A stretch of 64,000 bases of DNA from a virus: the IMG/VR virus record IMGVR_UViG_3300033518_000130; one strand, written 5' to 3'. A program made the position numbers and the translations under genes. Positions 1 through 64,000 of the stretch are shown here, one piece after another (positions within the stretch are counted from its first letter, which is position 1; each line of letters begins with the position of its first letter). A model generated the notes under the pieces. That model worked only from the letters and a program-made list of their open reading frames with translations, searched no databases and was not told the DNA's origin.

Positions 1-317
1 ATCAGTAAACTAATAAACTAGTAAAATTAGTATATAACAAGAGGTTAGTAGTAAATTAAGTAAAGTAATAATAAGAATGTTAGTAACAATAATACTTACG
101 ACAGTTACGAAGTAACGGAGGACTAAGCAGTAATAGTAAAGAAAGTTAAAGTAAAGGAAAAGAGAAGAAAATAATGGAAATGATAAGGAGTTGTAAATAA
201 GAAGAAGTATCAGAGTAATGATAAGAGTAATTACTTGAGAGTAATTTTTTTAGGGTTAAGAAGAGTATTAGTAGAATAGGTATGAAGTACCGTAGGATTA
301 TATGTATTACCTCTATT

Positions 318-1007
318 TTATCTTCTTATTTCTTCATTTACTAGTCTTATTAGATCTTCTATTCCTATTCCTTTATAACTAAAAACTTTTAATAGCCTTT
401 CTTCTTTATATTTATCATAATTAAACTCCTCACTTGTTTCATATTTAATATTAAACTCCTCTTTCAATAGAAAAATTCTTTTATTATCATCTAATTCCAT
501 TAATATTAAAAGTTTAAGTAATTTAATCAGTCTTCTCAATTCTTTATTACGTAATCTTTCATTATTATAAAAAACAATATGAGTACTTAATGCTACTTGT
601 ATATGAATATTTTTAAGTTTATTTAATTCTAATCTTATTCGCTCATTATACTCATTATAATCTTTTAGCTTTTCATCAACTACTAAACATTCTTCAGGAG
701 TTAATGGATATATAAGGTTATTACCTGACTTTGATTGTTCTTTATCTAATATACTGACATCTCTAACATTAGTATTTCGATAATATCCAAATCGAATAGT
801 AAAATTCGATGCACTGTAACATATAAATACATTTCCATAAGATTCATTTTCCCCAATGTGGATAATCTTATCAAAATCATTAGGATTAATCTTATTATCT
901 TCTATAATAATAGTTCTGTTAATAAGAGTATGAGTTAAGATAATAGGAGATTCAGTATTAATAGTATTAATAAGGTCTTTTAAATTGATTACGTTATTAT
1001 TTTTCAT
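318..1007 (-). CDS. hypothetical protein (leftward small-gene cassette)
   Basis: 229-aa ORF with no competing frame and no recognisable motif. A repeat-rich region at 1008-1226 lies directly upstream. Confidence 0.6.
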   Translation of the reverse strand: MKNNNVINLKDLINTINTESPIILTHTLINRTIIIEDNKINPNDFDKIIHIGENESYGNVFICYSASNFTIRFGYYRNTNVRDVSILDKEQSKSGNNLIYPLTPEECLVVDEKLKDYNEYNERIRLELNKLKNIHIQVALSTHIVFYNNERLRNKELRRLIKLLKLLILMELDDNKRIFLLKEEFNIKYETSEEFNYDKYKEERLLKVFSYKGIGIEDLIRLVNEEIRR

Positions 1008-1031
1008 TTTGAATGGTTTTATTAAAATTGA

Positions 1032-1080
1032 TTAACGTGAGTAGAGTAACTAGAATACTTAACGTGAGTAGAGTAACTAG
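1032..1080. repeat. tandem direct repeat, 2 x 22 nt (ttaacgtgagtagagtaactag), period 27
   Basis: Identical 22-mers at 1032-1053 and 1059-1080. They are followed by two gtacgtat words at 1095-1102 and 1110-1117. The repeat sits upstream of the minus-strand gene 318..1007. Confidence 0.85.
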
Positions 1081-1226
1081 TGTTTAATTATATAGTACGT
1101 ATCTATATGGTACGTATTTAGTTGGTATCTGTATGTAGAATCAATATATCATAAGTATTGAGATTTATGATTCACTTCTTTATTAAAAAAATATAGAGTA
1201 TATATTAAATATACTCTATATATTAA

Positions 1227-1418
1227 TTATTCTATTGATATATCTTTAATGTTAATTGCATAAATACAATTTATACCTGATATAAGTAGTAAAAATACTA
1301 ACATTAATAGTTCATCAGTAATAATATTATATTTAAATTCAGTATAAGATATACTAAATAAAGCAATAATAAATAATAATAAGGATAATGTTTTGTAGAT
1401 ATTAGTTATTATTTTCAT
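1227..1418 (-). CDS. small hydrophobic protein, two predicted TM helices
   Basis: 63-aa ORF with two hydrophobic stretches (LSLLLFIIALFSISY and LLMLVFLLLISGINCIYAI). It is short, so coding status is uncertain. Confidence 0.35.
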   Translation of the reverse strand: MKIITNIYKTLSLLLFIIALFSISYTEFKYNIITDELLMLVFLLLISGINCIYAINIKDISIE

Positions 1419-1452
1419 AAGAATATTTTTAATTAGTTAAATTTATTAATTA

Positions 1453-2001
1453 TTATTTATTTAAGAAAAGTCTAACATTAGGATTATTAAGACTTATCTT
1501 ATTTTTATTAAAGTACTTATATATACGAGGCTTATGAGAATCAAAATAATTACTATTTGCTACATTATATAAATATTTACTTATATCTTCATTTGGACAT
1601 AATACAATACTATTTATACTAATATTAATTTTTTCTCTTAATGTTAAAGGTCTATCGAATTCAGTAGCTTTAACTGTAAACTGACCCTTAATAACATATA
1701 TTGAAAGATTCTTAATGATACTGGATTTTGTATCTAAATTACTTATACATTCAAAGTGTATTCTTACTTTAGTTTCACTATCCTCTTTTAATAATGTAAG
1801 AATTTTATTTCCATAAGTTTTAATATAATTATTATAACAAGATTCTATAAGATTAGTTTCTTTATCACTAACTGCTCCTATAGATTTATAGTCGTTAGAC
1901 ATAATTACAATTCTATTTGCTTTAGATATAAATTCTTCAGGTGAATTACAATCAAATTTAATTACTTGTAAAGCTATATTTGTTTTAGTATTTGTATTCA
2001 T
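1453..2001 (-). CDS. hypothetical protein
   Basis: 182-aa ORF in the same orientation as its neighbours. No recognisable motif. Confidence 0.55.
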   Translation of the reverse strand: MNTNTKTNIALQVIKFDCNSPEEFISKANRIVIMSNDYKSIGAVSDKETNLIESCYNNYIKTYGNKILTLLKEDSETKVRIHFECISNLDTKSSIIKNLSIYVIKGQFTVKATEFDRPLTLREKINISINSIVLCPNEDISKYLYNVANSNYFDSHKPRIYKYFNKNKISLNNPNVRLFLNK

Positions 2002-2105
2002 AAGTATAAGATTAAAAAATTAATAAGTATAAGATTAATAAGTATAAGATTAATAATAAAAAATAACATAGCTAAATTAATAGCTATGTTATTAAAAGTT
2101 TAATA

Positions 2106-2594
2106 CTAATCCTCTCCAAAAGGAGCATTATTAGTATCAATAGGATCATTGTTTCTTTTACTTTTATTATTTCTTGTTGTAATAAGTAAACGAGCTTCTG
2201 CGTCAATAGACATTTTAAGTCTAAGCATTTCAGTTGATAATTTAATATCTGTAATAATAACAGATACACCGTCATTTTCTGCAATACTATCTTGTCCATT
2301 AGGTCTTTTCAATACTTTACCGTCTTTATCAAGAAATTTATGTCCTTTTTTATAAGGAATTAAATCTAATGTAATATCAGCGTCAATAAGAAAATCTTCT
2401 TGACCTTCAGTTAATCGACAATAGTTTTCCATTGCAATACGAAGAGTAGTAGGATTAACAGATAATAAACCTTTTGGATTAGTAGCCGATACTAATGCAA
2501 TAATTGGTTTAGTTGTTGTAATAATAATTTGTTCGTTACCTTTTTTATTAGTAAAAGGAAATGATACGTTGTTGATGATTGCTGTTGTGTTCAT
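2106..2594 (-). CDS. hypothetical protein, weak resemblance to phage ssDNA-binding proteins
   Basis: 162-aa ORF. The N-terminal segment INNVSFPFTNKK and the C-terminal aromatic/acidic tail NAPFGED recall SSB tails. This is weak and based on motifs only. Confidence 0.4.
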   Translation of the reverse strand: MNTTAIINNVSFPFTNKKGNEQIIITTTKPIIALVSATNPKGLLSVNPTTLRIAMENYCRLTEGQEDFLIDADITLDLIPYKKGHKFLDKDGKVLKRPNGQDSIAENDGVSVIITDIKLSTEMLRLKMSIDAEARLLITTRNNKSKRNNDPIDTNNAPFGED

Positions 2595-2822
2595 AATAAA
2601 TAAATTTAATGATTAATAATATAAAAAGATTTTAATAATGTTCTATTCTTTCCCTGATATGATTATACGAATAGTAATATAAACATATAACGACTACGTT
2701 AGCGAGTATGGTTACATTGAATCCAATGTTAAACTATCCATACAATAGTGAAGTGTTAGCTATAAGCGTATATATAACTTATGTCTGTTAGAAGTTTTCT
2801 AAAAGTTTTTAAAGTTTCATAC

Positions 2823-2864
2823 GGGGGAGCTTTCCACATCGAAACTTTGGAGGGGTCTTCCACA
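2823..2864 (+). repeat. GC-rich direct repeat (gggggagctttccaca / ggaggggtcttccaca), 26-nt period
   Basis: Two copies of a GGGG-N-CTTCCACA-like word at 2823-2838 and 2849-2864. This is the most GC-rich spot of the window and lies in the divergent intergenic region. Confidence 0.7.
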
Positions 2865-3399
2865 GGGTAGGTATATGTTTGTAGTCTTCTACATTATCTA
2901 CCACCTACATAATTATTTTTCTCTCCACTCACATTATTGTCCTCTCCTTTCTATATCTATTTTTAAATTCTATCTTCTTTTTTATTTATCTACTTTCTTC
3001 TTACTTATTATTAGTTCTCATTATTCTTAATCTTTAATTTTCTATACCCTCTTAATTTTTATTTCATTTATTAATTACCTCTAATTCTTATTACTACTTT
3101 ACTACTTTACTATTCCTTTCTCGTACTCGTTCCTCGTTACTCAAACATACTCTTTATATTTTTATTCTTAATTGATTTACTAGTACACTACTAACCTCTT
3201 CTTTATACACTATGTAATTATTAATACTAGTTTAGTTATTAACTACTGTATTTAGTTACATAATAGATACTTTATAATCTTCTATTTACTCTCTATTATT
3301 AATCTTTCTTATTTATTTTTAATTTTAGAAGTCTTTTATACCTATTATATATAATAAGGTATAAACAAAGTTTTTATTTTAAATTTAATAGATTTTTAA

Positions 3400-3430
3400 T
3401 TTGCTAATTTAAAATATTTACTTATATTTG
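3400..3430 (+). promoter_or_regulatory. Bacteroidetes-type sigma-A promoter (-33 TTTG, -7 TAnnTTTG)
   Basis: tttg at 3400-3403, a 19-nt spacer, then tatatttg at 3423-3430. The -7 element ends 18 nt before the ATG at 3448. The pattern matches the published Bacteroides consensus. Confidence 0.5.
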
Positions 3431-3447
3431 TTAAAATAATTAAAGTT

Positions 3448-3957
3448 ATGGAGGATTCAAAAATTATATCAATAGAAAAAAATACTCGAACTGCTAAACC
3501 AGTTAATAATTTAATATCAGATAAGTATGAACATGGCAATCTAGTGTTATTAAAGAGTATTATAGATGAACAATTAAAAAATATAACTAAAGTGTATAAA
3601 AGTATAAATGTTGATTGTGCTTTTAATATTAGTTGGACTAAAATAGACACTAAAGAAGGATATATAATTAATAAGAATACTAATAAAAAAATTAACAATC
3701 CTCATTTATTAAGTTTAGATATGACTTTCTTAAAAGATAATACAAGTGTTCCAGTATATCAAATGGTTTATGAAACAGGAGTAGATATTACTAAAACTAA
3801 AAACCTTATTCAAGAAGAAGCCTATAGACATTTTATAGGAAATTGTTTATCAAGTTTAATAGGAGGAATATTAAATGAGGTAATAGATATTAATACAAAG
3901 ATATCTGAAGAAAAAGAAGAAGTATTAGAAGAAGAAAAAGAAAATAATACTTTATAA
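3448..3957 (+). CDS. hypothetical protein with acidic C-terminus
   Basis: 169-aa ORF, first gene of the long rightward block. C-terminal EEKEEVLEEEKE tail. Confidence 0.6.
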   Translation: MEDSKIISIEKNTRTAKPVNNLISDKYEHGNLVLLKSIIDEQLKNITKVYKSINVDCAFNISWTKIDTKEGYIINKNTNKKINNPHLLSLDMTFLKDNTSVPVYQMVYETGVDITKTKNLIQEEAYRHFIGNCLSSLIGGILNEVIDINTKISEEKEEVLEEEKENNTL

Positions 3958-3963
3958 TTAGAT

Positions 3964-4686
3964 ATGGAAGGATTAGATTTAACACCTAAATTTATTTCAG
4001 TTCCTACTATTCCTATATTTATGGGGAAAGTAAATCGTAAGAATAATGGTATTAAAGAGAATACTGAAATAAAAAGACATAACAGTAAAGTTTATTCAGA
4101 ATATAAAGAGAATAACAAAGTATCTAAATTAGATATAATTATTGAGGTTACTAATAAAGTAAATGAAATAGTAAAAAAAGATATTACTAGAATAATAGAA
4201 TCTAATAATAGAAATTCTCATAAAGAAAGAGAAATAAGTAAAAGAAATATTTTTACTAAAGAAGAAATTAATTCAGTAATAGAATCAATGCTTAATATTA
4301 CTAAAGCTAGTTTTCAATTAAAGTATAGTGTAAGAATAGATAATTTTGGAACATTCTTACATAGATTTCCTAGAGAAAGAATAAGAGAGATAGGAAATAT
4401 ACTAGATTTATATGTAGAGGCTAATGATGAATTAGGGTATTACTATGCTCTAATAGAAGCTAGAAAAGAAATAGACGCTTGGTACAAAGAGAAGAAAGAA
4501 GAAAAGTTTACTATTGAAAGAGAACAAGTATTAAAAGGAGTTTTAGCAGAACAAGTAACAAAAAAACTAGATAAATTTTTTAAAAAGTATTCGGTATTAA
4601 CTTACGAATATGACTTGTTAAGACCTAATAGAAATAATAAAGATAATGAAGTAGATACTAATGTAGATATAAACGAAGAGCTATGA
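3964..4686 (+). CDS. hypothetical protein
   Basis: 240-aa ORF, tightly packed. Its stop overlaps the next start (ATGA). Confidence 0.6.
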   Translation: MEGLDLTPKFISVPTIPIFMGKVNRKNNGIKENTEIKRHNSKVYSEYKENNKVSKLDIIIEVTNKVNEIVKKDITRIIESNNRNSHKEREISKRNIFTKEEINSVIESMLNITKASFQLKYSVRIDNFGTFLHRFPRERIREIGNILDLYVEANDELGYYYALIEARKEIDAWYKEKKEEKFTIEREQVLKGVLAEQVTKKLDKFFKKYSVLTYEYDLLRPNRNNKDNEVDTNVDINEEL

Positions 4687-5369
4687 ATATAGACATAAAG
4701 CAAAACGAGATTCTCTCTCTTTCGGCTGACGGTTTAACTTTATCTATAAACAAAGTTGAAATCTTTAAAAATATAGAGTTTAAGAATTTAATAAATCTAT
4801 TTGAAGAGGATAAAGGAAATCCTCTACATAAGAAACAACAGTTTATTAATATACTCTTTTATATATATCTAATGGAAGATCCTCGAAGTGTTTATTATAG
4901 TAATCCTGAGAAAGAAAAACAAAGAGATATTACTAGATTTCTTAAATTAAATAATTTCACAGAGCCTAAAGAAGTTACTATTTGTAGAGAGTTATATAGA
5001 ACTAGATATATAGACACAAGCCCTAACGCATACACTTACCTCTCGGCAAACCTTGAAATTAAGAAATTAGGTATGAGGATAAAAAGAATAGGAGAATCTA
5101 TAGATAAGTTAGAATCTATTTTAATAATTAAGTTAGAAGAATTAGATATAACTTCTGATATATCTCCTGAATTAATTAAAAACATTCAAGTTATTAATAA
5201 TACTATTAAAGATTGTATAACTAATAGTAAATCTATTAGAGATATGATTAAAGAAATACCTAGTTTACAAAAATCTATTGTAGAGATTTATAAAAATTGG
5301 GTAGAAACTGATAGCGGTAAACGTAAAATATACGGTAGCGATGAAGATGTTTATAATAGAGAAGTTTAA
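4683..5369 (+). CDS. hypothetical protein
   Basis: 228-aa ORF, translationally coupled to the upstream gene. It contains two copies of the CTYTCGGC motif. Confidence 0.6.
   Translation: MNIDIKQNEILSLSADGLTLSINKVEIFKNIEFKNLINLFEEDKGNPLHKKQQFINILFYIYLMEDPRSVYYSNPEKEKQRDITRFLKLNNFTEPKEVTICRELYRTRYIDTSPNAYTYLSANLEIKKLGMRIKRIGESIDKLESILIIKLEELDITSDISPELIKNIQVINNTIKDCITNSKSIRDMIKEIPSLQKSIVEIYKNWVETDSGKRKIYGSDEDVYNREV
4711..4727 (+). repeat. CTYTCGGC-motif copy 1
   Basis: ttctctctctttcggct, inside CDS 4683..5369, read as L-S-A. Confidence 0.8.
5033..5048 (+). repeat. CTYTCGGC-motif copy 2
   Basis: cacttacctctcggca. It shares the 16-mer acacttacctctcggc with copy 6. Confidence 0.8.
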
Positions 5370-5380
5370 AATTACTATTT

Positions 5381-6358
5381 ATGATAAATATAGTTTATAA
5401 AAAAGATATACAGCAAAATGAAAAAGATTATAAAGATATAGATTTCGATGAAAAAACTCATAGTTATACTAAAGATGGAATAAAATATATATCTGTTACT
5501 ACTTTAATAGGATTATATAAAAAAGAATTTAAAAAGGAATTTTGGGGAGTTTATACTGCATTAAAAGATGCTAATATAAAAATTAAACCTGAACCTGAAT
5601 TAAATATTATTTATATAGAAGGAACTCCTTATAGTATAGATAAAATTCTTAAAGACCCGTTATATAGTTTGTATTATAAAAAAACTATTAATGATTGGGA
5701 TATATTAACTGAAGAGGCTTGTATTAAAGGAAGTAACACTCATAATTTTTTAGAAGATACTATTAATAAGAGTAAAAAAGATTATACAGGAGAGAGTAAT
5801 AAACTTATAACATGGTCAGCCGAGAAGAAGAGTTATTCTTGTGTATCTGATTTAGATTCTACTAATTTAGAAGAAGTCCACCCTTTTATATACAAAAGAT
5901 TAAAATCATATATAAATACAGGAGCTGTAATATATGCAGAGAAAAAAGTATTTTTAAAAGATTATAATGTAGCAGGTATGATTGATGTTCCTATTATTAA
6001 AGGAGATAGATTCGTTATACTTGATTGGAAAACTAATAAAGAGGAATTACATAAAACTGCTGGGTATTATAAGAAAATACAATTAGGAGGAAAGTGGATT
6101 AAATCTACTGAATGGATAAAAACAGGAGAAATGTTATTATACCCTATTAACCATTTAGAGAATAGTAAATTTAATATATATGCTTTACAATTAAGTTTAT
6201 ATGCTTATATATTAGAACAATGGGGATATACTCTAGTTGATAATGGATTAGAAATTATACATATTAGAAATAATAATAATCAATTAATAAAAATACCTTA
6301 TTTAAAAAATGAAGTTAAATTATTACTAGAACATTATAAAAATAATCAACAAAATTAA
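5381..6358 (+). CDS. PD-(D/E)XK (RecB/Cas4-like) nuclease
   Basis: Motif series: GSNTHNFLE, then GMIDVP, then FVILDWKTNKEE (D...DxK), then ALQLSLYAY (QxxxY). Confidence 0.6.
   Translation: MINIVYKKDIQQNEKDYKDIDFDEKTHSYTKDGIKYISVTTLIGLYKKEFKKEFWGVYTALKDANIKIKPEPELNIIYIEGTPYSIDKILKDPLYSLYYKKTINDWDILTEEACIKGSNTHNFLEDTINKSKKDYTGESNKLITWSAEKKSYSCVSDLDSTNLEEVHPFIYKRLKSYINTGAVIYAEKKVFLKDYNVAGMIDVPIIKGDRFVILDWKTNKEELHKTAGYYKKIQLGGKWIKSTEWIKTGEMLLYPINHLENSKFNIYALQLSLYAYILEQWGYTLVDNGLEIIHIRNNNNQLIKIPYLKNEVKLLLEHYKNNQQN
5819..5835 (-). repeat. CTYTCGGC-motif copy 3
   Basis: Plus strand gccgagaagaagagtta, reverse complement taactcttcttctcggc. Antisense to CDS 5381..6358. Confidence 0.8.
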
Positions 6359-6365
6359 TATTATT

Positions 6366-6860
6366 ATGGAATTTACATTAAACAAAGCATTATTTATAGA
6401 TTTAGATAATACATTAATAAAAACAATAAGCGGTAAAACTTTCCCATTAGGTATTTCAGATTGGAAACTTAATGAAGCGTTATTACCTATTATAGAAAGA
6501 GCTGTTAAAAGAAATTATATAATAGCTATAGTTACTAATCAAGGAGGAATAGAAGAAGGTTTTATAACAGAAGCTCAATTTATAAGTAAACTAGATGATA
6601 TTATTAAAGAACTTATTAAAAAACTTAATAAATATAAAGGAGTTAGAATAGTATCCGAGTATTGTAAAAGCTATAAAGAAGTTTATGAACGTAAACCTAA
6701 TCCTGGAATGGGATATGCTATAGCTTTAGATTTTAATATTGATATGAAGAATAGTATTATGATAGGAGATAGAGAAGAAGATAAAGGATTTGCAGATAAT
6801 TGTAATCTTACTTTTTATAACGTATTATCTTCATCATTAGAAACATTATTTATTGATTAA
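6366..6860 (+). CDS. HAD-IIIA phosphatase, PNKP-type polynucleotide/DNA 3'-phosphatase-like
   Basis: FIDLDNTLIKTISGKTFP..DW (DxDxT plus SGKxFP..DW), VTNQGGI, ERKPNPGMG and GDREED. All four HAD motifs are present, in the pattern typical of PNKP/GmhB/HisB-N phosphatases. Confidence 0.7.
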   Translation: MEFTLNKALFIDLDNTLIKTISGKTFPLGISDWKLNEALLPIIERAVKRNYIIAIVTNQGGIEEGFITEAQFISKLDDIIKELIKKLNKYKGVRIVSEYCKSYKEVYERKPNPGMGYAIALDFNIDMKNSIMIGDREEDKGFADNCNLTFYNVLSSSLETLFID

Positions 6861-6863
6861 ATT

Positions 6864-9149
6864 ATGAGGGCTTTAACATCTACTGCCTTTGAAGAGGTAG
6901 CTCTATTATCTCAAAGAGGAGAAATAGATAAATTATATAAAAATTCTAAATTAGAATTATATAACTTTCCTTTTCAAAGACATGATTTATTAATAGAAGC
7001 AGGTAAAGATGCTAGAACCATAGATGCTTATACTATGGAAGATATAGCATTTGTTAATACTACTGAATTTACTAAAACAGGTAGAGAGTTTATAAAGAAT
7101 AAAACATATACTAAATTACACCCTATATATGATAAAAGAGAGTATATAGAGTTTTGGGACAGAGAAGAAGATAGAATACGTAATGGTATGACTGCTTATG
7201 GTAAGTTATATAAAAATTCTAAAGGTATATATGAACTACAAAAAATACATATAACAGGAGAACATTACGGTTATCTTAATTATGGAATAATAAAAGCTAG
7301 TAAAGAGTTTCAAGAAAAAGAAAGTGCTGTATATTCTCCAAATGGAGAAGTATTATTTAAAAATAATAGAAGTAGAGGAGGTAGTAAAGAATTAAGATTA
7401 CCTGATTTTTGGGACGGAGATTATTATTATTTTAAAACAGTAGAATTATGTAGATTAGTAGGACAGCATTTAGTAGTAGGTAAAGCACGTAGAAAAGGAT
7501 ATAGTTATAAAAATGGGTATATAGTAGCTAATAGATTATTATTTAATAAAAATAGTACTAGTGTTGTAGGAGCTTATGATAAAGGTTCTCTTTTTGAAGA
7601 TGGGACTATGAACAAAGTACAACAATATTTAGACCATTTTGATATAACTGATTTTAAGAAACGAAGATTACACAATTTATTAGAATATTTTCATATAGGA
7701 TTTAGATATAATGATAGTCCTAGAATAGAAGGATATAATAGTAAAGCATATGGAGTAATACTTTCTAAGGATGCTGGAGGTATGCGTGGTAAAGATGCTG
7801 ATTTAGGATTATTAGAAGAAGCAGGAAAATGTGCTAACTTAAAAGAGGTTATAGAACCTACTCTTAAATCTTTTAGTGATGGTATATATACAACAGGATT
7901 ATTTATTATATTTGGTACAGGAGGAGGAGATTCTAAATATTGGCAAGGGTTTGAAGATGTGTTTTATAATACTTATCAATATCAATTTTTAACATTTTTA
8001 AATATATGGGATAAGGATTCTATTGATACAGGTTGTGGATTTTTCCACTCCTCTACTGTATCTAAACCTGGACTTATAGATATACACGGTAATTCTGATA
8101 TTAAATCTGCATACTCTGTAGAAAGAAAATCAAGAGAAGATGTAAAGAATGACCCTATTAAGCTTAATGATAGGACTATGGAAGAACCATTTAGCCCTTC
8201 AGAAGCATTTAGCAGAAGTAAAGCTAATTTACTTTGTACTAAAGAAGCAACAGAACAATTAAGAAGAGTTACTTTTGATAAATCTATAAAAAATATAACT
8301 AGAGAAGGTGTATTTATAGGAGAGTTTACTAAAACTATAAAGTTTGTCGATAGGAATATGGCAGAACTTAATTATAAAGATATAGAAATCGCTCCATTAA
8401 TTATCGATTATCCTACTAATCCTAAAACCGATATAAGAGGTTGTTGGATATTATGGGATACTTTTTATAGAGATTCTTTAGGTAATATACCTGAGGATTT
8501 ATACTGTGTCTATCACGATCCTTTTGCTATTAGTAAAGAGAAAGAATTTTATTCTATTAAGGATTCATTAGGAGGAACTTATATATATGAAAAACCTAAC
8601 TCTTATACTAAGTTAAAAGGGGATAGAATTATAGGAGAATATGTAGGTAGAACAGAAGATACTGATGAGTATAATAAACAATTATTTTTAGCAGTAATAT
8701 TTTGTAATGGGACTTTACAATATGAATCAGATAGAGGAGATGTATTTCCTTATGCTAAAAGATTTAACTTAACTCATTTACTTAAACCTAGCCCTGAATT
8801 TTTATATCAAAAAGAATTATCTAAAGGAGGTGGAGGAAGAAAATTTGGTATATCTATTGGTTCTAATATGTATCGAAAATCAGCAGGTATTCAATTTTTA
8901 AAGAACTGGTTATTAACAGAAAGAGGAACAGATGAGGTTACAGGTCAAGTAATAAGAAATATAAACTATTTTTACTCTATTGCAGGATTAAAAGAAATAA
9001 TAAGATTTGATGGTATTAAAAATGCTGATAGAGTTTCTACATTGATTGTACTGGTTTACGATGTACAAGAAATGATGACTAACCATGAACTAGAACACGA
9101 TGATAATAATTATGAAGAAGATGATTATTTTAATATTTATACTGATTAA
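6864..9149 (+). CDS. terL: terminase large subunit
   Basis: 761 aa, immediately upstream of the portal-sized gene. Deviant Walker A VVGKARRKGYS, Walker B-like DLGLLEEAG, and a nuclease-type Asp context YCVYHDPFA. Confidence 0.7.
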   Translation: MRALTSTAFEEVALLSQRGEIDKLYKNSKLELYNFPFQRHDLLIEAGKDARTIDAYTMEDIAFVNTTEFTKTGREFIKNKTYTKLHPIYDKREYIEFWDREEDRIRNGMTAYGKLYKNSKGIYELQKIHITGEHYGYLNYGIIKASKEFQEKESAVYSPNGEVLFKNNRSRGGSKELRLPDFWDGDYYYFKTVELCRLVGQHLVVGKARRKGYSYKNGYIVANRLLFNKNSTSVVGAYDKGSLFEDGTMNKVQQYLDHFDITDFKKRRLHNLLEYFHIGFRYNDSPRIEGYNSKAYGVILSKDAGGMRGKDADLGLLEEAGKCANLKEVIEPTLKSFSDGIYTTGLFIIFGTGGGDSKYWQGFEDVFYNTYQYQFLTFLNIWDKDSIDTGCGFFHSSTVSKPGLIDIHGNSDIKSAYSVERKSREDVKNDPIKLNDRTMEEPFSPSEAFSRSKANLLCTKEATEQLRRVTFDKSIKNITREGVFIGEFTKTIKFVDRNMAELNYKDIEIAPLIIDYPTNPKTDIRGCWILWDTFYRDSLGNIPEDLYCVYHDPFAISKEKEFYSIKDSLGGTYIYEKPNSYTKLKGDRIIGEYVGRTEDTDEYNKQLFLAVIFCNGTLQYESDRGDVFPYAKRFNLTHLLKPSPEFLYQKELSKGGGGRKFGISIGSNMYRKSAGIQFLKNWLLTERGTDEVTGQVIRNINYFYSIAGLKEIIRFDGIKNADRVSTLIVLVYDVQEMMTNHELEHDDNNYEEDDYFNIYTD

Positions 9150-9155
9150 TTAATA

Positions 9156-11570
9156 ATGGAAGATTTAAATTATATAAACGAAAAAAATAAACATAAAAAA
9201 GAACCTAGTACAGGAAGTTTTTTACCTAGTTTATTTTTAGATAGTAAACTTATTAAAGAAAATGATAATGCAATAATAAAACAAATAGCAGATTATTATA
9301 TAAGTAATTGTGGATATAAAGAAGAGTATGTAGAAATACAAAAACTTAGAGCTGCTGTAGAAGGAGTTATAAACGAAGGAGACTATAAACATACACTATC
9401 TCCTTTCGGCTTAAAAAATAATAGTAAACTTAAAAGTACTACAACATTAAAAAATTATAATATTTTAAAAGCTGTTACTTCTTTATTTGAAGGAGAATTT
9501 GGAAGAAGAACTCACGAATATTCTGTTATTGACGGTAATCCTGTTGATGATAGTAGATATAAAGAATCTTTATATAAGCTATACGAACAACATTATGCAC
9601 AAGAAGTTGTAAATAAACTAAATGAACAAGGATTCTCTACAGGAGAAGAAACTGTTGAACAACCTCCTTTAGAACAAAAACAAAAAGAACTTAAAAACGC
9701 TTTTGATAAAGAGAGAGTTATAAACGGTCAAGATGCTTTAGATTATATTAAATCTGAACAAAAAGTAGAAGAAAAAATAATAGAGATGTATCATGATTGG
9801 ATAACAGTAGGAAGAGGTATATCTTATAAAACTGTTAGATTTGATGATGTTGATTACGAATATGTACCTGCTGAAGAATATTTCTTTCCACATGAAACAC
9901 ATAGTCCTTATATAGAAGATTATTCTTATGGAGTAAGAAGAAAAAAAACTAATATATCAAGATTATTAGACTTATTTCATAATATATTTGGAGATGATAT
10001 AGAAATGTTAGAAGATTTAGAAGCTAATGGAAGATATAGTGTAGGTAACCATTATAATAATACCGCAAGTACTACTAATACCGCTTTTGGAAGAAATGGT
10101 TATATAAATAATACAAATTCAAGATATATAGATAGTTTAGGAGAATGTAAATCCGTATATGGAGAAGTTTTTACAAATACTGATGATATTGATTATTTCC
10201 ATGTAGTATTTAAAGGATTCTTAAAAGTAGGAGAACTTACTTATATAGATGAATTAGGTCAAGAAAGAGTAGTAGAAGTTGATGATACTTATAAATTAAA
10301 TAAAGACGCTGGAGATATAAAAATAAAATGGCATTATGAAAATAGAGTATTTGAAATTCATAAAGCAGGAGATTATTTCTTCGGATTTAGACCTATTCCT
10401 TATAATAGAGCAGAAGTAAATAATAAATCTGTTCAAAAGCTTCCTTATAATGGAAGAGTAACGAGAACGAGAATAGGACAAATAAATAGCATTATTAAAG
10501 AAGGGTATATTTATCAACTACTTGTTAATACAGTATCCTATTTAATTGAAAAAACTTTATTAAAGAATAAAAATAAGTTATTAGTACTGCCTAAAGGATT
10601 AGTAACAAGTAAAAAAGGACTCAACACAACAGATACTATGGTTCATGCAGACGAAACTTCTATACTTTGGATAGATGAATCTGCTCCTAATGCCGCTGTA
10701 GCTCTTCAAGCTATTAAATCAATAGATATGCAATTATTTAATGATATAGCAGGGTTACAAAGTTTAAGAACAGATATAATTAATCAATTTTGGTCAAGTA
10801 TAGGAATGAATGCTCAAAGATTTAATGATATAGATACTAGAGCAGGTAAATCAACCACTGAACAAGCTATACTTCGTAGTGCTATTATTACAGCAGAATC
10901 TGTTAGACAGTTTGATAAATTTATTCAAACTGAATACGAAGGATTTTTAGATTTAAGTAAAATGGCTTGGGTTGATGGTATTAAGAAAAAATATATTAAA
11001 TCTGATGGAGCAGAAGCGATGATAGAATTAAACGCAGATGATTATATTAAACATTTAGAAAGTGATTATAATGTATTTGTTAAAGATTCTCAAGAACTTA
11101 CTGAAAATATGAATACTTTAAAACAACTAGTATTACCTATGTTACAAAATAATGGAGGTTTAAAATCAGTAGGAACAGTATTAAGTCTTAATAGCCCTGA
11201 AAAAATAGCTAAAATATTAGCTGATTTAGAAGATAAAAATCAAGATCTAGAACAACAAAATGCAGAATCTCAAAGACAACATGAACAAGAGATGGCTAAA
11301 ATAGAAGAAGAAGGAAAAGAAAAAGATAGAGATGTAGATAGATATAAAGCCGATTCTAATAAAGAAGCTATTATACAAGCTGCTAAAACAAGAGCTGAAT
11401 CCACTTATATTAATAAAGATATTCCTAATGCTTTAGATAAAGAGAAATTTGAACATCAAAAAGATATTGAAAATAAAGAATTAGAACATCAAATACAAGT
11501 TGAAAATAAAGAACTTGTATTAGAAGATAAAAAGATAAATGTAATGAAGTTAAAAAATAATAAAAAATAA
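9156..11570 (+). CDS. portal protein
   Basis: 804 aa, directly downstream of TerL, with a K/E-rich coiled-coil C-terminus. Assigned by size and synteny only. Confidence 0.6.
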   Translation: MEDLNYINEKNKHKKEPSTGSFLPSLFLDSKLIKENDNAIIKQIADYYISNCGYKEEYVEIQKLRAAVEGVINEGDYKHTLSPFGLKNNSKLKSTTTLKNYNILKAVTSLFEGEFGRRTHEYSVIDGNPVDDSRYKESLYKLYEQHYAQEVVNKLNEQGFSTGEETVEQPPLEQKQKELKNAFDKERVINGQDALDYIKSEQKVEEKIIEMYHDWITVGRGISYKTVRFDDVDYEYVPAEEYFFPHETHSPYIEDYSYGVRRKKTNISRLLDLFHNIFGDDIEMLEDLEANGRYSVGNHYNNTASTTNTAFGRNGYINNTNSRYIDSLGECKSVYGEVFTNTDDIDYFHVVFKGFLKVGELTYIDELGQERVVEVDDTYKLNKDAGDIKIKWHYENRVFEIHKAGDYFFGFRPIPYNRAEVNNKSVQKLPYNGRVTRTRIGQINSIIKEGYIYQLLVNTVSYLIEKTLLKNKNKLLVLPKGLVTSKKGLNTTDTMVHADETSILWIDESAPNAAVALQAIKSIDMQLFNDIAGLQSLRTDIINQFWSSIGMNAQRFNDIDTRAGKSTTEQAILRSAIITAESVRQFDKFIQTEYEGFLDLSKMAWVDGIKKKYIKSDGAEAMIELNADDYIKHLESDYNVFVKDSQELTENMNTLKQLVLPMLQNNGGLKSVGTVLSLNSPEKIAKILADLEDKNQDLEQQNAESQRQHEQEMAKIEEEGKEKDRDVDRYKADSNKEAIIQAAKTRAESTYINKDIPNALDKEKFEHQKDIENKELEHQIQVENKELVLEDKKINVMKLKNNKK
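9393..9412 (+). repeat. CTYTCGGC-motif copy 4
   Basis: acactatctcctttcggctt, in the portal gene, read as P-F-G (a different frame). Confidence 0.8.
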
Positions 11571-11588
11571 TATTAAAAACATATATTT

Positions 11589-12908
11589 ATGAATGTAGAA
11601 CCAAATAATATAGATGCAGCAGATGTATCTAATTTTTTTGCAGGAGGTAATATCGCTCCTGTTAATAAAGAGATCGAAAATATTAGTAATAATCCTATTA
11701 TTGATAATTCTATTATTGATAATTCTGATAGTAATCCACAAAGTAATAATTCTTTTAAGGAAGATGATTTAGTAAAATCGTTTACATCTTTAATACAGAA
11801 AGATGTAAATAAATTATCTACTGAAGAAAAAGAGTTTTCTACTAATCTTCTTAAAGAGATAAATGCTACATCTTATGATACAGAAGGTAATTTTATAAGA
11901 GATAATAAAGTAGTATTTACTAAACAAGATATTGAAAATTATCTTAAAACAGGAGATTTTCCTTTAGACGATAAAGGGAATATGGTTAATAGATTAGGAG
12001 AAATAGTTTTATCTAAAGAAGAATTAGATAAACAATCTTCTATTATCTATTCTAGTAGAAGTTTATTAGAAACTAAATTAGGTATTGAACTTAAAGATGA
12101 ACAAGGGAATCTTAAAGATTATTCTGACGATGAAGAAGGAATAGTGCAAATGACGGTAGATACTGCTCAACAACTAACTATTCAAAGTATAGATGCTTTT
12201 TTTAATGATAATCCACAAGTAAAATCTTATTATTTACATCTTGCATCAGGAGGTAATCCTGATAATTTTAGTGTTAAAGAAGAAGATTATTCTAAAGTAA
12301 ATTTAGAAAGTCTATCTAAAGAACAAAAAATAGGATATATAAGAAAATATCTTACAGAGGCTAAAGTACCTAACCCTGAATCTTTATTAGGATTAATAGA
12401 TAAAGCAGGAGATGAAGTTATTAATACTCAAACTGCTGAATCTTTATTAAATTTAATAACTTTAAATAAAGATAAAGTAGCAGAACAACAAAAACAAATA
12501 CAATTACAAAAACAAAAAGAACAAGAAGAAATAAAGAATTACTGGAATACAGTAAAGAAAACAGTTAGTGCTGGTAAATTAGGAAGTTTAACTCTCCCTA
12601 AAGATAGAATTAATGACTTTTTTAATTATCTTTCTACACCTGTAGATAAAACAGGAAAAAGTAAAGATATGATAATGCAAGAACAAGAACCTTTAGAAAA
12701 TTCTTTAATGATATCTTATCTAAGATACAATAATTGGGATTTATCTAAATTAGTTAATGTAATGGCAGAAGAGAAAAAAATTCTATCTTTTAGAGAAAGA
12801 GTAAAAAAACAAAACAATAATAGTACTAAGGGTAATCATTACAGTAATAAGAGTAATACTCCTTCAGTGGCAGAAGGTAATCAAGTAGCCAAATTTTTTA
12901 ATAATTAA
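11589..12908 (+). CDS. scaffold-like / head-associated protein
   Basis: 439 aa between the portal and the capsid-sized gene. Coiled-coil segment QQKQIQLQKQKEQEE. Assigned by position. Confidence 0.4.
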   Translation: MNVEPNNIDAADVSNFFAGGNIAPVNKEIENISNNPIIDNSIIDNSDSNPQSNNSFKEDDLVKSFTSLIQKDVNKLSTEEKEFSTNLLKEINATSYDTEGNFIRDNKVVFTKQDIENYLKTGDFPLDDKGNMVNRLGEIVLSKEELDKQSSIIYSSRSLLETKLGIELKDEQGNLKDYSDDEEGIVQMTVDTAQQLTIQSIDAFFNDNPQVKSYYLHLASGGNPDNFSVKEEDYSKVNLESLSKEQKIGYIRKYLTEAKVPNPESLLGLIDKAGDEVINTQTAESLLNLITLNKDKVAEQQKQIQLQKQKEQEEIKNYWNTVKKTVSAGKLGSLTLPKDRINDFFNYLSTPVDKTGKSKDMIMQEQEPLENSLMISYLRYNNWDLSKLVNVMAEEKKILSFRERVKKQNNNSTKGNHYSNKSNTPSVAEGNQVAKFFNN

Positions 12909-12928
12909 TTAATTAAATTTTTACAAAA

Positions 12929-14494
12929 ATGATACAACAAGAAAACGGGTATGGTGGAATACCTAATACTAGAATAGTTAGTATGGATAAAATAATGAAT
13001 CAATCAGGAGTAGCTACTATACATAGCTTATCTGAAGCTCGTTTAACTAATCCTGATACTATTAATATGGCAATTACTCATTTAATGGGTAGAGAGTCTA
13101 GTAGATTTCCATTACAGTTTATGACTGAAGGTCAATATAAAGGTAGTTCTGCTACAAGTGGTGTAGGTATTAATGGAATAGAATTTAAATGGAGAGTAAT
13201 GGGAGAAATCAAAAGATACTCTGAAGTTGCTAATCATAATTATCCTGCTGATTCTAAATTAGGATTTGGAGGATTACCATTTAAAATAACTTTTAAAGAT
13301 AAATTATTTAGCAGACAACAAAATGTTCTTTCTAAAAATGGTTATCAAGCTAGAGTAGAAGGAGAGCCAGTATCCAGTAATAATGGTTTTGAATATACTT
13401 TTACGGCTCATAGAACATCTGATAAAGATTTTATTCCTGTAGAAGAATTTGCACCTAATTCTAAATGGGGTAATCATGGAGGAGCTAATGTATCTGAATC
13501 TCATTCATTTGGTAATAGTTCTACTAGTCAAGCTCCAGGAGAGATTAAAAATCAATTAGGAATATTTAGAAGAAGTTATCATTTAGCTGGTAATATTAGT
13601 AATCAAGCTATGTGTTTTAAATTACCTAATGCTACAGGTGGAATGACTGAATACTTTTTAGAATATGACGAGTGGTTACAAGAAATGAAACTTAAAGAAG
13701 AGATAGAAGAAGCTCTTTGGGAATCTCGATATAATAGAGATATTAATGGTAGATGTTTATTAACTGATTCTGATACAGGAGAAGAAATTCCTACTGGTGC
13801 AGGATTAAGAGAACAAATACCTAATATAGAAACTTATGGAGAATTAGATGAAAGAAGATTACATAGTATCTTTAATAATTTATTTTATAGAGCTACAGAC
13901 CAACAAAATGTACAAGTAGTTTTATATGCTGGACAGGCTTTTATAGAAGTATTTAATAGAATAATGGTTAAGAGTATGTCAGGGTGGAATGTATTTGACG
14001 GTGCTTTAAACAGGACTATTACAGGTTCAGATCCTATGAATCTTAACTACGGGTTTAACTTTAGTGGATATAGACATCAAGCAGGTCATACAATAACTGT
14101 TAAACACGCTCCTTTCTTAGATAATGGTACTAGAGCTCAAATAGCCGATATACACCCTGAAACAGGATATCCAATGACCTCTTATGAAGCATATTTTATT
14201 GACCATTCTACTTATGATGGTGTAAGAAATGTTCAATTTGTTCATCAAAAAGGTAGAGCTTTATTACGTGGTATTGAACAAGGTATGACTGTTTTTGATA
14301 AAGCTTATGGAGTTAAAGGAGTAGGTAATTATGGTAATACTACAGTAAGTCATTCTGATTTATTTGCTAGTAAATCTAATACCATTAATTTAGCAACTTC
14401 ACAGGATAAAACTTCAATACACTATCTTCGTACAGGAGGTATTACAATGAATAGACCTAATACAAGTTTATTCTTTAAAGCAGAATTAAACTAA
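12929..14494 (+). CDS. major capsid protein (putative)
   Basis: 521 aa, in the order TerL-portal-scaffold-like-this gene. It is followed by the strongest rho-independent terminator of the block. No sequence motif could be verified by eye. Confidence 0.55.
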   Translation: MIQQENGYGGIPNTRIVSMDKIMNQSGVATIHSLSEARLTNPDTINMAITHLMGRESSRFPLQFMTEGQYKGSSATSGVGINGIEFKWRVMGEIKRYSEVANHNYPADSKLGFGGLPFKITFKDKLFSRQQNVLSKNGYQARVEGEPVSSNNGFEYTFTAHRTSDKDFIPVEEFAPNSKWGNHGGANVSESHSFGNSSTSQAPGEIKNQLGIFRRSYHLAGNISNQAMCFKLPNATGGMTEYFLEYDEWLQEMKLKEEIEEALWESRYNRDINGRCLLTDSDTGEEIPTGAGLREQIPNIETYGELDERRLHSIFNNLFYRATDQQNVQVVLYAGQAFIEVFNRIMVKSMSGWNVFDGALNRTITGSDPMNLNYGFNFSGYRHQAGHTITVKHAPFLDNGTRAQIADIHPETGYPMTSYEAYFIDHSTYDGVRNVQFVHQKGRALLRGIEQGMTVFDKAYGVKGVGNYGNTTVSHSDLFASKSNTINLATSQDKTSIHYLRTGGITMNRPNTSLFFKAELN

Positions 14495-14528
14495 TAATAC
14501 TAATTCTACTACTTTATATATTATTTTT

Positions 14529-14564
14529 AATAGGTATTAATTTATATATTAATACCTATTTTTT
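14529..14564 (+). terminator. rho-independent terminator
   Basis: Perfect 13-bp stem aataggtattaat / attaatacctatt, 6-nt loop, then a T-run. It lies 35 nt after the capsid-gene stop. Confidence 0.8.
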
Positions 14565-14633
14565 ATGTAAAAAATATAAATAAAATATAAAATACAAAAT
14601 TTAAAATTAATTATAAATATAAAAATTAAAATT

Positions 14634-15752
14634 ATGAGTGATTTATCAAATCAATCTACAGTTAATACCGCTGTAGCCAATCCATTATCTAAAGAAGGAA
14701 TGTTAGCACGTAATCCTAATGCTTCAACTGAAGATAAAAATAAAAAAGCTATTATTCCTTATTCATTAAATTTTAGATTAATTCAGAAAGAAGATAATGG
14801 AATTACTAGTTCTATTATCCCTAGAAGGTTTCCTCTTACATCTAGTTTAGATATTTTAACAGGTAAAAATTTAAAAGGTATATCAGGAGAACTAGAGCGA
14901 TTAATAATGCCTGAAGTAATAGGAGTTTCATTAAACGATAATACTTTTCAAAAAGCAGTAGAAGATTATTGGGGAAGATTTAGAGTAGAAGTTCCTAATT
15001 ATAATACTAAAATACCTGAACAAGAACAAGGAATTGAAATAGCTGTAAATTTATTAATATCAGACCAATATAAAAATAAAATAGAATCTATAATAACAGT
15101 AAAAGATAAAATTTTATTATTACAAAAAGGGATATTAGAAAATCAAGTTAGACTTATAGGTATTAAAGATACTAGTAATTTCTTAATCCTTTCTTATTGT
15201 TGTGTAAGAAGAAGAGTAGCTACGGAATACAAAGATAGATATAAATCTAATAATATTTCTTTTTATATCTATGATAGAGAATTAGCAAGAAAAGCTGAAA
15301 AAGAAGAAATTGATAGAAGAACAAAAGCTATTATCTTATTATCTTCTTTATCTGATGGAACAGTGAAAGAGAATAAAACTAAATTAAATGAAGTTTATTA
15401 TTTATTTAAATTACCTCTAATAGATAATTTAAACCATACTGATAAATGGATTAAGTTAAATACTTATATTACTGAACAAGTATTTAATGATGATAGACTT
15501 AATAAGTTTATTGAATATATGAATAGTGTAGATTTAGATTATCATTATTTAATAGCTAGAGCTTTAGCTGAAAACAAAATAACTAATATAATTAATACTA
15601 CTATATATTTATTTGATGGTGTTATGATTGCAGAATCTTTACCTGATTTAATAGGTTTATTAAAATCTCCTAATGGAGAGAGTACACTTAACATATTAAA
15701 ATCTCAATTAGATATTGATATTAATTTTAAAAAAGAAGTTAAAAAAGAATAA
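14634..15752 (+). CDS. virion structural protein (head/neck module), function unknown
   Basis: 372-aa ORF in the structural block downstream of the capsid gene. Confidence 0.5.
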   Translation: MSDLSNQSTVNTAVANPLSKEGMLARNPNASTEDKNKKAIIPYSLNFRLIQKEDNGITSSIIPRRFPLTSSLDILTGKNLKGISGELERLIMPEVIGVSLNDNTFQKAVEDYWGRFRVEVPNYNTKIPEQEQGIEIAVNLLISDQYKNKIESIITVKDKILLLQKGILENQVRLIGIKDTSNFLILSYCCVRRRVATEYKDRYKSNNISFYIYDRELARKAEKEEIDRRTKAIILLSSLSDGTVKENKTKLNEVYYLFKLPLIDNLNHTDKWIKLNTYITEQVFNDDRLNKFIEYMNSVDLDYHYLIARALAENKITNIINTTIYLFDGVMIAESLPDLIGLLKSPNGESTLNILKSQLDIDINFKKEVKKE

Positions 15753-15762
15753 ATAACTACTT

Positions 15763-16806
15763 ATGACAGCGTCTGAAATACATATTGAAATAAATATTCT
15801 TTTACAGAAAATAGATACACACTGGAATAAGAATTTTCTTCCTGAAGAAATAGACATTATATTTAACAATGAGGTATTAAAGTTTATTAAACAAAGATTT
15901 AAGCCTAATTCTAATAATAAAAATGAAGGTATTTATGATACTACTAAGAGAATAGATGATTTAGATGCTTTATATGAAGAATTACCTTTTAATATATTAT
16001 ATGAAGGAGAGAAAGCAATAGTTTTCTTTCCTTATAATTATTTATATTATATTAGTAGTGAAGTAAATACTTTTTGTAAATGTAAATTAGAAGATAATTC
16101 TACGATTATTAAAAGTAAAGATATTATAAAATATAAGCCGATAGGAGAGGTATCACGTGTTATCTTTGAGTATATTACTACTGTAAATAGTACTGTACTT
16201 TTTGATAGTGATAATTTACCTAATAACTTTTTAATAGCTAATGAAGATAAAGGATTTAATAATAACTTTATTTTAAATAATGTAATATTATCTACTTTAC
16301 TTAATAAAAAAATAAATATTAAGTATAATAGTTTAGAAGAAGTTTATGAAATAGAAGGATTAGAAGGAGAACTAAAAATAACAACTCAACACTTACCTCT
16401 CGGCTCAACTGTAATAACTTCTTATCAATCTACTAAAATTGATTATAATTATTATACTATGATAGATAAAGATAATATTGCTACAGTTTCTACTAGAGTT
16501 CTTAATGAAGAATTTAAAACAAGAATTAAAAAATCTTATTTAAGTGGTTCTAAAGACGAATCTGTGCTTTTATCGTTGTTTAAAAACCGTTTAGAAATTG
16601 AATTTTTATCTAATTTTATTGGTAATAATTGCATTTTAAGATACTTACGAAAACCTAAATTATTAAACGTACATTTGAATAATTCAATAGAGTTTGATAG
16701 AGAAGTTATAAAAGAAATAATATCTAATACAGTTCAAACTATAAAAGGGATAACTTCAGAAGAAGGATATGAGAAATTTAAAACAGAGAATATATTAATT
16801 GAGTAA
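15763..16806 (+). CDS. virion structural protein, function unknown
   Basis: 347-aa ORF, tightly packed in the structural block. Confidence 0.5.
   Translation: MTASEIHIEINILLQKIDTHWNKNFLPEEIDIIFNNEVLKFIKQRFKPNSNNKNEGIYDTTKRIDDLDALYEELPFNILYEGEKAIVFFPYNYLYYISSEVNTFCKCKLEDNSTIIKSKDIIKYKPIGEVSRVIFEYITTVNSTVLFDSDNLPNNFLIANEDKGFNNNFILNNVILSTLLNKKINIKYNSLEEVYEIEGLEGELKITTQHLPLGSTVITSYQSTKIDYNYYTMIDKDNIATVSTRVLNEEFKTRIKKSYLSGSKDESVLLSLFKNRLEIEFLSNFIGNNCILRYLRKPKLLNVHLNNSIEFDREVIKEIISNTVQTIKGITSEEGYEKFKTENILIE
16137..16153 (-). repeat. CTYTCGGC-motif copy 5 (variant CTATCGGC)
   Basis: Plus strand gccgataggagaggtat, reverse complement atacctctcctatcggc. Confidence 0.65.
16390..16406 (+). repeat. CTYTCGGC-motif copy 6
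   Basis: cacttacctctcggctc. The 18-mer ctcggctcaactgtaata (16399-16416) is identical to 39469-39486. Confidence 0.85.
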
Positions 16807-16817
16807 AATAAAATAAA

Positions 16818-17843
16818 ATGAAGAGTATAATTATAGTAAAAAAAGGGATAAGCCTTTCATCAGGAGATAACATAATAGGAGGGAATATAAACTTAATACC
16901 TGTAAGTGCATTTGCTGCTTATGGAGATGGAGCAAAGTTAATTACTCCTACTGATACTACATCAGTAAACGATATAGAGATTATTAGTTTTTTACAAAAA
17001 GTAGGAACTACTTCTAAAGATATAGATAAAACAGTATCTATACATACTATCCCTTTAATTAGAAGAAGAGATGTTTACGATGTAGATTATGTGCCTTATA
17101 AAGCAGGACAAAAACAAGAAAAAACTATAGGAAGTGCTACAGTTTTAGAGAAAGCTCTTAGATTTGAAAATGAAGGAACTGTATCTATGTCTATTGGAGT
17201 ACGTTCTGCTTGGGGATTTAATTATACTTATTTCCATACTATTTCTAATACTAAAAAAGCTTACGAAACACCTGAAGAGTTTGTAAATAAAGTAATTCTA
17301 TCTTTAAATGATGTTAATAAAGGTTTAGGTAATATTAATAAAACTAAATTCTTTAACGCCATTAAAGTAGGAAGTGGTACTACTTTAGGAATTAAATTAT
17401 CCGCATTAAGTGAACAATTTGATTTAGAAATATCTGTATCAGGTATGTGGGCAGGTAGTTATATAGAAACTACTACTCCTGCTAAAATAGGAAATGGAGA
17501 AGGTAGAGATGTGTTAAGACTTGAACAAGATTGTTCAGTTTATAAAGGCAATGGTAATTATGAATATAGAAGAGAAGATTTTTACAGCCAACCATTCTTA
17601 ACTGATAGCGAAGAAAAATATGATATGTTTCATATAAGATGGGTAGGTAAAGTAAGATACCCTAGTACTACAGTACAAAGTACTCCACAAGAATTATATA
17701 TAGCTGTTCCTATTGGAGAATCTATTACAAGTGATATAAAAACTTTATTATCATTATGTTTTAGTAAAGCTTTTGATAATATTCAAGGAACTATAAATGT
17801 ATTTGAATCCGACCCAATAACACCAACATTAGATTTGACATAA
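16818..17843 (+). CDS. virion structural protein, function unknown (probably abundant)
   Basis: 341-aa ORF followed by a strong terminator. Confidence 0.5.
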   Translation: MKSIIIVKKGISLSSGDNIIGGNINLIPVSAFAAYGDGAKLITPTDTTSVNDIEIISFLQKVGTTSKDIDKTVSIHTIPLIRRRDVYDVDYVPYKAGQKQEKTIGSATVLEKALRFENEGTVSMSIGVRSAWGFNYTYFHTISNTKKAYETPEEFVNKVILSLNDVNKGLGNINKTKFFNAIKVGSGTTLGIKLSALSEQFDLEISVSGMWAGSYIETTTPAKIGNGEGRDVLRLEQDCSVYKGNGNYEYRREDFYSQPFLTDSEEKYDMFHIRWVGKVRYPSTTVQSTPQELYIAVPIGESITSDIKTLLSLCFSKAFDNIQGTINVFESDPITPTLDLT

Positions 17844-17864
17844 TTTTTTTAATTGTTTTTAATT

Positions 17865-17897
17865 AGAGTAATAAAGAAATTTATTACTCTTTTTTTT
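17865..17897 (+). terminator. rho-independent terminator
   Basis: 11-bp stem agagtaataaa / tttattactct with a gaaa loop, then a 7-T run. Confidence 0.8.
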
Positions 17898-17924
17898 AAT
17901 TAACTTTTTAAAATAACAATAAAA

Positions 17925-19394
17925 ATGATTAAAGTAAAAAAATATAAAGATGTTTATACAGTTATAAGTACTGAATTAATTGCTACTACTGTTAAACTTT
18001 ATAAAAATGAATGTATAGGAGGTAGTACTTTACTAAATACTTATATAATACCGCCTTTAGTTGTTCTTAATTTAGAAAATACTCAAGTATTACCTATTAC
18101 TAATGATGGGGATTATTATTTAGAATTTAATAATAATAAAGTATGTATAAATAATTATAAGACTTTAACTTCAAAAGTAATAAATACTATATCTTCTAAT
18201 ATTTGTAAAGACTGTGGTTGTAATCAATCAGTTGAAGATTGTTTACCTAAAGAAGCTAAAGATTGTTTAAGTTATCAAACTTTATTTAATAATATACAAG
18301 TATTAAATAATGTAACAAAACCTTTTAAAACTATTATAATAAACGATGATAATAATTGTTCTTGTGGTTGTTCAGAAGATTGTAATTCAGTAGAAACTTG
18401 GATAAGTTCTTACATTAATGAATTTATAAATCGTAATAAATGCACTATAATAGAATCTTTATGTAAAGAACAGATTGATAAATGTTTAGGTAAAGATTAT
18501 TCTTTTGATACTCAATTATTTAAAAGTTTTATAGGATACAATTATTTAGCATTGTATTATTATGAATTAAATCAAGCTATAGACCAATCAGAAATTGATT
18601 ATATTAAATCTAAATATAGCTACAATAAAATATCTAGATGTTTAAGTAAATTAGAAGTAGATATAAGTGTAGGAGAAAGTATTAATAATGATTTTAAGAA
18701 TGAAAAGAACACTGCTCCTATAGTAGCTGATAATTTTGTTGGTAAAGTTACTAATTCAATATATCCTCATTTAGAGTTTGCATTTACAAGTTCTGATTTT
18801 TTAACTGATTATTACGATAAAGAAGGAAATTTACCAAATAATATTAAAATATTATACGCTCCTAGTATAGGAGATTTATATTATAATGGAAATTTAATTA
18901 ATATTTATCCCTTTATTACTCCTATATCTAATATAGGGCTAGTTCAATATAAGCTAGGAGATGATATTACTAAACCTACTGTATTAGTACCTATTTATTA
19001 CGAAATAAGCGATATAAGTACAAATAGCTTATATAGTAAAACTGCTATATTTAAAATAATTATAAGTAAAGGAACTAATGGATTTGGTAATATTATAGGA
19101 GATATAAATAAAACTGTAACAAAAGGAAGTACTACTATATTATCTGCATCTGATTTTAATGGTATTTTTATTGACCCTGAAAATGACCCTATTTATAGAG
19201 TTAGATTTATGAGTATTCCTGTAGGAATAGAAGTTAAAGTAGGAAGTACTATTCTAGTTAATGGAGATGCTGTAGATTTTATAGATATACAAAACGGATT
19301 ATTAAGTATTACAACTACTTTAACAACTCCTATTGGAATATCAGATATAATTATACAGATAGCTGATATAGGTTCTACTCAATATGTATCTTAA
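17925..19394 (+). CDS. Cys-rich protein with two cadherin-like (bacterial adhesin-type) domains; putative receptor-binding/adhesin
   Basis: Duplicated CxxCGC...EDC clusters: CKDCGCNQSVEDC and CSCGCSEDC. Further on come NTAPIVADNF... and ILSASDFNGIFIDPENDPIYRVRFMSIPVGIEVKVGSTILVNGDAV, which fit the FxDxDxD...lP..G.l...G..v pattern of bacterial cadherin-like repeats. Confidence 0.45.
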   Translation: MIKVKKYKDVYTVISTELIATTVKLYKNECIGGSTLLNTYIIPPLVVLNLENTQVLPITNDGDYYLEFNNNKVCINNYKTLTSKVINTISSNICKDCGCNQSVEDCLPKEAKDCLSYQTLFNNIQVLNNVTKPFKTIIINDDNNCSCGCSEDCNSVETWISSYINEFINRNKCTIIESLCKEQIDKCLGKDYSFDTQLFKSFIGYNYLALYYYELNQAIDQSEIDYIKSKYSYNKISRCLSKLEVDISVGESINNDFKNEKNTAPIVADNFVGKVTNSIYPHLEFAFTSSDFLTDYYDKEGNLPNNIKILYAPSIGDLYYNGNLINIYPFITPISNIGLVQYKLGDDITKPTVLVPIYYEISDISTNSLYSKTAIFKIIISKGTNGFGNIIGDINKTVTKGSTTILSASDFNGIFIDPENDPIYRVRFMSIPVGIEVKVGSTILVNGDAVDFIDIQNGLLSITTTLTTPIGISDIIIQIADIGSTQYVS

Positions 19395-19413
19395 TTATTA
19401 AATAATAAATGAA

Positions 19414-20307
19414 ATGGGAAAAATTAAAATAAATGTAATTAATCAAACGAGTTTACCTATAATAAATCTTGATTCACTTTTAGAGTTAAGTGGTATAATT
19501 ACCCAAACAACATTAAGTGCATCAGTAACAGCTAACGGTAATACTATAAACAATACTTTATGGGAACAAATAGAAGGAGATAATCTTACTATAGTAACTC
19601 CTAATAATCTTATTACAAGTATAAATACTTTAAGTCCTAATAAAGTATATAAATTTAGATTTATAGTATATTATAATGGAGGAATTATTTCTTCCAATAT
19701 AACAGTTAAAACTGGAATAATATGTACTTCAGAAATAACTGATATTCTAAGTTATACTCATGTTGATTATGTTATAGGAGCAAATGAATTATTATTCTAC
19801 TCTAGTTTTATACCTGATTTAAAATATAAGATAGAATACACTATTAATAATACTACTTGGTTAGAAGCAGTTATAGATGCTATAGGTAAAGAGGATTCAG
19901 GATTACTTAGAGAAATCATAAGATTTACTCAAATAAATAATGAAAACCTTAAAGATACTCCCCACTATGTTAAAATAATACCTGTATGTAGTATTAATAA
20001 TTATGGAATAAGTAAAACTAGATTAGGAGGAGTACCATCTAATACTAATTTTCCTGTAACAGGAATTACATCTAATAGTTTTAATGTACAAACAGGAACA
20101 ATGCCTAATCAACCGTTTATAACAGGAGCTATATCTATTGATAACGGATTAACATACCCATATACTATTACTCCAGGACAATCATCAGAAAGTATTACCT
20201 CGTTGTTACCTAATACTATTTATAATATTAAGGTTAAAATAAATTATACTCAAGGTGTTATTACTAATTGGGAAAGTGATGTACAAACTATTACTACTTT
20301 ACCTTAA
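19414..20307 (+). CDS. Ig-like (PKD/FN3-like) domain protein, probable fibre/decoration component
   Basis: LWEQIEGDNLTIVTPNN...LSPNKVYKFRFIV is PKD-like. LLPNTIYNIKVKINYTQG is FN3-like. Confidence 0.45.
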   Translation: MGKIKINVINQTSLPIINLDSLLELSGIITQTTLSASVTANGNTINNTLWEQIEGDNLTIVTPNNLITSINTLSPNKVYKFRFIVYYNGGIISSNITVKTGIICTSEITDILSYTHVDYVIGANELLFYSSFIPDLKYKIEYTINNTTWLEAVIDAIGKEDSGLLREIIRFTQINNENLKDTPHYVKIIPVCSINNYGISKTRLGGVPSNTNFPVTGITSNSFNVQTGTMPNQPFITGAISIDNGLTYPYTITPGQSSESITSLLPNTIYNIKVKINYTQGVITNWESDVQTITTLP

Positions 20308-20325
20308 TATTTTAAAAATAATATA

Positions 20326-22497
20326 ATGATAACAAAGATAAATAATAATTATGTAGGTTTAAGTACAGATATTAAACCTATAAGAAATATAGAATACGGA
20401 AGTATTTTCTTTGAACAAGATACAGGATATAGTTATAATTTTAGAACTATTGTTATAGGTAATAAAATTCTTAATAAATGGATTTCTAAAGAGAAAGAAA
20501 TAAAAGATGAATTAGAAGATTATTTACAACAAGGATTAGATGATATAATAAGTAGTTTACCTACATCTACTGTAGATTGGAAACTATCAGGTAATGTATT
20601 AGATACTAGTGTAGCAGATGGAACTGAATTTATAGGTTCTACTAATAACAAGTCATTAGTATTTAAAGTTAATAATATGGTTGCTGGAAAAATACCTGTA
20701 TTTGTTTTATATCGATGTAAAGAATTAGTTTATGGGCTAAATAATTTTCCTAATAAACAATATGCAGATCAATCTACAATTATAGGTAATACTAATTTAC
20801 TAAATGTAACAGGTTCAATACAAGATGTTATTGTTGGGAGTAATAATTTCCTTTCTCTACTAGGAGGAAACGGATTTAATGTTGGTATAGGGAATAATAT
20901 AGCTAATAATCTTACACAATCATTTGGTAATTTATTCATAGGAAATTATGCTGCAGACGGTATAACTCTTGGAAATTATAATATTATTTTAGGAGCTGCT
21001 TCTTCTTTTAAGAATGGAGATAATAATATTATTTTAGATACTGGTAGTATCCCTGTTACAGAAATAAATTGGACTGGAAATCAAAACGTAGTAATAGGAC
21101 GTTTTTCTAAACCTAATGCAACAGTAAATAATAATCTAATGCTAGGAAATAATAATGGACAATTATTTATAAGACATACAGGAACAGATTTAATATTACC
21201 TATATTACAAACTTCTGTAGGTAATGCTGCATTTACACAGATATTAACTCGAAATCCTACTGACGGAACTATAAGAACCGAATTAAAACCATCTACATTA
21301 TATTCAGCAAACGGAACATTAACCACAGCAAGAGTTGTAACAATGGGTGTAAATAGATTAAGTTTTAATTCTAGTGCTACGACTACTCCTTCTATTATTA
21401 TAAATGCTAATTCACAATTAACTGGCGATGCTCTTACCATTTACCATAATACGGGACAAGGTATAGTATTAGATGGTACTGGTAATAGTATTACTTCTTT
21501 TGCTGGTAGATCTATAATTATAAAAACTGGTACTACTGGAGCAGTTACTTTAGATAGTGGAACAACAGGACAGGTTAATATAGGTACAGGAGCTAATCAA
21601 AAAAATATTTTAATAGGTAATAGTGCTGTTAATACTAGAACAAGTATAGGGGGAACTAATCCTCAAAGTACTTTACAAGTAGAAGGTAGTTTTGCCACTA
21701 GAACAGTTCAAAATACTAATAGTTATACTATTTTAGGAACAGACAGAAGTGTTAAAACTTCAGTTGCAGGACTTATATATACTTTACCTAATTTTACATC
21801 ATCTGCAAGGAATGAAATAACTATCACTAATGAGAACTTAACTTCAGAAATATTTGTAGTAGGTACAATAAACGGTACAATAAACAGAACATTTAGAGTA
21901 CCCGCAAATACTACTATTTTCTATAAATGGGACGGTACTAAATGGGTATCTATTGGGATAGGTAATAATTATACTCAAAATGCGTGGTTGTATAGAAATG
22001 TAAAAAACTTTTTACAGATAGTTTCAACAACTGTACTAGAATTAACCTTAAATACTTTACTTGGTTCGGGAGGAGCAATAACAAATGATGGTTCAGCTCC
22101 TGTTGGATTAGTTGCAACAAATCCTTCAGGATTAAGTAGTAGATTTATGTTTGACTCAACTACAACTAATTATTATAGCCCTAAAATTATATTAAGAGCT
22201 TCAGGAACTATTGTAGGTGGAGCTGGAGTTACTTCTAACTTCCTTATCGAAATTAGAAGAGGAGATGGTACAACAGTAGTTGCAAGTAAGGTATTTTCCT
22301 ATGTAGGTAAAATTACTGGTACGACTTTTACCAATGAAGAGTTATTAAATTTTGAAACAGATATTTTTAGTGGTGGAACTGATTTATTTCAAGGAATAAA
22401 TACATCACCTACAATAAACGGTTTTAGATTATTTATTAGTAAAATATCAGGTAATAATATGACAATAACTAATATAGATATAAGAATTAAAAAATAA
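20326..22497 (+). CDS. tail fibre / spike protein
   Basis: 723 aa. Gly/Asn-rich repeats (IGNTNLLNV, VGSNNF, IGNNIANN, IGNYAADG, ILGAASS) are typical of beta-helical fibre shafts. T/S/G-rich overall. Confidence 0.5.
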   Translation: MITKINNNYVGLSTDIKPIRNIEYGSIFFEQDTGYSYNFRTIVIGNKILNKWISKEKEIKDELEDYLQQGLDDIISSLPTSTVDWKLSGNVLDTSVADGTEFIGSTNNKSLVFKVNNMVAGKIPVFVLYRCKELVYGLNNFPNKQYADQSTIIGNTNLLNVTGSIQDVIVGSNNFLSLLGGNGFNVGIGNNIANNLTQSFGNLFIGNYAADGITLGNYNIILGAASSFKNGDNNIILDTGSIPVTEINWTGNQNVVIGRFSKPNATVNNNLMLGNNNGQLFIRHTGTDLILPILQTSVGNAAFTQILTRNPTDGTIRTELKPSTLYSANGTLTTARVVTMGVNRLSFNSSATTTPSIIINANSQLTGDALTIYHNTGQGIVLDGTGNSITSFAGRSIIIKTGTTGAVTLDSGTTGQVNIGTGANQKNILIGNSAVNTRTSIGGTNPQSTLQVEGSFATRTVQNTNSYTILGTDRSVKTSVAGLIYTLPNFTSSARNEITITNENLTSEIFVVGTINGTINRTFRVPANTTIFYKWDGTKWVSIGIGNNYTQNAWLYRNVKNFLQIVSTTVLELTLNTLLGSGGAITNDGSAPVGLVATNPSGLSSRFMFDSTTTNYYSPKIILRASGTIVGGAGVTSNFLIEIRRGDGTTVVASKVFSYVGKITGTTFTNEELLNFETDIFSGGTDLFQGINTSPTINGFRLFISKISGNNMTITNIDIRIKK

Positions 22498-22506
22498 AAA
22501 CTAAGT

Positions 22507-23022
22507 ATGATAGCAATAATTTCAAATACAATTTTACCATTTAATACTGAAAATGGAATTGAAGGGTTAGTTAGAAGAAGATTAGGATTCAAACAAATAC
22601 CTGAAACAGATGATATATATCAAGTAGAAATAATCGATGAATGTTTAGATGAAAATCATAATATAATTGATAGAAAAGAGCCTAAAGTTTCTATTTATAA
22701 AAATGAAGAAATAGATTATTTATTAAACGTTTTAGAACCTTTATTACAAACAATAAAAGGTAATTTAAGAGTAAAAATGAATGAAGCTTATTTCCAAGCT
22801 TTAAAACTTGAAACTCAAAGTGAAATAAAAGATAATGAAGGAAATCCGACAGGTAGATTTAGATATAGCAAAGATTCAAGTGTTTGGGAAAGATATGTAG
22901 AAAAAGCCGTTGAAGTTAAAAAAGAAGATTTTAACCCTTTTGAAAAAATAAATATACCTGAAACTGTAAAAGATATTAATACTAATACTTCTGAAAATGA
23001 CAATAATATTACTGATAATTAG
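22507..23022 (+). CDS. hypothetical protein
   Basis: 171-aa ORF downstream of the fibre gene. Confidence 0.5.
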   Translation: MIAIISNTILPFNTENGIEGLVRRRLGFKQIPETDDIYQVEIIDECLDENHNIIDRKEPKVSIYKNEEIDYLLNVLEPLLQTIKGNLRVKMNEAYFQALKLETQSEIKDNEGNPTGRFRYSKDSSVWERYVEKAVEVKKEDFNPFEKINIPETVKDINTNTSENDNNITDN

Positions 23023-23362
23023 TGCTATTGCAGTAGGAGTATTTCTAATTACTTATATTATAAATATAGGTTGTGTAATTTATGTTTATGGTTTTAAGAA
23101 TAGTTCTAAGATGTTCTATGAAACACTTTTAAATTTAGATATTTTTGGGTGTAGAGAATTTAGATGCTTTTTTAACTTATCAATGATAACTAAAAAAGGT
23201 TATCAATTTGGTAAAGTAGGAGAAACTATAAGTAGTGTTTTAGAAAAAAACAAATTAACAAATACATTAAGTTGGTTTGGTTTATTTTGGTACTACTTAC
23301 TTTATATAGTAGATATAAGATATTGGAAGAAAGGAGGACATTGTTATAATAGTATAATGTAA
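22997..23362 (+). CDS. membrane protein
   Basis: 121 aa. N-terminal TM segment IILLIISAIAVGVFLITYIINIGCVIYVYGF and a second hydrophobic segment LSWFGLFWYYLLYIV. Confidence 0.45.
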   Translation: MTIILLIISAIAVGVFLITYIINIGCVIYVYGFKNSSKMFYETLLNLDIFGCREFRCFFNLSMITKKGYQFGKVGETISSVLEKNKLTNTLSWFGLFWYYLLYIVDIRYWKKGGHCYNSIM

Positions 23363-23368
23363 TTAAAC

Positions 23369-24250
23369 ATGAATTTTATATATAGTTATTGGGAAACGGC
23401 AGACGATAACCAAAACCTATTAGAGTCTTTCTCTAATAGGTGGTTAAATACCGAATTTATGTTTTTTTCCTTAATACAAAGTGTATTAAAATCTAAAGAG
23501 TATGCTACAAAAGTAGTTATGATAACTACAACTAGATGTAAACCTATATTTGATAAATTAGAAATATTTGACGAAGTAACTACAGATTTAGATGCTATAT
23601 CTCATTATGATAGAGATATGTGGGCATTAGGAAAAATATATGCTTATTCAATTCAAACTGAACCATTTATACATATTGATAACGATGTTCATTTTAATTA
23701 TAAGTTTCCTATCTATTTATTTAATGAGAGTAAAATAGATATAGCAGTTCAAAGTATTGAACATAATAAATCTAGTATGACTACTTTTACTCCTTTTTAT
23801 AATAGAATTATAAACACTTTATATAAAAATGGATTTAAAACAAATATACTTAATTTCGGAAGATCTTTTAAAGCATATAATATGGGAATATACTTATGTA
23901 ATAATATAGAATTTAATACTTTATATTGTACGGAAGTATTTAAAATGATAAATGAAAATAAAGAAGCATTTATAAAAGCAAAAAAAATTTGTGTATCAGT
24001 TATCTTTGAACAATACTTATTATACTTGTTAGCCGAAAGAGAAGGGTTGAGGGTTGAGGTTTTGATAGATAATTATAAAGATAAATTTATACAAGAATAT
24101 GGTTATCTTCATATATGGGGAAGGAAAAAGGATTTAGAGCTATATAATAAATTTAAGAATTTATTTATTAATTACTATCCTAATTATTTAGAAAAAATAA
24201 ATAATCTTTTAGATATTTATAATATTAAACAAGAATTAAAAAATAAATAA
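23369..24250 (+). CDS. DxD-containing nucleotide-sugar-transferase-like protein (function uncertain)
   Basis: 293 aa. MWALGKIYAYSIQTEPFIHIDNDVHF resembles the hhhhDxD strand of GT-A-type glycosyltransferases. This rests on memory of the family only. Confidence 0.3.
   Translation: MNFIYSYWETADDNQNLLESFSNRWLNTEFMFFSLIQSVLKSKEYATKVVMITTTRCKPIFDKLEIFDEVTTDLDAISHYDRDMWALGKIYAYSIQTEPFIHIDNDVHFNYKFPIYLFNESKIDIAVQSIEHNKSSMTTFTPFYNRIINTLYKNGFKTNILNFGRSFKAYNMGIYLCNNIEFNTLYCTEVFKMINENKEAFIKAKKICVSVIFEQYLLYLLAEREGLRVEVLIDNYKDKFIQEYGYLHIWGRKKDLELYNKFKNLFINYYPNYLEKINNLLDIYNIKQELKNK
24032..24048 (-). repeat. CTYTCGGC-motif copy 7
   Basis: Plus strand gccgaaagagaagggtt, reverse complement aacccttctctttcggc. 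Confidence 0.8.
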
Positions 24251-24252
24251 AT

Positions 24253-24711
24253 ATGAAAAAAACTGATTTTTTAATACAGTATATATATGAATTAAAAGGA
24301 TTTCTATATGGTATTATTCTATTTCTTAATATACCAGCTAATACATTAGAGATATTATACTATTTAATGATTACTGATACTATACTAGGAGTATGGAAAA
24401 GTGTTGTACTACAACAAAAATTTAGTTTTAAATTATTATTATTTGGAATAAATACTAAACTTATAATATTATCTATACCTTTGATTCTAGGATTAATAAT
24501 AAAAGGTCTTACTAAAGATTTCGATGGTAAAGAATTTCTTATTAAAGTAACTCAAATATTAATAGTAAGTGAAAGTATTTCTATTTTTTCTAGTTTATAT
24601 ACAATTAAGACTAAAAAAGAATTAGAGAATTTTGACCCTTTAAGTCTTTTATTAAAGTTAATTAGAACTCAATTCATAAATATATTTAATAATTTTATAA
24701 AAATAAAATAA
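24253..24711 (+). CDS. holin (phage_holin_4-like)
   Basis: 152 aa with 3-4 TM helices. The LYYLMITDTILGVWKS motif resembles the MxxDYxTG motif of TcdE-type holins. It lies immediately upstream of the lysin candidate. Confidence 0.55.
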   Translation: MKKTDFLIQYIYELKGFLYGIILFLNIPANTLEILYYLMITDTILGVWKSVVLQQKFSFKLLLFGINTKLIILSIPLILGLIIKGLTKDFDGKEFLIKVTQILIVSESISIFSSLYTIKTKKELENFDPLSLLLKLIRTQFINIFNNFIKIK

Positions 24712-24712
24712 A

Positions 24713-25294
24713 ATGAAAAATTATACAGATGAAGAAATATTAAATAAAATTAAGACTTTATCTAGTTTTACACATTATCCTAAAACTTACTATATAGTAG
24801 GTATTAGAAGTAAAGAAGATAAACCTGATACATACGATGATAAATTCTATATTTATAAAGGTACTACTTTTATTACTGTAATGACGGGTACTACTAATTC
24901 AGGATTATATGGATTAAAGAATTTTAATTTATGGAATAAAAAAGGCACTGCTATAGTAAAAGTAGATGAATGTTACTATAATGTATGGACTAGAGGACTT
25001 CATAAACGTAAAGTACCTGCATTGGTACAGACAGGGAAACTTAAAATTATTAGAGATAATAATCGAAATAATAAATCAGGAGATTCTAATTTATATTCTA
25101 TTGAATCAGGAATAGGAATTAATTTCCACCCTAATACTTATAACCTTAATATAGTAAATAAAATAATAAATATTATAATAGGTAAATGGAGTGTAGGTTG
25201 TAGTGTTATTAATGATATTATTAAATATAGAAGTTTTTTAAATTATACTAAACCTCAAAAAATATTTACATATATATTATTAAATGAATTTTGA
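24713..25294 (+). CDS. YkuD-fold (L,D-transpeptidase-like) peptidoglycan hydrolase, endolysin candidate
   Basis: GINFHPNT ... GKWSVGCSVINDI matches the H...SxGC(x)xN catalytic signature of the YkuD fold. It follows the holin and precedes a terminator. Confidence 0.45.
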   Translation: MKNYTDEEILNKIKTLSSFTHYPKTYYIVGIRSKEDKPDTYDDKFYIYKGTTFITVMTGTTNSGLYGLKNFNLWNKKGTAIVKVDECYYNVWTRGLHKRKVPALVQTGKLKIIRDNNRNNKSGDSNLYSIESGIGINFHPNTYNLNIVNKIINIIIGKWSVGCSVINDIIKYRSFLNYTKPQKIFTYILLNEF

Positions 25295-25310
25295 TAGATT
25301 TTTATAAAAG

Positions 25311-25342
25311 AGGAAAGATTTAATAAATCTTTCCTTTTTTTT
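25311..25342 (+). terminator. rho-independent terminator
   Basis: 11-bp stem aggaaagattt / aaatctttcct with a 3-nt loop, then an 8-T run. Confidence 0.8.
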
Positions 25343-25388
25343 GATTTTATATTAAAATATTTCGTATATTAACTAAAACATTAAAAAT

Positions 25389-26108
25389 ATGCCTGTATTA
25401 AATCATATAGCAGAAGATATTGCCTATAAACTAGGCGACCAATTCAATGAAACATTAAGAGAATCTATTAAACTTACTTTATTATATTATAGAAGTACTT
25501 ATTTAAAAAGAGATTTAGAAAAGAATAGTAATTCTTTATCATACTTACACTATGTACAAAGATTTACATTAGATTTAGAGAAAGTAGATAAACTTAAAGA
25601 TTTTAATATTAAAATGTGTGGAGTTAATCCCGAATGTTTATCTTTTTTAGAAGATGAGGATAAATATATACTTAAAACTAAAGAAAAAATCCCTTTACCT
25701 ATAAGAACTAAAGATTCTAATAAATCAGGTTTCTTATATACAGGTAATGCTGTAGGAAATAAACCTTATATATTTAGTATGTTATCTGAAGTAGATTATA
25801 AAAAAGACCTACCATATAGAAATAAAGATATATTCTGGACAACAATTAACAAATATGGATATATATTAAATGCTTTAGATATTTGTGAAATAACTTTTGA
25901 AGGAGTTATAGAAGACCCTACAATAGTATATAACTTTTGTAAAGAGGGGAAGTTTAAAGATGATAATGAATTTGCCATATCTTTAGATATGATGCAAAGT
26001 ATTAGTAATAATATAGTAAAAGGAGAATATCCATTACTTACTACAGATGGTAAAGAAGTAAACATAGAAAAGGATTCGGATACTAATAATAGAAGTAATG
26101 GTAGATAG
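25389..26108 (+). CDS. virion/tail module protein, function unknown
   Basis: 239-aa ORF, first gene after the lysis-cassette terminator. Confidence 0.5.
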   Translation: MPVLNHIAEDIAYKLGDQFNETLRESIKLTLLYYRSTYLKRDLEKNSNSLSYLHYVQRFTLDLEKVDKLKDFNIKMCGVNPECLSFLEDEDKYILKTKEKIPLPIRTKDSNKSGFLYTGNAVGNKPYIFSMLSEVDYKKDLPYRNKDIFWTTINKYGYILNALDICEITFEGVIEDPTIVYNFCKEGKFKDDNEFAISLDMMQSISNNIVKGEYPLLTTDGKEVNIEKDSDTNNRSNGR

Positions 26109-26877
26109 TACAGTATTTTATAAATTACATTATTTTCAATTAGATTTGGAATATAGTTTATTAAGAGAAAGTATAGAAGAATTAGAAGAATATCTAATAC
26201 CGCTAATAAATACCATCTCTCTTTCGGCAAACGAGATAAAACTTAGACCTTATATTCATAAGGATTATTTATTATCTGATAAATGTAAAAGAAATCCTAT
26301 TCCTTTAGAAGATTGTGAATATGATAAAGATTTATTATATTTACGAATAATAATAGAACAATACTTAAAAATAAAAATACCTTTATTAAAAAGAAAAGAA
26401 AAATTAGATTTTATAGATACTAATAGAATACCTTTTAAATATTATAAAGATATTATAAAACAATACGCTGACACTCTTAATAATAAATTAATAGAAGGTA
26501 AGCATATTAGTATTACAGGAATAGGCGATTTCTTTATTGAATACGTTAAAGATAATAAATTTAGGTCTTATATTAAAAGACCTATTAAGAAAGAGTGTTT
26601 AGATAAAGGTATTCCTTATTATAGTAAATTAGATGAATTAGTACATAAAGAAAATAATGAGCCTTATTTTGCTGTAAAATTAGAAGATGAATTTTATGAA
26701 TATCCTCTATTGTTAAGATATATACCTTATATATATAAAAAAGTAAAATATAATTTTAAATTATCTAAAAGAAATACAGGATTAAGTAATAAACTAAATA
26801 GTATTTATTTAAAAAATAAAGATACTAATGAAAAAGAATTTAATAAATATTTTAAAAGAATAAAATTAAAAAGATAA
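26098..26877 (+). CDS. virion/tail module protein, function unknown
   Basis: 259-aa ORF with an 11-nt overlap with the upstream gene. Confidence 0.5.
   Translation: MVDSTVFYKLHYFQLDLEYSLLRESIEELEEYLIPLINTISLSANEIKLRPYIHKDYLLSDKCKRNPIPLEDCEYDKDLLYLRIIIEQYLKIKIPLLKRKEKLDFIDTNRIPFKYYKDIIKQYADTLNNKLIEGKHISITGIGDFFIEYVKDNKFRSYIKRPIKKECLDKGIPYYSKLDELVHKENNEPYFAVKLEDEFYEYPLLLRYIPYIYKKVKYNFKLSKRNTGLSNKLNSIYLKNKDTNEKEFNKYFKRIKLKR
26212..26229 (+). repeat. CTYTCGGC-motif copy 8
   Basis: accatctctctttcggca. Confidence 0.8.
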
Positions 26878-26879
26878 TT

Positions 26880-27566
26880 ATGTATAATAAAACAATATCT
26901 AGTAAAAAACTTATCTCAAGAATAGTAAATGAGTTAGGTTTAGCTAATCCTAAAGAATTAGAAGCAGATATATTTGCTTATGTAGATGACGCAATAGATA
27001 CTATGGATTTATCTAATTATTATACTCCTAAATTAAAACCAGTAGAAGTAAAAGATAATATTTTTAAACTTCCTTGTGATATTAAATATTTACATTCTAT
27101 ATATATTAATAGTTCAGGTTGTTCAGGTTGCGGAGGTAATAATTGGGGAGTTGCTAAATTAAATCTTCGTAATAATCCTCTTATAGGTTCTCTTATAAGC
27201 GGAATAGGATTTCATGATGGGCAATATGGAACAGTAGTAGGTAATAGTATTAAAACTACTTTTAATAAAGGTAACGCTTTAATAGTATATTATTCAGTTC
27301 CTAAAGATGAAAATGGATATCCTATGATACCTGATAATGCTATATTTAAAGAGGCTTTTCAGTACTATGTTATATATAGATTAGGATTTAGAGGGTTTAA
27401 TCATTCTATAATAGATTTCAGAACAGCCTTAACTAAATGGGAACAATTATACCCTAGAGCAATGGCTGATATTAATTGGTTTGATAGAGGAGATTATGAA
27501 GAATTTACTGATATTTGGACTAATCTTCGTATAGGAGATTTAAAAAATAATTTATATTTTGCATAA
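26880..27566 (+). CDS. virion/tail module protein, function unknown
   Basis: 228-aa ORF. TAATG overlap with the next gene. Confidence 0.5.
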   Translation: MYNKTISSKKLISRIVNELGLANPKELEADIFAYVDDAIDTMDLSNYYTPKLKPVEVKDNIFKLPCDIKYLHSIYINSSGCSGCGGNNWGVAKLNLRNNPLIGSLISGIGFHDGQYGTVVGNSIKTTFNKGNALIVYYSVPKDENGYPMIPDNAIFKEAFQYYVIYRLGFRGFNHSIIDFRTALTKWEQLYPRAMADINWFDRGDYEEFTDIWTNLRIGDLKNNLYFA

Positions 27567-30500
27567 TGAATGATTTTAACGGATTAAGTAACAATACTAG
27601 ACGAGTAAAAACTCCTGAAGGATTTTGGGAATTTGCTAAAAATATTGTTCTTACAAGAGGATATACCTCTATTGCTAATGAAGAAGGTAACGAATTTATA
27701 GATAACGTACCGGGAATAGTAATGGGTAAAATAGAAACTAATAAAGAAACAGTTTTTCTTAGTAGAGATGGAGAGTTTAGTTGTATAGGATATATAGATA
27801 ATGAAATATCTAATAATTATATTTCTGTTTTAAGGACTATTAACCCTTATTTTAGAATTAATCTTAACTGTCCTATTGAAGGTGTATATGTTTATAATTA
27901 TAAAAAAGAACTTATAATAGTATGGTGTGATGGAATTAAAGATGATTCTAATACTCCTAAAATATTAAATATTAAAACTTTACCATTTGAAGTAGATATT
28001 AATAAAGAATTGATTAATCCTGATAATATAACTTTATTAGATTTATTTCCTATAAGAAAAGAAGGAATAATAACAACAGAATATAAATCTGGTTCTATAC
28101 AAGGAGATGTTATTTATATTACATATACTTATGTATTAAATGATAATACTGAATTAATATATTTTCCTATAAGTACTATAGCTTGGACTACAAGAGGTAT
28201 AGAGAATATAGAAAAAAGAGGTTTAAAAATAATAATTAATAATCTAGATATTAATTATAAAAAATTAAGAATAGGTATAGTAGCTAAATTTGAAAATGCT
28301 ATAAAAGCCTATACTACTAATATATTAGAATATACTGGAAATACTATAATTTATAGTCTTTCAGGCTTATCTAATTTATCTCTTATTAATATTGAAGAAT
28401 TAATAATAGATAAACAAATATTTAATAAAATAAAAACTATAACTAAACAAAATGACCAACTATTAATAGGTAATTTAGTTACTGATAAAATAGATTACTC
28501 TGAATGGCAAAAGTATTTTAATTTATTCCAATTAGTATTAGATATAGATGTTAATGAGGAAAATGAAACTAATTCTACTTTAATGCCTGATGAAGTTTAT
28601 AGTTTCTATTGTGAAGCACAATTATTAGATGGTAGTTACACACCTGCTTTTCATATCCCTGCTCCAAAATTTGCAACAGGTAGTGATTGGGATTCTCCTA
28701 TAGGAAGTGTTAGATTAAATCAATTAGGGTTAAATGATTTAGACCCTAATATAAAACGATATAAGATAGAAAATAATGGTAGAAGAACTCCTTTTATATG
28801 GGAATTTGGAACTTTTTACAATGAAGAAACTTACCCTTTTGATGATAAATATAATAGTAGCACTATAACAGGTAATAATATTAATGATTTAAGAGGTACT
28901 CCTATACGTTATCATAGACTTCCCGGACTAGATAAAATATGTGAATACTATTTAAGTACTATGGGGACTAAAGCTATGGCTAAGTTTAAAATAAAACTCG
29001 TACCTTATGCGTTATTACCTATAGATATTGATAGTAAAATACAATCTTTTAGATTATCTTTTGTTAAAAGAAAGAGAGGAGAATCATTAGTAGAATCTAA
29101 TGGTTTAGGAGTTAAAAATATAGAACATGGTTACGAATTTGAAGGAATAAGTTGGACTGTATTATATAATAATATAAGATTTAATACAAGAACACTTATA
29201 CCTGATACTAATTCAACTACGCATAGGCAAGATTATTGTAGAAGAGATGTATTATCAGATTATTCTACATTTTGTTTTTTTAATCCTGAAGTTAATAAAA
29301 ATAGTCCTCTACTTAATGTTAAAATAGCTAAAGCTAATTATATTAAATATTTAAATCCTGATAATAATTTACATTTGATTACTGATGATATAAGGTATTC
29401 AATAATATCAGAATATAATTATTATTTACCTAATAATATAGCAGGAAAAACTCGTTTTACTCAAAATGGATTAAGAATTAAAAGTTATAATGATAGTTAT
29501 AGAAAAACAGATAATAATGGAATACCTATAATAGGAGGTAAAATATGGCAATTAAGTAAACCTTTTGTACCTTTATCAGATAATTTTGCATATCATTTTA
29601 AATTTAATTCCTTTAATATAAATACTCAATCTTATGAAGATGTTATAAAATCAGATGATGATAGTAATTGTAGAAATATAGCCAATATAACACTATTAAA
29701 TATAATAGATAATTGCTATACAGGTTTTAATCCTACAGATTTAATTATTTATAATAAATATGAAAAAAATAATAATACTTTTAAATTAGGAGGAGATGTA
29801 TTTCCAAATAATAAATTGAAAGCAAGTTTAATTACTTATGTAGTTACTAAGGATACTAATAAAGTAGGGTGTTTATATTTAAATGTAGAATTTCAAGGCT
29901 TTTATTCTTCTTATAATAATAATATTTTAAAAGGTTCTATTTTTACATTTGGAGAAAATAATTTTCTTGGGCTACATAGTAATTCAGATTTAAACACTCT
30001 CAATACACAAGATTATGAAATAAAAACTACAACTTTTTCTGATAGTTCTCATTTAAACGATTTATCTACTGTTATTATAGTTGATAATTATAAAGATTTT
30101 ATTAATTATTTTCCTTATAGAATAAATAGAAGTTCTAAAATAGCTTCAGAACAATTACAATTAAGAAGTATAAGAACTTTTCTAGTAGATGATTATTATG
30201 AAATGCCTACAGATAAAGGAGAAATAGTAGCATTAAGAGGTACTAATAATTCTGTTTATATTCAACAAAAATATAGTTTATTTTTATCTAGTATTAAAGA
30301 TAAATTAAATACATCAGGTTCTGATACTTATTTAGGTACATCAGAACTATTTGATAGATTTCCTGATGAAATAGTTTATAATAGTAATAAAGGGTATATA
30401 GGCTGCAGTAGTCAATTTGCTTGTATTATATTTAAAGGAGGGTACGCTACAATAGATCAAATACAAGGTAAATTATTTATAGTAAATGGTAATTCTCCTC

Positions 30501-31426
30501 AAGAAATTAGTATGAAAAATACTAAACAATGGTTTATAGATAACACTGATACAGGTTTAGAGTTTTTTGAAAATGATAAATTTATGAATAAACAAAGAGT
30601 AGATAACCCTTTTACTAGTGTAGGTCATATAATAAGTTTTGATGAACAGTATAATAGACTTTTATTTACTAAAAAACATTACGAATTAATAAATAAAGAT
30701 TTATTAAGTAATCCTCAATATTCTTATAAAGATGGAATATATTACAATAATAATATACCTATAAATCTTTATAATAATCCAATGTTTATAGATAATAGCT
30801 ATACTATATCTTATGCCTTAGAAGGACAAGGAAGTTTTGTATGTTTACATGATTATTTACCTAATATTATGTATTATATTAATAAAGGACTTTATAGTAT
30901 AGTAAATAACTTAAATAACAACGCTGTTGTATATAAACATAATAGTAAAGTTGTTAATCCTAGTAATTTCTATGGAGTACAATATAAAAGTTATGTAGAT
31001 TTAATATTTAATCAAAGATTAGATTTAAGTAAAATTTATCAATCTTTTATGTGGATAACTGAAGTATTTAATAATGAAACAGGTGTTGTAGAGTATCATA
31101 ATACTATAGACGGAGTATATATTTATACAGATAATCAATGTAGCGGCTTTATAGATATAAAGAATGGTAAATATAAAGTAATTAGAAATACTGAATATAA
31201 ATGGCAGTTAAACGAATTTAGAGATTTAGTAAAAGATTATAATTTACCTTTTATAGATGAAAAAGGAAATTTTTTAGAAGATAATATAAATTATAATAAA
31301 GTATTTTTTAACAAGTCAAATTTTTTAAGTAATTTTATAATTATAAGAATGATTATAAATAACGAAGAAAATAAAACAGTATATATACATAATGTAAACG
31401 TTAAAAGTGAAATAACCAAAAGATAA
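27566..31426 (+). CDS. large tail (hub/muzzle-type) structural protein
   Basis: 1286 aa and beta-rich in composition. It lies between small tail genes and ejection-type proteins. Assigned by size and synteny only. Confidence 0.4.
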   Translation: MNDFNGLSNNTRRVKTPEGFWEFAKNIVLTRGYTSIANEEGNEFIDNVPGIVMGKIETNKETVFLSRDGEFSCIGYIDNEISNNYISVLRTINPYFRINLNCPIEGVYVYNYKKELIIVWCDGIKDDSNTPKILNIKTLPFEVDINKELINPDNITLLDLFPIRKEGIITTEYKSGSIQGDVIYITYTYVLNDNTELIYFPISTIAWTTRGIENIEKRGLKIIINNLDINYKKLRIGIVAKFENAIKAYTTNILEYTGNTIIYSLSGLSNLSLINIEELIIDKQIFNKIKTITKQNDQLLIGNLVTDKIDYSEWQKYFNLFQLVLDIDVNEENETNSTLMPDEVYSFYCEAQLLDGSYTPAFHIPAPKFATGSDWDSPIGSVRLNQLGLNDLDPNIKRYKIENNGRRTPFIWEFGTFYNEETYPFDDKYNSSTITGNNINDLRGTPIRYHRLPGLDKICEYYLSTMGTKAMAKFKIKLVPYALLPIDIDSKIQSFRLSFVKRKRGESLVESNGLGVKNIEHGYEFEGISWTVLYNNIRFNTRTLIPDTNSTTHRQDYCRRDVLSDYSTFCFFNPEVNKNSPLLNVKIAKANYIKYLNPDNNLHLITDDIRYSIISEYNYYLPNNIAGKTRFTQNGLRIKSYNDSYRKTDNNGIPIIGGKIWQLSKPFVPLSDNFAYHFKFNSFNINTQSYEDVIKSDDDSNCRNIANITLLNIIDNCYTGFNPTDLIIYNKYEKNNNTFKLGGDVFPNNKLKASLITYVVTKDTNKVGCLYLNVEFQGFYSSYNNNILKGSIFTFGENNFLGLHSNSDLNTLNTQDYEIKTTTFSDSSHLNDLSTVIIVDNYKDFINYFPYRINRSSKIASEQLQLRSIRTFLVDDYYEMPTDKGEIVALRGTNNSVYIQQKYSLFLSSIKDKLNTSGSDTYLGTSELFDRFPDEIVYNSNKGYIGCSSQFACIIFKGGYATIDQIQGKLFIVNGNSPQEISMKNTKQWFIDNTDTGLEFFENDKFMNKQRVDNPFTSVGHIISFDEQYNRLLFTKKHYELINKDLLSNPQYSYKDGIYYNNNIPINLYNNPMFIDNSYTISYALEGQGSFVCLHDYLPNIMYYINKGLYSIVNNLNNNAVVYKHNSKVVNPSNFYGVQYKSYVDLIFNQRLDLSKIYQSFMWITEVFNNETGVVEYHNTIDGVYIYTDNQCSGFIDIKNGKYKVIRNTEYKWQLNEFRDLVKDYNLPFIDEKGNFLEDNINYNKVFFNKSNFLSNFIIIRMIINNEENKTVYIHNVNVKSEITKR

Positions 31427-31437
31427 AATTAAATAAA

Positions 31438-33429
31438 ATGATAACAAAATATAAATTAAATAATAAAAGACTTCCTAAAGCTATTTCAGGAAGTCTTATA
31501 GCAAGTGCAGCAGGAACAGGATTAGGTATTGTTACTTCGTTTATTAACAATGCTAAACAAAAGAAAGAACAAGCTCGTATGGAAAGAGAACAAAGAGCTA
31601 GTTTATTTAATTCTCAATTAGCAGAAGATAACCAATTACTAGAAAACTTTAATAGTAAAGGAAATATAATCGAGGAATACCTAGAAGGAGGAAATCTTCC
31701 TCTCGGCTCACAACCTAATCTTCAAGCAATTCAAGGAGGAACATTAATACCTACAGGAGAAAATACTCAACAAGCAGTAGGTAATACTCATTCTACTAAT
31801 AATATCGATGGTAATTATGGGATAGATATTGCTAAGAATGGACAACCTATTGCTAATGTAGAAAACGGAGAAATAATAAAAGATGAAGAAAAAGTATATT
31901 CTAATCAATTAAAATATGATATTAATAATACTTTTTCTGATAAAATGAGAAAACTAACTAATCAAGAAAATAAATTAAATATTAAATTAGAAAATACTTC
32001 TGATGGAAGAAGTAAAAATAGTATCGAAAGACAATTATCTATAATAGATATGGCTAAAGATAATTTATTTAAATTACAAGAAAAGGCTAAAGAACAAATA
32101 GGTAATGAAAAATTAGCTAATCCTGATAAAATGAATTTTGATACTGGTAATGCGGTAGAGAATATATTACAAGGAGATAATAATTTATTTAATCCTATGT
32201 TAAAAGCTATACCTAATCCTGAAGAGGAAATGGTAGAAGAACAAGAAATGATAGAAGAGAATATGGGTATGCCGAAAGAAGGTATGGCTATGGGAGGTGT
32301 GTTAAAGAAATATGTAGTAGGAGGTAATTTCGACCCTTTACCACTTAATCCTAAATATAGAAAAAATAGATTTACTTATAGTAATTCTCTATTAAGAAAC
32401 GATTTAGGTTTAGTAGATAATCAAAACAGTTATAGAAAATATAATCAATATAATCCTAATAATCCTACTTATCCTATTCCAAATAATACTTCTAATAATT
32501 ATATTAATAAAGATTCTGTTAATACCAATCCTATTTCTTATACTCCTTATGATATAAGTAAATATTTAAATAATACTGGAAATAATACTACTATTCCTTA
32601 TAACACTAATAACTCTAATAATACAGGTTCTATAGGAGGTAATGATGGATTAGATAAATTACCTGTTGCTCCAGATATTTCTACTGGAACAGAAACAGGT
32701 AATAATTTTGAATCTGTTACCAATACCAGTGATAAACTTAGTGCAGGTAAATTTAATAGTGAAGGTATAACCTCTTCTCTTATTCAAGCCGCACCTGCTA
32801 TAGCTAATATGTTTATGCGTACTCCTAAAGTACCTGTTCCATTATTAAATAGAACAGAGAAAATGAAAACTACTATTAATGTTAATCCTCAATTAAGTGC
32901 TATTAATAATAGTACTAAATCAATAGTAGATAGTGTATTAAATAACACTTCTAATAGTAATAGTGCAAGAGCAGCTATAACTAGAGCTAGATTAGAAGGC
33001 ACTAAACAATCTAATGATATATTAGCTAATAAAGAAAATCAAGAAACTCAATTAGAGAATCAACAAGCGTTAAATAGACAAACTACTTTACAAGGTAATA
33101 ATAATATTCTTAATAAATATGCTACAGATAATTTTATAACTCAAGGAGATAAAAGAAGTTTTTTATCTAATAACTTAGCTAGTATAAGTACTGCTGCACA
33201 AAATTACTATACAGGAAAAGAATTAAATAAAGCAAGTAATGATGTTATTGAAAACGTATTAAGTAATGACCCTACAGGAGAAAAATCTAGTGCTTATTTA
33301 AAAACTGAATATGGTAATATATTAAAGAATCCTAAATTAAGACAAAGAATGTTATTAAATGCTAATATGTTATTACAAAAAGACCCTAATAATTCTCACG
33401 CTAAAGAAATTGTAACTAGATTAAATTAA
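31438..33429 (+). CDS. virion protein with N-terminal TM segment and N/Q/S/T-rich low-complexity region
   Basis: 663 aa. Hydrophobic segment GSLIASAAGTGLGIVTSFI near the N-terminus and an Asn-rich central region. Confidence 0.45.
   Translation: MITKYKLNNKRLPKAISGSLIASAAGTGLGIVTSFINNAKQKKEQARMEREQRASLFNSQLAEDNQLLENFNSKGNIIEEYLEGGNLPLGSQPNLQAIQGGTLIPTGENTQQAVGNTHSTNNIDGNYGIDIAKNGQPIANVENGEIIKDEEKVYSNQLKYDINNTFSDKMRKLTNQENKLNIKLENTSDGRSKNSIERQLSIIDMAKDNLFKLQEKAKEQIGNEKLANPDKMNFDTGNAVENILQGDNNLFNPMLKAIPNPEEEMVEEQEMIEENMGMPKEGMAMGGVLKKYVVGGNFDPLPLNPKYRKNRFTYSNSLLRNDLGLVDNQNSYRKYNQYNPNNPTYPIPNNTSNNYINKDSVNTNPISYTPYDISKYLNNTGNNTTIPYNTNNSNNTGSIGGNDGLDKLPVAPDISTGTETGNNFESVTNTSDKLSAGKFNSEGITSSLIQAAPAIANMFMRTPKVPVPLLNRTEKMKTTINVNPQLSAINNSTKSIVDSVLNNTSNSNSARAAITRARLEGTKQSNDILANKENQETQLENQQALNRQTTLQGNNNILNKYATDNFITQGDKRSFLSNNLASISTAAQNYYTGKELNKASNDVIENVLSNDPTGEKSSAYLKTEYGNILKNPKLRQRMLLNANMLLQKDPNNSHAKEIVTRLN
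31694..31709 (+). repeat. CTYTCGGC-motif copy 9
   Basis: atcttcctctcggctc. Confidence 0.8.
32271..32287 (-). repeat. CTYTCGGC-motif copy 10 (variant CTTTTCGGC)
   Basis: Plus strand gccgaaagaaggtatgg, reverse complement ccataccttctttcggc. Confidence 0.65.
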
Positions 33430-33434
33430 TAAAG

Positions 33435-36266
33435 ATGGCACAATATACAGAAGACCAAGTACAAGCTTTACTTGAGAAACAAAAAGCTCAAGTAGATAAA
33501 TATAATAAAGATTATTATAAACCTGATTTAACTCCTTTACAAGCTATAGGTAATACTGTAGTTCAAAGTAGATTATTAGGCAATGAATACCAGAGTACAG
33601 CTGCTCCTGTTTATGTTCATAAACCTATTGCTCAAACAATAGGTTTAATGGAAGATGTAGAAAAAAGATATATTAAAAATAAAGAAGATGTTAATGTATT
33701 AAATAACACTATTAATAGATTAGAAGCTTCCGCTACTACAGATAAAGATAAAGAGATAGCTAGTAATTTAAGAGCGTCTTATAATAATTTTAATTCTCAA
33801 TTTAAAGACGGAAATGTTCATTTAGGAGATGCTACAGTAGATATAGGAGATTTTACTAATGATTTTCAAAATAAATTAGGAGCAGGAGCTTTAAAAGCTA
33901 AATCTGATGCTGATATGTTAGCACGACAAATATTAAGAGAAAAATTAGATAAAAAAACTCTTGATGAAGAAGATTATCAAAGACAAATTAGAAATCTTAA
34001 TGAGATTAATCCTTATAAAACTACTGAAGACGGTAGTATAGTTTATAATAATAAACCTCACGAAGATTTATTATTAAATACTGTTAATTATTACGATGTA
34101 GATAAAACATTAACTCCTTTCTTTAAAGATTTTAAAGCTACTGGGTATGTTGATAATCTTGACGGAACATTTACTATTACTAAAGAAGGTAGCGGTCTTA
34201 CTGGATACGAAATGGGTAAGATTGTTACAAAAGAAGAATTAGATGAAGCAGGTACTAAATTATTAGAAAATGATTCTAATTATACTGCTTTTAGAGATGA
34301 TAAAATTACAAGTAGAATATCAAGTATATATAACGTAACAAGTAAAAATCCTGATGGAAGTATAACAAATGAGGGGGCTGAATATTTATTAGGAGAATTA
34401 AAAGGAATGGTAAGTGAAGAAGATTATAAACAATTACAATCTTTAAGTCCTAAAGACCTTCAAAATCAAATTGAAACAGGTAATGTTTTAAATTCAGTTA
34501 AAAATAAATATACTAAAGACCAAATAGAGCCTTATTCATCTGCTTTTTCATACAAAGATAGAGAGATCAAAGTAATGAATGATCCAAAACAACAACAGAT
34601 ATGGGTAACAGAAGCTACAGAACAAGCAGCTCTTATAGCTAATGAAAAACTAATATCAAGTGGAAACTTAAACAAAAATACTGATATACAAAATTTTTCT
34701 TATACTACAGATCCTTATAATACAAGTACTATTATTAGAGATGTAGAAAGTACTATACAACTTAATGTAGCAGATATAGGAAATTTAGATAAAGAAAAAA
34801 ATAAACATGAAGTGAGTTTTAATTCAATTTCTAAAACGTATAATATTAAAAGAAGAGAGTTAGAACAAATGAAAACTAAATTAGGAGATAATTATTCTAA
34901 GGATAAAACATATCAAAATTTAGCTAGTAGTTTAGAAAAAGACGAAATAGCTTTAAGTTTAACAGAAGCTAAATATAGAGCAGTTAAAAAACAAGCAGAA
35001 GATATACGAGAAAATGTTGTAGAAGCAGCTAGACAATCCCCTAAGTATTCAGAAACTTATAATAAGATAATGGATAAATTAAAAGCTAATAATATAGAGG
35101 AAGGGATAATAAAAAGATTAGCAGGTTCAATAATGGCAGCTAAAGTAGAAACTGATATATATAGTTATAAAAATCCTAATTTTATTAATAATAGTAAAGA
35201 AAAAAATCAACAAATTATAAATAAAATAGGAAAAGATTTAAATATTGATCTTACTGAAGTAGTAGAAAGTACTAGAGGAGGAAAAAGTAAAAGACCTTCA
35301 GCTTTAGCTAATACTATTCATAGTGTATTAATAGACGATTCTATCCTAACTGATGATATTTTATCTAAAGCAAAATATAGAGAATTGACAACAAGAACAT
35401 TATCCGTTTCTAAACCTGATGCAAAAGATTTAGCTTCAAAAGAATATATAAACTTTATGAATACTTTACTACCTACAGCTTCAGGTATGAGTTCTATGGA
35501 TATAAGAACTGGAAAAGTTATAAATTCAGTAGAATTAGTAAAACTTAAAGCTAAAGAATTAGGTTATGAACCTAAAGAAATTAATGCTACTCCTATAAAA
35601 ATAGAAACTGTAACAGATCCTAATAATATTTTTTATACAAGTGATAAAAAAGGATTTGTACAATATAGAGTAACTTATCAAGTAGAAGATACTAATACTA
35701 AGAAAAAAGAAAATATTACTGTTATATCTACTAATGCTTCTTCTAATAATGCTGAAAGTGATTCTTATGAATTAAAAAAACATATAAAAGGAATATTTAA
35801 ATCACGACCTAAAAGTATAATGGAAAATCCTGTTCAACGAGCATATTTTGGAGAATTTTATGCTAATTATAATTCTGAACTTTTAAAACAATTTAGTGAT
35901 GCTAATTATGTAGCTACTAATTTTAAAACTATAGGAAAAAATGCAATGCCTACTTTTATTAGTATTCCTAATACTAATATTGAATATGCTTTTCCTTTAG
36001 AATATACAGGAGGAGGAGATTTAAACGATAGCGATAAAGTTAATCCTTTAAAATACGATGTTCAACTAATTCAAAAAGATGGAAATAGTTATAAAATTAT
36101 GGTTAGTGATAATGGAGTAGAAAGATTAGAAGATAAATCAGTTTATGATGCAAATATAGGAAAAAAAGATAAATATTTTGCAGTAACTAAAGCATCTTTA
36201 GAAGATTGGAAATCAGAAATAGGAATAAATGCTTTAATAAATGAAATAGCACAAGAGGGAAAGTAG
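33435..36266 (+). CDS. virion protein (zero-frame product, 943 aa); probable N-terminal part of a frameshift fusion with an M15 peptidase
   Basis: Long ORF ending in ...EGK-TAG. The last codons form the slippery heptamer G_GGA_AAG. Confidence 0.6.
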   Translation: MAQYTEDQVQALLEKQKAQVDKYNKDYYKPDLTPLQAIGNTVVQSRLLGNEYQSTAAPVYVHKPIAQTIGLMEDVEKRYIKNKEDVNVLNNTINRLEASATTDKDKEIASNLRASYNNFNSQFKDGNVHLGDATVDIGDFTNDFQNKLGAGALKAKSDADMLARQILREKLDKKTLDEEDYQRQIRNLNEINPYKTTEDGSIVYNNKPHEDLLLNTVNYYDVDKTLTPFFKDFKATGYVDNLDGTFTITKEGSGLTGYEMGKIVTKEELDEAGTKLLENDSNYTAFRDDKITSRISSIYNVTSKNPDGSITNEGAEYLLGELKGMVSEEDYKQLQSLSPKDLQNQIETGNVLNSVKNKYTKDQIEPYSSAFSYKDREIKVMNDPKQQQIWVTEATEQAALIANEKLISSGNLNKNTDIQNFSYTTDPYNTSTIIRDVESTIQLNVADIGNLDKEKNKHEVSFNSISKTYNIKRRELEQMKTKLGDNYSKDKTYQNLASSLEKDEIALSLTEAKYRAVKKQAEDIRENVVEAARQSPKYSETYNKIMDKLKANNIEEGIIKRLAGSIMAAKVETDIYSYKNPNFINNSKEKNQQIINKIGKDLNIDLTEVVESTRGGKSKRPSALANTIHSVLIDDSILTDDILSKAKYRELTTRTLSVSKPDAKDLASKEYINFMNTLLPTASGMSSMDIRTGKVINSVELVKLKAKELGYEPKEINATPIKIETVTDPNNIFYTSDKKGFVQYRVTYQVEDTNTKKKENITVISTNASSNNAESDSYELKKHIKGIFKSRPKSIMENPVQRAYFGEFYANYNSELLKQFSDANYVATNFKTIGKNAMPTFISIPNTNIEYAFPLEYTGGGDLNDSDKVNPLKYDVQLIQKDGNSYKIMVSDNGVERLEDKSVYDANIGKKDKYFAVTKASLEDWKSEIGINALINEIAQEGK

Positions 36267-36811
36267 ATAGTAGTACTTCTGGAAGTACCAGCAATGGAGG
36301 AAGTACTAAAGGATTTATAAGAAATACTTATAATCCTAATAAATCAGAATTTGATATTGCTTTAGCAGAACAAAGTAATACTAAAAAGTATAAAGCTGAA
36401 AATAGAGCAAAAGAAGGAACTGCTGCTGTAGGACTAGTAGATTTAAAAGATTATGTAGATACTAAACATCTAACAGATTCTAAATTCAGAGCTAATCCTA
36501 TAGTAGCTAGTAGGTTTAAAACATTAGTACAAGATTACCCTGATTTACTTGTTACTAATGGGTTTAGATCTGATTCTGAACAAAGAGCAGTAAATCCTAA
36601 AGTAGATAGTTCAGAACATGAATACGGATTAGCTTTAGATGTTCGTTCTAAAGATAAGAGTGGGGAAGCAGGTATGTTATTAGCTAGTCAATTTAGCGAC
36701 CCTTTAAAAGCAAAAGATTTATTTAAGAAGTACGGAATAACTCGTATTTTAAAACATAAAGTAAAAGGAGGAGCTGTTCATTTTCATATCGAATTTAATC
36801 CTTATCAATAA
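36245..36811 (+). CDS. M15 (VanY/LAS-type) zinc D,D- or L,D-peptidase domain, open only in the -1 frame and lacking its own start codon
   Basis: The -1 frame is open from 36245 to the TAA at 36809-36811. It has no ATG/GTG/TTG before the catalytic motifs. Motifs present: TNGFRSDSEQ, SEHEYGLALD (SxHxxGxAxD) and AVHFHIE. Confidence 0.65.
   Translation, partial: NSTRGKVDSSTSGSTSNGGSTKGFIRNTYNPNKSEFDIALAEQSNTKKYKAENRAKEGTAAVGLVDLKDYVDTKHLTDSKFRANPIVASRFKTLVQDYPDLLVTNGFRSDSEQRAVNPKVDSSEHEYGLALDVRSKDKSGEAGMLLASQFSDPLKAKDLFKKYGITRILKHKVKGGAVHFHIEFNPYQ
36257..36288 (+). promoter_or_regulatory. -1 programmed ribosomal frameshift cassette (slippery heptamer + spacer + hairpin)
   Basis: g gga aag at 36257-36263 in the zero frame, the same heptamer as lambda G/GT. 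The zero-frame TAG follows immediately. After a 9-nt spacer comes the hairpin gtacttc-tg-gaagtac at 36273-36288. Confidence 0.6.
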
Positions 36812-36822
36812 ATATTATTATA

Positions 36823-39800
36823 ATGGGAAGACAAAGAAAACCAATAAAACCAACACCTACTGATTATATAATTAATTCAGTAAAACAAAATAATAACCCT
36901 TTAGGAGGAATAGATACAGCTGATAGTATTAAACAAACTACAACTCCTCCTATAGATATACTACAAACTTACAATCGTAATGCTCCTACTATTGCTTCTA
37001 GTAATGCTTTAGATGTAGGAGAATATAGCGGGTACGGAGGAGTTTATGATGCTATATCTTTAGATAGAGAACAGGCTGATAGAACTAGAGCAGAAGGGCA
37101 AAGTGGATTAGCTCAAATAAGAAATGCTATAGGTAGAGTAGTAACTAATATTCTACCTGAAATAGTAAAACAAGCTGCTAATATGCTTGACCCTGAAGAA
37201 TACCTTCAAAATGATAGAGAAGTAGGTAATAGTATAGCAGAAGCCATGACTAGTTTACAAGAAAGTGCTAATGAATCCATGCCTATATATCGTACTAACC
37301 CTAATGAATCATTTGATTTCGGAGATTCAGGATACTGGCTTGAAAACGGTGCTAACTTAGCTACTAGTGCAGGTGCTTTTGCAGCTCTTGGTTGGGCTAC
37401 AGGTGGGGGAAGTTTAGCAACTCTTACTAGAGGTGCTAAAGTACTTAAAGGTTTAAATATGGCTAGAAAAGGAACAGGAACTCTAGCAAATATTTTTTCA
37501 GAAGGTACTAATTTAATAAGATTAAGCAACTCTACTCAAAAAGTAGTTAGAGGAGCATCTACATTATCCTCAGCAATATTACTTAACCAAGCAGAAGGAG
37601 TAGGAGTAGCAGTTGATGTTTATAATGAACAGTATAATAAAAAACTAGAAGAACTTAAATCTAACGGATTAAACTTTAATAAAAGTGATGAAGAATTAGA
37701 ATACGAAGCTAAAACACACGCCTCTGAAGCTGCATCAAGTGCTATTGCTTATAATAGACTTAATATAGCATTAAACTTAACTAGTGCTAATATGTTAATG
37801 AAGCCTTCAATGGTTACTTCTAAGATTCTTACTAAACCTGGAGTAATGAATACTTTTAAAAACATCGGATTAGAAGCAGGGCAAGAAGCATTAGAAGAAG
37901 AAGTAAATCATTTATCTCAAAAACTAGTAACAGATAAACAAGGAAAAGTAAGAGGGTTTTTCGATATGGCTAAAGCTACACTTAGTAGTGAAGGAGCTAA
38001 TGAAATGTTTTCTGAACAAGGTTTAGAAAGTGCTATGTTAGGAGCAATAGGAGGAGCAGGACAAACTGCTATTACGGCTGGAATAGGTAATTTAAACATA
38101 AGAGCTAATGATACTTATAATAATAGTTATAAAAATGAAACAGTTAAACTCCAAAACGAAAATATATTAAACGCTATAAACGGAAAACCTCAAATAAGTG
38201 AAGCTGAAATAGAAACTAAAGCTAAAGCAAAGGCTTTACAAGAAGCAGGTACTGATAAAGAAAAAGTATCTGATTTTTTTATTAAAAAACAACAATATAT
38301 TCTACAACAAGAGCAAATACAAAAAGAAAAAAATAGATTTGAAGGTAATCCATCAGATGCTAACTTCTTACTTCAATCAGGTAAAGAACAAGAAGAATTA
38401 CAAAAAAAGATAGAAGAAGCTATTAACAATGGAGATAACGAAAAAGCAGATAGTTTAAAAGATGCTCTTATAGAGAAACAAGCTTATACAGCTTTTCAAA
38501 TGGGTACTACTCAGAATTTAGTAGATTTATATTCAGGTATTTCTACATTATCTCCAAATGAAGCTAAAGCAAAAGGATTAACAGATGATTATAAAGAAAA
38601 AGCTATACAAGCTATAAATGATATAAAAGAATTAGAAGATATATATACTGATTCACAAGCTAATTATCATAATTCAGAAGATGTTTATGATAGTAAAAAT
38701 TTTTTAAGAGATTTAAGTAAAGCCGAGAAGAGATTGACTAGTCGTTTAGTTGAGTTAAATACTCCTATTAATCAATCTCTAGATAATAAAATCAATGAAA
38801 AAGCTAAAGTTGTTCAAGAGAGAGAATTAATAGAAAAGTTTAAAAAAGAAAAAGAAGACTATTTAAAAGATTCAAATGCTACAGATAATAAAGAAGCTAA
38901 AGATTGGTTAAAAGGAAGAGCAGAAGAAAGACAAAAAAGAATAGATGAAATAGATGAAAAAAGAATAGAAAGACAAGAAAAAGAAATTGAAGAATCTATT
39001 AAAGCTAAACAAGAAATAGAGGATATTATAAACGGTAAAAAAATAGAAAGTGTTGATAAAAAAGATACTGACGGAAAACTTTTAAAAATTAATTCTTTTC
39101 TATCTCCTGAAACTATAGCTTTATTAAAGAAAGAAGTAAACGGAGAACAGTTGTTAAAGGTTATTCAACAATTACAAAATAAAGATGGAGAAGGAATAAG
39201 AGATTTTAAAGATAAAACAGAAGAAGTTTTAGGAATAATAACATCTTTTGAACATCAAACAAAATTATATAAAAGCTATAAAAAAGCTAAGGAAAAAAGA
39301 GATAAAGAAGATAAAGAGCAAAAAGCTAAAGATAAAGAAGCTAGAAGAAAAGAAAGAATAGCTAACTCTTGGCTAAATAAATTTAATAGAAATAAACAAA
39401 ATGATATAGAAGATAATACAGAAAATGATAAAGAGAGTAAAGACAAACCTAAAACAGATACATCTCTTCTCGGCTCAACTGTAATACCTGTTAATACTTC
39501 TATACCTGTTAATACTAATGTTGAAAGTATATTAAACTTTTTTAATAATAAAAGTAATAACCCTATTATTTATTTTGATTCTAATACTATTATTTTTAAT
39601 AATGAGCATTATACTAATTTTAGAAATAATAATAATGCTGAACCCTTTAAAATTAATCAAAATGAAACAATTTTTTCTTTTTTTAAGAGATTAAAAGCAA
39701 ATAAAGAATATTCTTTGTTAGAAAATAATAAAGTATTACCTTTATTAGCAGAGGGAAAAACATCTATATTTAAAGATAGTTTACAACAAATTTTAATAGA

Positions 39801-42800
39801 TTTAATTAAAGATGTTTCTAATACTTATCCTTTATTATCTAATGAAGAAGTAGTTAATAATCTTATTAAAGAATTAAAAGATTATATAGATATTATAGGA
39901 AAAGATTACAATATTTCTAGTAATGTAATTTTAACAGATTCTAAAACAGGAGTATCTACTACAGTGGATTTAATACTTACTAATAAAACTACAGGAAAAG
40001 TAAAATTACTTAATTTTTCTAGTACTTATAATAAAGAAGGTAAATTAAAATCAGAGAATGAAAAATTAGAAGTTAATAATTTAAAATTAGCTACTGTACT
40101 TTTAAAAAATCAAGGAATAGAAGTAGAACAAGCTACAATTAAACCTATTAAATTAACAGTAAAAGAAGATTCTATAATTCCTACAGATAATAATAATATT
40201 AATTTTGATAATATCGAATTAGTAGATAACTCTATTGATGTTAAAACTGATGATAAATCTATTGATGTTAAAGTAAATAAAATACTAACTAAAGATTTAA
40301 TAATATCTTTAACTAATCCTTTTCAATTAGATTCAGAAGAAGCATCTAGTGAAGAAAATGAAGATGAAAATAGTATAAGACTTGAAGCAATAAGTTCACA
40401 AGTAGATAATTTATTAATACTACAAAGAAATCCTAATGAAACTATTGAAACTTATGTAAGACGAGTTAAACAAAGTATATATAATACTCATCAAGAAAAA
40501 ATAGAGGAACTAGAAAATGATTTAAAAGAACAATTAGAAGAAGCAGAAGATGAAAATATATTAACTAAAATACAAATTATAACTAATTTAAATTATCCTA
40601 CTTTTCTTACTAAAGAAGTAGCTGATTTAAAAATAAAATATTTATCGGATTTTATAGATAATATAGATAATTATGCTGAAACTGATGAAGATAAAGAAGC
40701 TTTAATTAAAATAATAGAAGATGAAATAATTAATATTGAAGAAGAAATAATAAATATTTTAAAAGGATTAAATACCTTAGAAAATAACCCTAAATTTATT
40801 TTTTATGAAGAAGTTAGAGATTATTTAAAAAAGATAACTGATATACTAGAAGATAATGGTAATTTAGATAAAGTAGATAAAATAGAATTACTTAAAAATA
40901 ATTTCGATTACATAAAAGGTTTAGTAGAAGAAAAATTAGGTATATCTATAACTCCCGAAGATTTAGTAACTTTCATTAAACAATACAATAAATATGAATT
41001 AAGACCTGAATTTCTTTTAAAAGAAGTTTATAATGAAATCCTAGTAGATATATTTAATAATATTTTTAATTTATCTGAAGATAATAAAATATTAGATATG
41101 AATGAAATCTTCTTAACACAAGAAGAATTAGATTCTAATAAAAAAATTATAGATGATGAAATTAAAGAAATATTAAATGATTTTTCTCCTTTAATAGAAG
41201 ATTTTTCTTTTGATAAATTTTTAGAAATACATAAAGCTCATATTAAATTCTTAAATGGTAATTTATCTAAAGGAGAAGTATTTGTTGATGATGAAATAAT
41301 GTCTATGGGCAAATTAGTAAACTCTATGAGTTCTTCATTAGCTTATCTTTCTAAAGAATATACTTTAGAAATGGAAGAAATTAATGGTATTAAACGTAAA
41401 GTTTATAAAGAGAAAAATAATAATTTAAATCCTGAAATAGATACTAGGGTAATAGATATTAAATCTGGAGATAAAGTAGAATTTGAAGTATTACCTTTTA
41501 TATCCTATGTAAGAGAAAAATTTATTAAAGAAGAAAAATATACAGTTAAAGAAGAATTAATACAAGAAGGAATTGAATATAGAAAAATTACTACTATAAC
41601 TAATCAAAAAACTGGTATATCAGAAATTACTGAAGAGATGGTAGATTTTTTATCTAATGCTCCTATACAAATTAAAATAAATGGAGAACCATATAAAGGA
41701 TTATTTATTAGAACTCTTGCATCTATAGGAGTTAGTACAGTTAAAAGTATTGAAGAAGTAGAACAAGAAAAAGAATTATTATTAAAATTAAGAGAAAATA
41801 TTTTAACTAATAATTTAACAGAAACTAAAATAACAATTATAGGAGAAGGACATTTAATAGATAATGTAGAAGGAGCAAAAAAAATAAATGAGGCTTTTCC
41901 TGAAGATGAAGTTAAAATAGGCTATATAAATAAAAAAGGAGAACCTGTTGAAATTATTAATGGAGAAGAAATTCCTATTGTATTAGATAATATTAATTAT
42001 TTAAATAAAATACAAGAAGCAGGAATAGAAGTAAGAGGTAGAAATATATTATTAATTCCTAATGAAAATGGAATTAGTTATACTTTTTCTTTTTCTAAAT
42101 CTGATATTATTTCAAATGAGATTAAAACATCTATTAATAAAGTAGTAGAAATTTATTTAAATAAATTAGCTAAAAACCCTTTAAGTAAAGAACAAGAAGA
42201 GATATGGAAAAGAGTGTTAAAATCCTCTAAAGATTTAGATAATGATACTTCTAAAGATTTAGATAAACTATTCAATTATATAAATAGTTTTGTAAATATA
42301 ATATTTGATAATAAAGGATTAAACTTAGAAAAAGAATTATTTAAAGACGATTTACAAGATAAAAAATTAGAAAAATATATAAATAAACCTTTAATAATTA
42401 AAACTTCTACAGGTATTAATTTTGGAATAGGAGGTAGTACTTATGCATCAGGTTTTATTCCTATTAATAATATAAAAGGAATTTCTAATAATCAAATAAA
42501 TGAAATACTAGAAAAATTAGATAAAGTATTAGAACAAAGTAACTTTAATTATAGATTATTTACTGCTAAAAGTAATGAAACTTTTATAGTAAATGAAAAT
42601 AATAATATAGAAGAAAGAAAGTATGACGAAATAGTTAAAAATAATCAATCTACTCCTTTTACTAGTATTGAAGTTAATGGTAAAAAAGTATATAAAGTAC
42701 AAAAAACTTTATATATTGATACTAAAGAAGAATCAGAGAATCAGAAAAATAATAAAGAATTTAATCCTATTATTAATACTATAGAAAATGAAATAAGACA

Positions 42801-43980
42801 AAGTATTTCAGAAGAAGTAATTTTAAATCCTTTTAATAAAGATGAATATGTTATATTTGATAAAAATGGAAATATTGTTAAAAAGTTTGATAGAGTTAGT
42901 AGTTTAAAAGAGAAAAGAGGAAAAACTATATTTAAAGATGAAAAAGCTGCTCATAGAGGAAATATAGTTGATAACTTGTTAAGAGTTTTTATAGAACAAG
43001 ATAATATGTCTTTAGAAGAATTAAAAGAAATCTATAAAAATACAGACAAACAAACAAGTTTATCTTTTTCAGATATTACTTTAAATAGTTTATTTTTAAA
43101 TTTTAAAGAGATTAAATCTCATTTTAATTTAAAAGGTATAAAATTAATTTCTAATATACCTACTTTATACGGTAATATAAATGGAAAAGATATAGCAGGA
43201 ACAGTAGATTTATTAGGAATAAAACCTAATGGAGAGATATTTATTATAGATTTAAAAACAAGTTCACAAAATAGAACAGATAAAAAGAATAAATTTTATG
43301 AAGATTATTTAAGTGATGATACTATACAACAATCAGGATATGCTGAGTTATTTGGACAAGTAACAGGTAAAAAAATTAAAAGTATTTTTATAGTACCTAT
43401 ACAAATGTTTAAATCAGATGAAACTACTTATGGTTATACTTCATTATCTGCTGGAGAAGATATTGTATATGAACTTAAAAAAGATAAAAATATTTGGAAA
43501 GATAGAAAAGAAACTAGTAATACTCAAACTACATCTACTACTCAATCTAAAGTAAATATTAATATAAATAAATACGGTAATGACGTAATAAATAATAAAC
43601 CTTTATCTACTTCTATTAGTATTGAAGATTATAATGATAATTTTGGAAATTCTAGTAATATAGATTTAGAAAGTATTGAAGATTATATCCCTGAACCTTA
43701 TTTTAATAATCAAGAAGAATATGATACATATTTAGAAGATTTTAACAAAAGACGATTAGAATATATAGAAAATCTTAAAAAAGAACAAATAACAGAACCT
43801 ATTACTCAAGAGGATAAGTATAAAAGTAAAGACTTAGAACCTCTTAACACTTCTCTTTCGGCTTATACTTCTGAGTTAAATATAGACCCTATACTATTTG
43901 AAGAATTTATGCAGAAAAATATGAATACAATAATAGAGCAATTAAAAGATAAAGAATTAATAGAAGAAATTTGTAAATAA
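36823..43980 (+). CDS. giant virion (ejected/cargo-type) protein with C-terminal RecB-like PD-(D/E)XK nuclease domain
   Basis: 2385 aa. N-terminal Gly/Ala-rich hydrophobic segments (ATSAGAFAALGWATGGGSLATL and MLGAIGGAGQTAITAGIG) are followed by long coiled coils. The C-terminal nuclease motifs are AAHRGNIVDNLL, GTVDLLG, IFIIDLKTS and IQQSGYAELF. A degenerate copy (TTVDLILTNKTTGKVKLLNFSST) lies mid-protein. Confidence 0.6.
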   Translation: MGRQRKPIKPTPTDYIINSVKQNNNPLGGIDTADSIKQTTTPPIDILQTYNRNAPTIASSNALDVGEYSGYGGVYDAISLDREQADRTRAEGQSGLAQIRNAIGRVVTNILPEIVKQAANMLDPEEYLQNDREVGNSIAEAMTSLQESANESMPIYRTNPNESFDFGDSGYWLENGANLATSAGAFAALGWATGGGSLATLTRGAKVLKGLNMARKGTGTLANIFSEGTNLIRLSNSTQKVVRGASTLSSAILLNQAEGVGVAVDVYNEQYNKKLEELKSNGLNFNKSDEELEYEAKTHASEAASSAIAYNRLNIALNLTSANMLMKPSMVTSKILTKPGVMNTFKNIGLEAGQEALEEEVNHLSQKLVTDKQGKVRGFFDMAKATLSSEGANEMFSEQGLESAMLGAIGGAGQTAITAGIGNLNIRANDTYNNSYKNETVKLQNENILNAINGKPQISEAEIETKAKAKALQEAGTDKEKVSDFFIKKQQYILQQEQIQKEKNRFEGNPSDANFLLQSGKEQEELQKKIEEAINNGDNEKADSLKDALIEKQAYTAFQMGTTQNLVDLYSGISTLSPNEAKAKGLTDDYKEKAIQAINDIKELEDIYTDSQANYHNSEDVYDSKNFLRDLSKAEKRLTSRLVELNTPINQSLDNKINEKAKVVQERELIEKFKKEKEDYLKDSNATDNKEAKDWLKGRAEERQKRIDEIDEKRIERQEKEIEESIKAKQEIEDIINGKKIESVDKKDTDGKLLKINSFLSPETIALLKKEVNGEQLLKVIQQLQNKDGEGIRDFKDKTEEVLGIITSFEHQTKLYKSYKKAKEKRDKEDKEQKAKDKEARRKERIANSWLNKFNRNKQNDIEDNTENDKESKDKPKTDTSLLGSTVIPVNTSIPVNTNVESILNFFNNKSNNPIIYFDSNTIIFNNEHYTNFRNNNNAEPFKINQNETIFSFFKRLKANKEYSLLENNKVLPLLAEGKTSIFKDSLQQILIDLIKDVSNTYPLLSNEEVVNNLIKELKDYIDIIGKDYNISSNVILTDSKTGVSTTVDLILTNKTTGKVKLLNFSSTYNKEGKLKSENEKLEVNNLKLATVLLKNQGIEVEQATIKPIKLTVKEDSIIPTDNNNINFDNIELVDNSIDVKTDDKSIDVKVNKILTKDLIISLTNPFQLDSEEASSEENEDENSIRLEAISSQVDNLLILQRNPNETIETYVRRVKQSIYNTHQEKIEELENDLKEQLEEAEDENILTKIQIITNLNYPTFLTKEVADLKIKYLSDFIDNIDNYAETDEDKEALIKIIEDEIINIEEEIINILKGLNTLENNPKFIFYEEVRDYLKKITDILEDNGNLDKVDKIELLKNNFDYIKGLVEEKLGISITPEDLVTFIKQYNKYELRPEFLLKEVYNEILVDIFNNIFNLSEDNKILDMNEIFLTQEELDSNKKIIDDEIKEILNDFSPLIEDFSFDKFLEIHKAHIKFLNGNLSKGEVFVDDEIMSMGKLVNSMSSSLAYLSKEYTLEMEEINGIKRKVYKEKNNNLNPEIDTRVIDIKSGDKVEFEVLPFISYVREKFIKEEKYTVKEELIQEGIEYRKITTITNQKTGISEITEEMVDFLSNAPIQIKINGEPYKGLFIRTLASIGVSTVKSIEEVEQEKELLLKLRENILTNNLTETKITIIGEGHLIDNVEGAKKINEAFPEDEVKIGYINKKGEPVEIINGEEIPIVLDNINYLNKIQEAGIEVRGRNILLIPNENGISYTFSFSKSDIISNEIKTSINKVVEIYLNKLAKNPLSKEQEEIWKRVLKSSKDLDNDTSKDLDKLFNYINSFVNIIFDNKGLNLEKELFKDDLQDKKLEKYINKPLIIKTSTGINFGIGGSTYASGFIPINNIKGISNNQINEILEKLDKVLEQSNFNYRLFTAKSNETFIVNENNNIEERKYDEIVKNNQSTPFTSIEVNGKKVYKVQKTLYIDTKEESENQKNNKEFNPIINTIENEIRQSISEEVILNPFNKDEYVIFDKNGNIVKKFDRVSSLKEKRGKTIFKDEKAAHRGNIVDNLLRVFIEQDNMSLEELKEIYKNTDKQTSLSFSDITLNSLFLNFKEIKSHFNLKGIKLISNIPTLYGNINGKDIAGTVDLLGIKPNGEIFIIDLKTSSQNRTDKKNKFYEDYLSDDTIQQSGYAELFGQVTGKKIKSIFIVPIQMFKSDETTYGYTSLSAGEDIVYELKKDKNIWKDRKETSNTQTTSTTQSKVNININKYGNDVINNKPLSTSISIEDYNDNFGNSSNIDLESIEDYIPEPYFNNQEEYDTYLEDFNKRRLEYIENLKKEQITEPITQEDKYKSKDLEPLNTSLSAYTSELNIDPILFEEFMQKNMNTIIEQLKDKELIEEICK
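38722..38736 (-). repeat. CTYTCGGC-motif copy 11
   Basis: Plus strand gccgagaagagattg. Its first 13 nt are the perfect reverse complement of 39462-39474. Confidence 0.8.
39461..39476 (+). repeat. CTYTCGGC-motif copy 12
   Basis: catctcttctcggctc. Confidence 0.85.
43847..43864 (+). repeat. CTYTCGGC-motif copy 13
   Basis: acacttctctttcggctt. Confidence 0.8.
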
Positions 43981-43992
43981 AAATAAAATATA

Positions 43993-46900
43993 ATGAAAGA
44001 AGGTTGCGTAGTTAAAATTAAAAATAAAACTTATAAAACAGATAAAGGTCTTAAAAACTTTTTAATTAATAATATATCCTTATATAAAGATATATTATTA
44101 AATAAAGAAAATGTAGAAAAATTTAATACTTATATTGAAAAATTAAAACAAGAAGAAGAAAATAAAGATATTCAATATAAATTAAATTTCGCTGAAGAAG
44201 AAGAAAAAAAAGAAGAAAGAAAAAATAAAATAGAACAAGAAATAGAAAAAGAGTTAAATAACAATATAGATGAGTTAGATATAGATTTTTCTCCTTTAAC
44301 AGAAAACGATAATTATAATAATGAAATAGAAGAAGATTATAATTATATTAAAGGTCTTTCTACTACTATCCAAAGAGATGTTTTAAATAAAATTGTTAAT
44401 GAAATTTTAGAAAATATGCAAAAAGGGAAGTTAGTAGATATATCACAAGAAGTATCAGATTTTTATACTATATTAGAAAAAGGTATTAAAGTTAATATAG
44501 AAAATAGTTCTATTTCAGAAGAACTTAAAAAATCTATATTAGAACAAATAACTATTTTATCTAATAATAAAGTTATTATTTATAAAAAAGTAAGAAAACA
44601 TTTATTAAAAAATATATCAGTTACTCAAGCTAATAATACAGATAAAAATAAATATCTAGAAGAAAGAAAAAAAGCTTTAGCAGAAATGAACCTTGATACA
44701 GATTTAACAGATACAGATGAAATAGAAGATGATGATTTAGAAGAAGATAACGATACAGGAGAAGATAAAGAAAATAATGATAATTGGGGAGATAATAGTT
44801 TATATAAAACTGATGGAAGACAAAGTTTATCTCAAGTAGTTAAAACTTTATTTGTTAATATTTCTAAAGGTAGAATAATAAATGGACAATATAAAACATG
44901 GACAAATGGAATAACAGAAACTACAGTTCCTTTTGACGAAGCTTATAATAAAGTAGTATCTTTATTAGCTAATAATAACGGAAAAGATTATATTTATCCT
45001 TCTTATGAAGATATGATTAATGAATTAAAAAAACATACTACTAATACTCCTTTTTTACATTTTTTAATAGAAAAATTAGAAAAATCTGACACAGGAGTAA
45101 AGAACGCTTTTGTTACAGATATGTCTAAACAATATTCTAATTATACTTTTATGTCTATTACTAGAAAAGGAGATATATTATTATATAATAAAAGTCAATC
45201 AGATAATAGAAGTAAAGTAGATTTAGTTCTTAATGAATGGTATTCTAATTTAACTAATAGAGAAACTACATCAATAAGTACAGGAGAAGATGGTAAAGCT
45301 AGATTATTTTTTAATGATAAGACTTTAGAACAAATTAATCTTATTATAAATAAGACTAATAAAACGATAGAGGATTTAAAACTTTTTAATAATAATAAAA
45401 GAAAACATGGATTAGATACTTCTATAGATGAAAATAATCAGATAATAAACACTTTATTAGATGAAGAAGGAAAAATAATTCGTAACAAAAATATCGTAGC
45501 TTTACAAAGAAAAGAAAATATAAAAACTTTAAAAGATTACGAACAAAAACTTCGTAAAAATATAATGTCTAATATAGATTTAGTATTAAGAGTACAAGGA
45601 ATTAAACTACCATCTGAATTAATAGACTTTATTATAATTAACGGAGGAATAAATTTTAATTATCAAGTTAATGTTGAAGAAGTATTAAAAGAACAAGACA
45701 GTCTTAATAATTCAAGAAATTCTTATGGATATGAAAATATTGAAACTTTAGCTAATACTTTAATAGGACAATTAGAAACTTTATTAAAAGATAAATCTCA
45801 AAATTTTGAAACTAAAAATCCTATTGATAATAAATTTATTAAAACATTAGCTAAATATACAGCTTATTTTAGAACTGATTTATATTCAACAAGTTTTAGA
45901 AATATATCAAATGATAGTGTATATTCTTATAATAGCCCTAAAAATATAATAGATAATATATTAAAAATAAAATCAGATAAGAACTATTTAAATAATTTAA
46001 AAGATGATGATTATTTAAGAAGTATTCAAGATTTAAATAATCCTTATGAATGGCTACAAGCAGGAGGAGATATAGTGAGATTTAGAGATGGAATAAGTGA
46101 TAATTTAGTATATAGTACAGTTGATGGTTTATCGGAAATAGGTAAAAGAAAACCTGTAGATAAAATGAATGAGAGTGAATATTTATATTATATATATAAT
46201 ACTTTTTTTGCCTCTTCTAATTCTGATTTTGCATATGTTATGTTTCCTACTATGTCAGATAAATCAGTTCCTTTAGATTTAAAAGTTCCTAAAGTAAATT
46301 ATAGTATAAAACCTTTTGATAAAAAAAATTCCTCTAATAATAAACATATTGAACAATTATTTGATGCTTTAGTTTTACCCGAATTAAAAAGAATGAGTAA
46401 TGCTAAAGATAAAAAAACTAATATAGAAGAATTTGAAAAAGGTAAAAATCAAATATTTTTATTCCCTGAATTAAATACAGTTAGTGTATTAAATGAAAAC
46501 GATGAAGAGGTAAAAGTTATTAATGAATCTTTTATAACTAATGATAAAGGAGAAGTAGAGTATATAGCAGAATTTAATCCAGAAGCTTTATCTGAAGGTA
46601 GTTTATTACATAATGCTTTATTAGAAAAATTCCATAAGATAATAGTAGCTAAAATAAAACAACAAGGTAATCAGTTAATAAATTTAGGATTAGCAGAAAA
46701 CATTGATGGAGTATATCAATATACTAGTAAATTAGCTAGTAATAAAAATTTAGGAAATATATATTCAGATATTTCTACTTTTGCTATAACTAATATAGTA
46801 GCTAATGCTCAAATTCAAAAGATTTTTATAGGCGACCCAGCATTATTTTATAAAGAACCATCAGGATTAAAAGATTTAGTTAAAGAATATAAAGAAAAAA

Positions 46901-49900
46901 AAGAAGCTTATGATAAATTTGAAGCATTAAGTGATAAAGCTAAAAAAGGAATACTTAAAGAAACTCAACAAAAAATACAATTAGATTATTATAATGTTAA
47001 AGATAATTTTTATACTGCTAAATATATAGGAGTAGCAGAAGCTACTAGTGATAATCAAGGTAAAAGATTAGCAGGAGATAATGCAAGTGGAAAACCTATT
47101 ATTGAAAACATTAAAGGAGAAAAATTTAAATTATGGATTGTTAAAAGTAGTAAAGTAGCATCTGCTTATATTAAACAATATAAAGAAAAATTAGGAGATA
47201 ACGCTAGTAATTATGAAAGTATTGATTCTACTGATGCTCAAGAATTTACTACTATATACGAATACTTAGATATTTTAGTAAGAATGAATACTATTACTGA
47301 AGATATTAAAAATAAAGCATTAGAAGCTTATGATAATGACGAAGAAATAGATTTTAAAGCATTAGGTATTGTAATACAAGCTCATAAACCTGTATATAAT
47401 AATAATTTTTTAAGAGATGGAGTAAATAGTAGATTATATGTTAAATCTGCATCTTTACCGTTAATAAAACAATTTACTAAAGGATTACCTATAGATAAAG
47501 TAAGAGAATTAATGGAAAAGAATAAAATACAACGATTAGCATTTACTTCAGCAGTTAAAGTAGGAACTCCTACTAACGTACATACTTTAGTTAATAAAGA
47601 AGGTATGATAGAATTACCTTCTACAGATGAAAATGGAATATTGAAAGACAATTCTTTAGTATTAGATGTACCTAGATTAGGTCATAAAACTCAACAAGAT
47701 ATTCCTTATGATGAAAAGAAACGTAATATTAATGATGGTACTCAACAAAGACAATTATTATTTGAAGGAATATTAAATATGAATGGGTTTATAGATCCTG
47801 AAACAGGAAAATTTATAAAAGGAAGAGAATTATATAATAAATATATAAATAAATATGATAAAGCATTTTTATATAAATATAATAAATTTCTTAAAGAATT
47901 TACTACTAATGAAGGAAAATATATAAATTACTCTGAATTAATAAAAGTTTTAAGAAAGGAAGCTATTAAGATGAATTGGACAGATAATGAAGTAGCTGAA
48001 TTAAAATTAGGAGCTGATGGTAGATTTGAAGTACCTCTATATTTAGCTAAAAATGAAGGTAAAATGATTAGCTTAATTAATTCTCTAGTAGATAATAATA
48101 TTAGAAAGTTAAAGCCGAGAGGAAAGAGTTATGTTTTAGTTTCTGAAGTAGGTATCAATATAAGTAAAACTAACAAGAATATAGTTACTATAGAAGGTTT
48201 TGATGGAGAATTAAAACCTATGAGGACTGATGAAAAAACAGGAGAAATATTACCTGCTGAAGTTATTATTCCTTTTAATATGTTTGATAACTATGGTACT
48301 AAACTAGAACTTAAAAACTTTGTAGATAATAATGGTAATTTAGATACTACTAAATTACCACCTGAATTATTAGAATCTTTTGGATTTCGTATCCCTACAC
48401 AAGGACATAGTTCTATGACTTATGTTAAAGTAGTAGGTTTTACTACAGCAGGAGTAAACTATGGAGATATAATGTTTGCACCTAAAGATTTAGTAGCTCA
48501 AATGGGGTCGGATTTCGATGCAGATAAAATGTATAATAATTTCTATAATACTTTGTATGATAATAATACAGGAATATTATATAAAGCTACACAAGAATTA
48601 GTAGATAAAATAAAGAAACAAAATGAAGATTCTAATACTAGTATTAAATCTATTAAAGAAAACTATTCTAAAATAAATCAAAATAAAGAAAAAAGAAAAG
48701 AATTAGTAGAAAAGTTTTTAGAAGGTCAAGATGATTTATTTAAAGAAACAGTTAGAACTATTTTAACATTTAAAACAGAGATAGCAATAGATAATTATTT
48801 AAATGATAATTTTGAAGGATTACCTAATGATATAATAAATTCTATTAAAGATATTAAAAGAGAAGTGGATTCGTTAAAAATAAATATTAATGAATTATAC
48901 AAGGAAAATAATACTAAAGAAAAAATACCTTATATTAAACTTCCTAAAGAAATAGAATTACAAGTACTAGAAAATGATATACTAGATATACATAAGTCAG
49001 TAATGCTACACCCTGAAGTAGATAAAAAGATGAAAAATCCTTTAGATAATAAAGAATTAAATAATATTACTGAATTAGCTAAAGAATTTAACTCTAAAAA
49101 AAGCAAATCCAACTACACTCCTCTTTCGGCTTACCATCAATCTTCAAAGTATTTAAATGCTCGAAGTGGTAAAACGGGAGTAAGTTCGTTTGCATTAGAT
49201 AATGTATTAAATGCTACATTACAAACAGTAGAAAAACCTATGTTTATTTATGAAGAAATTGAAGTACCTAATAATGAGGGAAAAAAAACAAGAAAAATAA
49301 AAACTTATAAAATAGCAGGTAAAGAAACAAACGCTTTAAATAACCCATTAACAATGAATGGAGGAAATAAATCAGATTTAATTTCAGCCTTTTTATCTGT
49401 AGCTGTAGATAACGAAAAACTACAATTAATGGATAAAATTAATGTTAATAAAACTACTTTTGATTTTATTAGAGGTGCTATTCAACAAGGATTAGACGAA
49501 AATTTAATACTAACTATACTAAATAACCCATTTATTAAATATTATATAAGTCAAAAACAATTAAGAAATAATGCAGAAATAAATAAACTTGAAAATTTAA
49601 TTGATAAATTTAATAAAGACACTACTACAAGTTATTCAGGCTCATTAAAAGATGAAAAAATATTAGATAAATTAAAATTTGACATAGAATTAAATATTAA
49701 AGATTATATAGATAAAGAGGGAATACTTGAAAAAGATAAAGACACTTTAACTTCTGAAGATAGAATAATTGGTCAAAGAATAAAAGAAATATTTAAACTT
49801 TATAATGATTTAGAGGGCGATGGTAAACAACTTCGAGTAGTACAAAGTGCTTTAAATTCTGATAGTAGTGGTATAGGAAAAGATATGTTTTATTCGTTAG

Positions 49901-51405
49901 AAAAACAAAGACAAATAGAACTATTAAGAGGTATGAGTACTATTCCTGATGCTCATTTATTAGTTGGGAATTATATCAGTACAAATGAAATATTAGAAGA
50001 TATAGAAAATTATATTAAACATCTAAAAGATAATCCTGAAGAAGAATATAAAAGTACTATATTTAATAAAATTCCTGATATAAAAGAATTAGTAGATACT
50101 AAAGGAGTTGAAAACTTAAAAACTTTTACTGAGGATTTTGTAATAGAAATTAATAGTATTTTAAAAGAATTAGGATATATAAATACTAAATCTTTTGATA
50201 TAAGTGATAAAGGATTATTTATTAAACCTAATACTATTAAAGGTTTTACTTCTGTTTATGCAGTAATGACTAATAATAAAATTTGGAAAGATTTATTCCC
50301 TTATGAAAATTCTTTTTTTAATTCAGCATTAAATCCTATTGTAGATATAATAGAAAAAAATACAGCAGGAGATATATTTTTAGAGCAATCTATAAAAAAT
50401 AAAAGAAAAGTTTTTAATTCTCTAAAAAGTTTCTTATCTTCGAGTTTTACAGTTGATAATAATATGGATATTAATTTATTAAGAGAAAAACTATTAGTAA
50501 AAGAAACATTTAATGAGTTTGGAGAACCTGAAATTAATGAATCTTTGATGAAAGTATTAATAAAGGTAAAAGAATTAACAGCATTTAAAAAGAATGCTTT
50601 TATTCAAAGATTAGATTTAGGAGATTCTAATGTATTTAAAAAAGGAGAAACTATTGATAATGTTAGATATAACGCATCTCAAACAGATTCTATAGATGAA
50701 GAATCAGTAACTGAAGGATTTATTGATTTATTAATTAATAATGAATTAATAGGAATAAATTATTTAGGTAAAGATTTAACAGGTAAAGATTTAGCTAATA
50801 TACTTATTAATCATCAAATGATTACTGGAGGAGTACAAAAAGCTAATCAGTTTATAAAACATATTCCTACATTTTATCTTAAACAATTAGATTATTATAA
50901 TCAATTAGATAGTTTTAGAAAAGAATTTAGTAATTTTGAAATAGGTATAATTATAAGTAATTTTTTACAAAGATTTAAAATACAATATTTTCAACATAAC
51001 CCTAAAGAAGCTTATAACTCTTTTATAGAAAAAGTTATAAATGAAGGAGTTAAAGACCCTGAATCAGATACTATATTTGAAGTAACAGGAGTAGAAGATA
51101 AAGTATTAGTTAATAATACAAATATTCAATTTCCTGATATATTTAGTGTTAGACACCCTAATAGTAAAGGATACGTTTTATATGTATTAAACGAAGATGG
51201 TACTTACCACGCAGTAGATAATTTAGGAGAAAGAGATGTATTAGAATACAATCTACATACTGATAAACAATTTAGTATGATACCTGATAACAGATTTTTT
51301 AATGAATATAATAATAGAACATCAGTAGAAGTAATAAATCCTATAACTTTAGAAACTTTAAATAGTTTAATAGAAAAAGAATTAATAATTAAAATATGTA
51401 AATAA
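43993..51405 (+). CDS. virion-packaged RNA polymerase (crAss-like vRNAP, double-psi beta-barrel type)
   Basis: 2470 aa. FGFRIPTQGHSSMTYVKVVGF...IMFAPKDLVAQMGSDFDADKMYNNF parallels the beta-prime motifs RAPTLH...NADFDGDQM (catalytic DxDxD). Size and position among the giant genes fit crAss-like phages. Confidence 0.7.
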   Translation: MKEGCVVKIKNKTYKTDKGLKNFLINNISLYKDILLNKENVEKFNTYIEKLKQEEENKDIQYKLNFAEEEEKKEERKNKIEQEIEKELNNNIDELDIDFSPLTENDNYNNEIEEDYNYIKGLSTTIQRDVLNKIVNEILENMQKGKLVDISQEVSDFYTILEKGIKVNIENSSISEELKKSILEQITILSNNKVIIYKKVRKHLLKNISVTQANNTDKNKYLEERKKALAEMNLDTDLTDTDEIEDDDLEEDNDTGEDKENNDNWGDNSLYKTDGRQSLSQVVKTLFVNISKGRIINGQYKTWTNGITETTVPFDEAYNKVVSLLANNNGKDYIYPSYEDMINELKKHTTNTPFLHFLIEKLEKSDTGVKNAFVTDMSKQYSNYTFMSITRKGDILLYNKSQSDNRSKVDLVLNEWYSNLTNRETTSISTGEDGKARLFFNDKTLEQINLIINKTNKTIEDLKLFNNNKRKHGLDTSIDENNQIINTLLDEEGKIIRNKNIVALQRKENIKTLKDYEQKLRKNIMSNIDLVLRVQGIKLPSELIDFIIINGGINFNYQVNVEEVLKEQDSLNNSRNSYGYENIETLANTLIGQLETLLKDKSQNFETKNPIDNKFIKTLAKYTAYFRTDLYSTSFRNISNDSVYSYNSPKNIIDNILKIKSDKNYLNNLKDDDYLRSIQDLNNPYEWLQAGGDIVRFRDGISDNLVYSTVDGLSEIGKRKPVDKMNESEYLYYIYNTFFASSNSDFAYVMFPTMSDKSVPLDLKVPKVNYSIKPFDKKNSSNNKHIEQLFDALVLPELKRMSNAKDKKTNIEEFEKGKNQIFLFPELNTVSVLNENDEEVKVINESFITNDKGEVEYIAEFNPEALSEGSLLHNALLEKFHKIIVAKIKQQGNQLINLGLAENIDGVYQYTSKLASNKNLGNIYSDISTFAITNIVANAQIQKIFIGDPALFYKEPSGLKDLVKEYKEKKEAYDKFEALSDKAKKGILKETQQKIQLDYYNVKDNFYTAKYIGVAEATSDNQGKRLAGDNASGKPIIENIKGEKFKLWIVKSSKVASAYIKQYKEKLGDNASNYESIDSTDAQEFTTIYEYLDILVRMNTITEDIKNKALEAYDNDEEIDFKALGIVIQAHKPVYNNNFLRDGVNSRLYVKSASLPLIKQFTKGLPIDKVRELMEKNKIQRLAFTSAVKVGTPTNVHTLVNKEGMIELPSTDENGILKDNSLVLDVPRLGHKTQQDIPYDEKKRNINDGTQQRQLLFEGILNMNGFIDPETGKFIKGRELYNKYINKYDKAFLYKYNKFLKEFTTNEGKYINYSELIKVLRKEAIKMNWTDNEVAELKLGADGRFEVPLYLAKNEGKMISLINSLVDNNIRKLKPRGKSYVLVSEVGINISKTNKNIVTIEGFDGELKPMRTDEKTGEILPAEVIIPFNMFDNYGTKLELKNFVDNNGNLDTTKLPPELLESFGFRIPTQGHSSMTYVKVVGFTTAGVNYGDIMFAPKDLVAQMGSDFDADKMYNNFYNTLYDNNTGILYKATQELVDKIKKQNEDSNTSIKSIKENYSKINQNKEKRKELVEKFLEGQDDLFKETVRTILTFKTEIAIDNYLNDNFEGLPNDIINSIKDIKREVDSLKININELYKENNTKEKIPYIKLPKEIELQVLENDILDIHKSVMLHPEVDKKMKNPLDNKELNNITELAKEFNSKKSKSNYTPLSAYHQSSKYLNARSGKTGVSSFALDNVLNATLQTVEKPMFIYEEIEVPNNEGKKTRKIKTYKIAGKETNALNNPLTMNGGNKSDLISAFLSVAVDNEKLQLMDKINVNKTTFDFIRGAIQQGLDENLILTILNNPFIKYYISQKQLRNNAEINKLENLIDKFNKDTTTSYSGSLKDEKILDKLKFDIELNIKDYIDKEGILEKDKDTLTSEDRIIGQRIKEIFKLYNDLEGDGKQLRVVQSALNSDSSGIGKDMFYSLEKQRQIELLRGMSTIPDAHLLVGNYISTNEILEDIENYIKHLKDNPEEEYKSTIFNKIPDIKELVDTKGVENLKTFTEDFVIEINSILKELGYINTKSFDISDKGLFIKPNTIKGFTSVYAVMTNNKIWKDLFPYENSFFNSALNPIVDIIEKNTAGDIFLEQSIKNKRKVFNSLKSFLSSSFTVDNNMDINLLREKLLVKETFNEFGEPEINESLMKVLIKVKELTAFKKNAFIQRLDLGDSNVFKKGETIDNVRYNASQTDSIDEESVTEGFIDLLINNELIGINYLGKDLTGKDLANILINHQMITGGVQKANQFIKHIPTFYLKQLDYYNQLDSFRKEFSNFEIGIIISNFLQRFKIQYFQHNPKEAYNSFIEKVINEGVKDPESDTIFEVTGVEDKVLVNNTNIQFPDIFSVRHPNSKGYVLYVLNEDGTYHAVDNLGERDVLEYNLHTDKQFSMIPDNRFFNEYNNRTSVEVINPITLETLNSLIEKELIIKICK
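48114..48130 (-). repeat. CTYTCGGC-motif copy 14
   Basis: Plus strand gccgagaggaaagagtt, reverse complement aactctttcctctcggc. Confidence 0.8.
49114..49132 (+). repeat. CTYTCGGC-motif copy 15
   Basis: tacactcctctttcggctt. Confidence 0.8.
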
Positions 51406-54400
51406 TGGATAATTGTACATTTCAAATAAACGGAATAGATAAAATATTTAACTCTGAACAAGAAGTATTAGATTATATAAATAGTAATCCTATAGCAAAA
51501 GAATTAATAAAAAGTATCAATAGAAATATTGATACCTTTGAAAATAAAGTAAATAGTAATGAAACTAATATAACTAAAACTAAAGCTGAAATTAAAGAGT
51601 CTGTTAATCCTACTACATTTACTAGTTATTCAGGAGCAGCTAAAGGAGGAGATACTGTTTGGAATGATAAAGGTAAAAAATATAATATAGGAAAACAAGT
51701 AAATTATGTACCTGATACTTTACAAAAACTAGATGAAAATCAAAGAAAGATAGTAGAAGATGCTTATCAACAAGCAGTAAAAGATTTAGGAAGAAAGCTC
51801 TTACCTTATGATTGGAATAACCCAAATAAGAAAGATGAGAACGATAAAAGCATATATTTTGCTGGAGGTTTAGTTAGAAGAGATTTTTTACAAGCTAAGG
51901 CATCTGATGCTATATTTGCTATTAGTGATATTATTTTACCTAATGAAGAAGGTAAACCAGTAAAAGGCAAAAGGTATTCTAACAAAATAAATAAAGCTAT
52001 TGTAGATGGAGGTACTGGTTATGCTGTTCAAATGGCTATTAATTTAGGTAAACCTGTATATGTATTTCATCAAGGAAGTAATAAAGACAATTCAACAGAA
52101 ATAGGTTGGTATAAATGGGAATCAGAATATAACTTATTAAGAGAAAATACTAATAAAGGAAAATTTGTTAAAGTAGATACCCCTATATTAACTGAGAAAT
52201 TTGCTGGTATAGGAACAAGAGAAATAAATGAAGCAGGGAAACAAGCTATAGAAGATGTATATAATAAAACATTTAAAAGTTTAAATACAAATAACAATCA
52301 AAATGTAAAAGGAGAAGAAATAAATAGCTATGCTGATAATTTAGCATTTGCTTTAACTAATCCTACTGTAACATCACCTAAAGGATATACTTGGAGCAGA
52401 CAATGGACTGCTGGTCAAAATAGTTGGAGAAATTATATGTCTAAAGGTATAGACTTTAATGGTGTTAATTATAAAGATGTTGAAGAAGCATATCAAAAAA
52501 ATAAAAATAATTATCCAATAGGCAAAGCAAGAGATAATTTTATGCTTTCTTTAATAGAAATAAAACTTAAAACATATCCTAATTTAGTAGAAGGTATTGA
52601 TAAAAAAGGTGGGGTAGGTTATATTTTAAATTCTACACATCAACCAACTAAACAAAATTCACATTGGGAATCTGGGGGTAATAATGCTTTTATTAAGTTA
52701 TTAGCTCAAGCATATCAAAATGTAATTAACAATCAAAATGTTAATACAGAATTAAATAATAGTAAAGTAGAAGAAAAAATAAATATATCAAATTCTACTA
52801 ATGGATTACAAAATATAAGTAACCAATCTACAAAAGAACTTGTTAATCCTATCTTAGAACAAGGCAGATATGTTACTTTTAACGGAGAAACTTATATAGT
52901 AACTAAACAAAATTCTAATGGAACGTGGCAAATATATAATTCTACTAAAGAAGGAACAAAGGCTAAAAAATCAGTAAGTGAAGAGAATTTAACATTATTA
53001 AAAACTAAAGCTGAAATAATTAATTATAAAGGTACAGATTACATTGTTACTCCTAAAAAAACTATAATTAGTTTAACTACTAATAAAAAAATGGAATGGG
53101 GAGAAGAAAATGGAGATAGAAGAAGTATTTTAGGGTTAGCCGAGAAGAAGAGTGATTCTGTTTCTGTTGTTTCTACTTCTACCACCTCTAATAATAAAAG
53201 TATTACTATTAAGATTCCTACACCTAAACAATTTAAAACTCCTAAACAGAAAGTTAAAGATAACAGTCCATTAATTAACACAGGAGATAAAAAAACTGAA
53301 GCATTAACTAGATTAGGATTTAAAAATAATAGTAATGAAATCGGATTAAAAGCTCTTATTACTAGAACTATAGGAGATGAACCTGCATTAGTATCTATTA
53401 AAGATTTGTTATTTAAAGCTATAGATAATCAAAAATTAAATGATTTACCTGTATTTATAGATAATAATTTAAGTCAAAGAGGAGAATTAAAAAGTAATAA
53501 TGGAATACCTTTATATATTAAAATTAATCCTAATAAAATAATACCCGATTCTAATAAATTATTTACTACAAAAGATGAAGCAGAGATTAAAAAAGTATTA
53601 TTAGAAGAAATATTACACGCTGTTACTAAAGGAGCATTAGTTAAAACAAATTCTAAATTAGTTAATGATTTAACTAATATTAGAACAGAAGCATTAGAAT
53701 TATTAGAAGGTTCTTATCCTTCATTGAATAGTGTTATAAGTAAAATAAACGAAAAGAAACCCTTAAATAAAAAAGATTATATTATATATAAACTTTCTAA
53801 TAATACAGAGTTTATTCAAGCATTTATTCAAGAACCTAATTTTAGAAAAATACTTGCAGATATAGGAAAAGATACTAAAACACTTACTGTTCCTACTTCT
53901 ATATTAGCTAGATTAAAAAGCTGGTTAAGTGATTTATTTAGTAGTTTATTTCCAAATACTAAAGATGTTAGTAATTTAGCTCGTAGAGCAGTAGTTACTA
54001 CGTTTCAAATACTAGAAGATAGTTCTATACTAGAAGAATCTAGTATTATTAAAACTAAAAACTCGTTAATCAGTGAATTTATATTAAAAGATGATAAAGG
54101 TAATAATTTAGTTATTAATAATGCTACAGAAGTAGCTGAATTTATTAATAATAACGTAAGAAATATTAGAGCTTTTGTTAATGAAGATAATACGATAGAT
54201 TTACAATATATAGATTCAGCTCAAGGAACAGTATCCGATTACAATATTTCTTATAGTGATGAATTTGAAGATTTTGAAAATATTACTAATAATGTTGAAG
54301 ATTTTATAGACGCAGGTAATTTTAATCTTAAATCCTTAACATCTTATCTTAATCAAACTTTAAAAAGATTAAAAGATAATAAAAGAAGAATAAGAATAGA

Positions 54401-57400
54401 ATTAGATGAAACTACAGATACTGTTAAACAAAAAGAACTTAATACAGAAATAGAACGTATTAATGATAAAATTTCTAAATTAAGTGAGATTAGAAATAAT
54501 AGTACTAGTTTAAGTAATGGATTAGAGAAAAAAGAAGTAATAAATTTAGCACTAGAACAACTAGATGAAGTAGAAAGACAACTCAAATCACCTATCCTTT
54601 CGGCTACCGAACTTCTTACATTAAGTGGAACAGTTAATTTTTGGAATCAAGCTAAAGATTTATTATTTACTGAAGAAGATTATAACGATACAGAATTATT
54701 AAAAGATTTTGGAGGTATTCAAGCAGTTGCTACTACTACAAGTAAAAAAGTTCTTACTAAAATGAAAGATTATTTAGAAAGTTCTGTTGTTCTAGGAAAT
54801 GAATCAATAGATACTTTAATGGAAGCTTTTAAAGATGTTAATTGGATAACAAGTCAAGCTACTGATATTAGTACTACAGGTAATGCTTTATTAGAAGGAG
54901 TATGGAAAGTAGTAAAAAAAGCTAATTACGATACTACAAGAGAAGGAGAAGAATATCATAAAAAAATTGATAAATCTTATGAAAAAATAAAAAATAAAGT
55001 AAAAGGTAATAATATTAATGATATATTTTCAGCTTTTAAACAAAAAAATAAAAATGGAAAATTAACTCAAAACTATGTTCATAGATATACTTTTGAATAT
55101 TCTAATGCTCTTAATAAAGTATTATCAGGTACTAGTGGAGGGTCTAATGCTCAAAATTATTTAAGTTTAGCTAAATTTTATTCTGATAATCAATTAGATT
55201 ATTCACTTATAAAATTATTTCCTAAAGAAATAACCCATGAATCTATATTATTACAAGAAAAAGAAGAAAAAAGGATAATAGATGAAATAGGAGTAGCTCA
55301 TTATAACGAATGGTATGAGAAACAATCTAAACAGCTAGAGAATTATAAGAATGATTTAGAGGCAACTATTAGATTTAAAAAAGATAATTATAAAGAAGAA
55401 GTAGTAAAAGTATTTGATAATAAACATAGTAATATGTTAAATTCAGATAATATTAATAAAGAGTATTTAGCTAAACAACTACTTGAAGAAAAAGAAATTA
55501 TATTAAAAAGTATAGAATCTGAAAAATATGCACCTTTAGTTAAATTTATTAAACAATATGAACAAAAAAATAGTCCTTATTATTTACAAGGAACTATAAA
55601 TGCTTTTAAAAATAAGAATAAATTACAAGAAGAATATAAGTCTTTAGATATTACTAAATTAAAAGAAAAGGCAGCTTTACAAGAAAAGATATTAGATATA
55701 GATAAGCAAAAACAAATGTTTATATCTTCTTTTAATATTGATAATAATTTATTTGCTAATAAATATTTTACTTCTTTACCAAAACAAAAATTAAATAATG
55801 GAGATAATATTTATGATAAGGATTTTGAAGTTATTGAAAATGATAAAGACTTAAAAGAGTTTTATGATTTAATGCAAGATACTTTTCAAAATCTTTCTAA
55901 ATATCTTCCTTATAGTGAACGTAAGCAAATAATGTATGGAGGAATACCTATGATAGAAAAAACCATGTTTGAAATGTTTATGGGTAAAGGATATAAATTA
56001 GGTTGGACACCTATTAAAACAGAAATGGATAAACTATTTCAAGTAGTAGGAAAAGAAAATACTAATAGTGTTAAAGATTTTTCTACTAATAAAATAGAAG
56101 AAGAGCTATCTACAGGTTTAAGATTTGATTCTTATCAAGATTTTCAAGATAAAGTATTATTAAAGAAAATAGATTATTATAAAGCTAATCCTGAAAAAGA
56201 AAAAGAGTTTATAGATAATCCTGAAAAAGAAGCAGATTTAATAGAAAAATTAGAAGAAGAAACTAGAGATGAATTAGCTAAAGATAAATCTTTTGATTTA
56301 GTAAAAATAATGAAATTATACAATGTAGCTGTTACAGGTTATAAACACAAAGCTAAAATAGAAGATAGTTTAAAAGTAGCTCAAATAGTATTAGATTCTT
56401 ATGAAGAAGTTAGAAGAGATAGTGAAGGTAAACCATTAAGGGATTCTATCAATTCAACTATTTCTAAAAAAGCTAAAGAGGATTCTTTTGTTAATATGAA
56501 AAAACAATTTGATTATTATATAGATGCAACAATGTATAATAAATCAAGAGAGATTAATAGAGGTAAAATCATATACACTAAAGAAGAATCTATAAAGAAA
56601 AAGAAACTAGAAAAATATATAGAAGAGTATAATGAAGATTTATTAAAATTAGATATTAAAATAAATGAAATAGAAAATAAAATTTCTAAAGAAACTAATA
56701 TGAACTTAAAAGAGTCTTTAGAAAAAGACTTACAAAGTTTATTAATTCAAAAATCTAGAATTAATATAAATATAAATAATTCTGAACAGTTAATTAGTAA
56801 ATTAGGAAATCATAGAGATAAAAATGCTCCAATAGATATAGCTATTAAATGGAATCAATGGAATGGTATGGGTTGGAATGTTATAGGAGGTATTAGTAAT
56901 ATGGCTTTTGGATTAGTAGCTAATATAATAGAAGGTAGTGGTAACGAATTATATAATAATTCTCAATTATTTAAAGCTTACACTAAAGTATTAAGGCATT
57001 CAAGTCTTAAAAATTTAACATTTAATAAATGGGAAACAGATGAAGCATTTAAAATAAGAAAAGGAATGAATAAACTTAATATTCTTAACGATGCTTCTGA
57101 AGAATTAACTAATAGTAGTAGTTGGGATACTAAAAAGAAATTAGATTGGTTACATTGGGCTAATATTAATAAACGTACTGAATATATAAATCAAGCTCCT
57201 TTATTTATAGTTATGATGCAAAATACTAAATATACTACACCAAATGGAAAAATTATAAGTTTAATGGAAGGATTCAATAAAGATTTTAATTGGGATACTA
57301 CTAAGTATGGAGCTGAACCTAGTGATTTAATATTTAAAACTAAAATAAAAATAGACCAACTTATTAAAAATCGTACACATGGTAATTATGATCCTCTTTC

Positions 57401-58121
57401 TCCTATTATGGCTAAGAAAACTATATATGGTAGAGCAGGTCTTCAATTTAGAACGTGGATGATTGATGGTTTTAGACAAAGATGGGGTGATAGAACAGGT
57501 AGAAGAGATAATATATTAGAACTAGATATTAAAGGTAGATATTGGAGTGCTATCGATGCAATTATAGAAGAAGGTTGGAAAGGTGCAGGAGCTATGAGTT
57601 TAGAATTATTAAGAAAATTTATACCTCCTATTGGAGGATTAAGGAATAAATATAATCCTTTAGAAAGTCTTAAAACTAATGGTAAATTAACTCAAACTGA
57701 TGTTAATAATATTCGAAAAACAATGACTGAATTAGCTTTATATATAATGGTTTTAAGTACTTTTGCGATAGCTAGAGGATTCTTTGATGATTTAGATGAT
57801 GATGACCCTAAAAAACTACTTTGGAATATGTTAAATAACCAAAGCACTAGAATAAAAACAGATTTATTATTTTATAGTAATCCTAAAGAGTTTATGAAAC
57901 TGATTAAAGATCCTGTTCCAGCATTAGCTTTAGTAAAAGATGGAATAGATATTACAAAATCTTTAACTATGTTAGTTATGGGAGAAGATGAAATAAAAAC
58001 AGGAGTAAATAAAGGTATGAGTAGAACTTTAAGAAGTTTAGCAAGACCTATTCCTTTAGTTAATAAAGGTTATTCTATACGTTCTAATGGAGTTATGGAT
58101 TTTAGTATATTTGATAAATAA
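51405..58121 (+). CDS. giant virion protein: N-terminal SLOG/YpsA-like Rossmann domain + NADAR-like domain, long coiled coils, C-terminal TM segments
   Basis: 2238 aa. SLOG-like motifs: SYSGAAKGGDTVW...ASDAIFAISD...DGGTGYAVQMAINLGKPVYVF. NADAR-like motifs: SWRNYMSKGIDFNGVNYKDVEEAYQKNK...HWESGGNNAFIKLLAQAY. TM-like segments: WNVIGGISNMAFGLVANII and LALYIMVLSTFAIARGFF. The start overlaps the upstream stop (TAATG). Confidence 0.5.
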   Translation: MDNCTFQINGIDKIFNSEQEVLDYINSNPIAKELIKSINRNIDTFENKVNSNETNITKTKAEIKESVNPTTFTSYSGAAKGGDTVWNDKGKKYNIGKQVNYVPDTLQKLDENQRKIVEDAYQQAVKDLGRKLLPYDWNNPNKKDENDKSIYFAGGLVRRDFLQAKASDAIFAISDIILPNEEGKPVKGKRYSNKINKAIVDGGTGYAVQMAINLGKPVYVFHQGSNKDNSTEIGWYKWESEYNLLRENTNKGKFVKVDTPILTEKFAGIGTREINEAGKQAIEDVYNKTFKSLNTNNNQNVKGEEINSYADNLAFALTNPTVTSPKGYTWSRQWTAGQNSWRNYMSKGIDFNGVNYKDVEEAYQKNKNNYPIGKARDNFMLSLIEIKLKTYPNLVEGIDKKGGVGYILNSTHQPTKQNSHWESGGNNAFIKLLAQAYQNVINNQNVNTELNNSKVEEKINISNSTNGLQNISNQSTKELVNPILEQGRYVTFNGETYIVTKQNSNGTWQIYNSTKEGTKAKKSVSEENLTLLKTKAEIINYKGTDYIVTPKKTIISLTTNKKMEWGEENGDRRSILGLAEKKSDSVSVVSTSTTSNNKSITIKIPTPKQFKTPKQKVKDNSPLINTGDKKTEALTRLGFKNNSNEIGLKALITRTIGDEPALVSIKDLLFKAIDNQKLNDLPVFIDNNLSQRGELKSNNGIPLYIKINPNKIIPDSNKLFTTKDEAEIKKVLLEEILHAVTKGALVKTNSKLVNDLTNIRTEALELLEGSYPSLNSVISKINEKKPLNKKDYIIYKLSNNTEFIQAFIQEPNFRKILADIGKDTKTLTVPTSILARLKSWLSDLFSSLFPNTKDVSNLARRAVVTTFQILEDSSILEESSIIKTKNSLISEFILKDDKGNNLVINNATEVAEFINNNVRNIRAFVNEDNTIDLQYIDSAQGTVSDYNISYSDEFEDFENITNNVEDFIDAGNFNLKSLTSYLNQTLKRLKDNKRRIRIELDETTDTVKQKELNTEIERINDKISKLSEIRNNSTSLSNGLEKKEVINLALEQLDEVERQLKSPILSATELLTLSGTVNFWNQAKDLLFTEEDYNDTELLKDFGGIQAVATTTSKKVLTKMKDYLESSVVLGNESIDTLMEAFKDVNWITSQATDISTTGNALLEGVWKVVKKANYDTTREGEEYHKKIDKSYEKIKNKVKGNNINDIFSAFKQKNKNGKLTQNYVHRYTFEYSNALNKVLSGTSGGSNAQNYLSLAKFYSDNQLDYSLIKLFPKEITHESILLQEKEEKRIIDEIGVAHYNEWYEKQSKQLENYKNDLEATIRFKKDNYKEEVVKVFDNKHSNMLNSDNINKEYLAKQLLEEKEIILKSIESEKYAPLVKFIKQYEQKNSPYYLQGTINAFKNKNKLQEEYKSLDITKLKEKAALQEKILDIDKQKQMFISSFNIDNNLFANKYFTSLPKQKLNNGDNIYDKDFEVIENDKDLKEFYDLMQDTFQNLSKYLPYSERKQIMYGGIPMIEKTMFEMFMGKGYKLGWTPIKTEMDKLFQVVGKENTNSVKDFSTNKIEEELSTGLRFDSYQDFQDKVLLKKIDYYKANPEKEKEFIDNPEKEADLIEKLEEETRDELAKDKSFDLVKIMKLYNVAVTGYKHKAKIEDSLKVAQIVLDSYEEVRRDSEGKPLRDSINSTISKKAKEDSFVNMKKQFDYYIDATMYNKSREINRGKIIYTKEESIKKKKLEKYIEEYNEDLLKLDIKINEIENKISKETNMNLKESLEKDLQSLLIQKSRINININNSEQLISKLGNHRDKNAPIDIAIKWNQWNGMGWNVIGGISNMAFGLVANIIEGSGNELYNNSQLFKAYTKVLRHSSLKNLTFNKWETDEAFKIRKGMNKLNILNDASEELTNSSSWDTKKKLDWLHWANINKRTEYINQAPLFIVMMQNTKYTTPNGKIISLMEGFNKDFNWDTTKYGAEPSDLIFKTKIKIDQLIKNRTHGNYDPLSPIMAKKTIYGRAGLQFRTWMIDGFRQRWGDRTGRRDNILELDIKGRYWSAIDAIIEEGWKGAGAMSLELLRKFIPPIGGLRNKYNPLESLKTNGKLTQTDVNNIRKTMTELALYIMVLSTFAIARGFFDDLDDDDPKKLLWNMLNNQSTRIKTDLLFYSNPKEFMKLIKDPVPALALVKDGIDITKSLTMLVMGEDEIKTGVNKGMSRTLRSLARPIPLVNKGYSIRSNGVMDFSIFDK
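53139..53155 (-). repeat. CTYTCGGC-motif copy 16
   Basis: Plus strand gccgagaagaagagtga. With flanks, 20 of 22 nt are identical to copy 3. Confidence 0.8.
54589..54606 (+). repeat. CTYTCGGC-motif copy 17
   Basis: cacctatcctttcggcta. Confidence 0.8.
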
Positions 58122-58290
58122 TATACTAATAAAATGCAAAAATTTTAAAATTTAGACCTTTTGAGAATCGCTTAAAAAATTTTCATTGAGTAATTATTCA
58201 GAATACTCAAATCTCAAAGGATTTAAATATGAAAATTTTTATTTAATTACACTTTGCTTTGAAATTTTTTATAATGCCTTAAAATCAATA

Positions 58291-58327
58291 AAAAACCTAT
58301 AAACTATTATATTTATAGGTTTTTTTT
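58291..58327. terminator. bidirectional rho-independent terminator between convergent modules
   Basis: 9-bp stem acctataaa / tttataggt, flanked by an A-run on the left and a 7-T run on the right. It lies between the + gene ending at 58121 and the - gene ending at 58331. Confidence 0.7.
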
Positions 58328-58330
58328 ATT

Positions 58331-58807
58331 TTAATTATCAAAGAAATTTGCTTTTAATATTAAATCTTTAAAATCAATATCTTGATAACCTTTAGTATCT
58401 TTTATTTTTAAATTATATATTATAATTTCTTCATTAAGATTAATAGTCTTAACTTCAGGATTTAGTATTAACTGTTTAGGTAATCCTGCTTTAGTTCTAA
58501 ATACACTTAAAGTATTATTTAGTATATATTCCCAAGCATATTTTTCTAATAATTCATTATCGTTTTTTGTTTTATTATTATATTTAGTTTTAAGAATATT
58601 ATAATTACTATTAGCATTTTTTAAATCTTCAAGAACGTCTTTATTATAATATAATAAATCCGTATTTTCTTTTAGCATTGTAAAAGATTCTTTTTGTAAA
58701 GTTTCAAATTTTTGTTTAAGAATATAATATTTATTACTATATTGATATATTATTATAGTTAATATTAATAATACTACTATAAGTCCTATTACGTATTTAA
58801 TATCCAT
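58331..58807 (-). CDS. membrane-anchored protein (N-terminal TM helix), function unknown
   Basis: 158 aa. VIGLIVVLLILTIIIY signal-anchor followed by a coiled-coil-like region. Confidence 0.5.
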   Translation of the reverse strand: MDIKYVIGLIVVLLILTIIIYQYSNKYYILKQKFETLQKESFTMLKENTDLLYYNKDVLEDLKNANSNYNILKTKYNNKTKNDNELLEKYAWEYILNNTLSVFRTKAGLPKQLILNPEVKTINLNEEIIIYNLKIKDTKGYQDIDFKDLILKANFFDN

Positions 58808-58821
58808 TTTGTTTTAATTTT

Positions 58822-59838
58822 TTAATTTAATATTAATTTTATTGTTTCTGTTCGTGTTTTTTCATTTATTGAAAAATCATTTATAAAAAATCTTTCATCA
58901 TTAGAATACTCTTTAATATTTTGTAAGTAACCACTTACTGCATTAAATACTCCCCAACCAGTTCCTACAATCTCTTCTTGACCTATTCCTGTTTGATAGT
59001 ATGTAAATACGTCATTAAGTATTTTTTGATTTTTACTTAATTTAATCATATTATCAGTATTATATAAATCTAATTTTAAAGAGTTGCTAATAATAAGTTT
59101 AGCTTTTTCATCAGTAATAGATTTATTATAAATCTCTGTAAAAAGTTTATAATAATTATCTTTTTGATTATTACTTATTTGTAATACTTTTTTTGCTAAT
59201 TCTAGTTTATTTCTATAATTTTTAGTATGTTTAATAGATATTTTATCTTTAGCTGAATTTACAGCTATTGATAAAGTATTATTACAAACTACTCTAATAG
59301 GAGTAAACATAACTTTAATTGCACTACTACCATCATGGCTCATAGTGAATAAAAGATAATTATCAATATTATCTGTATTACCTATACAAATTTCAGGTAA
59401 TTTAGCAGTAATAAAGACAGTTTCTCCATTACCTAACGCTCCCACTGTTTCATATTGTGCCTGTCCTTCTCCTATAATATTATCGAAAAAATCAAATGCT
59501 TCTGTATTTTGAACAGGAGTATATTTATTTCCTACAATACCTAATATTTCATTAGTATCTGTTCTATAAGTAGCAAAAGCATTAGAAACTACAGAAACTT
59601 CTCTTAATTCTTTTTTATTCCTAAATACTTTAACCGTTTTCTTAGATTCTTCTACTGATAATTCTTCTCCTGTTACAGCTAATAAAGGAGCAAGATTTAC
59701 TTTAAAATCTAATCCTCCTAGTTTAATAGCTTCTTCTGATGTCATAGCATCTACAACTTTTCCAAGTCTATGCCAAGCTATCTCTTTTTTTGAAACAAAG
59801 GAAATATTATTTCCTTTACTATTTAAATTATGCGACAT
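58822..59838 (-). CDS. DUF932 / phage-plasmid-like protein (TIGR03299-like)
   Basis: 338 aa. The N-terminal EIAWHRLGKVVDAMTSEEAIKLGGLDFKV matches the remembered AWHGLG...agLdw signature of the DUF932 family. Confidence 0.5.
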   Translation of the reverse strand: MSHNLNSKGNNISFVSKKEIAWHRLGKVVDAMTSEEAIKLGGLDFKVNLAPLLAVTGEELSVEESKKTVKVFRNKKELREVSVVSNAFATYRTDTNEILGIVGNKYTPVQNTEAFDFFDNIIGEGQAQYETVGALGNGETVFITAKLPEICIGNTDNIDNYLLFTMSHDGSSAIKVMFTPIRVVCNNTLSIAVNSAKDKISIKHTKNYRNKLELAKKVLQISNNQKDNYYKLFTEIYNKSITDEKAKLIISNSLKLDLYNTDNMIKLSKNQKILNDVFTYYQTGIGQEEIVGTGWGVFNAVSGYLQNIKEYSNDERFFINDFSINEKTRTETIKLILN

Positions 59839-59859
59839 ATTATTCTTTTATTAGTATTA

Positions 59860-60321
59860 TTATATAAATAAACTTTTAACAGCATACATACAACTAGTTT
59901 CTAATTCTGTTTGAGCTATTGCTAATTCTCTAATTCCTTTACCTTTTGATTTCATCTGTTCAAGAAAATCAATTAAATAAGCATATTTTTGTTTAAGTAC
60001 TTCTACTTCTTTATTAGCAGAAGGATTAAAATTTCTTTGTACTCTATTTTCTCCTAAAGTAAGAGGTCTTTGTGTTCCGTCATCTATTTCCATAATATTA
60101 TTACTTTTACCTATACAAGCGAGGTTTTTAATTTTACTATTTATTATTATATCTTCTTTAGCTAACATTACTCTTTTAGCTCTTTGTACTATTTCCTCTT
60201 CTCTTATTCTTGAATTATAATGAGGTACATATATACCTAAATCATAAGCCATAAGAAAATTATGGATTTCACTAGCATCAGCATTTGGATTATGTAATTG
60301 ATAAAAATTATATATATTCAT
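59860..60321 (-). CDS. hypothetical protein
   Basis: 153 aa. C-terminal helix RELAIAQTELETSCMYAVKSL, of a type common in small phage proteins. Function not assignable. Confidence 0.5.
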   Translation of the reverse strand: MNIYNFYQLHNPNADASEIHNFLMAYDLGIYVPHYNSRIREEEIVQRAKRVMLAKEDIIINSKIKNLACIGKSNNIMEIDDGTQRPLTLGENRVQRNFNPSANKEVEVLKQKYAYLIDFLEQMKSKGKGIRELAIAQTELETSCMYAVKSLFI

Positions 60322-60332
60322 ATTTTTATTAT

Positions 60333-60650
60333 TTAATCGAAATTAACTTTACCTACTATTTTCCAAGCTTCTTTTAAATTAAAATCTTTAGATATAGCAT
60401 AGTATTCTCTACCATCTTCTGCAACTATTCCTATTGATATTAAATCAATAGTAGGTTTTGTTTTACTATATTTAAAACCTAAAAAAGTTTTATCTTGAGT
60501 ACCTTCAAGAAATTCTGTATCTATAAAATATTTCATTGTTTTATTTTCTTTAATTCCTAAATAATTAATAGCTCTTTCTTTAGAATTATTATATAACCAA
60601 CATACACCCTTAATATAATCAAGTAATGTAGGAGCAAGAGGTTTTATCAT
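60333..60650 (-). CDS. DEDD-type 3'-5' exonuclease, N-terminal fragment only (possibly truncated/pseudogene)
   Basis: MKYFIDTEFLEG...IDLISIGIVAEDGREYYAISKDFNLKEAW carries the ExoI DxE motif of Rv2179c-like exoribonucleases. The ORF stops about 10 aa later, without ExoII or ExoIII. Confidence 0.4.
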   Translation of the reverse strand: MIKPLAPTLLDYIKGVCWLYNNSKERAINYLGIKENKTMKYFIDTEFLEGTQDKTFLGFKYSKTKPTIDLISIGIVAEDGREYYAISKDFNLKEAWKIVGKVNFD

Positions 60651-61675
60651 TACTCTACTCCTTTTAAATGATCATATTCTTCTCCTTCTTCAAAAATACT
60701 AAAATCTAATCCTTTTCCAAATTTAGGTTTAGTTATTATAGTTTTACCCATAAAATCAAATGATTTATTAAATTTATCATCTTTAATAATAAGTTCTAAA
60801 GTATCTATAAGATAATCTACTTTCCTTATACACCATTTCTGATAGTCTGTATCTATAGTAGGAATACTATAATTACCTTTATCATCATATAGTATATAAT
60901 TAAAATACCCTAATCTACCTAATATTTCTCTTTCGGCTAATCCATACATTCCTATTTGAATATCATATCCATATTTAATAATATCAAATATAAATTTATC
61001 AGGTACTAAATTACTTACAAATTTTAAATCTGTAACACCTTTTAATTCATCATTATTATTAAATATATCCATTTTAACAATAATTTCCCAACTTTTGTAA
61101 TTAAAGGTAAAATCTTTAATTGTTTCAGCTTGTTCAAGATAAACTATAATTTCTTCTTTAGTTTTAAGATTTTCTGCTATTTGGTAAGCCGAAAGGTAGG
61201 TGGAGTTATTTACTATTTCTTTACCTTTTACCATATCTATACAATATTGAGCTAAACATAAAACTTTAGCATCAGCTTTACCTCTTGCATAATGATTACT
61301 AAAACAAGAAGCTATATAAGATTCTGCTAAAGATATACTTAAATCTTTATTATTAAGTTTATCTTGTAATAGTGATTTTATTACCTCTTCACATAATCCT
61401 TTTTGATTATCTGAAGTACTACTAGGAGTATGTTTTAAAACACTAAAAGAATCATTAAACTTATCAGGGTTTAATAATAATACATCTACCATAGTTCCCA
61501 AAGAGCTTTTACTAGCTGATTTAGATACTAATCCTAATTTTTCTTTTTTTCTTTGTAATAAATACCCCATAAAATTTATAGGGCTATTTAAATGTTTTAA
61601 AGTACTATAAGAAAGTTTTATTTTCTTACCTTTTAAATCTTGTTTAATTTCTTGTATTAATTCTACGTCTATCAT
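60650..61675 (-). CDS. PD-(D/E)XK (RecB/Cas4-like) exonuclease
   Basis: 341 aa. Motifs: LSYSTLKHL, GTMVDVLLL, VKMDIFNNNDELKGVTDLKFV (D...DxK) and YDIQIGMYGL (QxxxY). Confidence 0.55.
   Translation of the reverse strand: MIDVELIQEIKQDLKGKKIKLSYSTLKHLNSPINFMGYLLQRKKEKLGLVSKSASKSSLGTMVDVLLLNPDKFNDSFSVLKHTPSSTSDNQKGLCEEVIKSLLQDKLNNKDLSISLAESYIASCFSNHYARGKADAKVLCLAQYCIDMVKGKEIVNNSTYLSAYQIAENLKTKEEIIVYLEQAETIKDFTFNYKSWEIIVKMDIFNNNDELKGVTDLKFVSNLVPDKFIFDIIKYGYDIQIGMYGLAEREILGRLGYFNYILYDDKGNYSIPTIDTDYQKWCIRKVDYLIDTLELIIKDDKFNKSFDFMGKTIITKPKFGKGLDFSIFEEGEEYDHLKGVE
60924..60939 (+). repeat. CTYTCGGC-motif copy 18
   Basis: atttctctttcggcta, on the plus strand and therefore antisense to the minus-strand CDS 60650..61675. 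Confidence 0.8.
61188..61205 (-). repeat. CTYTCGGC-motif copy 19
   Basis: Plus strand gccgaaaggtaggtggag, reverse complement ctccacctacctttcggc. Sense to CDS 60650..61675, read as L-S-A. Confidence 0.8.
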
Positions 61676-61679
61676 AATA

Positions 61680-62711
61680 TTATTTTTTTAATAAACTTCT
61701 ATATTGTATAAATCCTTTAAAGTTCCTACAAACTCCACTTGTAACAACTCCGTCTTCAATAACTAAATAATTATCATAATCCTCTTTAGTCATTACTTTA
61801 GCTACGTGTTCAAAAGGACTAGCGTGAAATGGATCGCTAATAATCATTTTATCATATATGTTAATATAGTATTGTAAATCTTTTTGTTTATCTTCATCTA
61901 TAGTAGTATAACTAATATTAGCACATTTACCTATAGACGCTTTTACTAATGTTTCAAGATAGTCATTATAATCCTTAAAACTATACATACTTTTAGGCAT
62001 TAATTTATCTAATTCTTTATAATAAGGAATATGATAAGCGTTATCACCTCCTCTTTTATCAGGTTCAGATTTATTATAAGCATCGTACATACATTCTGCA
62101 AGTTCTCTCATATGAATTTCTGCTTGTCCTTTATTAAATATAATCCACTCAAGTTCTGTTTTAGGGATTATAAAAGGCTCTGCTGAGAATTGACTATCTT
62201 CTATATAGTTTTTTCTACAAGAATAAACTTCTCCTACAGAGGTTTTATAAACACTATTTCTTTGATTAAAGAAATTAATTAATCCATCTTTAGAAGTACT
62301 AACAACTGCTTTATGCCACATAAAAGGTTCAAGTAATCTATTAGAAATTTGTTTAGTAATTTTATTATTATCAAATATTACAGCTTGTGATATAGCTAAA
62401 TCTCTAGCAGCTAACCATCTATTTCTATAATCACTTATTTTATTTTCGTCTGTTACATATTCATAACCTTGCATACCTGAATGAGTTTTTTGCCAAGCAA
62501 TAGGAATAAAAGTATTTTCTTTTACAGTTTTAATCGTTCTTTTAAATGGTATAGCTCTACTACTTGAACTACTTCTAGTAAATGCTCTATGAGTATTTAA
62601 TTCACTTAAAATAATTCTAGGAAATGTTAATTCAAATGATACTAAATCATCTCCCATTTCATTTATAGTATGGGCTACTATTTCAACTGATATTTTAGTT
62701 TGTTGTTTCAT
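61680..62711 (-). CDS. thyX: flavin-dependent thymidylate synthase ThyX-like protein (atypical)
   Basis: FELTFPRIILSELNTHRAFTRSSSSSRAIPF parallels the ThyX signature ...RHRxxSxxxxSxRY, but with THR in place of RHR. At 343 aa it is longer than typical ThyX. Confidence 0.5.
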   Translation of the reverse strand: MKQQTKISVEIVAHTINEMGDDLVSFELTFPRIILSELNTHRAFTRSSSSSRAIPFKRTIKTVKENTFIPIAWQKTHSGMQGYEYVTDENKISDYRNRWLAARDLAISQAVIFDNNKITKQISNRLLEPFMWHKAVVSTSKDGLINFFNQRNSVYKTSVGEVYSCRKNYIEDSQFSAEPFIIPKTELEWIIFNKGQAEIHMRELAECMYDAYNKSEPDKRGGDNAYHIPYYKELDKLMPKSMYSFKDYNDYLETLVKASIGKCANISYTTIDEDKQKDLQYYINIYDKMIISDPFHASPFEHVAKVMTKEDYDNYLVIEDGVVTSGVCRNFKGFIQYRSLLKK

Positions 62712-63399
62712 AAATGTTTATCGTTCTATTTTTAATTATTTTTTTTATTTCCTCTTCTTTATTTTCTTGTTTTTCATATTCATAAATATTAAAAACATCA
62801 TATTTATTTTTTAGAATATTACATAATAAACTAATGTGTAATATTCTATTTATTAATACTTCATAATCAAAGCTCATTTCTCCTATTCTAAATTCAAAAG
62901 TTTTAAATTCAGAATTTAATCTTACCCAACTATGACTATTATCTATTTCTCTTTTATTATAACGTCCTTTATAATTCCATTTATCTAATTCGTTTAGAAT
63001 AAATTCTTTATTAATATTTAAAAAACTTTTATCATTAACTATACTATCAAAATAAAAATCTTCACTAAAATCAACGTGGTAATGAATACCACTTAGTATA
63101 TTAATAATAGAATTTTTCTTTAATTTATCACAAATAAGATAAAGACAGTATAAACCATTAATACCATTAGGTATTCTAAATCTTTGTTCATTACTATCTA
63201 TATTTACATCTAGAATATTAGATATATTAGTAAAATCTTCAATATTAAAATCTTCTGATTTACCACATTCTATTTCAATACCTATAGAATAAGGTAGATA
63301 TTTAATACCTACCTTTTCTATATTTATATTTAAAGAGTTTAATAAAAAAGGATTAGTTTTAATAAGATATTCTATATCTAATTCCTTAGTATTCTCCAT
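62695..63399 (-). CDS. glutamine-synthetase-fold amidoligase-like protein
   Basis: Three motifs in order: GIEIECG (ExE), SGIHYHVDF (HxH) and TFEFRIGE (ExR). This is the arrangement of carboxylate-amine ligase / Amidoligase_2 proteins. Confidence 0.45.
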   Translation of the reverse strand: MENTKELDIEYLIKTNPFLLNSLNINIEKVGIKYLPYSIGIEIECGKSEDFNIEDFTNISNILDVNIDSNEQRFRIPNGINGLYCLYLICDKLKKNSIINILSGIHYHVDFSEDFYFDSIVNDKSFLNINKEFILNELDKWNYKGRYNKREIDNSHSWVRLNSEFKTFEFRIGEMSFDYEVLINRILHISLLCNILKNKYDVFNIYEYEKQENKEEEIKKIIKNRTINIYETTN

Positions 63400-63823
63400 G
63401 TTTTTTAATTGTAGATTTAGTTTCTTCTAATTTCTTTTCCTCTATTTTATCTTTTTTATGTTTATCTAATAGGGAACTTACTCTATTATATTCTTCATCA
63501 GATAAAAATTCTTTTTCTTCTAAATCTGATAAAGATAAAACTTCTGTATTATTAATAGTTTTTTCTTTTATATCTTCTAATTTTTTTAAAATCTTTTCCG
63601 ATTTAACTTTTTTCTTTTTTAGCTCTTCTTGTTTTTTAATAAAAATAAGAAGTATTTTATTTTCTAAAGTTTTAGAATTTTTAGAATTATAAGAAATAAC
63701 TAATTGTTTTATTTCTTCTCTTTCAGTTTTTTCTACTATTTTTTTACTATATTTTTGTTCATCAAGAACAATAATAACGTTTTGCCCTATAGCTTTGTAG
63801 CTAATTTCTTTTTTTGTTGCCAT
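63386..63823 (-). CDS. K/E-rich coiled-coil protein, function unknown
   Basis: 145-aa ORF overlapping the downstream gene by 14 nt. Confidence 0.5.
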   Translation of the reverse strand: MATKKEISYKAIGQNVIIVLDEQKYSKKIVEKTEREEIKQLVISYNSKNSKTLENKILLIFIKKQEELKKKKVKSEKILKKLEDIKEKTINNTEVLSLSDLEEKEFLSDEEYNRVSSLLDKHKKDKIEEKKLEETKSTIKKHGEY

Positions 63824-64000
63824 AATTTTAATTTTTAATCTTTATTATTTAATTTCTCTAAATTTAAATTGAGTTTTATTAATTTAGTAGTTCTATTAAT
63901 TTTAATAAGTTCTTCATTAGGAATATAATGAGTTATATATAAAAAAATATTTAATTTATCTTTAACTTTTTTATATTCTTTAAAAAGTTCTATTATATAA

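Follow-up and report, generated by a model that had tools for sequence, protein, structure and literature searches.

A G-free tract ending in CGGC forms evenly spaced, strand-specific series in a crAss-like phage, with counterparts in other Crassvirales

Several systems are known in which asymmetric DNA signals are dispersed over a genome, and they can be compared with the motif described here, a G-free tract ending in CGGC. For example, the stoperators of Cluster A mycobacteriophages and the C1 operators of phage P1 are asymmetric sites of 13–17 bp, present in ~15–35 copies and bound by a phage protein. Like the motif, they are scattered over the phage genome and lie in part within genes, although stoperators follow transcription and serve temperate immunity, whereas the motif is unbiased relative to genes and a repressor gene was not identified in this phage. 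Another example is the priming of DNA synthesis. DnaG-type primases start on a YYG-type trinucleotide of the template (5'-CTG-3' in E. coli, with a primer pppAG...) and make primers of ~10–12 nt; T7 gp4 uses 5'-GTC-3' with pentamer preferences, and related signals are the complementary-strand origin of phage G4 and plasmid ssi sites. These sites resemble the motif in their strand specificity and single-stranded template, and in primase sites a cryptic 3' nucleotide is followed by template pyrimidines that specify the purine-started primer, to be compared with the pyrimidine-to-G junction of the motif. Known primase sites, however, are 3–5 nt long and abundant, whereas the motif is ~40 nt long and sparse, and G4-type ssi signals rely on hairpins, whereas the motif is predicted to be unstructured. 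The retroviral polypurine tract, the analogy drawn in the initial annotation, offers a further likeness, since purine-rich RNA on pyrimidine-rich DNA makes a stable, RNase H-resistant primer; that tract, however, is carved by RNase H from an existing transcript, and half of the motif sites would need antisense transcripts. Neither reverse transcriptase nor RNase H was detected among the annotated genes of this phage. Chi, which is usually conserved within a host group, is like the motif an over-represented, strand- or direction-specific word found in genes in any frame, but it belongs to the host and is common to related hosts, whereas the motif core and flank (~40 nt) differ between phage lineages. 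A translocating enzyme recognises Chi in single-stranded form (PMC3064778), and such reading is proposed here for the motif too. Finally, the nick sites of T5, phiKMV-like phages and Pseudomonas phage tf occur in 4–14 or more copies, dispersed like the motif and of unknown purpose; phage tf has 14 of them in 46 kb (PMC3517423). Known nick systems mark one strand only, whereas the motif marks both in this phage and in four other Crassvirales, often within a few hundred bp; moreover, a 30-nt G-poor flank and even per-strand spacing are features of the motif that are not described for nick-site phages. No paper was found that describes the motif or its evenly spaced per-strand series, in agreement with the initial annotation, which knew of no element with this consensus.

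The stretch of DNA analysed (the window) comprises 64,000 nt of a crAss-like phage with 24.6% G+C. A G-free tract that ends in YTYTCGGC(T) occurs in it 19 times, against 0.2–0.8 expected by chance and at most 4 in codon-aware shuffles. The over-representation reported in the initial annotation is real: CGGC and GCCG occur 29 times in the window (15 + 14), and 19 of these lie in the G-free-tract context. The longer identities that it had listed are also present, namely a 16-mer at 5032 and 16389, an 18-mer at 16399 and 39469, and 20 of 22 nt shared between 5816 and 53136. Some of its counts are corrected here. Exact CTYTCGGC copies number 14 instead of 17 (0.18 expected from dinucleotide shuffles, with a shuffle maximum of 2); C precedes TCGGC at position −3 in 15 of the 19 copies instead of 18, because four copies are TTCTCGGC; and the strand split is 11 plus and 8 minus instead of 12 and 7. 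The degenerate word YTYTCGGC is found 18 times (0.81 expected from shuffles, maximum 4), the nineteenth copy being the minus-strand variant CTATCGGC at 16140. The codon-aware shuffle, set beforehand as the test by which the claim could fail, was run on the window: against the 14 CTYTCGGC words observed, synonymous-codon shuffling gave a mean of 0.53 and a maximum of 4, and codon-order shuffling a mean of 0.14 and a maximum of 2. The word ranks first among the enriched 8-, 9- and 10-mers of the window. The whole genome of ~83.3 kb holds 26 copies, 7 of them beyond the window, and in a position-weight scan these 26 sites, all with at least 14.4 bits, separate cleanly from a background of at most 8.8 bits; scores are bimodal, without decayed copies. 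The motif is a selected DNA signal, specific to one strand.

Counted from the C of CGGC, the footprint of the motif reaches from about −30 to +9 (~40 nt). On its own strand the motif consists, from 5' to 3', of ~20 nt that are A/C-rich and free of G, ~10 nt of pure C/T and the conserved core (C)T-Y-T-C-G-G-C-T-N-A-C, which after the C/T tract is represented by CGGCTNAC. For positions −30 to −1, less base pairing is predicted than in control windows (unpaired 0.59 vs 0.48, p = 0.003), and neither a conserved hairpin or RNA structure nor an Rfam match was found at the motif. Most copies sit deep within genes, with unbiased orientation (13 sense, 10 antisense and 2 outside ORFs), and are overprinted on coding sequence aligned with homologues rather than inserted. 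Two of the three reading frames are used in each orientation, and the unused frames are those that would yield CGN arginine codons. Because the motif occurs on both strands, in several frames and in homologue-aligned regions, DNA and not peptide is under selection, as had been proposed; a case in point is the portal gene, where a copy replaces the conserved Asn-Pro of homologues by Ser-Pro.

The copies of the window are given here by span, strand, position of the C of CGGC and score. Gene 4683–5369 carries two sense copies, at 4693..4732 (+, C 4723, 32.1 bits, read L-S-A) and 5014..5053 (+, C 5044, 40.3 bits), and a third, 5813..5852 (−, C 5822, 36.2 bits), is antisense in the PD-(D/E)XK exonuclease gene 5381–6358; this last one falls in a homologue-aligned stretch and is therefore no insertion. 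The sense copy of the portal gene lies at 9377..9416 (+, C 9407, 30.4 bits). In gene 15763–16806, a sense copy at 16371..16410 (+, C 16401, 38.2 bits) is 261 bp from the antisense variant CTATCGGCT at 16131..16170 (−, C 16140), which scores 21.8 bits against 8.8 for the next-best background and without which the minus-strand series would have an 18 kb gap. The copy with the longest G-free run (56 nt), at 24026..24065 (−, C 24035, 42.4 bits), is antisense in the DUF6734 gene 23369–24250, and another is sense in gene 26098–26877 (26195..26234, +, C 26225, 30.6 bits). Gene 31438–33429 again holds both orientations, 570 bp apart: sense at 31674..31713 (+, C 31704, 31.1 bits) and antisense at 32265..32304 (−, C 32274, 31.9 bits). 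Three giant genes follow. The gene at 36823–43980 has an antisense copy at 38716..38755 (−, C 38725, 30.4 bits) and sense copies at 39441..39480 (+, C 39471, 36.5 bits) and, close to its end, at 43829..43868 (+, C 43859, 27.2 bits); that at 43993–51405 has an antisense copy at 48108..48147 (−, C 48117, 27.7 bits) and a sense copy at 49097..49136 (+, C 49127, 40.1 bits); and that at 51405–58121 has an antisense copy at 53133..53172 (−, C 53142, 41.6 bits) and a sense copy at 54571..54610 (+, C 54601, 32.5 bits). Lastly, the minus-strand PD-(D/E)XK-like gene 60650–61675 contains an antisense copy at 60904..60943 (+, C 60934, 26.5 bits) and, 257 bp away, a sense copy at 61182..61221 (−, C 61191, 36.2 bits).

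Along each strand the copies follow one another every ~6–7 kb of the ~83 kb genome. The gaps have a coefficient of variation (CV) of 0.35 (plus strand) and 0.31 (minus strand), vs ~0.9 for random placement (p ~1e-4 each), and the largest per-strand gap is 10.3 kb (maximum-gap p-values 8e-4 and 2e-4). Shuffling the strand labels of the motif sites gives p = 8e-4, and the series of both strands combined is irregular (CV 0.81). Because spacing is even and the maximum gap short on each strand, selection for coverage is indicated. In addition, 8 of the 11 minus-strand copies have a plus-strand copy less than 800 bp away (p = 4e-4), with head-to-head and tail-to-tail pairs about equally frequent; the closest opposite-strand copies are 127 bp apart.

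The motif belongs to a class common to several Crassvirales, in which a G-poor stretch and a pyrimidine tract are shared and the G/C-rich core differs by lineage. In p-crAssphage, the common crAssphage of the human gut, 31 copies of TCCATCCTCYA|CGGGGRGT were found, with per-strand gap CVs of 0.43 and 0.31 (p = 0.002 and < 1e-4); opposite-strand copies come as near as 19 bp, and plus/minus pairing is not significant. Phage crAss001 has 27 copies of a G-poor tract with CTTCT|GGAG, whose tract/core junction is exactly CTG (spacing p = 0.046 and 0.0007). In both phages copies lie mostly deep within genes, with unbiased orientation. The 17–19 copies of YTTCTA|CGGGGGAG in cr271_1 are evenly spaced on the plus strand (p = 0.003, or 1e-4 with one variant included), while its minus-strand series is irregular and absent from the first 31 kb, and cr127_1 has 10 copies of AACACCTCT|CGCCCTTGTGGCC. 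Even per-strand spacing is thus significant in p-crAssphage, crAss001 and cr271_1, and in all five phages the junction leads from a pyrimidine tract into G. The CGGC word itself was not found outside the lineage of this phage among the sequences searched, and phi14:2 has no comparably enriched word, although a primase and an IHF-like gene are present.

The independent, gap-limited series of each orientation, together with the 30 nt that do not pair with themselves, suggests that the signal is read in single-stranded form, by a machine moving along the strand that bears it, and that this reader is a phage-encoded factor co-evolving with the core. On our analysis the motif may tentatively be regarded as a single-strand signal for the replication or recombination machinery of the phage, for which a preferred primer start site is the likeliest candidate. 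The replisome genes of this phage include a Toprim/DnaG-like primase, a DnaB-like helicase, PolA and an ATP-dependent ligase. The DnaG-type primase, with the DnaB-like helicase, would start primer RNA at the motif, whose copies would serve as single-strand initiation signals dispersed over the genome. Recognition would fall to the G/C-rich core, located 3' on the template, the G of the pyrimidine-to-G junction would be cryptic, and the ~10-nt pyrimidine tract would be copied into a purine-rich, C-free primer starting roughly G/A-A-R-A-G. With copies evenly spaced along both strands, any displaced or lagging single strand would be sure to be primable within ~10 kb, strong priming sites being otherwise presumably rare in such an AT-rich genome. 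One site per 6–7 kb and strand is sparser than usual Okazaki priming, so that these could be special or strong sites only. Counting against the primer model, no primase is known that needs more than ~5 specified template bases, phi14:2 has a primase without such a word, and the minus-strand series of cr271_1 is irregular. The proximity of minus- and plus-strand copies is not predicted by priming alone.

Of the readings offered in the initial annotation, both a Chi-like signal and, in its primase version, a primer-forming site fit the evenly spaced series that each strand has of its own. As a Chi-like signal, which is possible but doubtful, the core would be read on one strand by a helicase-nuclease (host AddAB/RecBCD or a phage enzyme) unwinding from a break, which would there stop degrading and switch to recombination; with copies at even intervals in either orientation, a break would cost less than ~10 kb. 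The strand specificity, over-representation, presence in genes in several frames and limited gaps per orientation agree with this, as do a density close to that of Chi in E. coli (one in ~5 kb) and the SF1 RecD/Pif1-like helicase and PD-(D/E)XK nucleases that the phage encodes. Bacteroides fragilis AddAB unwinds ~14 kb each time it binds, more than the largest gap of 10.3 kb, and for Bacteroidetes AddAB no Chi sequence was known as of 2010 (PMC3064778). However, known Chi sites have 5–8 nt without a 30-nt compositional flank, the core varies strongly among phages whose Bacteroidales hosts are related, the signal is present in p-crAssphage and cr271_1 despite annotated Gam-like inhibitors of host nucleases, and a RecC/AddB-like recognition subunit was not found in the phage. 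Equally doubtful is cutting of one strand of virion or replicating DNA by a phage nickase recognising the core, in the manner of the localized single-strand interruptions of T5, phiKMV-like phages and phage tf. The consensuses of the latter are long (9–19 nt), asymmetric, lineage-specific, located within genes and far above chance, but the described systems all cut one strand only (PMC3517423), and here sites lie on both. Opposite-strand copies 127 bp apart in this phage and 19 bp apart in p-crAssphage would make nicking a risk of double-strand breaks. An ATP-dependent ligase and a PNK3P-type 3'-phosphatase (6366–6860; a 3'-phosphatase had been noted initially) are encoded here, and the annotations of the other four phages with such a motif include ligase or polynucleotide kinase/phosphatase genes; of three RecB-like nucleases claimed, two PD-(D/E)XK-like ones (5381–6358 and 60650–61675) are confirmed in the window. 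Phosphatase and nuclease, however, also occur in relatives that lack the CGGC word in the ~20 kb segments compared, and no nickase candidate was found.

Binding of the duplex by an architectural protein of the phage, such as the HU/IHF-like one encoded at 3964–4686, with inverted pairs of sites arranging the genome into ~6.5 kb units for packaging or expression, is rather improbable. IHF sites do combine conserved sequence on one side with a patch of biased composition on the other, as does the ~40 bp asymmetric footprint; HU/IHF-like genes are also annotated in p-crAssphage, crAss001 and phi14:2, and the closeness of minus- to plus-strand copies would be accommodated. Nevertheless, a duplex-binding protein should not require separate regularity per orientation, and the irregular combined series, the similar frequency of both pair types, the lack of significant pairing in p-crAssphage, and the IHF-like gene of phi14:2, a phage with no enriched word, all argue against it. 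A transcription signal (promoter, terminator or pause) for the RNA polymerase of the virion or of the host, put forward initially as a promoter or pause signal of the phage enzyme, is unlikely given the unbiased orientation and the position of most copies deep in genes in this phage, p-crAssphage and crAss001, and there is neither conserved RNA structure nor an Rfam match. It is favoured by cr127_1, in which 7 of 10 copies are intergenic and point to downstream genes, by two cr271_1 copies 40–60 nt upstream of start codons, and, in this phage, by an intergenic pair of which one member precedes a small gene by 77 nt. Single-stranded DNA is transcribed by the crAss virion polymerase, for which no promoters are known (bioRxiv 10.1101/2020.03.07.982082), but the middle promoters of phi14:2, as seen in front of the genes that this work names, are ordinary TTG...TAnnTTTG sites unrelated to the motif. 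It is very unlikely that the copies are without function for the phage, be it as a miniature mobile insertion, a gene-conversion product or a passive host uptake-type sequence. The 16-mer, the 18-mer and the 20-of-22 pair are more identical than position weights predict, and the word is private to this lineage among the sequences searched; mobile insertion, in particular, is unlikely, as sites are not insertions relative to homologues. Bimodal scores without decay, even spacing with short maximum gaps on each strand, and distant relatives repeating the architecture with different cores further oppose an absence of function.

The per-strand regularity, the full ~40-nt footprint and the membership of a class in Crassvirales go beyond the initial annotation, and the even per-strand spacing and the same architecture with another core in relatives are new results. 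The 26 evenly spaced copies, together with the versions in four other crAss-like phages, point to an undescribed genome-wide signal, which probably serves DNA replication or repair.

The window holds 29 occurrences of CGGC or GCCG, and 19 of the 29 form the 3' end of a G-free tract. The word CTYTCGGC is found 14 times in the window against 0.18 expected, and the broader YTYTCGGC 18 times against 0.81. Shuffles preserving both the proteins and the codon usage gave a mean of 0.53 copies and a maximum of 4, compared with the 14 observed; because this maximum is only 4, the codon-aware shuffling that the initial annotation had proposed as its own refutation test does not refute the motif, and its view that selection acts on the DNA itself is supported. 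The count of 19 sites has also been reproduced, although exact copies number 14 rather than 17, a C at position -3 relative to TCGGC is present in 15 of the 19 copies and not in 18, and the copies of the window divide into 11 on the plus strand and 8 on the minus strand instead of 12 and 7. The result is an asymmetric consensus far above chance, also inside genes.

The window comes from a crAss-like phage (Crassvirales) and has a G+C content of 24.6%; among its products are a major capsid protein of the crAss type (PF23898), a large terminase, a portal and three giant proteins (2,200-2,500 aa). The same phage is present in several metagenomes as circular-map contigs of ~83-84 kb, with a strain divergence of ~0.2% over the ~32 kb compared. 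Its best capsid homologue among 5.8 billion proteins shares only 48% identity, and the closest annotated phage is cr127_1 (Crevaviridae), at 32.5%. A search for the host in a genome collection, using the DUF6734 protein and an exact 28-mer of the capsid as queries, gave no match; nor did an exact 33-mer taken from the end of the window occur in metagenome contigs. By joining the window with two overlapping loci, an almost complete genome of 83,302 nt was reconstructed. The replication module sits outside the window and comprises an SF1 helicase, PolA, an SNF2 helicase, a DnaB-like helicase and a RecT-like protein, together with a Toprim/DnaG-like primase, an ATP-dependent ligase and a dNMP kinase. 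Seven additional copies of the motif lie beyond the window, bringing the genome total to 26 (14 plus and 12 minus). When the whole genome was scanned on both strands with position weights, 24 sites scored at least 26.5 bits and two CTATCGGCT variants scored 21.8 and 14.4 bits; the next-best score was 8.8 bits at most, and no decayed copies were found. A second word unrelated to the CGGC motif, TGCTATATC, is also over-represented, with 8 copies in the window against 0.89 expected (7041, 10743, 22862, 23593, 23738, 37050, 43189, and 60391, mostly on the minus strand) and 11 against about 1 genome-wide.

Other features of this genome have been observed as well. At the end of the early/replication arm (window ~58300-64000), exact-protein look-ups gave no match for seven of eight genes, while window genes elsewhere match other contigs exactly; in addition, a single gene of 715 aa is called in a JGI strain at the place of two window ORFs (145 and 234 aa). 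This region seems to be strain-variable, apparently diverging above ~0.2%. Within it, the protein encoded at 59860-60321 on the minus strand has a C-terminus matching the Acb2/Tad1 hairpin domain (PF24729, E = 7.5e-8), a domain of proteins that act as anti-CBASS/anti-Thoeris signal sponges. The minus-strand gene at 61680-62711 encodes a divergent ThyX-like protein, with a weak Thy1 match (E = 0.007) and a ThyX-like Arg/Ser-rich motif, and is followed by a gene of no known function. Finally, a 557-bp intergenic gap (36266-36823) precedes the first giant gene, and the ENA contig of this phage has its break within it, at ~36300; this may be an arbitrary circular break or the mark of physical genome ends.

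The anatomy of the motif is described here relative to the C of CGGC. Positions -30 to -11 are A/C-rich (A 0.49, C 0.25, T 0.17, G 0.09) and frequently include an A(A/T/C)CAC box, positions -10 to -1 consist of C and T alone (G 0.00), and the core that follows the tract reads C-G-G-C-T-N-A-C(C). Information spans about -30 to +9, and past about +10 to +30 the base composition is again at background. The 30 nt located 5' of the core are scarcely self-pairing, and their predicted pairing is below that of control windows. A fixed -10-like element was sought downstream, where ACTTCT was weakly enriched, not significantly so after correction. The copies show no bias in their orientation relative to genes (13 sense, 10 antisense, and 2 outside ORFs), and most lie deep in genes. 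Two of the three reading frames are used in each orientation, those generating CGN arginine codons being avoided. For the portal, the nuclease and one structural protein, the copies coincide with positions that align with homologues, and a conserved Asn-Pro of the portal has turned into Ser-Pro, accommodating the motif. A mobile insertion or in-frame element of the MITE/RPE type has been rejected, as the sites align with homologues and are not insertions. A structured RNA has likewise been discarded, given that an Rfam search yielded only tRNAs, no conserved structure was detected, and the cr127_1 element described below shows no covariation. A passive or decaying repeat is excluded or at least weakened because the scores are bimodal and the spacing is gap-limited.

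Considered separately, each strand bears its own evenly spaced series of copies, which is a new finding. The gaps on the plus strand are mostly of 4.4-9.8 kb, the exception being one pair of neighbours 321 bp apart (4723/5044), and those on the minus strand are of 2.9-10.3 kb. The gap CV is 0.35 (plus) and 0.31 (minus), compared with ~0.9 for random placement (p about 1e-4 each), and the largest gap is smaller than chance on both strands (p = 8e-4 and 2e-4, respectively). Shuffling the strand labels over the 26 positions, in an analysis that was repeated, gave p = 8e-4. When both strands are pooled the series is irregular (CV 0.81), because minus-strand copies tend to adjoin plus-strand copies: 8 of 11 lie no more than 800 bp from one (p = 4e-4). 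Head-to-head and tail-to-tail pairs are about equal in number. One opposite-strand pair is contained in the ligase gene; another (13002/13129 in L019, the locus left of the window in the same phage) flanks an intergenic AT-rich stretch of ~120 bp with an (ATT)n run, just upstream of the replication genes. In this region (L019 12981-13150, ~2 kb left of the window start), the two copies form a 27-nt inverted repeat, 81% complementary, within a 480-bp intergenic region adjoining tRNA-Met and helicase/PolA genes. This region has the look of a replication origin.

Identical word statistics, applied to complete annotated Crassvirales genomes, revealed that the motif is one member of a class, again a new finding. 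The layout common to all members is a G-poor stretch (often with a CAC box), a pyrimidine tract, a junction and a lineage-specific G/C-rich core. For example, p-crAssphage carries 31 copies of TCCATCCTCYA|CGGGGRGT (13 plus and 18 minus; 11 sense, 10 antisense, and 10 outside ORFs of at least 90 aa), regularly spaced on both strands (p = 0.002 and < 1e-4). In crAss001 there are 27 copies of a G-poor tract with CTTCT|GGAG (10 plus and 17 minus; 12 sense and 13 antisense), with regular spacing also on both strands (p = 0.046 and 0.0007). Another example is cr271_1, with 17-19 copies of (A)TCACATYTCTTCTA|CGGGGGAG, in which the plus strand is regular (p = 0.003; 1e-4 with one variant) and the minus strand is not. 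Even spacing is thus significant in four genomes, namely this phage, p-crAssphage, crAss001, and cr271_1. The phage cr127_1 has 10 copies of ACGAATTTCGGAACACCTCT|CGCCCTTGTGGCCATTAA, five per strand and mostly intergenic, and by blastn its element matched cr127_1 only. The same statistics found no word enriched to a comparable degree in phi14:2, and nothing enriched in ~20 kb pieces of relatives, which are too short to give such statistics power. The CGGC word was absent from the closest relatives obtained (terminase 27-52% identity, capsid 48% or less). Among the matches listed for TTCTCTTTCGGCTNA in viral and metagenome collections, the flanks looked random, and a generic scan for a G-free tract followed by G did not recover the known motif itself. 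In the open-access literature, no paper was found on these words or this pattern, nor on crAss nicks, motifs or modifications. The original observation has been confirmed and extended to an element that is not confined to this phage and appears to be undescribed.

Two of these genomes offer further observations. Between gp31 and gp32 of p-crAssphage (L268 22888-22965), opposite-strand copies 19 bp apart form an intergenic, near-perfect hairpin, so that the motif doubles as a stem-loop. In crAss001 (L270/L271), the core CTTCTGGAG includes CTGGAG, which restriction enzymes of the BpmI/GsuI type recognize; far from being avoided, this word is enriched in the phage.

The facts needing explanation are a gap-limited series for each orientation, an unstructured flank, a pyrimidine tract of ~10 nt abutting G, and a lineage-specific core. 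The simplest explanation would be that the signal is recognized in single-stranded DNA by a phage machine travelling along that strand, and the known activity that would fit best is the making of primers by a primase of the DnaG type together with its helicase. Recognition would then rest on the core, with the junction G as cryptic nucleotide and the pyrimidine tract as template for a purine-rich primer of ~10 nt; such dispersed initiation sites would keep the displaced or lagging strand of a very AT-rich genome primable within ~10 kb. DnaG of E. coli initiates at 5'-CTG-3', and its primers are 10-12 nt long and begin with pppAG. The tract/core junction of crAss001 is CTG, and a primase-type feature is seen in this phage, where a strand-specific, C/T-only segment (-10 to -1) runs into C-G-G; the pyrimidine-to-G junction is also present in the other four phages. 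By contrast, the motif has no hairpin of the G4/ssi type, being predicted less paired than controls and lacking a conserved structure. Against priming stand the unprecedented recognition length, the sparse spacing and the tendency to form inverted pairs. Priming by a DnaG-type primase is proposed as the most likely mechanism, although only tentatively, and in absolute terms it is doubtful.

The spacing on each strand would be explained equally well by a Chi-like signal or by phage nick sites of the T5, phiKMV or tf type. A host Chi is a word of 5-8 nt without extended context, however, and the motif has a context of ~40 nt, with information from about -30 to +9; moreover, its cores differ among Bacteroidales phages of related hosts, and Gam-like inhibitors are annotated in two of the carriers. 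All this weakens a host Chi; a Chi-like role seems unlikely. Nick sites of the T5/phiKMV/tf type share with the motif an asymmetric consensus far above chance, also inside genes. Nevertheless, in the known localized phage nick systems the sites are on a single strand only (PMC3517423), a defining rule that contrasts with the 14 plus-strand and 12 minus-strand copies found here, and this reading seems improbable too. A pure duplex DNA-binding site is weakened because each orientation is regular separately and the pooled series is not. A promoter for gene expression, or a stoperator-like site, is excluded or weakened because the copies lack orientation bias and mostly lie deep in genes. A host-type promoter has also been dropped: in phi14:2 the middle promoters, as read ahead of the genes that bioRxiv 10.1101/2020.03.07.982082 names, are ordinary TTG...TAnnTTTG sites unrelated to the motif. 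Altogether, the motif is akin in kind to Chi, to phage nick sites and to primase start sites, but lacks a defining feature of each, and there is a substantial chance that it represents a new class of signal.

It is quite possible, if somewhat short of probable, that many Crassvirales, including the most abundant human-gut phage, carry a gene-independent and lineage-specific signal (G-poor stretch, pyrimidine tract, and G-rich core) placed ~5-8 kb apart on each strand, in what would be a new class of genome-architecture signal that a co-evolving phage factor recognizes on single-stranded DNA and that delimits units of replication priming or break processing. If this is true, p-crAssphage and the culturable crAss001 would bear a genome-wide, strand-specific signal able to override protein conservation. 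The lineage-specific core beside a shared tract suggests a co-evolving reader protein, which might be found by comparative genomics. We know of no experimental account of the replication mechanism of crAss001, and defined sites (27 in this phage) would provide a concrete handle on replication, in terms of nascent-strand starts, nicks, nuclease pauses and protein binding. Whatever the mechanism, the evenness of the series on each strand constrains phage genome evolution in an unusual way, which should be considered when these phages are recoded or engineered.

Follow-up and report, generated by a model that had tools for sequence, protein, structure and literature searches.

In phage lambda, the -1 frameshift of the G/GT tail-assembly chaperone was reportedly described by Levin et al. 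in 1993. Frameshift-generated C-terminal extensions of structural proteins occur in T7 (10A/10B), in the Listeria phages A118 and PSA and in SPP1 (gp17.1*), and Ig-like domains are said by Fraser et al. to form frameshift extensions of phage structural proteins. Hydrolase domains are borne by T7 gp16 (a lytic transglycosylase domain on an internal core/ejection protein) and by Tal, the tail-associated lysin of the lactococcal phages Tuc2009 and TP901-1, which has an M23 domain. Few gut viruses are more abundant than the crAss-like phages. For the cargo proteins of PhicrAss001 no hydrolase was reported (PMC10172136), and the ejection proteins of N4 appear to be without one (PMC13434306). A virion lysin appended by frameshifting was not found in the open-access literature text. 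The locus compared here with these systems lies in the window, i.e., the whole stretch of 64,000 nucleotides of the virus record IMGVR_UViG_3300033518_000130 that was analysed.

Frame junction and genomic context

The junction between a 943-aa gene and an overlapping -1 frame comprises the following features:
33435..36266, + strand: 0-frame gene of 943 aa, the N-terminal module of the predicted fusion, based on the ORF listing, gene order and weak colinear homology to fused relatives
36257..36263, + strand: slippery heptamer G_GGA_AAG in X_XXY_YYZ phase, the same in five assemblies
36264..36266, + strand: 0-frame TAG stop abutting the heptamer, read from the sequence
36263..36811, + strand: -1-frame extension of 182 codons plus TAA, with no ATG, GTG or TTG before 36674
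36263..36310, + strand: Ser/Thr/Gly-rich linker VDSSTSGSTSNGGSTK in the -1 frame, the same in both cassette alleles
36271..36308, + strand: predicted stem-loop, a candidate frameshift stimulator, from MFE folding; it lies inside a block that is 100% identical between the cassette alleles

The original prediction described a gene end of GAG GGA AAG TAG, a heptamer adjoining the stop codon and an open -1 frame, and all of these were seen in the sequence. A TGA at 36242-36244, 18 nt ahead of the slip point, blocks the -1 frame, which from 36245 has no further stop until the TAA at 36809-36811. The first ATG, GTG or TTG of this frame lies downstream of the H119-x6-D126 motif (36617-36640), which bears out the claim that none precedes the catalytic residues; in the ORF listing of the window, the -1-frame ORF with a usual start is only 45 aa long (36674..36811). 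With no start ahead of its catalytic motif and a -1 stop upstream, the window-type cassette should be reached only by ribosomes coming from the 0 frame. The DNA of the window has 24.5% G+C, and the chance of 182 stop-free codons was calculated as about 1e-8. The predicted fusion length of about 1124 aa was corrected to 943 + 182 = 1,125 aa for the virtual fusion. The predicted junction reads ...AQEGK-VDSSTSG..., with EGKVDSSTSGSTSNGGSTK as the predicted junction peptide.

Heptamers were counted in the genes of the window. GGGAAAG has a single in-phase occurrence. X_XXA_AAG was present at 5 of 20,171 in-phase positions, compared to 13 expected from codon usage, and at the remaining four sites a -1 stop follows within 2-10 codons. 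Near the ends of genes, the general X_XXY_YYZ type is frequent (7 of 40 genes), so that the heptamer alone would lack significance. TAG is a rare stop here and ends 4 of the 40 genes.

For the stimulator, a 7-bp inverted repeat gtacttc-tg-gaagtac (36273-36288) had been emphasised. This repeat is present and was rejected as a hairpin, because a loop of 2 nt is not feasible; the pairing with a second copy, mentioned as an alternative, corresponds to the predicted structure. The predicted MFE stem has 10 bp (36271-36280 paired with 36299-36308) and starts 7 nt past the heptamer. Its folding energy is -11.9 kcal/mol (z = -2.0), and 9 of 200 shuffled sequences fold as well.

The genome is that of a very AT-rich, distant crAss-like phage. 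Genes identified around the 943-aa gene and elsewhere in the window are:
24253..25294: holin and endolysin-like pair (holin phrog_13191, 5.6e-12, PF05105; endolysin-like phrog_33083, 2.6e-11)
26880..27566: gp43-like gene (match to PhicrAss001 gp43, 3.5e-12)
27566..31426: muzzle-like gene (weak match to the C-terminal part of the muzzle protein)
36823 onwards: gp47-like giant ORF (match to PhicrAss001 gp47, 2.4e-7)
43993 onwards: gp50-like giant ORF (match to PhicrAss001 gp50, 2.6e-11)
51405 onwards: gp49-like giant ORF (PhicrAss001 gp49, best-domain E 2.3e-6, whole-protein E 0.11)

The 943-aa gene follows the muzzle-like gene and precedes the gp47-like giant gene, one of the giant genes associated with the virion RNA polymerase; this is the position of the PhicrAss001 cargo proteins. 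Gene order thus suggests that the product may be a virion-packaged cargo or ejection protein, in line with the original label of a virion or ejection protein; homology to PhicrAss001 gp45 (C1) and gp46 (C2) was not detected by hhalign with the family profile (probability below 1%). A tblastn search against GenBank phages gave no match.

Peptidase domain, relatives and cassette exchange

The -1 frame encodes a predicted peptidase with the following features:
36503..36808, + strand: M15/LAS-type zinc peptidase core, based on invariant residues, sub-threshold Pfam matches, a 1lbu profile match, an AF2 model and Foldseek
36566-36568, 36617-36619 and 36638-36640, + strand: key residues R102, H119 and D126, in invariant alignment columns
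36779-36781 and 36785-36787, + strand: key residues H173 and H175, in invariant alignment columns, as is E177
36311..36790, + strand: exchangeable peptidase cassette, the only strongly divergent stretch in comparison to L001-type genomes

Residues R102, H119, D126, H173, H175 and E177 are invariant in nine sequences at 24-40% identity. A complete M15 signature had been claimed; the zinc-binding and catalytic motifs of M15/LAS, H-x6-D (SxHxxGxAxD) and HxH, are present, and the Pfam gathering thresholds were not reached (VanY, Peptidase_M15_3 and M15_4 at about 15 bits against cut-offs of 23-25). The assignment therefore needed profile and fold evidence. A Pfam search of the fused relatives gave no match. 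The profile matched 1lbu with an E-value of 0.005, with GGFR...NSxHxYGxAxD aligned, and the AF2 model of the domain had a pLDDT of 70.9 and a pTM of 0.72. The top three Foldseek matches in the PDB were LdcB 4oxd (probability 0.87-0.98, E about 1e-2, TM about 0.4). In BFVD, viral Peptidase M15/M15A proteins dominated the top matches. All these fold scores are moderate. At the level of fold and motif, the domain is assigned from sequence and model to a divergent M15/LAS branch.

In six distant relatives (P0007-P0010, L009 and L010), the peptidase is in frame at the C-terminus of proteins of 1,005-1,128 aa. The common gene order is Ring2 - x - Ring1 - ~1,300 aa - ~700 aa - X - giant ORF, with X being the fused protein in these relatives. 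The 943-aa protein has weak colinear homology to the N-terminal parts of the fused relatives of 1,068-1,128 aa (P0009, E 1.5e-10). At the homologous linker position, the fused relatives have neither a heptamer nor a homopolymer and no frame break; every copy thus carries the peptidase.

A frame-switch HMM was built from the six fused relatives only. The 0 frame of the window matched weakly up to ...INEIAQE (HMM positions 68-141, E 0.029), and the -1 frame matched from nt 36284 (HMM 168-323, E 2e-20). In a second lineage, represented by L004 and L005, the 0 frame of L004 matched at HMM 14-157 (8e-12) and the -1 frame at HMM 161-325 (1.5e-35); the latter match begins 12 nt past the heptamer, and the ATG chosen by the gene caller lies 180 nt downstream of that point. 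In both the window and L004, the heptamer marks the place where homology passes from the 0 frame to the -1 frame.

In L004 the same kind of -1 split occurs at the homologous place in the linker; the heptamer there is A_AAA_AAG, in phase, and a stop follows one codon later. Its hairpin GCGGU-N6-ACCGC (a 5-bp G+C-rich stem, z -2.6) lies 5 nt downstream, and its junction is within two alignment columns of that of the window. Stem-loop strength is modest in both lineages (z about -2 to -2.6; two lineages only). L004/L005 are 13% identical to the window in the N-terminal module and 27-28% in the C-terminal module and were not grouped with it as sisters. The original prediction had proposed looking in relatives for an in-frame fusion or for the same heptamer, and both a fused form and a second split, with a different heptamer, were found. 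L004 and L005 come from two samples and have the same sequence. Since they represent one strain, and the window-type assemblies one near-clonal population, only two lineages are independent.

Five assemblies from different samples (Logan, MEGAHIT-style ENA and JGI pipelines) agree exactly at the junction, and the upstream protein has exactly 943 aa in all five variants. Compared to L001-type genomes, the flanks of the window are 99.75% and 99.5% identical, and the cassette has about 40% aa identity. Both cassettes are stop-free and have kept all catalytic residues. Identity between the two alleles ends at 36310, with divergence starting 2 nt past the predicted stem-loop. Gene callers annotated a 163-aa protein (TTG start) in L001-type contigs and a 109-aa protein (ATG start) in L004. 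An in-frame TTG is present in the L001-type cassette and an ATG just before the core domain in L004, so that independent initiation is possible in principle in those two. As a result of the frame break, gene callers miss or truncate the domain, giving 'genes' of 45, 109 or 163 aa.

Proposed decoding and alternative explanations

From the sequence data, programmed -1 ribosomal frameshifting was considered the best explanation for the split gene, and a probable one. The 943-aa gene and the 182-codon -1 segment would be a single functional gene with two decoding outcomes. The majority of ribosomes would stop at the TAG at 36264 and release the 943-aa protein. A fraction would slip back by one base on G_GGA_AAG, with tRNA-Gly re-pairing from GGA to GGG and tRNA-Lys from AAG to AAA, probably aided by the adjacent stop and the stem-loop 7 nt downstream. 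Slipped ribosomes would read the Ser/Thr/Gly linker and then the M15/LAS zinc peptidase, yielding the 1,125-aa protein. At entry, this peptidase may cut peptide links of the peptidoglycan locally, and lysis at the end of infection would be left to the separate holin and endolysin-like pair. We infer the occurrence and efficiency of slippage, the packaging of the protein into virions and its role in entry. To our knowledge, the efficiency of slippage at X_XXA_AAG is not established in Bacteroidota, a possible host as for other crAss-like phages.

Among the alternatives, a genuine and fairly recent 1-nt deletion could have uncoupled a dispensable peptidase domain, with the -1 segment being an undecayed, untranslated relic; this was rated as unlikely. 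Loss of one base from ...GGA AAA GTA GAT... or ...GGA AAA AAA GGA GTA... would give both junctions exactly, the window-type assemblies are about 99.7% identical and represent one young population, and the in-frame relatives indicate that the ancestor could have been fused. An ancestral 1-nt deletion in GGGAAAAG, GGGGAAAG or an A7 run would also leave a heptamer-like sequence, which weakens the heptamer statistics, especially for the A6 of L004. However, two unrelated lineages would need the same lesion within two alignment columns, at the start of a dispensable region of 180 codons, and each lesion would then need an immediate stop and a hairpin at frameshift-type spacing. Furthermore, three cassettes (window, L001-type and L004) are stop-free in roughly 25-30% G+C with R/H/D/HxH kept, and the cassette was swapped while the junction stayed fixed. 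The gene contains 23 A-runs of at least 5, which would be likelier indel hot-spots than G3A3, and the fused relatives have no run at this position.

Translation of the peptidase as a small protein of its own, from an internal or non-canonical start, is distinctly improbable. The window allele has no ATG, GTG or TTG before 36674, i.e., past the H-x6-D motif, the linker has no stop in the -1 frame and is conserved in that frame, and the domain belongs to a large protein in six relatives. The 163-aa and 109-aa annotations point to such a protein, and the ATG of L004 directly precedes the conserved core; homology to the fused relatives nevertheless reaches 60 codons upstream of this ATG, to the heptamer. 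No Shine-Dalgarno sequence was evident upstream of the neighbouring start at 36823 (this gene start only), and its absence is therefore weak evidence against a start.

The same fusion could arise by transcriptional slippage, with RNA polymerase adding one base in a run, which was judged to be about as improbable. In L004, one extra A in the mRNA at the A6 run would give the exact -1-frame continuation, and crAss-like phages have their own unusual polymerases, the giant ORFs here resembling PhicrAss001 gp47, gp50 and gp49. The window site, however, consists only of G3 and A3, and known transcriptional slippage tracts are far longer; both sites are canonical in-phase ribosomal heptamers with downstream hairpins. 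A sequencing or assembly indel in one continuous ORF (i.e., GGGAAAAG or GGGGAAAG at the site), named in the original prediction as a 1-nt error and backed only by the prior that such frame breaks can be artefacts, was ruled out for practical purposes by the identical junction in five assemblies, the 943 aa in all variants and the identity of L004 and L005 across two samples.

For the clade as a whole, we lean slightly towards frameshifting as a conserved trait: in a deep-branching crAss-like clade, a conserved -1 signal at the domain boundary, made up of heptamer, abutting stop and stem-loop, would set the peptidase-bearing fraction of a packaged cargo or ejection protein, with the cassette behind it being exchanged among otherwise near-identical genomes and the domain hard-wired in frame in sister lineages. 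If true, a frameshift that adds an enzyme to a phage ejection protein would be seen here for the first time, as would an entry hydrolase assigned to crAss-like cargo. The locus indicates a protein family of about 1,100 aa in the cargo-gene position with a C-terminal M15-type peptidase, and suggests that at least two lineages dose this peptidase by frameshifting rather than by outright fusion. It offers a testable case of recoding that sets enzyme stoichiometry inside a virion, and the hot-swappable lysin cassette may track host cell-wall chemistry.

Comparison with known systems

With lambda G/GT, the locus shares the identical heptamer, G_GGA_AAG, close to the 3' end of its upstream gene, and a predicted -1 slip that gives a virion-morphogenesis protein a minor isoform with a C-terminal extension. 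In long-tailed phages, G/GT is flanked by the major tail gene and the tape-measure gene and encodes an assembly chaperone that is absent from virions, whereas in the window a protein in the crAss-like cargo-gene position has an enzyme domain as its predicted extension. A lambda-type tail chaperone was rejected as an identity for the window locus on account of the upstream ORF of 943 aa, the ring, muzzle and giant neighbours and the lack of a tape measure, with only the heptamer in common.

As in T7 10A/10B, A118/PSA and SPP1, recoding near the end of a putative structural gene would add a domain to a sub-population of the protein and fix its stoichiometry. The modules of those phages are decoration or Ig-like/FN3 domains, and that of the window is a predicted peptidoglycan hydrolase. 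T7 gp16 and other virion-associated hydrolases are comparable in that an ejected virion protein bears an entry hydrolase distinct from the endolysin. The T7 gp16 domain is an N-terminal, in-frame transglycosylase, in contrast to a C-terminal M15-type peptidase reached by recoding. Tal of Tuc2009/TP901-1 likewise exists with and without a C-terminal peptidase lysin domain; its isoforms are derived from proteolytic processing of one product, whereas the forms proposed here would be set at translation. The fused orthologues in P0007-P0010, L009 and L010 correspond to the window protein in gene-order position, colinear N-terminal module and C-terminal M15-like domain, and differ in that their 1,005-1,128 aa, compared to 1,125 aa for the window fusion, are encoded without a frame break or heptamer.

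Reading frames at the junction and gene neighbourhood

The 943-aa ORF (33435..36266) ends with the codons GAG GGA AAG TAG, and the following gene begins at 36823. The -1 frame is closed by a TGA at 36242-36244 and is open from there to a TAA at 36809-36811. The sole ATG-, GTG- or TTG-initiated ORF listed in this frame begins at 36674, 3' of the H-x6-D motif (36617-36640). The originally predicted split into a 943-aa ORF and an open -1 frame with no usable start before the catalytic motif was borne out by ORF listing and translation. Slippage at the heptamer G_GGA_AAG (36257-36263) would yield a mixture of a 943-aa and a 1,125-aa form, the latter corrected from about 1124 aa, with the predicted junction peptide EGK-VDSSTSGSTSNGGSTK. 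The local 7-bp hairpin first proposed would have an impossible 2-nt loop; structure prediction paired 36271-36280 with 36299-36308 instead, giving a 10-bp stem-loop after a 7-nt spacer (-11.9 kcal/mol, z -2.0). Read-through or reassignment of the TAG was rejected: beyond it the 0 frame runs for 17 codons to a TAA, short of the peptidase. No tRNA genes were found in the window, and every gene is intact under code 11, which argues against TAG reassignment.

The window has a G+C content of 24.5%, and its crAss-type structural genes form a long block, all on one strand.

Genes of the structural block and of the region downstream
Terminase (phrog_6681 match)
Portal (phrog_6547 match)
Major head protein (phrog_11589 match)
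Ring proteins and a gp43-like protein, in the structural block
24253-25294, +, holin (phrog_13191, 5.6e-12, and PF05105), then directly an endolysin-like 193-aa protein (phrog_33083, 2.6e-11)
27566-31426, +, muzzle-like gene, 1,286 aa (weak match to the crAss muzzle C-terminus)
Downstream of the muzzle-like gene, a 663-aa gene
33435..36266, +, 943-aa gene, followed by three giant ORFs
36823-43980, +, giant ORF 1, resembling PhicrAss001 gp47 (E 2.4e-7)
Giant ORF 2, resembling PhicrAss001 gp50 (E 2.6e-11)
51405-58121, +, giant ORF 3, resembling gp49 (best-domain E 2.3e-6 only)

The holin/endolysin-like pair lies within the structural block and adjoins the ring protein genes on their upstream side. 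No GenBank crassvirus has a terminase more than about 29% identical to that of the window; the phage is therefore a deep-branching crAss-like phage. The N-terminus of giant ORF 3 matched a DprA-like PHROG (2.8e-6), and residues 2044-2180 of giant ORF 1 gave a sub-threshold match to a PD-(D/E)XK nuclease; judged by these matches, they are putative additional domains in RNA-polymerase-associated giant proteins. On the opposite strand, a 152-aa protein (59860-60321, -) matched the Pfam Acb2/Tad1 hairpin domain above the gathering score (7.4e-8) and could serve this crAss-like phage as an anti-CBASS/anti-Thoeris nucleotide sponge. The gene adjoining it in this block (58822-59838, -) encodes a 338-aa protein with a strong DUF932 match (5.7e-52).

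Identity of the -1-frame domain and its relatives

Single-sequence Pfam searches gave concordant matches to VanY, M15_3 and M15_4, all sub-threshold (E 0.02-0.03), and an endolysin PHROG matched the -1-frame segment at 8e-4. A phmmer search of the PDB with this segment gave no match, and word-indexed homology searches with the peptidase frame or the domain alignment returned zero or just one protein. Apart from the 45-aa ORF call of the window (P0002), an exhaustive representative search recovered eight homologues. In the nine-sequence alignment (24-40% identity), R102, H119, D126, H173, H175, E177 and F178 are invariant and constitute the LAS/M15 pattern, H-x6-D plus HxH. The domain profile matched the Streptomyces zinc D-Ala-D-Ala carboxypeptidase 1lbu across GGFR...NSxHxYGxAxD (E 0.005), as well as the Listeria phage endolysin Ply500. 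For an AlphaFold2 model of the domain (pLDDT 70.9, pTM 0.72), the top three PDB structure matches were all to the LD-carboxypeptidase LdcB (probability 0.87-0.98; lower matches were noise), and the best viral structure matches were mostly Peptidase M15/M15A proteins. The peptidase signature originally read from the sequence was thus supported in its M15 motifs and fold and missed the Pfam thresholds; it was concluded that the segment would encode a divergent M15-type zinc peptidase, recognizable at the level of motif and modelled fold. Six IMG/VR contigs (L011-L016, 21-257 kb) were placed outside the 943-aa/peptidase family, as their M15-like domains (31-40% identity) are internal to proteins of 820-2,250 aa from other, unrelated large phages. 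Such peptidases may be widespread in internal or giant virion-type proteins.

The in-frame fused gene looked for in relatives was found in six proteins. In four homologues (P0007-P0010; 1,068-1,128 aa) the domain forms the extreme C-terminus, and two further fused genes, from IMG/VR and a metagenome, encode 1,005 and 1,115 aa. The contigs match the gene order of the window (Ring2, x, Ring1, ~1,300 aa, ~700 aa, fused protein, giant ORF), and the N-terminal parts of the fused proteins show weak, colinear similarity to the 943-aa protein (18-20% identity). An HMM of the C-terminal 330 residues, built from the six fused proteins only, was searched against all three forward reading frames of each split locus. 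The 0-frame match in the window is weak (E 0.029) and spans HMM positions 68-141, ending at ...INEIAQE; from nt 36284 onward it is the -1 frame that matches, at positions 168-323 (E 2e-20). Homology thus switches frame at the heptamer.

The gene is also split in a second lineage, represented by P0004 from two short contigs of different samples (L004 and L005) that are identical across 401 nt. The upstream ORF of L004 ends with ACT GGA AAA AAG GAG TAG, which contains an in-phase A_AAA_AAG with the stop one codon on; a G+C-rich hairpin (GCGGU-N6-ACCGC, z -2.6) is predicted 5 nt downstream. In L004, HMM positions 14-157 were matched in the 0 frame (8e-12) and positions 161-325 in the -1 frame (1.5e-35). 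The latter match begins 12 nt past the heptamer, and the gene-caller ATG lies 180 nt downstream of that point. In the full-length alignment the junctions of L004 and the window are at most 2 columns apart, both about 13 residues past a conserved sP-D-I...IG motif. The two lineages are 13% identical in the N-terminal and 27-28% in the C-terminal module and were non-sisters in rough trees; the arrangement is therefore old and maintained, or arose twice.

Two other split calls were rejected. That in L002 (P0005), a relative near the fused P0010, is artificial and uninformative, coinciding with a 10-N scaffold gap (2265-2274) at the position homologous to the junction; the gap may lie there by chance, or because heterogeneity at the linker broke the assembly. 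The other contig, L003 (P0006), is short and chimeric, and its translation does not give the query.

Cassette exchange and origin of the split

Five sequence variants of the 943-aa protein were present in the protein collection, each exactly 943 aa long, and four further contigs from Logan, JGI and ENA assemblies (L001, L017-L019) have the same junction as the window. The 1-nt assembly error for which the junction was to be checked was therefore excluded. On either side of the peptidase segment, L001-type genomes match the window closely (12.9 kb upstream at 99.75% identity, 9.6 kb downstream at 99.5%). The segment itself (36311-36790; 12877-13360 in L001) is swapped for a homologue of ~40% aa identity that is stop-free and has all catalytic residues. 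This allele was found in the four contigs, the other in the window and, by P0002, in an 84,233-bp JGI contig. Identity stops at 36310, two bases past the predicted stem-loop; heptamer, stop, stem-loop and linker were therefore fixed while the enzyme module was exchanged.

Between window and L001, 21 codons of the 943-aa gene differ (19 nonsynonymous, 2 synonymous), clustering at 34004-34750 and 35214-35323; in one dense patch, ...IDLTEVVESTRGGKSKRP... of the window is replaced by ...INLTEEVDRGRLGKSTIP... in L001. The nonsynonymous excess suggests diversifying selection on the protein. A diversity-generating retroelement was rejected as its source, as the substitutions were not adenine-specific and a template repeat was not found. 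The muzzle-like gene (27566-31426, +) has 5 nonsynonymous and 2 synonymous differences, and the seven other genes of the 12.9-kb block have 0-1.

Taken together, the peptidase fusion is probably made by programmed -1 frameshifting. A true inactivating 1-nt deletion is unlikely. The observed junction sequences would also result if GGGAAAAG, GGGGAAAG or a run of A7 lost a single base, so that the heptamers alone cannot tell recoding from mutation. Slippery heptamers of the generic type are common near the ends of genes in the A+T-rich window (7/40 genes); in-phase X_XXA_AAG is rare (5 of 20,171 positions, 13 expected from codon usage), and the remaining four such sites meet a -1 stop within 2-10 codons. 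The naive heptamer probability of 0.0012 was down-weighted because a homopolymer deletion would itself yield a heptamer-like sequence. The case against mutation therefore rests on the coincidence of the junctions of two unrelated lineages in the first few codons of a possibly dispensable region of ~180 codons, on three different cassettes that are all intact, and on the lack of a homopolymer at the homologous linker position of the fused relatives. In both lineages, moreover, a 0-frame stop immediately follows the junction and a hairpin lies at frameshift-type spacing, and the 23 A-runs of at least 5 in the gene would be better targets for deletion than G3A3. Independent initiation of the peptidase is improbable: no canonical start is possible in the window-type cassette, which, judging from its sequence, must be translated from upstream, here and in its donor. 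Transcriptional slippage is about equally improbable, and an artefact is barely credible.

Likely role and comparison with known systems

In gene order, the place of the 943-aa protein corresponds to that of the PhicrAss001 cargo proteins gp45/gp46, which are packaged in capsid and tail and were proposed to be ejected to build a trans-envelope channel (PMC10172136). Profile comparison of the family with gp45 and gp46 revealed no homology, so the cargo assignment is positional only. A role of the M15 domain as phage endolysin is unlikely, because a separate holin and endolysin-like pair is encoded at 24253..25294, so that the domain is not needed for lysis. The best-supported role would be that of a virion-delivered entry hydrolase. 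Such an activity is unreported for PhicrAss001 cargo (PMC10172136), and the N4 ejection proteins appear without such a hydrolase (PMC13434306).

In open-access full text, neither a frameshift-appended virion lysin nor a frameshift of this kind in Crassvirales was found. The locus, the 943-aa protein and the fused P0009 gave no blastn/tblastn match in GenBank phages. Nor did IMG/VR yield a match to the 943-aa protein, the N-terminal module of L004 or the exact DNA sequence of the junction, and genome-contig scans were likewise negative. The single elements have precedents: -1 frameshifting on G_GGA_AAG is known from lambda G/GT, as are C-terminal modules added to phage structural proteins by frameshift, and virion-associated hydrolases. 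T7 gp16 carries a transglycosylase domain, which would be the analogue of the entry hydrolase proposed here.

Follow-up and report, generated by a model that had tools for sequence, protein, structure and literature searches.

A SLOG domain paired with a divergent NADAR-like domain at the N-terminus of a giant protein encoded next to a crAss-like virion RNA polymerase gene

INTRODUCTION

What might the N-terminal region of a giant phage protein do if the protein enters the cell together with the phage DNA? The question is raised by a 64,000-nucleotide stretch of viral DNA (IMG/VR record IMGVR_UViG_3300033518_000130; hereafter, the window), in which three giant open reading frames (ORFs) follow one another on the plus strand. 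An earlier note, made from the letters and a list of ORFs, had proposed that the third of these giants begins with a SLOG/YpsA-like domain followed by a NADAR-like domain and that the pair is an injected effector that processes ADP-ribose or NAD.

Crassvirales are the most abundant human gut phages and are common in marine Bacteroidota. To our knowledge, what their three giant cargo proteins do is essentially unknown beyond the RNA polymerase (RNAP) core. Phages are known to counter ADP-ribosylating or NAD-based immunity with products expressed after entry (AdfN, AdfA, Tad sponges, and others); an enzyme packaged beforehand would be at work ahead of any phage gene transcription.

RESULTS

Gene setting of the third giant ORF

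The third giant ORF (nt 51405-58121, plus strand), defined by the ORF list, its translation, and C-terminal matches, encodes a product of 2238 aa and hosts the two-domain module. The region singled out previously (nt 51612-52740) corresponds to aa 70-445 of this product and holds all of the motifs quoted for it. Each quoted string was found in the translation, namely, SYSGAAKGGDTVW at aa 74-86, ASDAIFAISD at aa 166-175, DGGTGYAVQMAINLGKPVYVF at aa 201-221, SWRNYMSKGIDFNGVNYKDVEEAYQKNK at aa 340-367, and HWESGGNNAFIKLLAQAY at aa 420-437.

TerL, portal, and MCP genes lie upstream of the third giant ORF in the window. The first giant ORF (nt 36823-43980, plus strand; 2385 aa) showed likeness at its N-terminus in tblastn searches, in which aa 50-320 resembled the crAss "RNAP-associated protein fused to zincin protease" (gp65/gp47-like); a motif scan found no HExxH in any of the three giants. 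The second giant ORF (nt 43993-51405, plus strand; 2470 aa) was identified as a crAss-like virion RNA polymerase (vRNAP) by tblastn, with matches in 122 phage records (FpV4, Cellulophaga, and crAss001-type phages among them), and by a DFDAD motif at aa 1507-1511 (nt 48511-48525). DFDxD is the catalytic motif of crAss vRNAP. The stop codon of the second giant overlaps the start codon of the third in the sequence TAATG, and the two genes are translationally coupled. The third giant ORF is the final plus-strand gene ahead of a strand switch, which comes after nt 58121. Neither a tRNA nor an Rfam element was found in the window.

As the closing gene of the virion module, immediately after the DFDxD vRNAP gene, the third giant is the positional equivalent of phi14:2 gp67 and crAss001 gp50, vRNAP-associated virion cargo proteins that likewise are giant, come right after the DFDxD vRNAP gene, and are the last before a strand switch. 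The corresponding proteins of both phages (phi14:2 gp65, gp66, and gp67; crAss001 gp47, gp49, and gp50) have been detected in virions by mass spectrometry. On the strength of gene position and of these virion-detected equivalents, we infer that the third giant is packaged and injected with the DNA.

The sequence likeness of the body of the third giant to known virion proteins is confined to its last ~250-480 aa, where identity is 22-25%. Residues 1987-2226 matched the C-terminus of the last giant of the Crassvirales Rudgehvirus, cr55_1, and cr1_1 (23-24% identity, E-values from 5e-6 to 2e-7), and aa 1752-2027 weakly matched FpV4 gp33 (E=2e-6 in a 4-sequence database). No direct sequence match to the third giant was found in crAss001 or phi14:2. 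When the 1790-aa body was compared with FpV4 gp33, the 1929-aa giant of locus L006, and the proteins of locus L004, only weak C-terminal matches were obtained. FpV4 gp33 is a protein of 1596 aa, of which only aa 944-1389 align with the third giant (aa 1752-2136), and it holds nothing that matches the N-terminal module. The module appears to be an accretion on the third giant.

Beyond the two domains, ~1790 aa of the third giant had no family matches in Pfam, PHROG, or NCBIfam, and the two are its only recognizable effector-type domains; related modules are found in giants of 2000-6500 aa with a typical multi-effector make-up. Two C-terminal segments had also been described as transmembrane-like. 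Their Kyte-Doolittle means, 1.35 over 19 aa for the first (aa 1826-1844; nt 56880-56936, plus strand) and 1.53 for the second (aa 2110-2128; nt 57732-57788, plus strand), both fall below the usual level of a transmembrane helix (1.6), which leaves that description unconfirmed. The second segment lies within the C-terminal region conserved with Crassvirales giants (aa 1987-2226).

Domain A is a SLOG-superfamily domain

Domain A (aa 63-293; nt 51591-52283, plus strand) was delimited by HMM boundaries, profiles, and a structure model as a SLOG-superfamily Rossmannoid domain of DprA-like/cpYpsA-like character. At least 58 full-length homologues were found. The domain matched PHROG 768 ("DprA-like") with E=7.5e-9, and a match to PADLOC ShosA was obtained for 20 of 31 homologues (best, 3.4e-7). 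The Pfam matches of these homologues were all sub-threshold and fell only in SLOG/TDS families: DprA in 8/31, Nuc_deoxyrib_tr in 6/31, cpYpsA in 4/31, and LDcluster4 in 3/31. For domain A itself, no match exceeded any curated threshold, the Pfam families appeared in homologues only, and NCBIfam gave no match. When the domain A and domain B profiles were searched against PDB sequences with hmmsearch, both returned noise only (designed TIM barrels and NDH-2).

The AF2 model of domain A had a pLDDT of 93.8, and its elements follow the order E12-15, H21-31, E36-39, ..., E108-113, H143-152, E157-161, E204-209, H215-234. Judged from this secondary-structure order alone, the domain has a Rossmannoid core (three-layer alpha/beta with a roughly five-stranded parallel sheet). 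No Foldseek match to the PDB reached E<=0.001 for the model of either domain; for domain A, the entry with the best probability and TM-score was 3imk, a cpYpsA "molybdenum carrier," although the match was weak (prob 0.47, TMt 0.55, E=0.69).

Both loops typical of SLOG domains are present. The Gly-rich loop after strand 1, S76-G-A-A-K-G-G-D83 (nt 51630-51653, plus strand), has G77, G81, and D83 invariant in the 31 homologues. In SLOG/TDS domains, this loop is the nucleotide-contacting one. The second, D201-G-G-T-G205 (nt 52005-52019, plus strand), is a SLOG GGxG(T)-type loop with G202, G203, and T204 invariant in the same set, and KPVYVF (aa 216-221) follows it. PHROG 768, PADLOC ShosA, the sub-threshold Pfam matches, and 3imk as the best PDB neighbor support the SLOG assignment. 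On the label "YpsA-like," the signals point both ways: the structure leans to cpYpsA (3imk), and the sequence leans to DprA (PHROG 768, ShosA, and Pfam DprA outnumbering cpYpsA among the homologues). These results indicate that domain A is a SLOG-superfamily Rossmannoid domain whose closest sequence relatives are DprA-like and not clearly YpsA-like.

Domain B is a divergent, shortened NADAR

Domain B (aa 300-446; nt 52302-52742, plus strand) was placed by hhalign, its neighbors in BFVD and the PDB, an AF2 model, and HMM boundaries as a divergent, shortened NADAR-like domain. Its family comprises 534 cluster representatives at E<=1e-3. The query fragment gave no match to Pfam NADAR or Phage_30_3 even at E<=10, 10 stand-alone family members gave none at E<=1, and NCBIfam and PHROG returned no match for the domain or for these members. 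The profile-profile comparison was clear. A domain B profile of 136 sequences aligned with a NADAR profile built from seven fused NADARs, YbiA, and 8BAU at a probability of 96.1% (E=2.9e-9, 84 columns); among 21 controls, a SLOG profile scored 0.3% and 20 column-shuffled NADAR alignments scored at most 0.7%. The probability depended on depth, being 14.9% with nine sequences and rising from 93% to 96% as the alignment was deepened. A canonical-NADAR HMM gave marginal scores on domain B proteins (13-17 bits), over the VE.AYQ..K motif.

In the AF2 model of domain B (pLDDT 89.4), five helices come after a hairpin at residues 50-57, consistent with the alpha+beta fold of NADAR, with its core helices and small beta-hairpins. 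Their homologue numbers and confident models mark domains A and B as genuine conserved domains and not as fortuitous motifs. In a Foldseek search of BFVD, 10 of the 28 top matches were annotated as NADAR, with weak E-values (0.05-0.2); ranks 2-4 had probabilities of 0.92-0.95, TMq of 0.47-0.53, and rmsd of 4.6-5.3. Rank 1 was IIV6 197R (prob 0.99, TMq 0.51), a protein named as a tyrosine phosphatase. A tyrosine phosphatase architecture of this kind is fused to NADAR in a Marseillevirus match in BFVD. In the PDB search, in which the E-value was weak (2), YbiA (2b3w) had the highest TM-score (0.48/0.43) and 8bau was also listed.

The predicted catalytic Glu/Lys pair, E360-x6-K367 (nt 52482-52505, plus strand), aligns with the NADAR sVEqaFQ.mK motif. 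Its counterparts are E88/K95 in E. coli C7 NADAR, where they were shown to be necessary, and E36/K43 in T4 AdfN, for which the mutant constructs E36A and K43A have been described (PMC11543638, PMC11257639). Downstream lie H412 ... N418 ... W421-E422 (nt 52638-52670, plus strand). By alignment, H412 and W421 fall on the T-H and the W that do not vary among fused phage-type NADARs, W421 being the counterpart of the ADP-ribose-contacting Trp in the NADAR WG motif; the position of H412 is that of the third active-site residue (Glu, Asp, or, in phage NADARs, His), at which AdfN-like phage NADARs have His in place of the catalytic Glu (PMC11543638, PMC11257639). The four residues E360, K367, H412, and W421 are conserved at 94-99% among the 136 family members. 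The earlier note would have given up its assignment had no SLOG or NADAR similarity emerged or had the E/K/W residues not been shared with homologues; in fact, E360 is kept in 134/136, K367 in 128/136, and W421 in 132/136 members, as is H412 in 129/136.

One proposed pairing, that of SWRNY with the FSNF of NADAR, is doubtful, because W341-Y344 sits in an insert found in ~53 of the 136 members. Upstream, it is LTNPT (aa 317-321) that is conserved, and the global profile alignment sets this motif opposite LSNF. In canonical NADARs, a central helical segment (p..Ak.lGR....W) separates the E-x6-K helix from a conserved Met; domain B has no counterpart of this segment, so that ~40 template columns are unmatched. 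Because the segment is missing, the substrate of domain B, and even its activity, could differ from that of canonical NADARs. The hhalign result against its controls, the BFVD and YbiA neighbors, and canonical NADARs found in the same slot in homologues (see below) support the NADAR assignment. Domain B is a divergent, shortened NADAR, for which we predict ADP-ribosyl N-glycohydrolase activity.

SLOG-NADAR pairing recurs in giant proteins

We examined the architectures of homologues. A canonical Pfam NADAR stands next to the SLOG domain in seven of them, in six of which it occupies the slot of domain B: in P0035, P0050, P0054, P0057, P0062, and P0064, a Pfam-threshold NADAR begins 3-13 residues past the same SLOG domain. 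In the seventh, P0011, NADAR precedes the SLOG domain. In 13 giant or fragmentary proteins, SLOG lies directly beside domain B, on one side or the other, and domain A was also present in 16 of 145 newly returned domain B cluster representatives. The position of the module varies. Domain B is near the C-terminus of DFDID-bearing giants at two loci (L008 and L009), and the module is in a separate upstream ORF at L006. The gut phage cr272_1 encodes a 6386-aa protein (gp23) with a canonical NADAR and SLOG, cr131_1 gp48 carries NADAR, and the N4-like Pylas vRNAP has a SLOG domain at aa 977-1161.

The domains co-fused in homologues (AlkB-type dioxygenase, SF1 helicases, ART-PolyVal, HD, and Zeta toxin) belong to nucleic-acid repair or modification; P0091, for example, has the architecture DUF7831-SLOG-domain B-PIF1 helicase. 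A scan of viral contigs with the module returned five loci only; therefore, close relatives of the module are rare. SLOG-NADAR pairing is recurrent, as is its fusion to vRNAP/cargo giants.

DISCUSSION

Proposed function and alternatives

We regard it as probable that the two domains form an ADP-ribose/nucleotide-processing module on injected cargo that counters NAD/ADP-ribose-based immunity, mainly by de-ADP-ribosylating the incoming genome. Domain A would bind an adenine-nucleotide or ADP-ribose-containing ligand or cleave its N-glycosidic bond, or it would bind single-stranded DNA (ssDNA). Domain B would be a shortened AdfN-like NADAR in which Glu360, Lys367, His412, and Trp421 serve an ADP-ribosyl N-glycohydrolase. 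The module would be carried by a crAss-like cargo protein packaged alongside the virion RNA polymerase and, because its carrier is packaged in this way, would arrive in the cell no later than the DNA, at a stage that precedes phage gene expression. Its likeliest job would be to strip ADP-ribose from bases of the incoming genome (DarT1-type defense); destruction of NAD-derived immune signals may be an additional one, and the module could be released by proteolysis. Phage NADARs reverse guanine ADP-ribosylation, and AdfN reverses DarT1 (PMC11257639). For the module itself, we infer enzymatic activity, substrate, and counter-defense role.

The same module, delivered in the same way, could instead be aimed at small molecules, with SLOG binding NAD-derived messengers or toxic metabolites, such as the cADPR isomers of Thoeris-type TIR systems or ADPr-1''P, and the NADAR-like domain cleaving them, so that signaling is blunted before effectors fire. 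This has been proposed for viral SLOG-NADAR/Macro combinations by Iyer et al. 2022, who also describe cADPR variants sensed by SLOG domains in TIR-SLOG systems (PMC9503650). ShosA, the nearest defense relative of domain A, is the antitoxin of a phosphoribosyltransferase toxin and fits a nucleotide-metabolite context, and the missing central NADAR segment could mean a changed, smaller substrate. We nevertheless consider a small-molecule target rather unlikely. The non-YbiA NADARs tested experimentally, diverse phage ones included, all de-ADP-ribosylate DNA (PMC11543638, PMC11257639), and most of the partners to which the domains are fused in homologues are DNA enzymes (AlkB-type dioxygenase, PIF1/UvrD-type helicases, and vRNAP). 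Moreover, a few packaged copies would be outnumbered by a signal that diffuses, which only a high catalytic turnover could offset.

That DprA-like families are the top sequence matches of domain A raises another alternative, in which the DprA-like domain binds phage DNA as it enters, single-stranded or nicked, so as to protect it, to load a recombinase, or to present the template to the ssDNA-dependent vRNAP, and domain B is a non-catalytic adaptor. Such a DNA-handling role would suit crAss vRNAP, which transcribes ssDNA but not dsDNA, as well as the occurrence of SLOG alone inside an N4-like vRNAP and in fusion with helicases. However, the near-invariant E360, K367, H412, and W421 of domain B argue for catalysis, and the repeated joining of the same SLOG domain to bona fide NADAR and ART-PolyVal points to ADP-ribose chemistry; we therefore judge this alternative improbable.

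It is very improbable that the likeness is superficial or that the domains are decayed relics in an N-terminus that merely aids packaging or ejection of the giant protein: curated-threshold matches are missing for both domains, and N-terminal regions of ejected giants such as N4 vRNAP are implicated in ejection, but both families are large with strongly conserved polar motifs and confident models, profile-profile and structural neighbors agree, and the modules shift among positions and giants as is typical of autonomous functional domains.

SLOG/NADAR(-like) modules could also be "template-cleaning" accessories of injected virion RNA polymerases, a suggestion that we offer as speculative and on balance unlikely. 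N4-like vRNAPs use single-stranded hairpin promoters, and ssDNA is the target of ADP-ribosylation by DarT-type toxins. The crAss-like vRNAPs transcribe ssDNA, and phi14:2 gp66 works on ssDNA and on denatured DNA but not on dsDNA. With polymerase and toxin both working on ssDNA, these phages would be uniquely exposed at the first transcription step, where a de-ADP-ribosylase and a SLOG reader of ssDNA or ADPr would be physically attached to the ejected RNAP complex. If this is true, domain B would define a hitherto unrecognized minimal NADAR family of >500 sequence clusters, specialized for giant ejected proteins.

The N-terminus of the third giant gains a concrete, testable enzymatic assignment, which also reaches related modules on vRNAP giants, including those of the gut phages cr272_1 and cr131_1 that are annotated as "hypothetical." Domain B represents a NADAR-like family of large size, with 534 cluster representatives, that escapes Pfam, NCBIfam, and PHROGs. 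Because of this, and because it lies mostly inside proteins of 2000-6500 aa, current surveys under-count NADAR-type phage enzymes.

Comparison with known systems

The nearest sequence and structure neighbors of domain A are ShosA, the DprA-like antitoxin of ShosTA, and DprA/cpYpsA. Domain A and these families share a Gly-rich loop that follows strand 1 as well as the GGTG loop, but every match to them is below curated thresholds. It departs from them in its long inserts (aa ~100-150 and 225-255) and in a C-terminal element of its own, conserved as FAGIGTR...AI..VY.

By profile-profile comparison and fold, domain B belongs to the same superfamily as T4 AdfN (gp30.3), the phage NADAR "orphan antitoxins" (PMC11257639), and the DarT1-associated NADAR/DarG1 (PMC11543638). 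It shares with AdfN and DarG1 the E-x6-K pair and the ADPr-contacting Trp, and with AdfN-like NADARs the His; like AdfN, it is phage-encoded, with a predicted use against ADP-ribosylating defense. However, it fails the Pfam NADAR and Phage_30_3 models, is short of the ~40 central residues, and has family motifs of its own (LTNPT, THQPT, and WE[ST]GG). AdfN is a free early-gene product, whereas domain B is a SLOG-fused part of a 2238-aa virion protein, and its activity is a prediction.

Our search of the literature turned up no paper that connects crAss-like phages with NADAR, SLOG, or DprA-like domains. The closest precedent is the work of Iyer, Burroughs, Anantharaman, and Aravind (2022), in which packaged NADAR/Macro and SLOG-NADAR fusions were predicted. 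That survey reports such domains chiefly from myoviruses and jumbo phages, gives NADAR for about 1% of other phages, and mentions neither crAss-like phages nor vRNAP (PMC9503650). As in the viral fusions described there, SLOG is fused directly to a NADAR-type domain in the third giant, the partners seen in homologues (SF1 helicase, HD, and ART-PolyVal) are the same, and delivery with the DNA is likewise predicted. In contrast to those fusions, the pair is carried here by a crAss-like cargo/vRNAP-associated giant of podovirus type, and its NADAR is divergent and minimal. The polyvalent virion-embedded effector proteins of Iyer et al. (2017/2022) are very large, are encoded among virion genes, and hold several effector domains unrelated to one another; the third giant shows two. 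The theme has already been predicted in print (Iyer et al. 2022; AdfN); what is new is this form and this location.

Giant genes of the phage genome segment

The window is a phage genome segment with a low GC content (~24%). On its plus strand lie the genes for the terminase large subunit (6864-9149), the portal (9156-11570), and the major head protein (12929-14494), as well as three giant ORFs: giant 1 (36823-43980, 2385 aa), giant 2 (43993-51405, 2470 aa), and giant 3 (51405-58121, 2238 aa). The gene strand and the sign of the GC/AT skew flip directly 3' of giant 3 (58122-58330 onward), and all genes downstream of it are on the minus strand, as they are in FpV4, Rudgehvirus, and cr131_1. Giant 2 matched 122 records, among them the virion RNA polymerase (vRNAP) giants of Flavobacterium phage FpV4, of Cellulophaga phages, and of crAss-like phages of Bacteroides. 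Its DFDAD motif, at aa 1507, fits the DFDxD pattern that serves as catalytic signature in crAss-like vRNAPs. The N-terminal region of giant 1 (aa 50-320) is similar to the crAss "RNAP-associated protein fused to zincin protease." Because no HExxH motif was found in the entire giant 1 sequence, the protease may be degenerate or missing.

Two further observations concern giant 1 and its surroundings. A nuclease domain is possible at aa 2044-2180 (window 42952-43362), where a sub-threshold match to PD-(D/E)XK nucleases (Pfam PDDEXK_1, E = 0.0022) and 30% identity to part of a 2711-aa giant from contig L007 (its aa 1599-1753) were detected. The 556 nt upstream of giant 1 (36267-36822) contain no long ORF, and the local GC content is 0.33-0.39 from 36267 to ~37700, compared with ~0.24 elsewhere. 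Rfam gave no matches for this GC-raised region, which may be a promoter/regulatory region or reflect a strongly conserved N-terminus.

Giant 3 begins at a TAATG sequence (51403-51407) in which the stop codon of giant 2 (TAA) overlaps the ATG of giant 3, an arrangement that points to translational coupling between these cargo genes. The C-terminal ~240 aa of giant 3 are similar to the C-terminus of the last giant in the Crassvirales Rudgehvirus, cr55_1, and cr1_1, and aa 1752-2027 weakly match FpV4 gp33, whose gene is at the equivalent position. Giant 3 was therefore regarded as the positional equivalent of phi14:2 gp67 and crAss001 gp50, which, like the vRNAP and the protease-bearing giant, have been detected in virions. 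The segments of giant 3 previously described as TM-like proved to be only moderately hydrophobic.

Domain A belongs to the SLOG superfamily

An earlier note had proposed a SLOG/YpsA-like and NADAR-like domain pair at 51612-52740, an interval that corresponds to aa 70-445 of giant 3, and every motif it quoted was found in place. A homologue search with giant 3 aa 1-480 returned 76 proteins, which fall into two modules that occur independently of each other, aa ~63-293 (domain A) and aa ~300-446 (domain B). Just C-terminal to domain B, at aa ~486-562 (window 52860-53090), a tandem pair of beta-rich repeats, each ~30-40 aa long, was observed (RYVTFNGETYIVTKQNSNGTWQIYN and EIINYKGTDYIVTPKKTIISLTTNKKMEW), similar to aa 97-174 of protein P0031 and weakly to phrog_31253.

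Domain A had no matches at curated thresholds in Pfam, NCBIfam, or PDB sequences. It matched PHROG 768 ("DprA-like DNA recombination-mediator protein") with E = 7.5e-9, and 20 of 31 domain A homologues matched PADLOC ShosA, a DprA-like antitoxin (best 3.4e-7). Sub-threshold Pfam matches among the 31 homologues were to DprA (8/31), Nuc_deoxyrib_tr (6/31), cpYpsA (4/31), and SLOG cluster 4 (3/31), all within the TIR-DrHyd-SLOG clade (PMC9503650); DUF5445 was matched by two, and 16 more families by one member each. The AF2 model (pLDDT 93.8) displays Rossmann-like strand/helix alternation, and its top PDB neighbour by probability and TM-score was 3imk of the cpYpsA family, with a weak E-value. 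A Gly-rich loop, SGAAKGGD, and a DGGTG loop are invariant across the family. The SLOG claim is thus borne out by PHROG 768, ShosA, the recurrent SLOG-clade matches, and the invariant Gly loops, and domain A is predicted to be an unmodelled SLOG family, either DprA-like or YpsA-like.

Domain B is a putative divergent NADAR

Scans against Pfam, NCBIfam, and PHROGs found no match to domain B. Six homologues carry a Pfam-threshold NADAR that starts 3-13 residues past the same SLOG domain, in the slot of domain B, and in a seventh it precedes the SLOG domain. An exhaustive profile search yielded 534 cluster representatives of the domain B family. When a 136-sequence alignment of the family was compared with a NADAR alignment, composed of the seven fused NADARs and fragments of YbiA and the P. 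nicotianae NADAR, the profile-profile probability was 96.1% (E = 2.9e-9); the control comparisons gave 0.3% with a SLOG alignment and at most 0.7% with 20 column-shuffled NADAR alignments. The AF2 model of domain B had a pLDDT of 89.4. Its top BFVD matches were giant-virus and phage NADARs (ranks 2-4, probability 0.92-0.95, TM ~0.5, with weak Foldseek statistics), and 10 of the 28 top matches carried a NADAR annotation. In the PDB search, E. coli YbiA had the highest TM-score and 8bau was also listed, with E-values that were not significant.

Four residues are nearly invariant in the 136 members: E360 (134/136), K367 (128/136), H412 (129/136), and W421 (132/136). By alignment, E360-x6-K367 corresponds to E88/K95 of the E. 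coli C7 NADAR, which are needed for guanine de-ADP-ribosylation and conserved across the superfamily (PMC11543638), and to E36/K43 of T4 AdfN, the residues picked for mutant constructs of that phage NADAR (PMC11257639). H412 lies opposite a His that is invariant among the fused phage-type NADARs; AdfN-like phage NADARs have His in place of an otherwise conserved Glu (PMC11543638, PMC11257639). Domain B lacks the ~40 residues that separate the E-x6-K helix from the conserved Met in canonical NADARs. The N-terminal alignment is ambiguous; here the conserved LTNPT motif is a likelier counterpart of LSNF than the SWRNY of the earlier note, whose pairing of SWRNY with FSNF was rejected. Taken together, four independent lines of evidence (architecture, profiles, structure, and residues) uphold the NADAR-like claim; domain B therefore counts as a NADAR descendant, predicted to work likewise, although it fails the curated family model, and we file it as a putative new minimal NADAR-like family.

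Both modules recur in giants of related viruses

Members of the domain B family are mostly within proteins of 2000-6500 aa (P0077-P0221), several of which (2000-2900 aa) had no Pfam matches at all. Domain B recurs near DUF7831 (PF25176), AlkB-type 2OG-Fe(II) oxygenase, and PIF1/AAA_30 helicase domains (P0091, P0102, P0025). The order is DUF7831-SLOG-domain B-PIF1-like helicase in P0091 (3418 aa), encoded on a 76-kb contig rich in giant genes and carrying a MuF_C protein, and SLOG-domain B-AlkB-type dioxygenase-DUF7831 in P0102. Further fusion partners are ART-PolyVal, HD, Zeta toxin, and UvrD/PIF1 helicases. The giants of the viral contigs L008 (2824 aa) and L009 (3015 aa) combine a DFDID vRNAP motif with domain B near the C-terminus, and in L006 a SLOG domain ends a 507-aa ORF directly upstream of a 1929-aa giant. 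In N4-like phages (Schitoviridae), the same SLOG domain was found without a NADAR partner: as an insertion at aa 977-1161 of the vRNAP of Klebsiella phage Pylas (L002, NC_049444.1), and, by tblastn, in the gene encoding the RNA polymerase of Alteromonas phage vB_AemP_PT15-A5. Canonical NADARs occur in two gut Crassvirales proteins annotated as "hypothetical protein": cr272_1 gp23 (L014, 6386 aa), together with SLOG, and cr131_1 gp48 (L013, 1401 aa), encoded between two giants. Judged from these sequences, the SLOG and domain B modules behave like accessory domains that move among ejected giants. L013 and L014 come from human/animal-gut Crassvirales, and read with table 11 the two genes have 11-28 stop codons in frame, which would fit a reassignment of stop codons.

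Predicted function of the module

The analysis shows domain identity, conserved catalytic-type residues, recurrent pairing, and repeated attachment to vRNAP/cargo giants; the mechanism itself is inferred. As with its positional homologues, giant 3 would be packaged and then ejected, perhaps partly unfolded and possibly processed, and the module would then be in the cytoplasm ahead of any phage transcription. The best-supported prediction is that it strips ADP-ribose from nucleic-acid bases: every non-YbiA NADAR that has been tested, diverse phage enzymes among them, de-ADP-ribosylates bases and neutralises DarT1 (PMC11543638, PMC11257639), and the domains co-fused with the module are mostly DNA enzymes. 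In the main competing reading, which has been put forward for viral SLOG-NADAR pairs (PMC9503650), the module would hydrolyse or sequester immune signals derived from NAD. The conserved polar residues make it less likely that a DprA-like domain A serves in DNA handling or that the module is purely structural. An attractive extension of the anti-ADP-ribose role is protection of the ssDNA template, which we regard as a candidate only. The template of the crAss vRNAP is ssDNA, not dsDNA, and DarT enzymes act on ssDNA (PMC11543638); by attaching a de-ADP-ribosylase to the ejected polymerase complex, the phage would shield the first transcription step.

Neither a link between such domains and crAss-like/N4-like vRNAP-associated giants nor the divergent, minimal NADAR-like family, overlooked by standard libraries, turned up in the literature searched. 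Phage SLOG-NADAR fusions and the proposal that virions package NADAR, Macro, Nudix, and ART domains have already been published (PMC9503650), as have phage NADARs as anti-DarT enzymes (PMC11257639).
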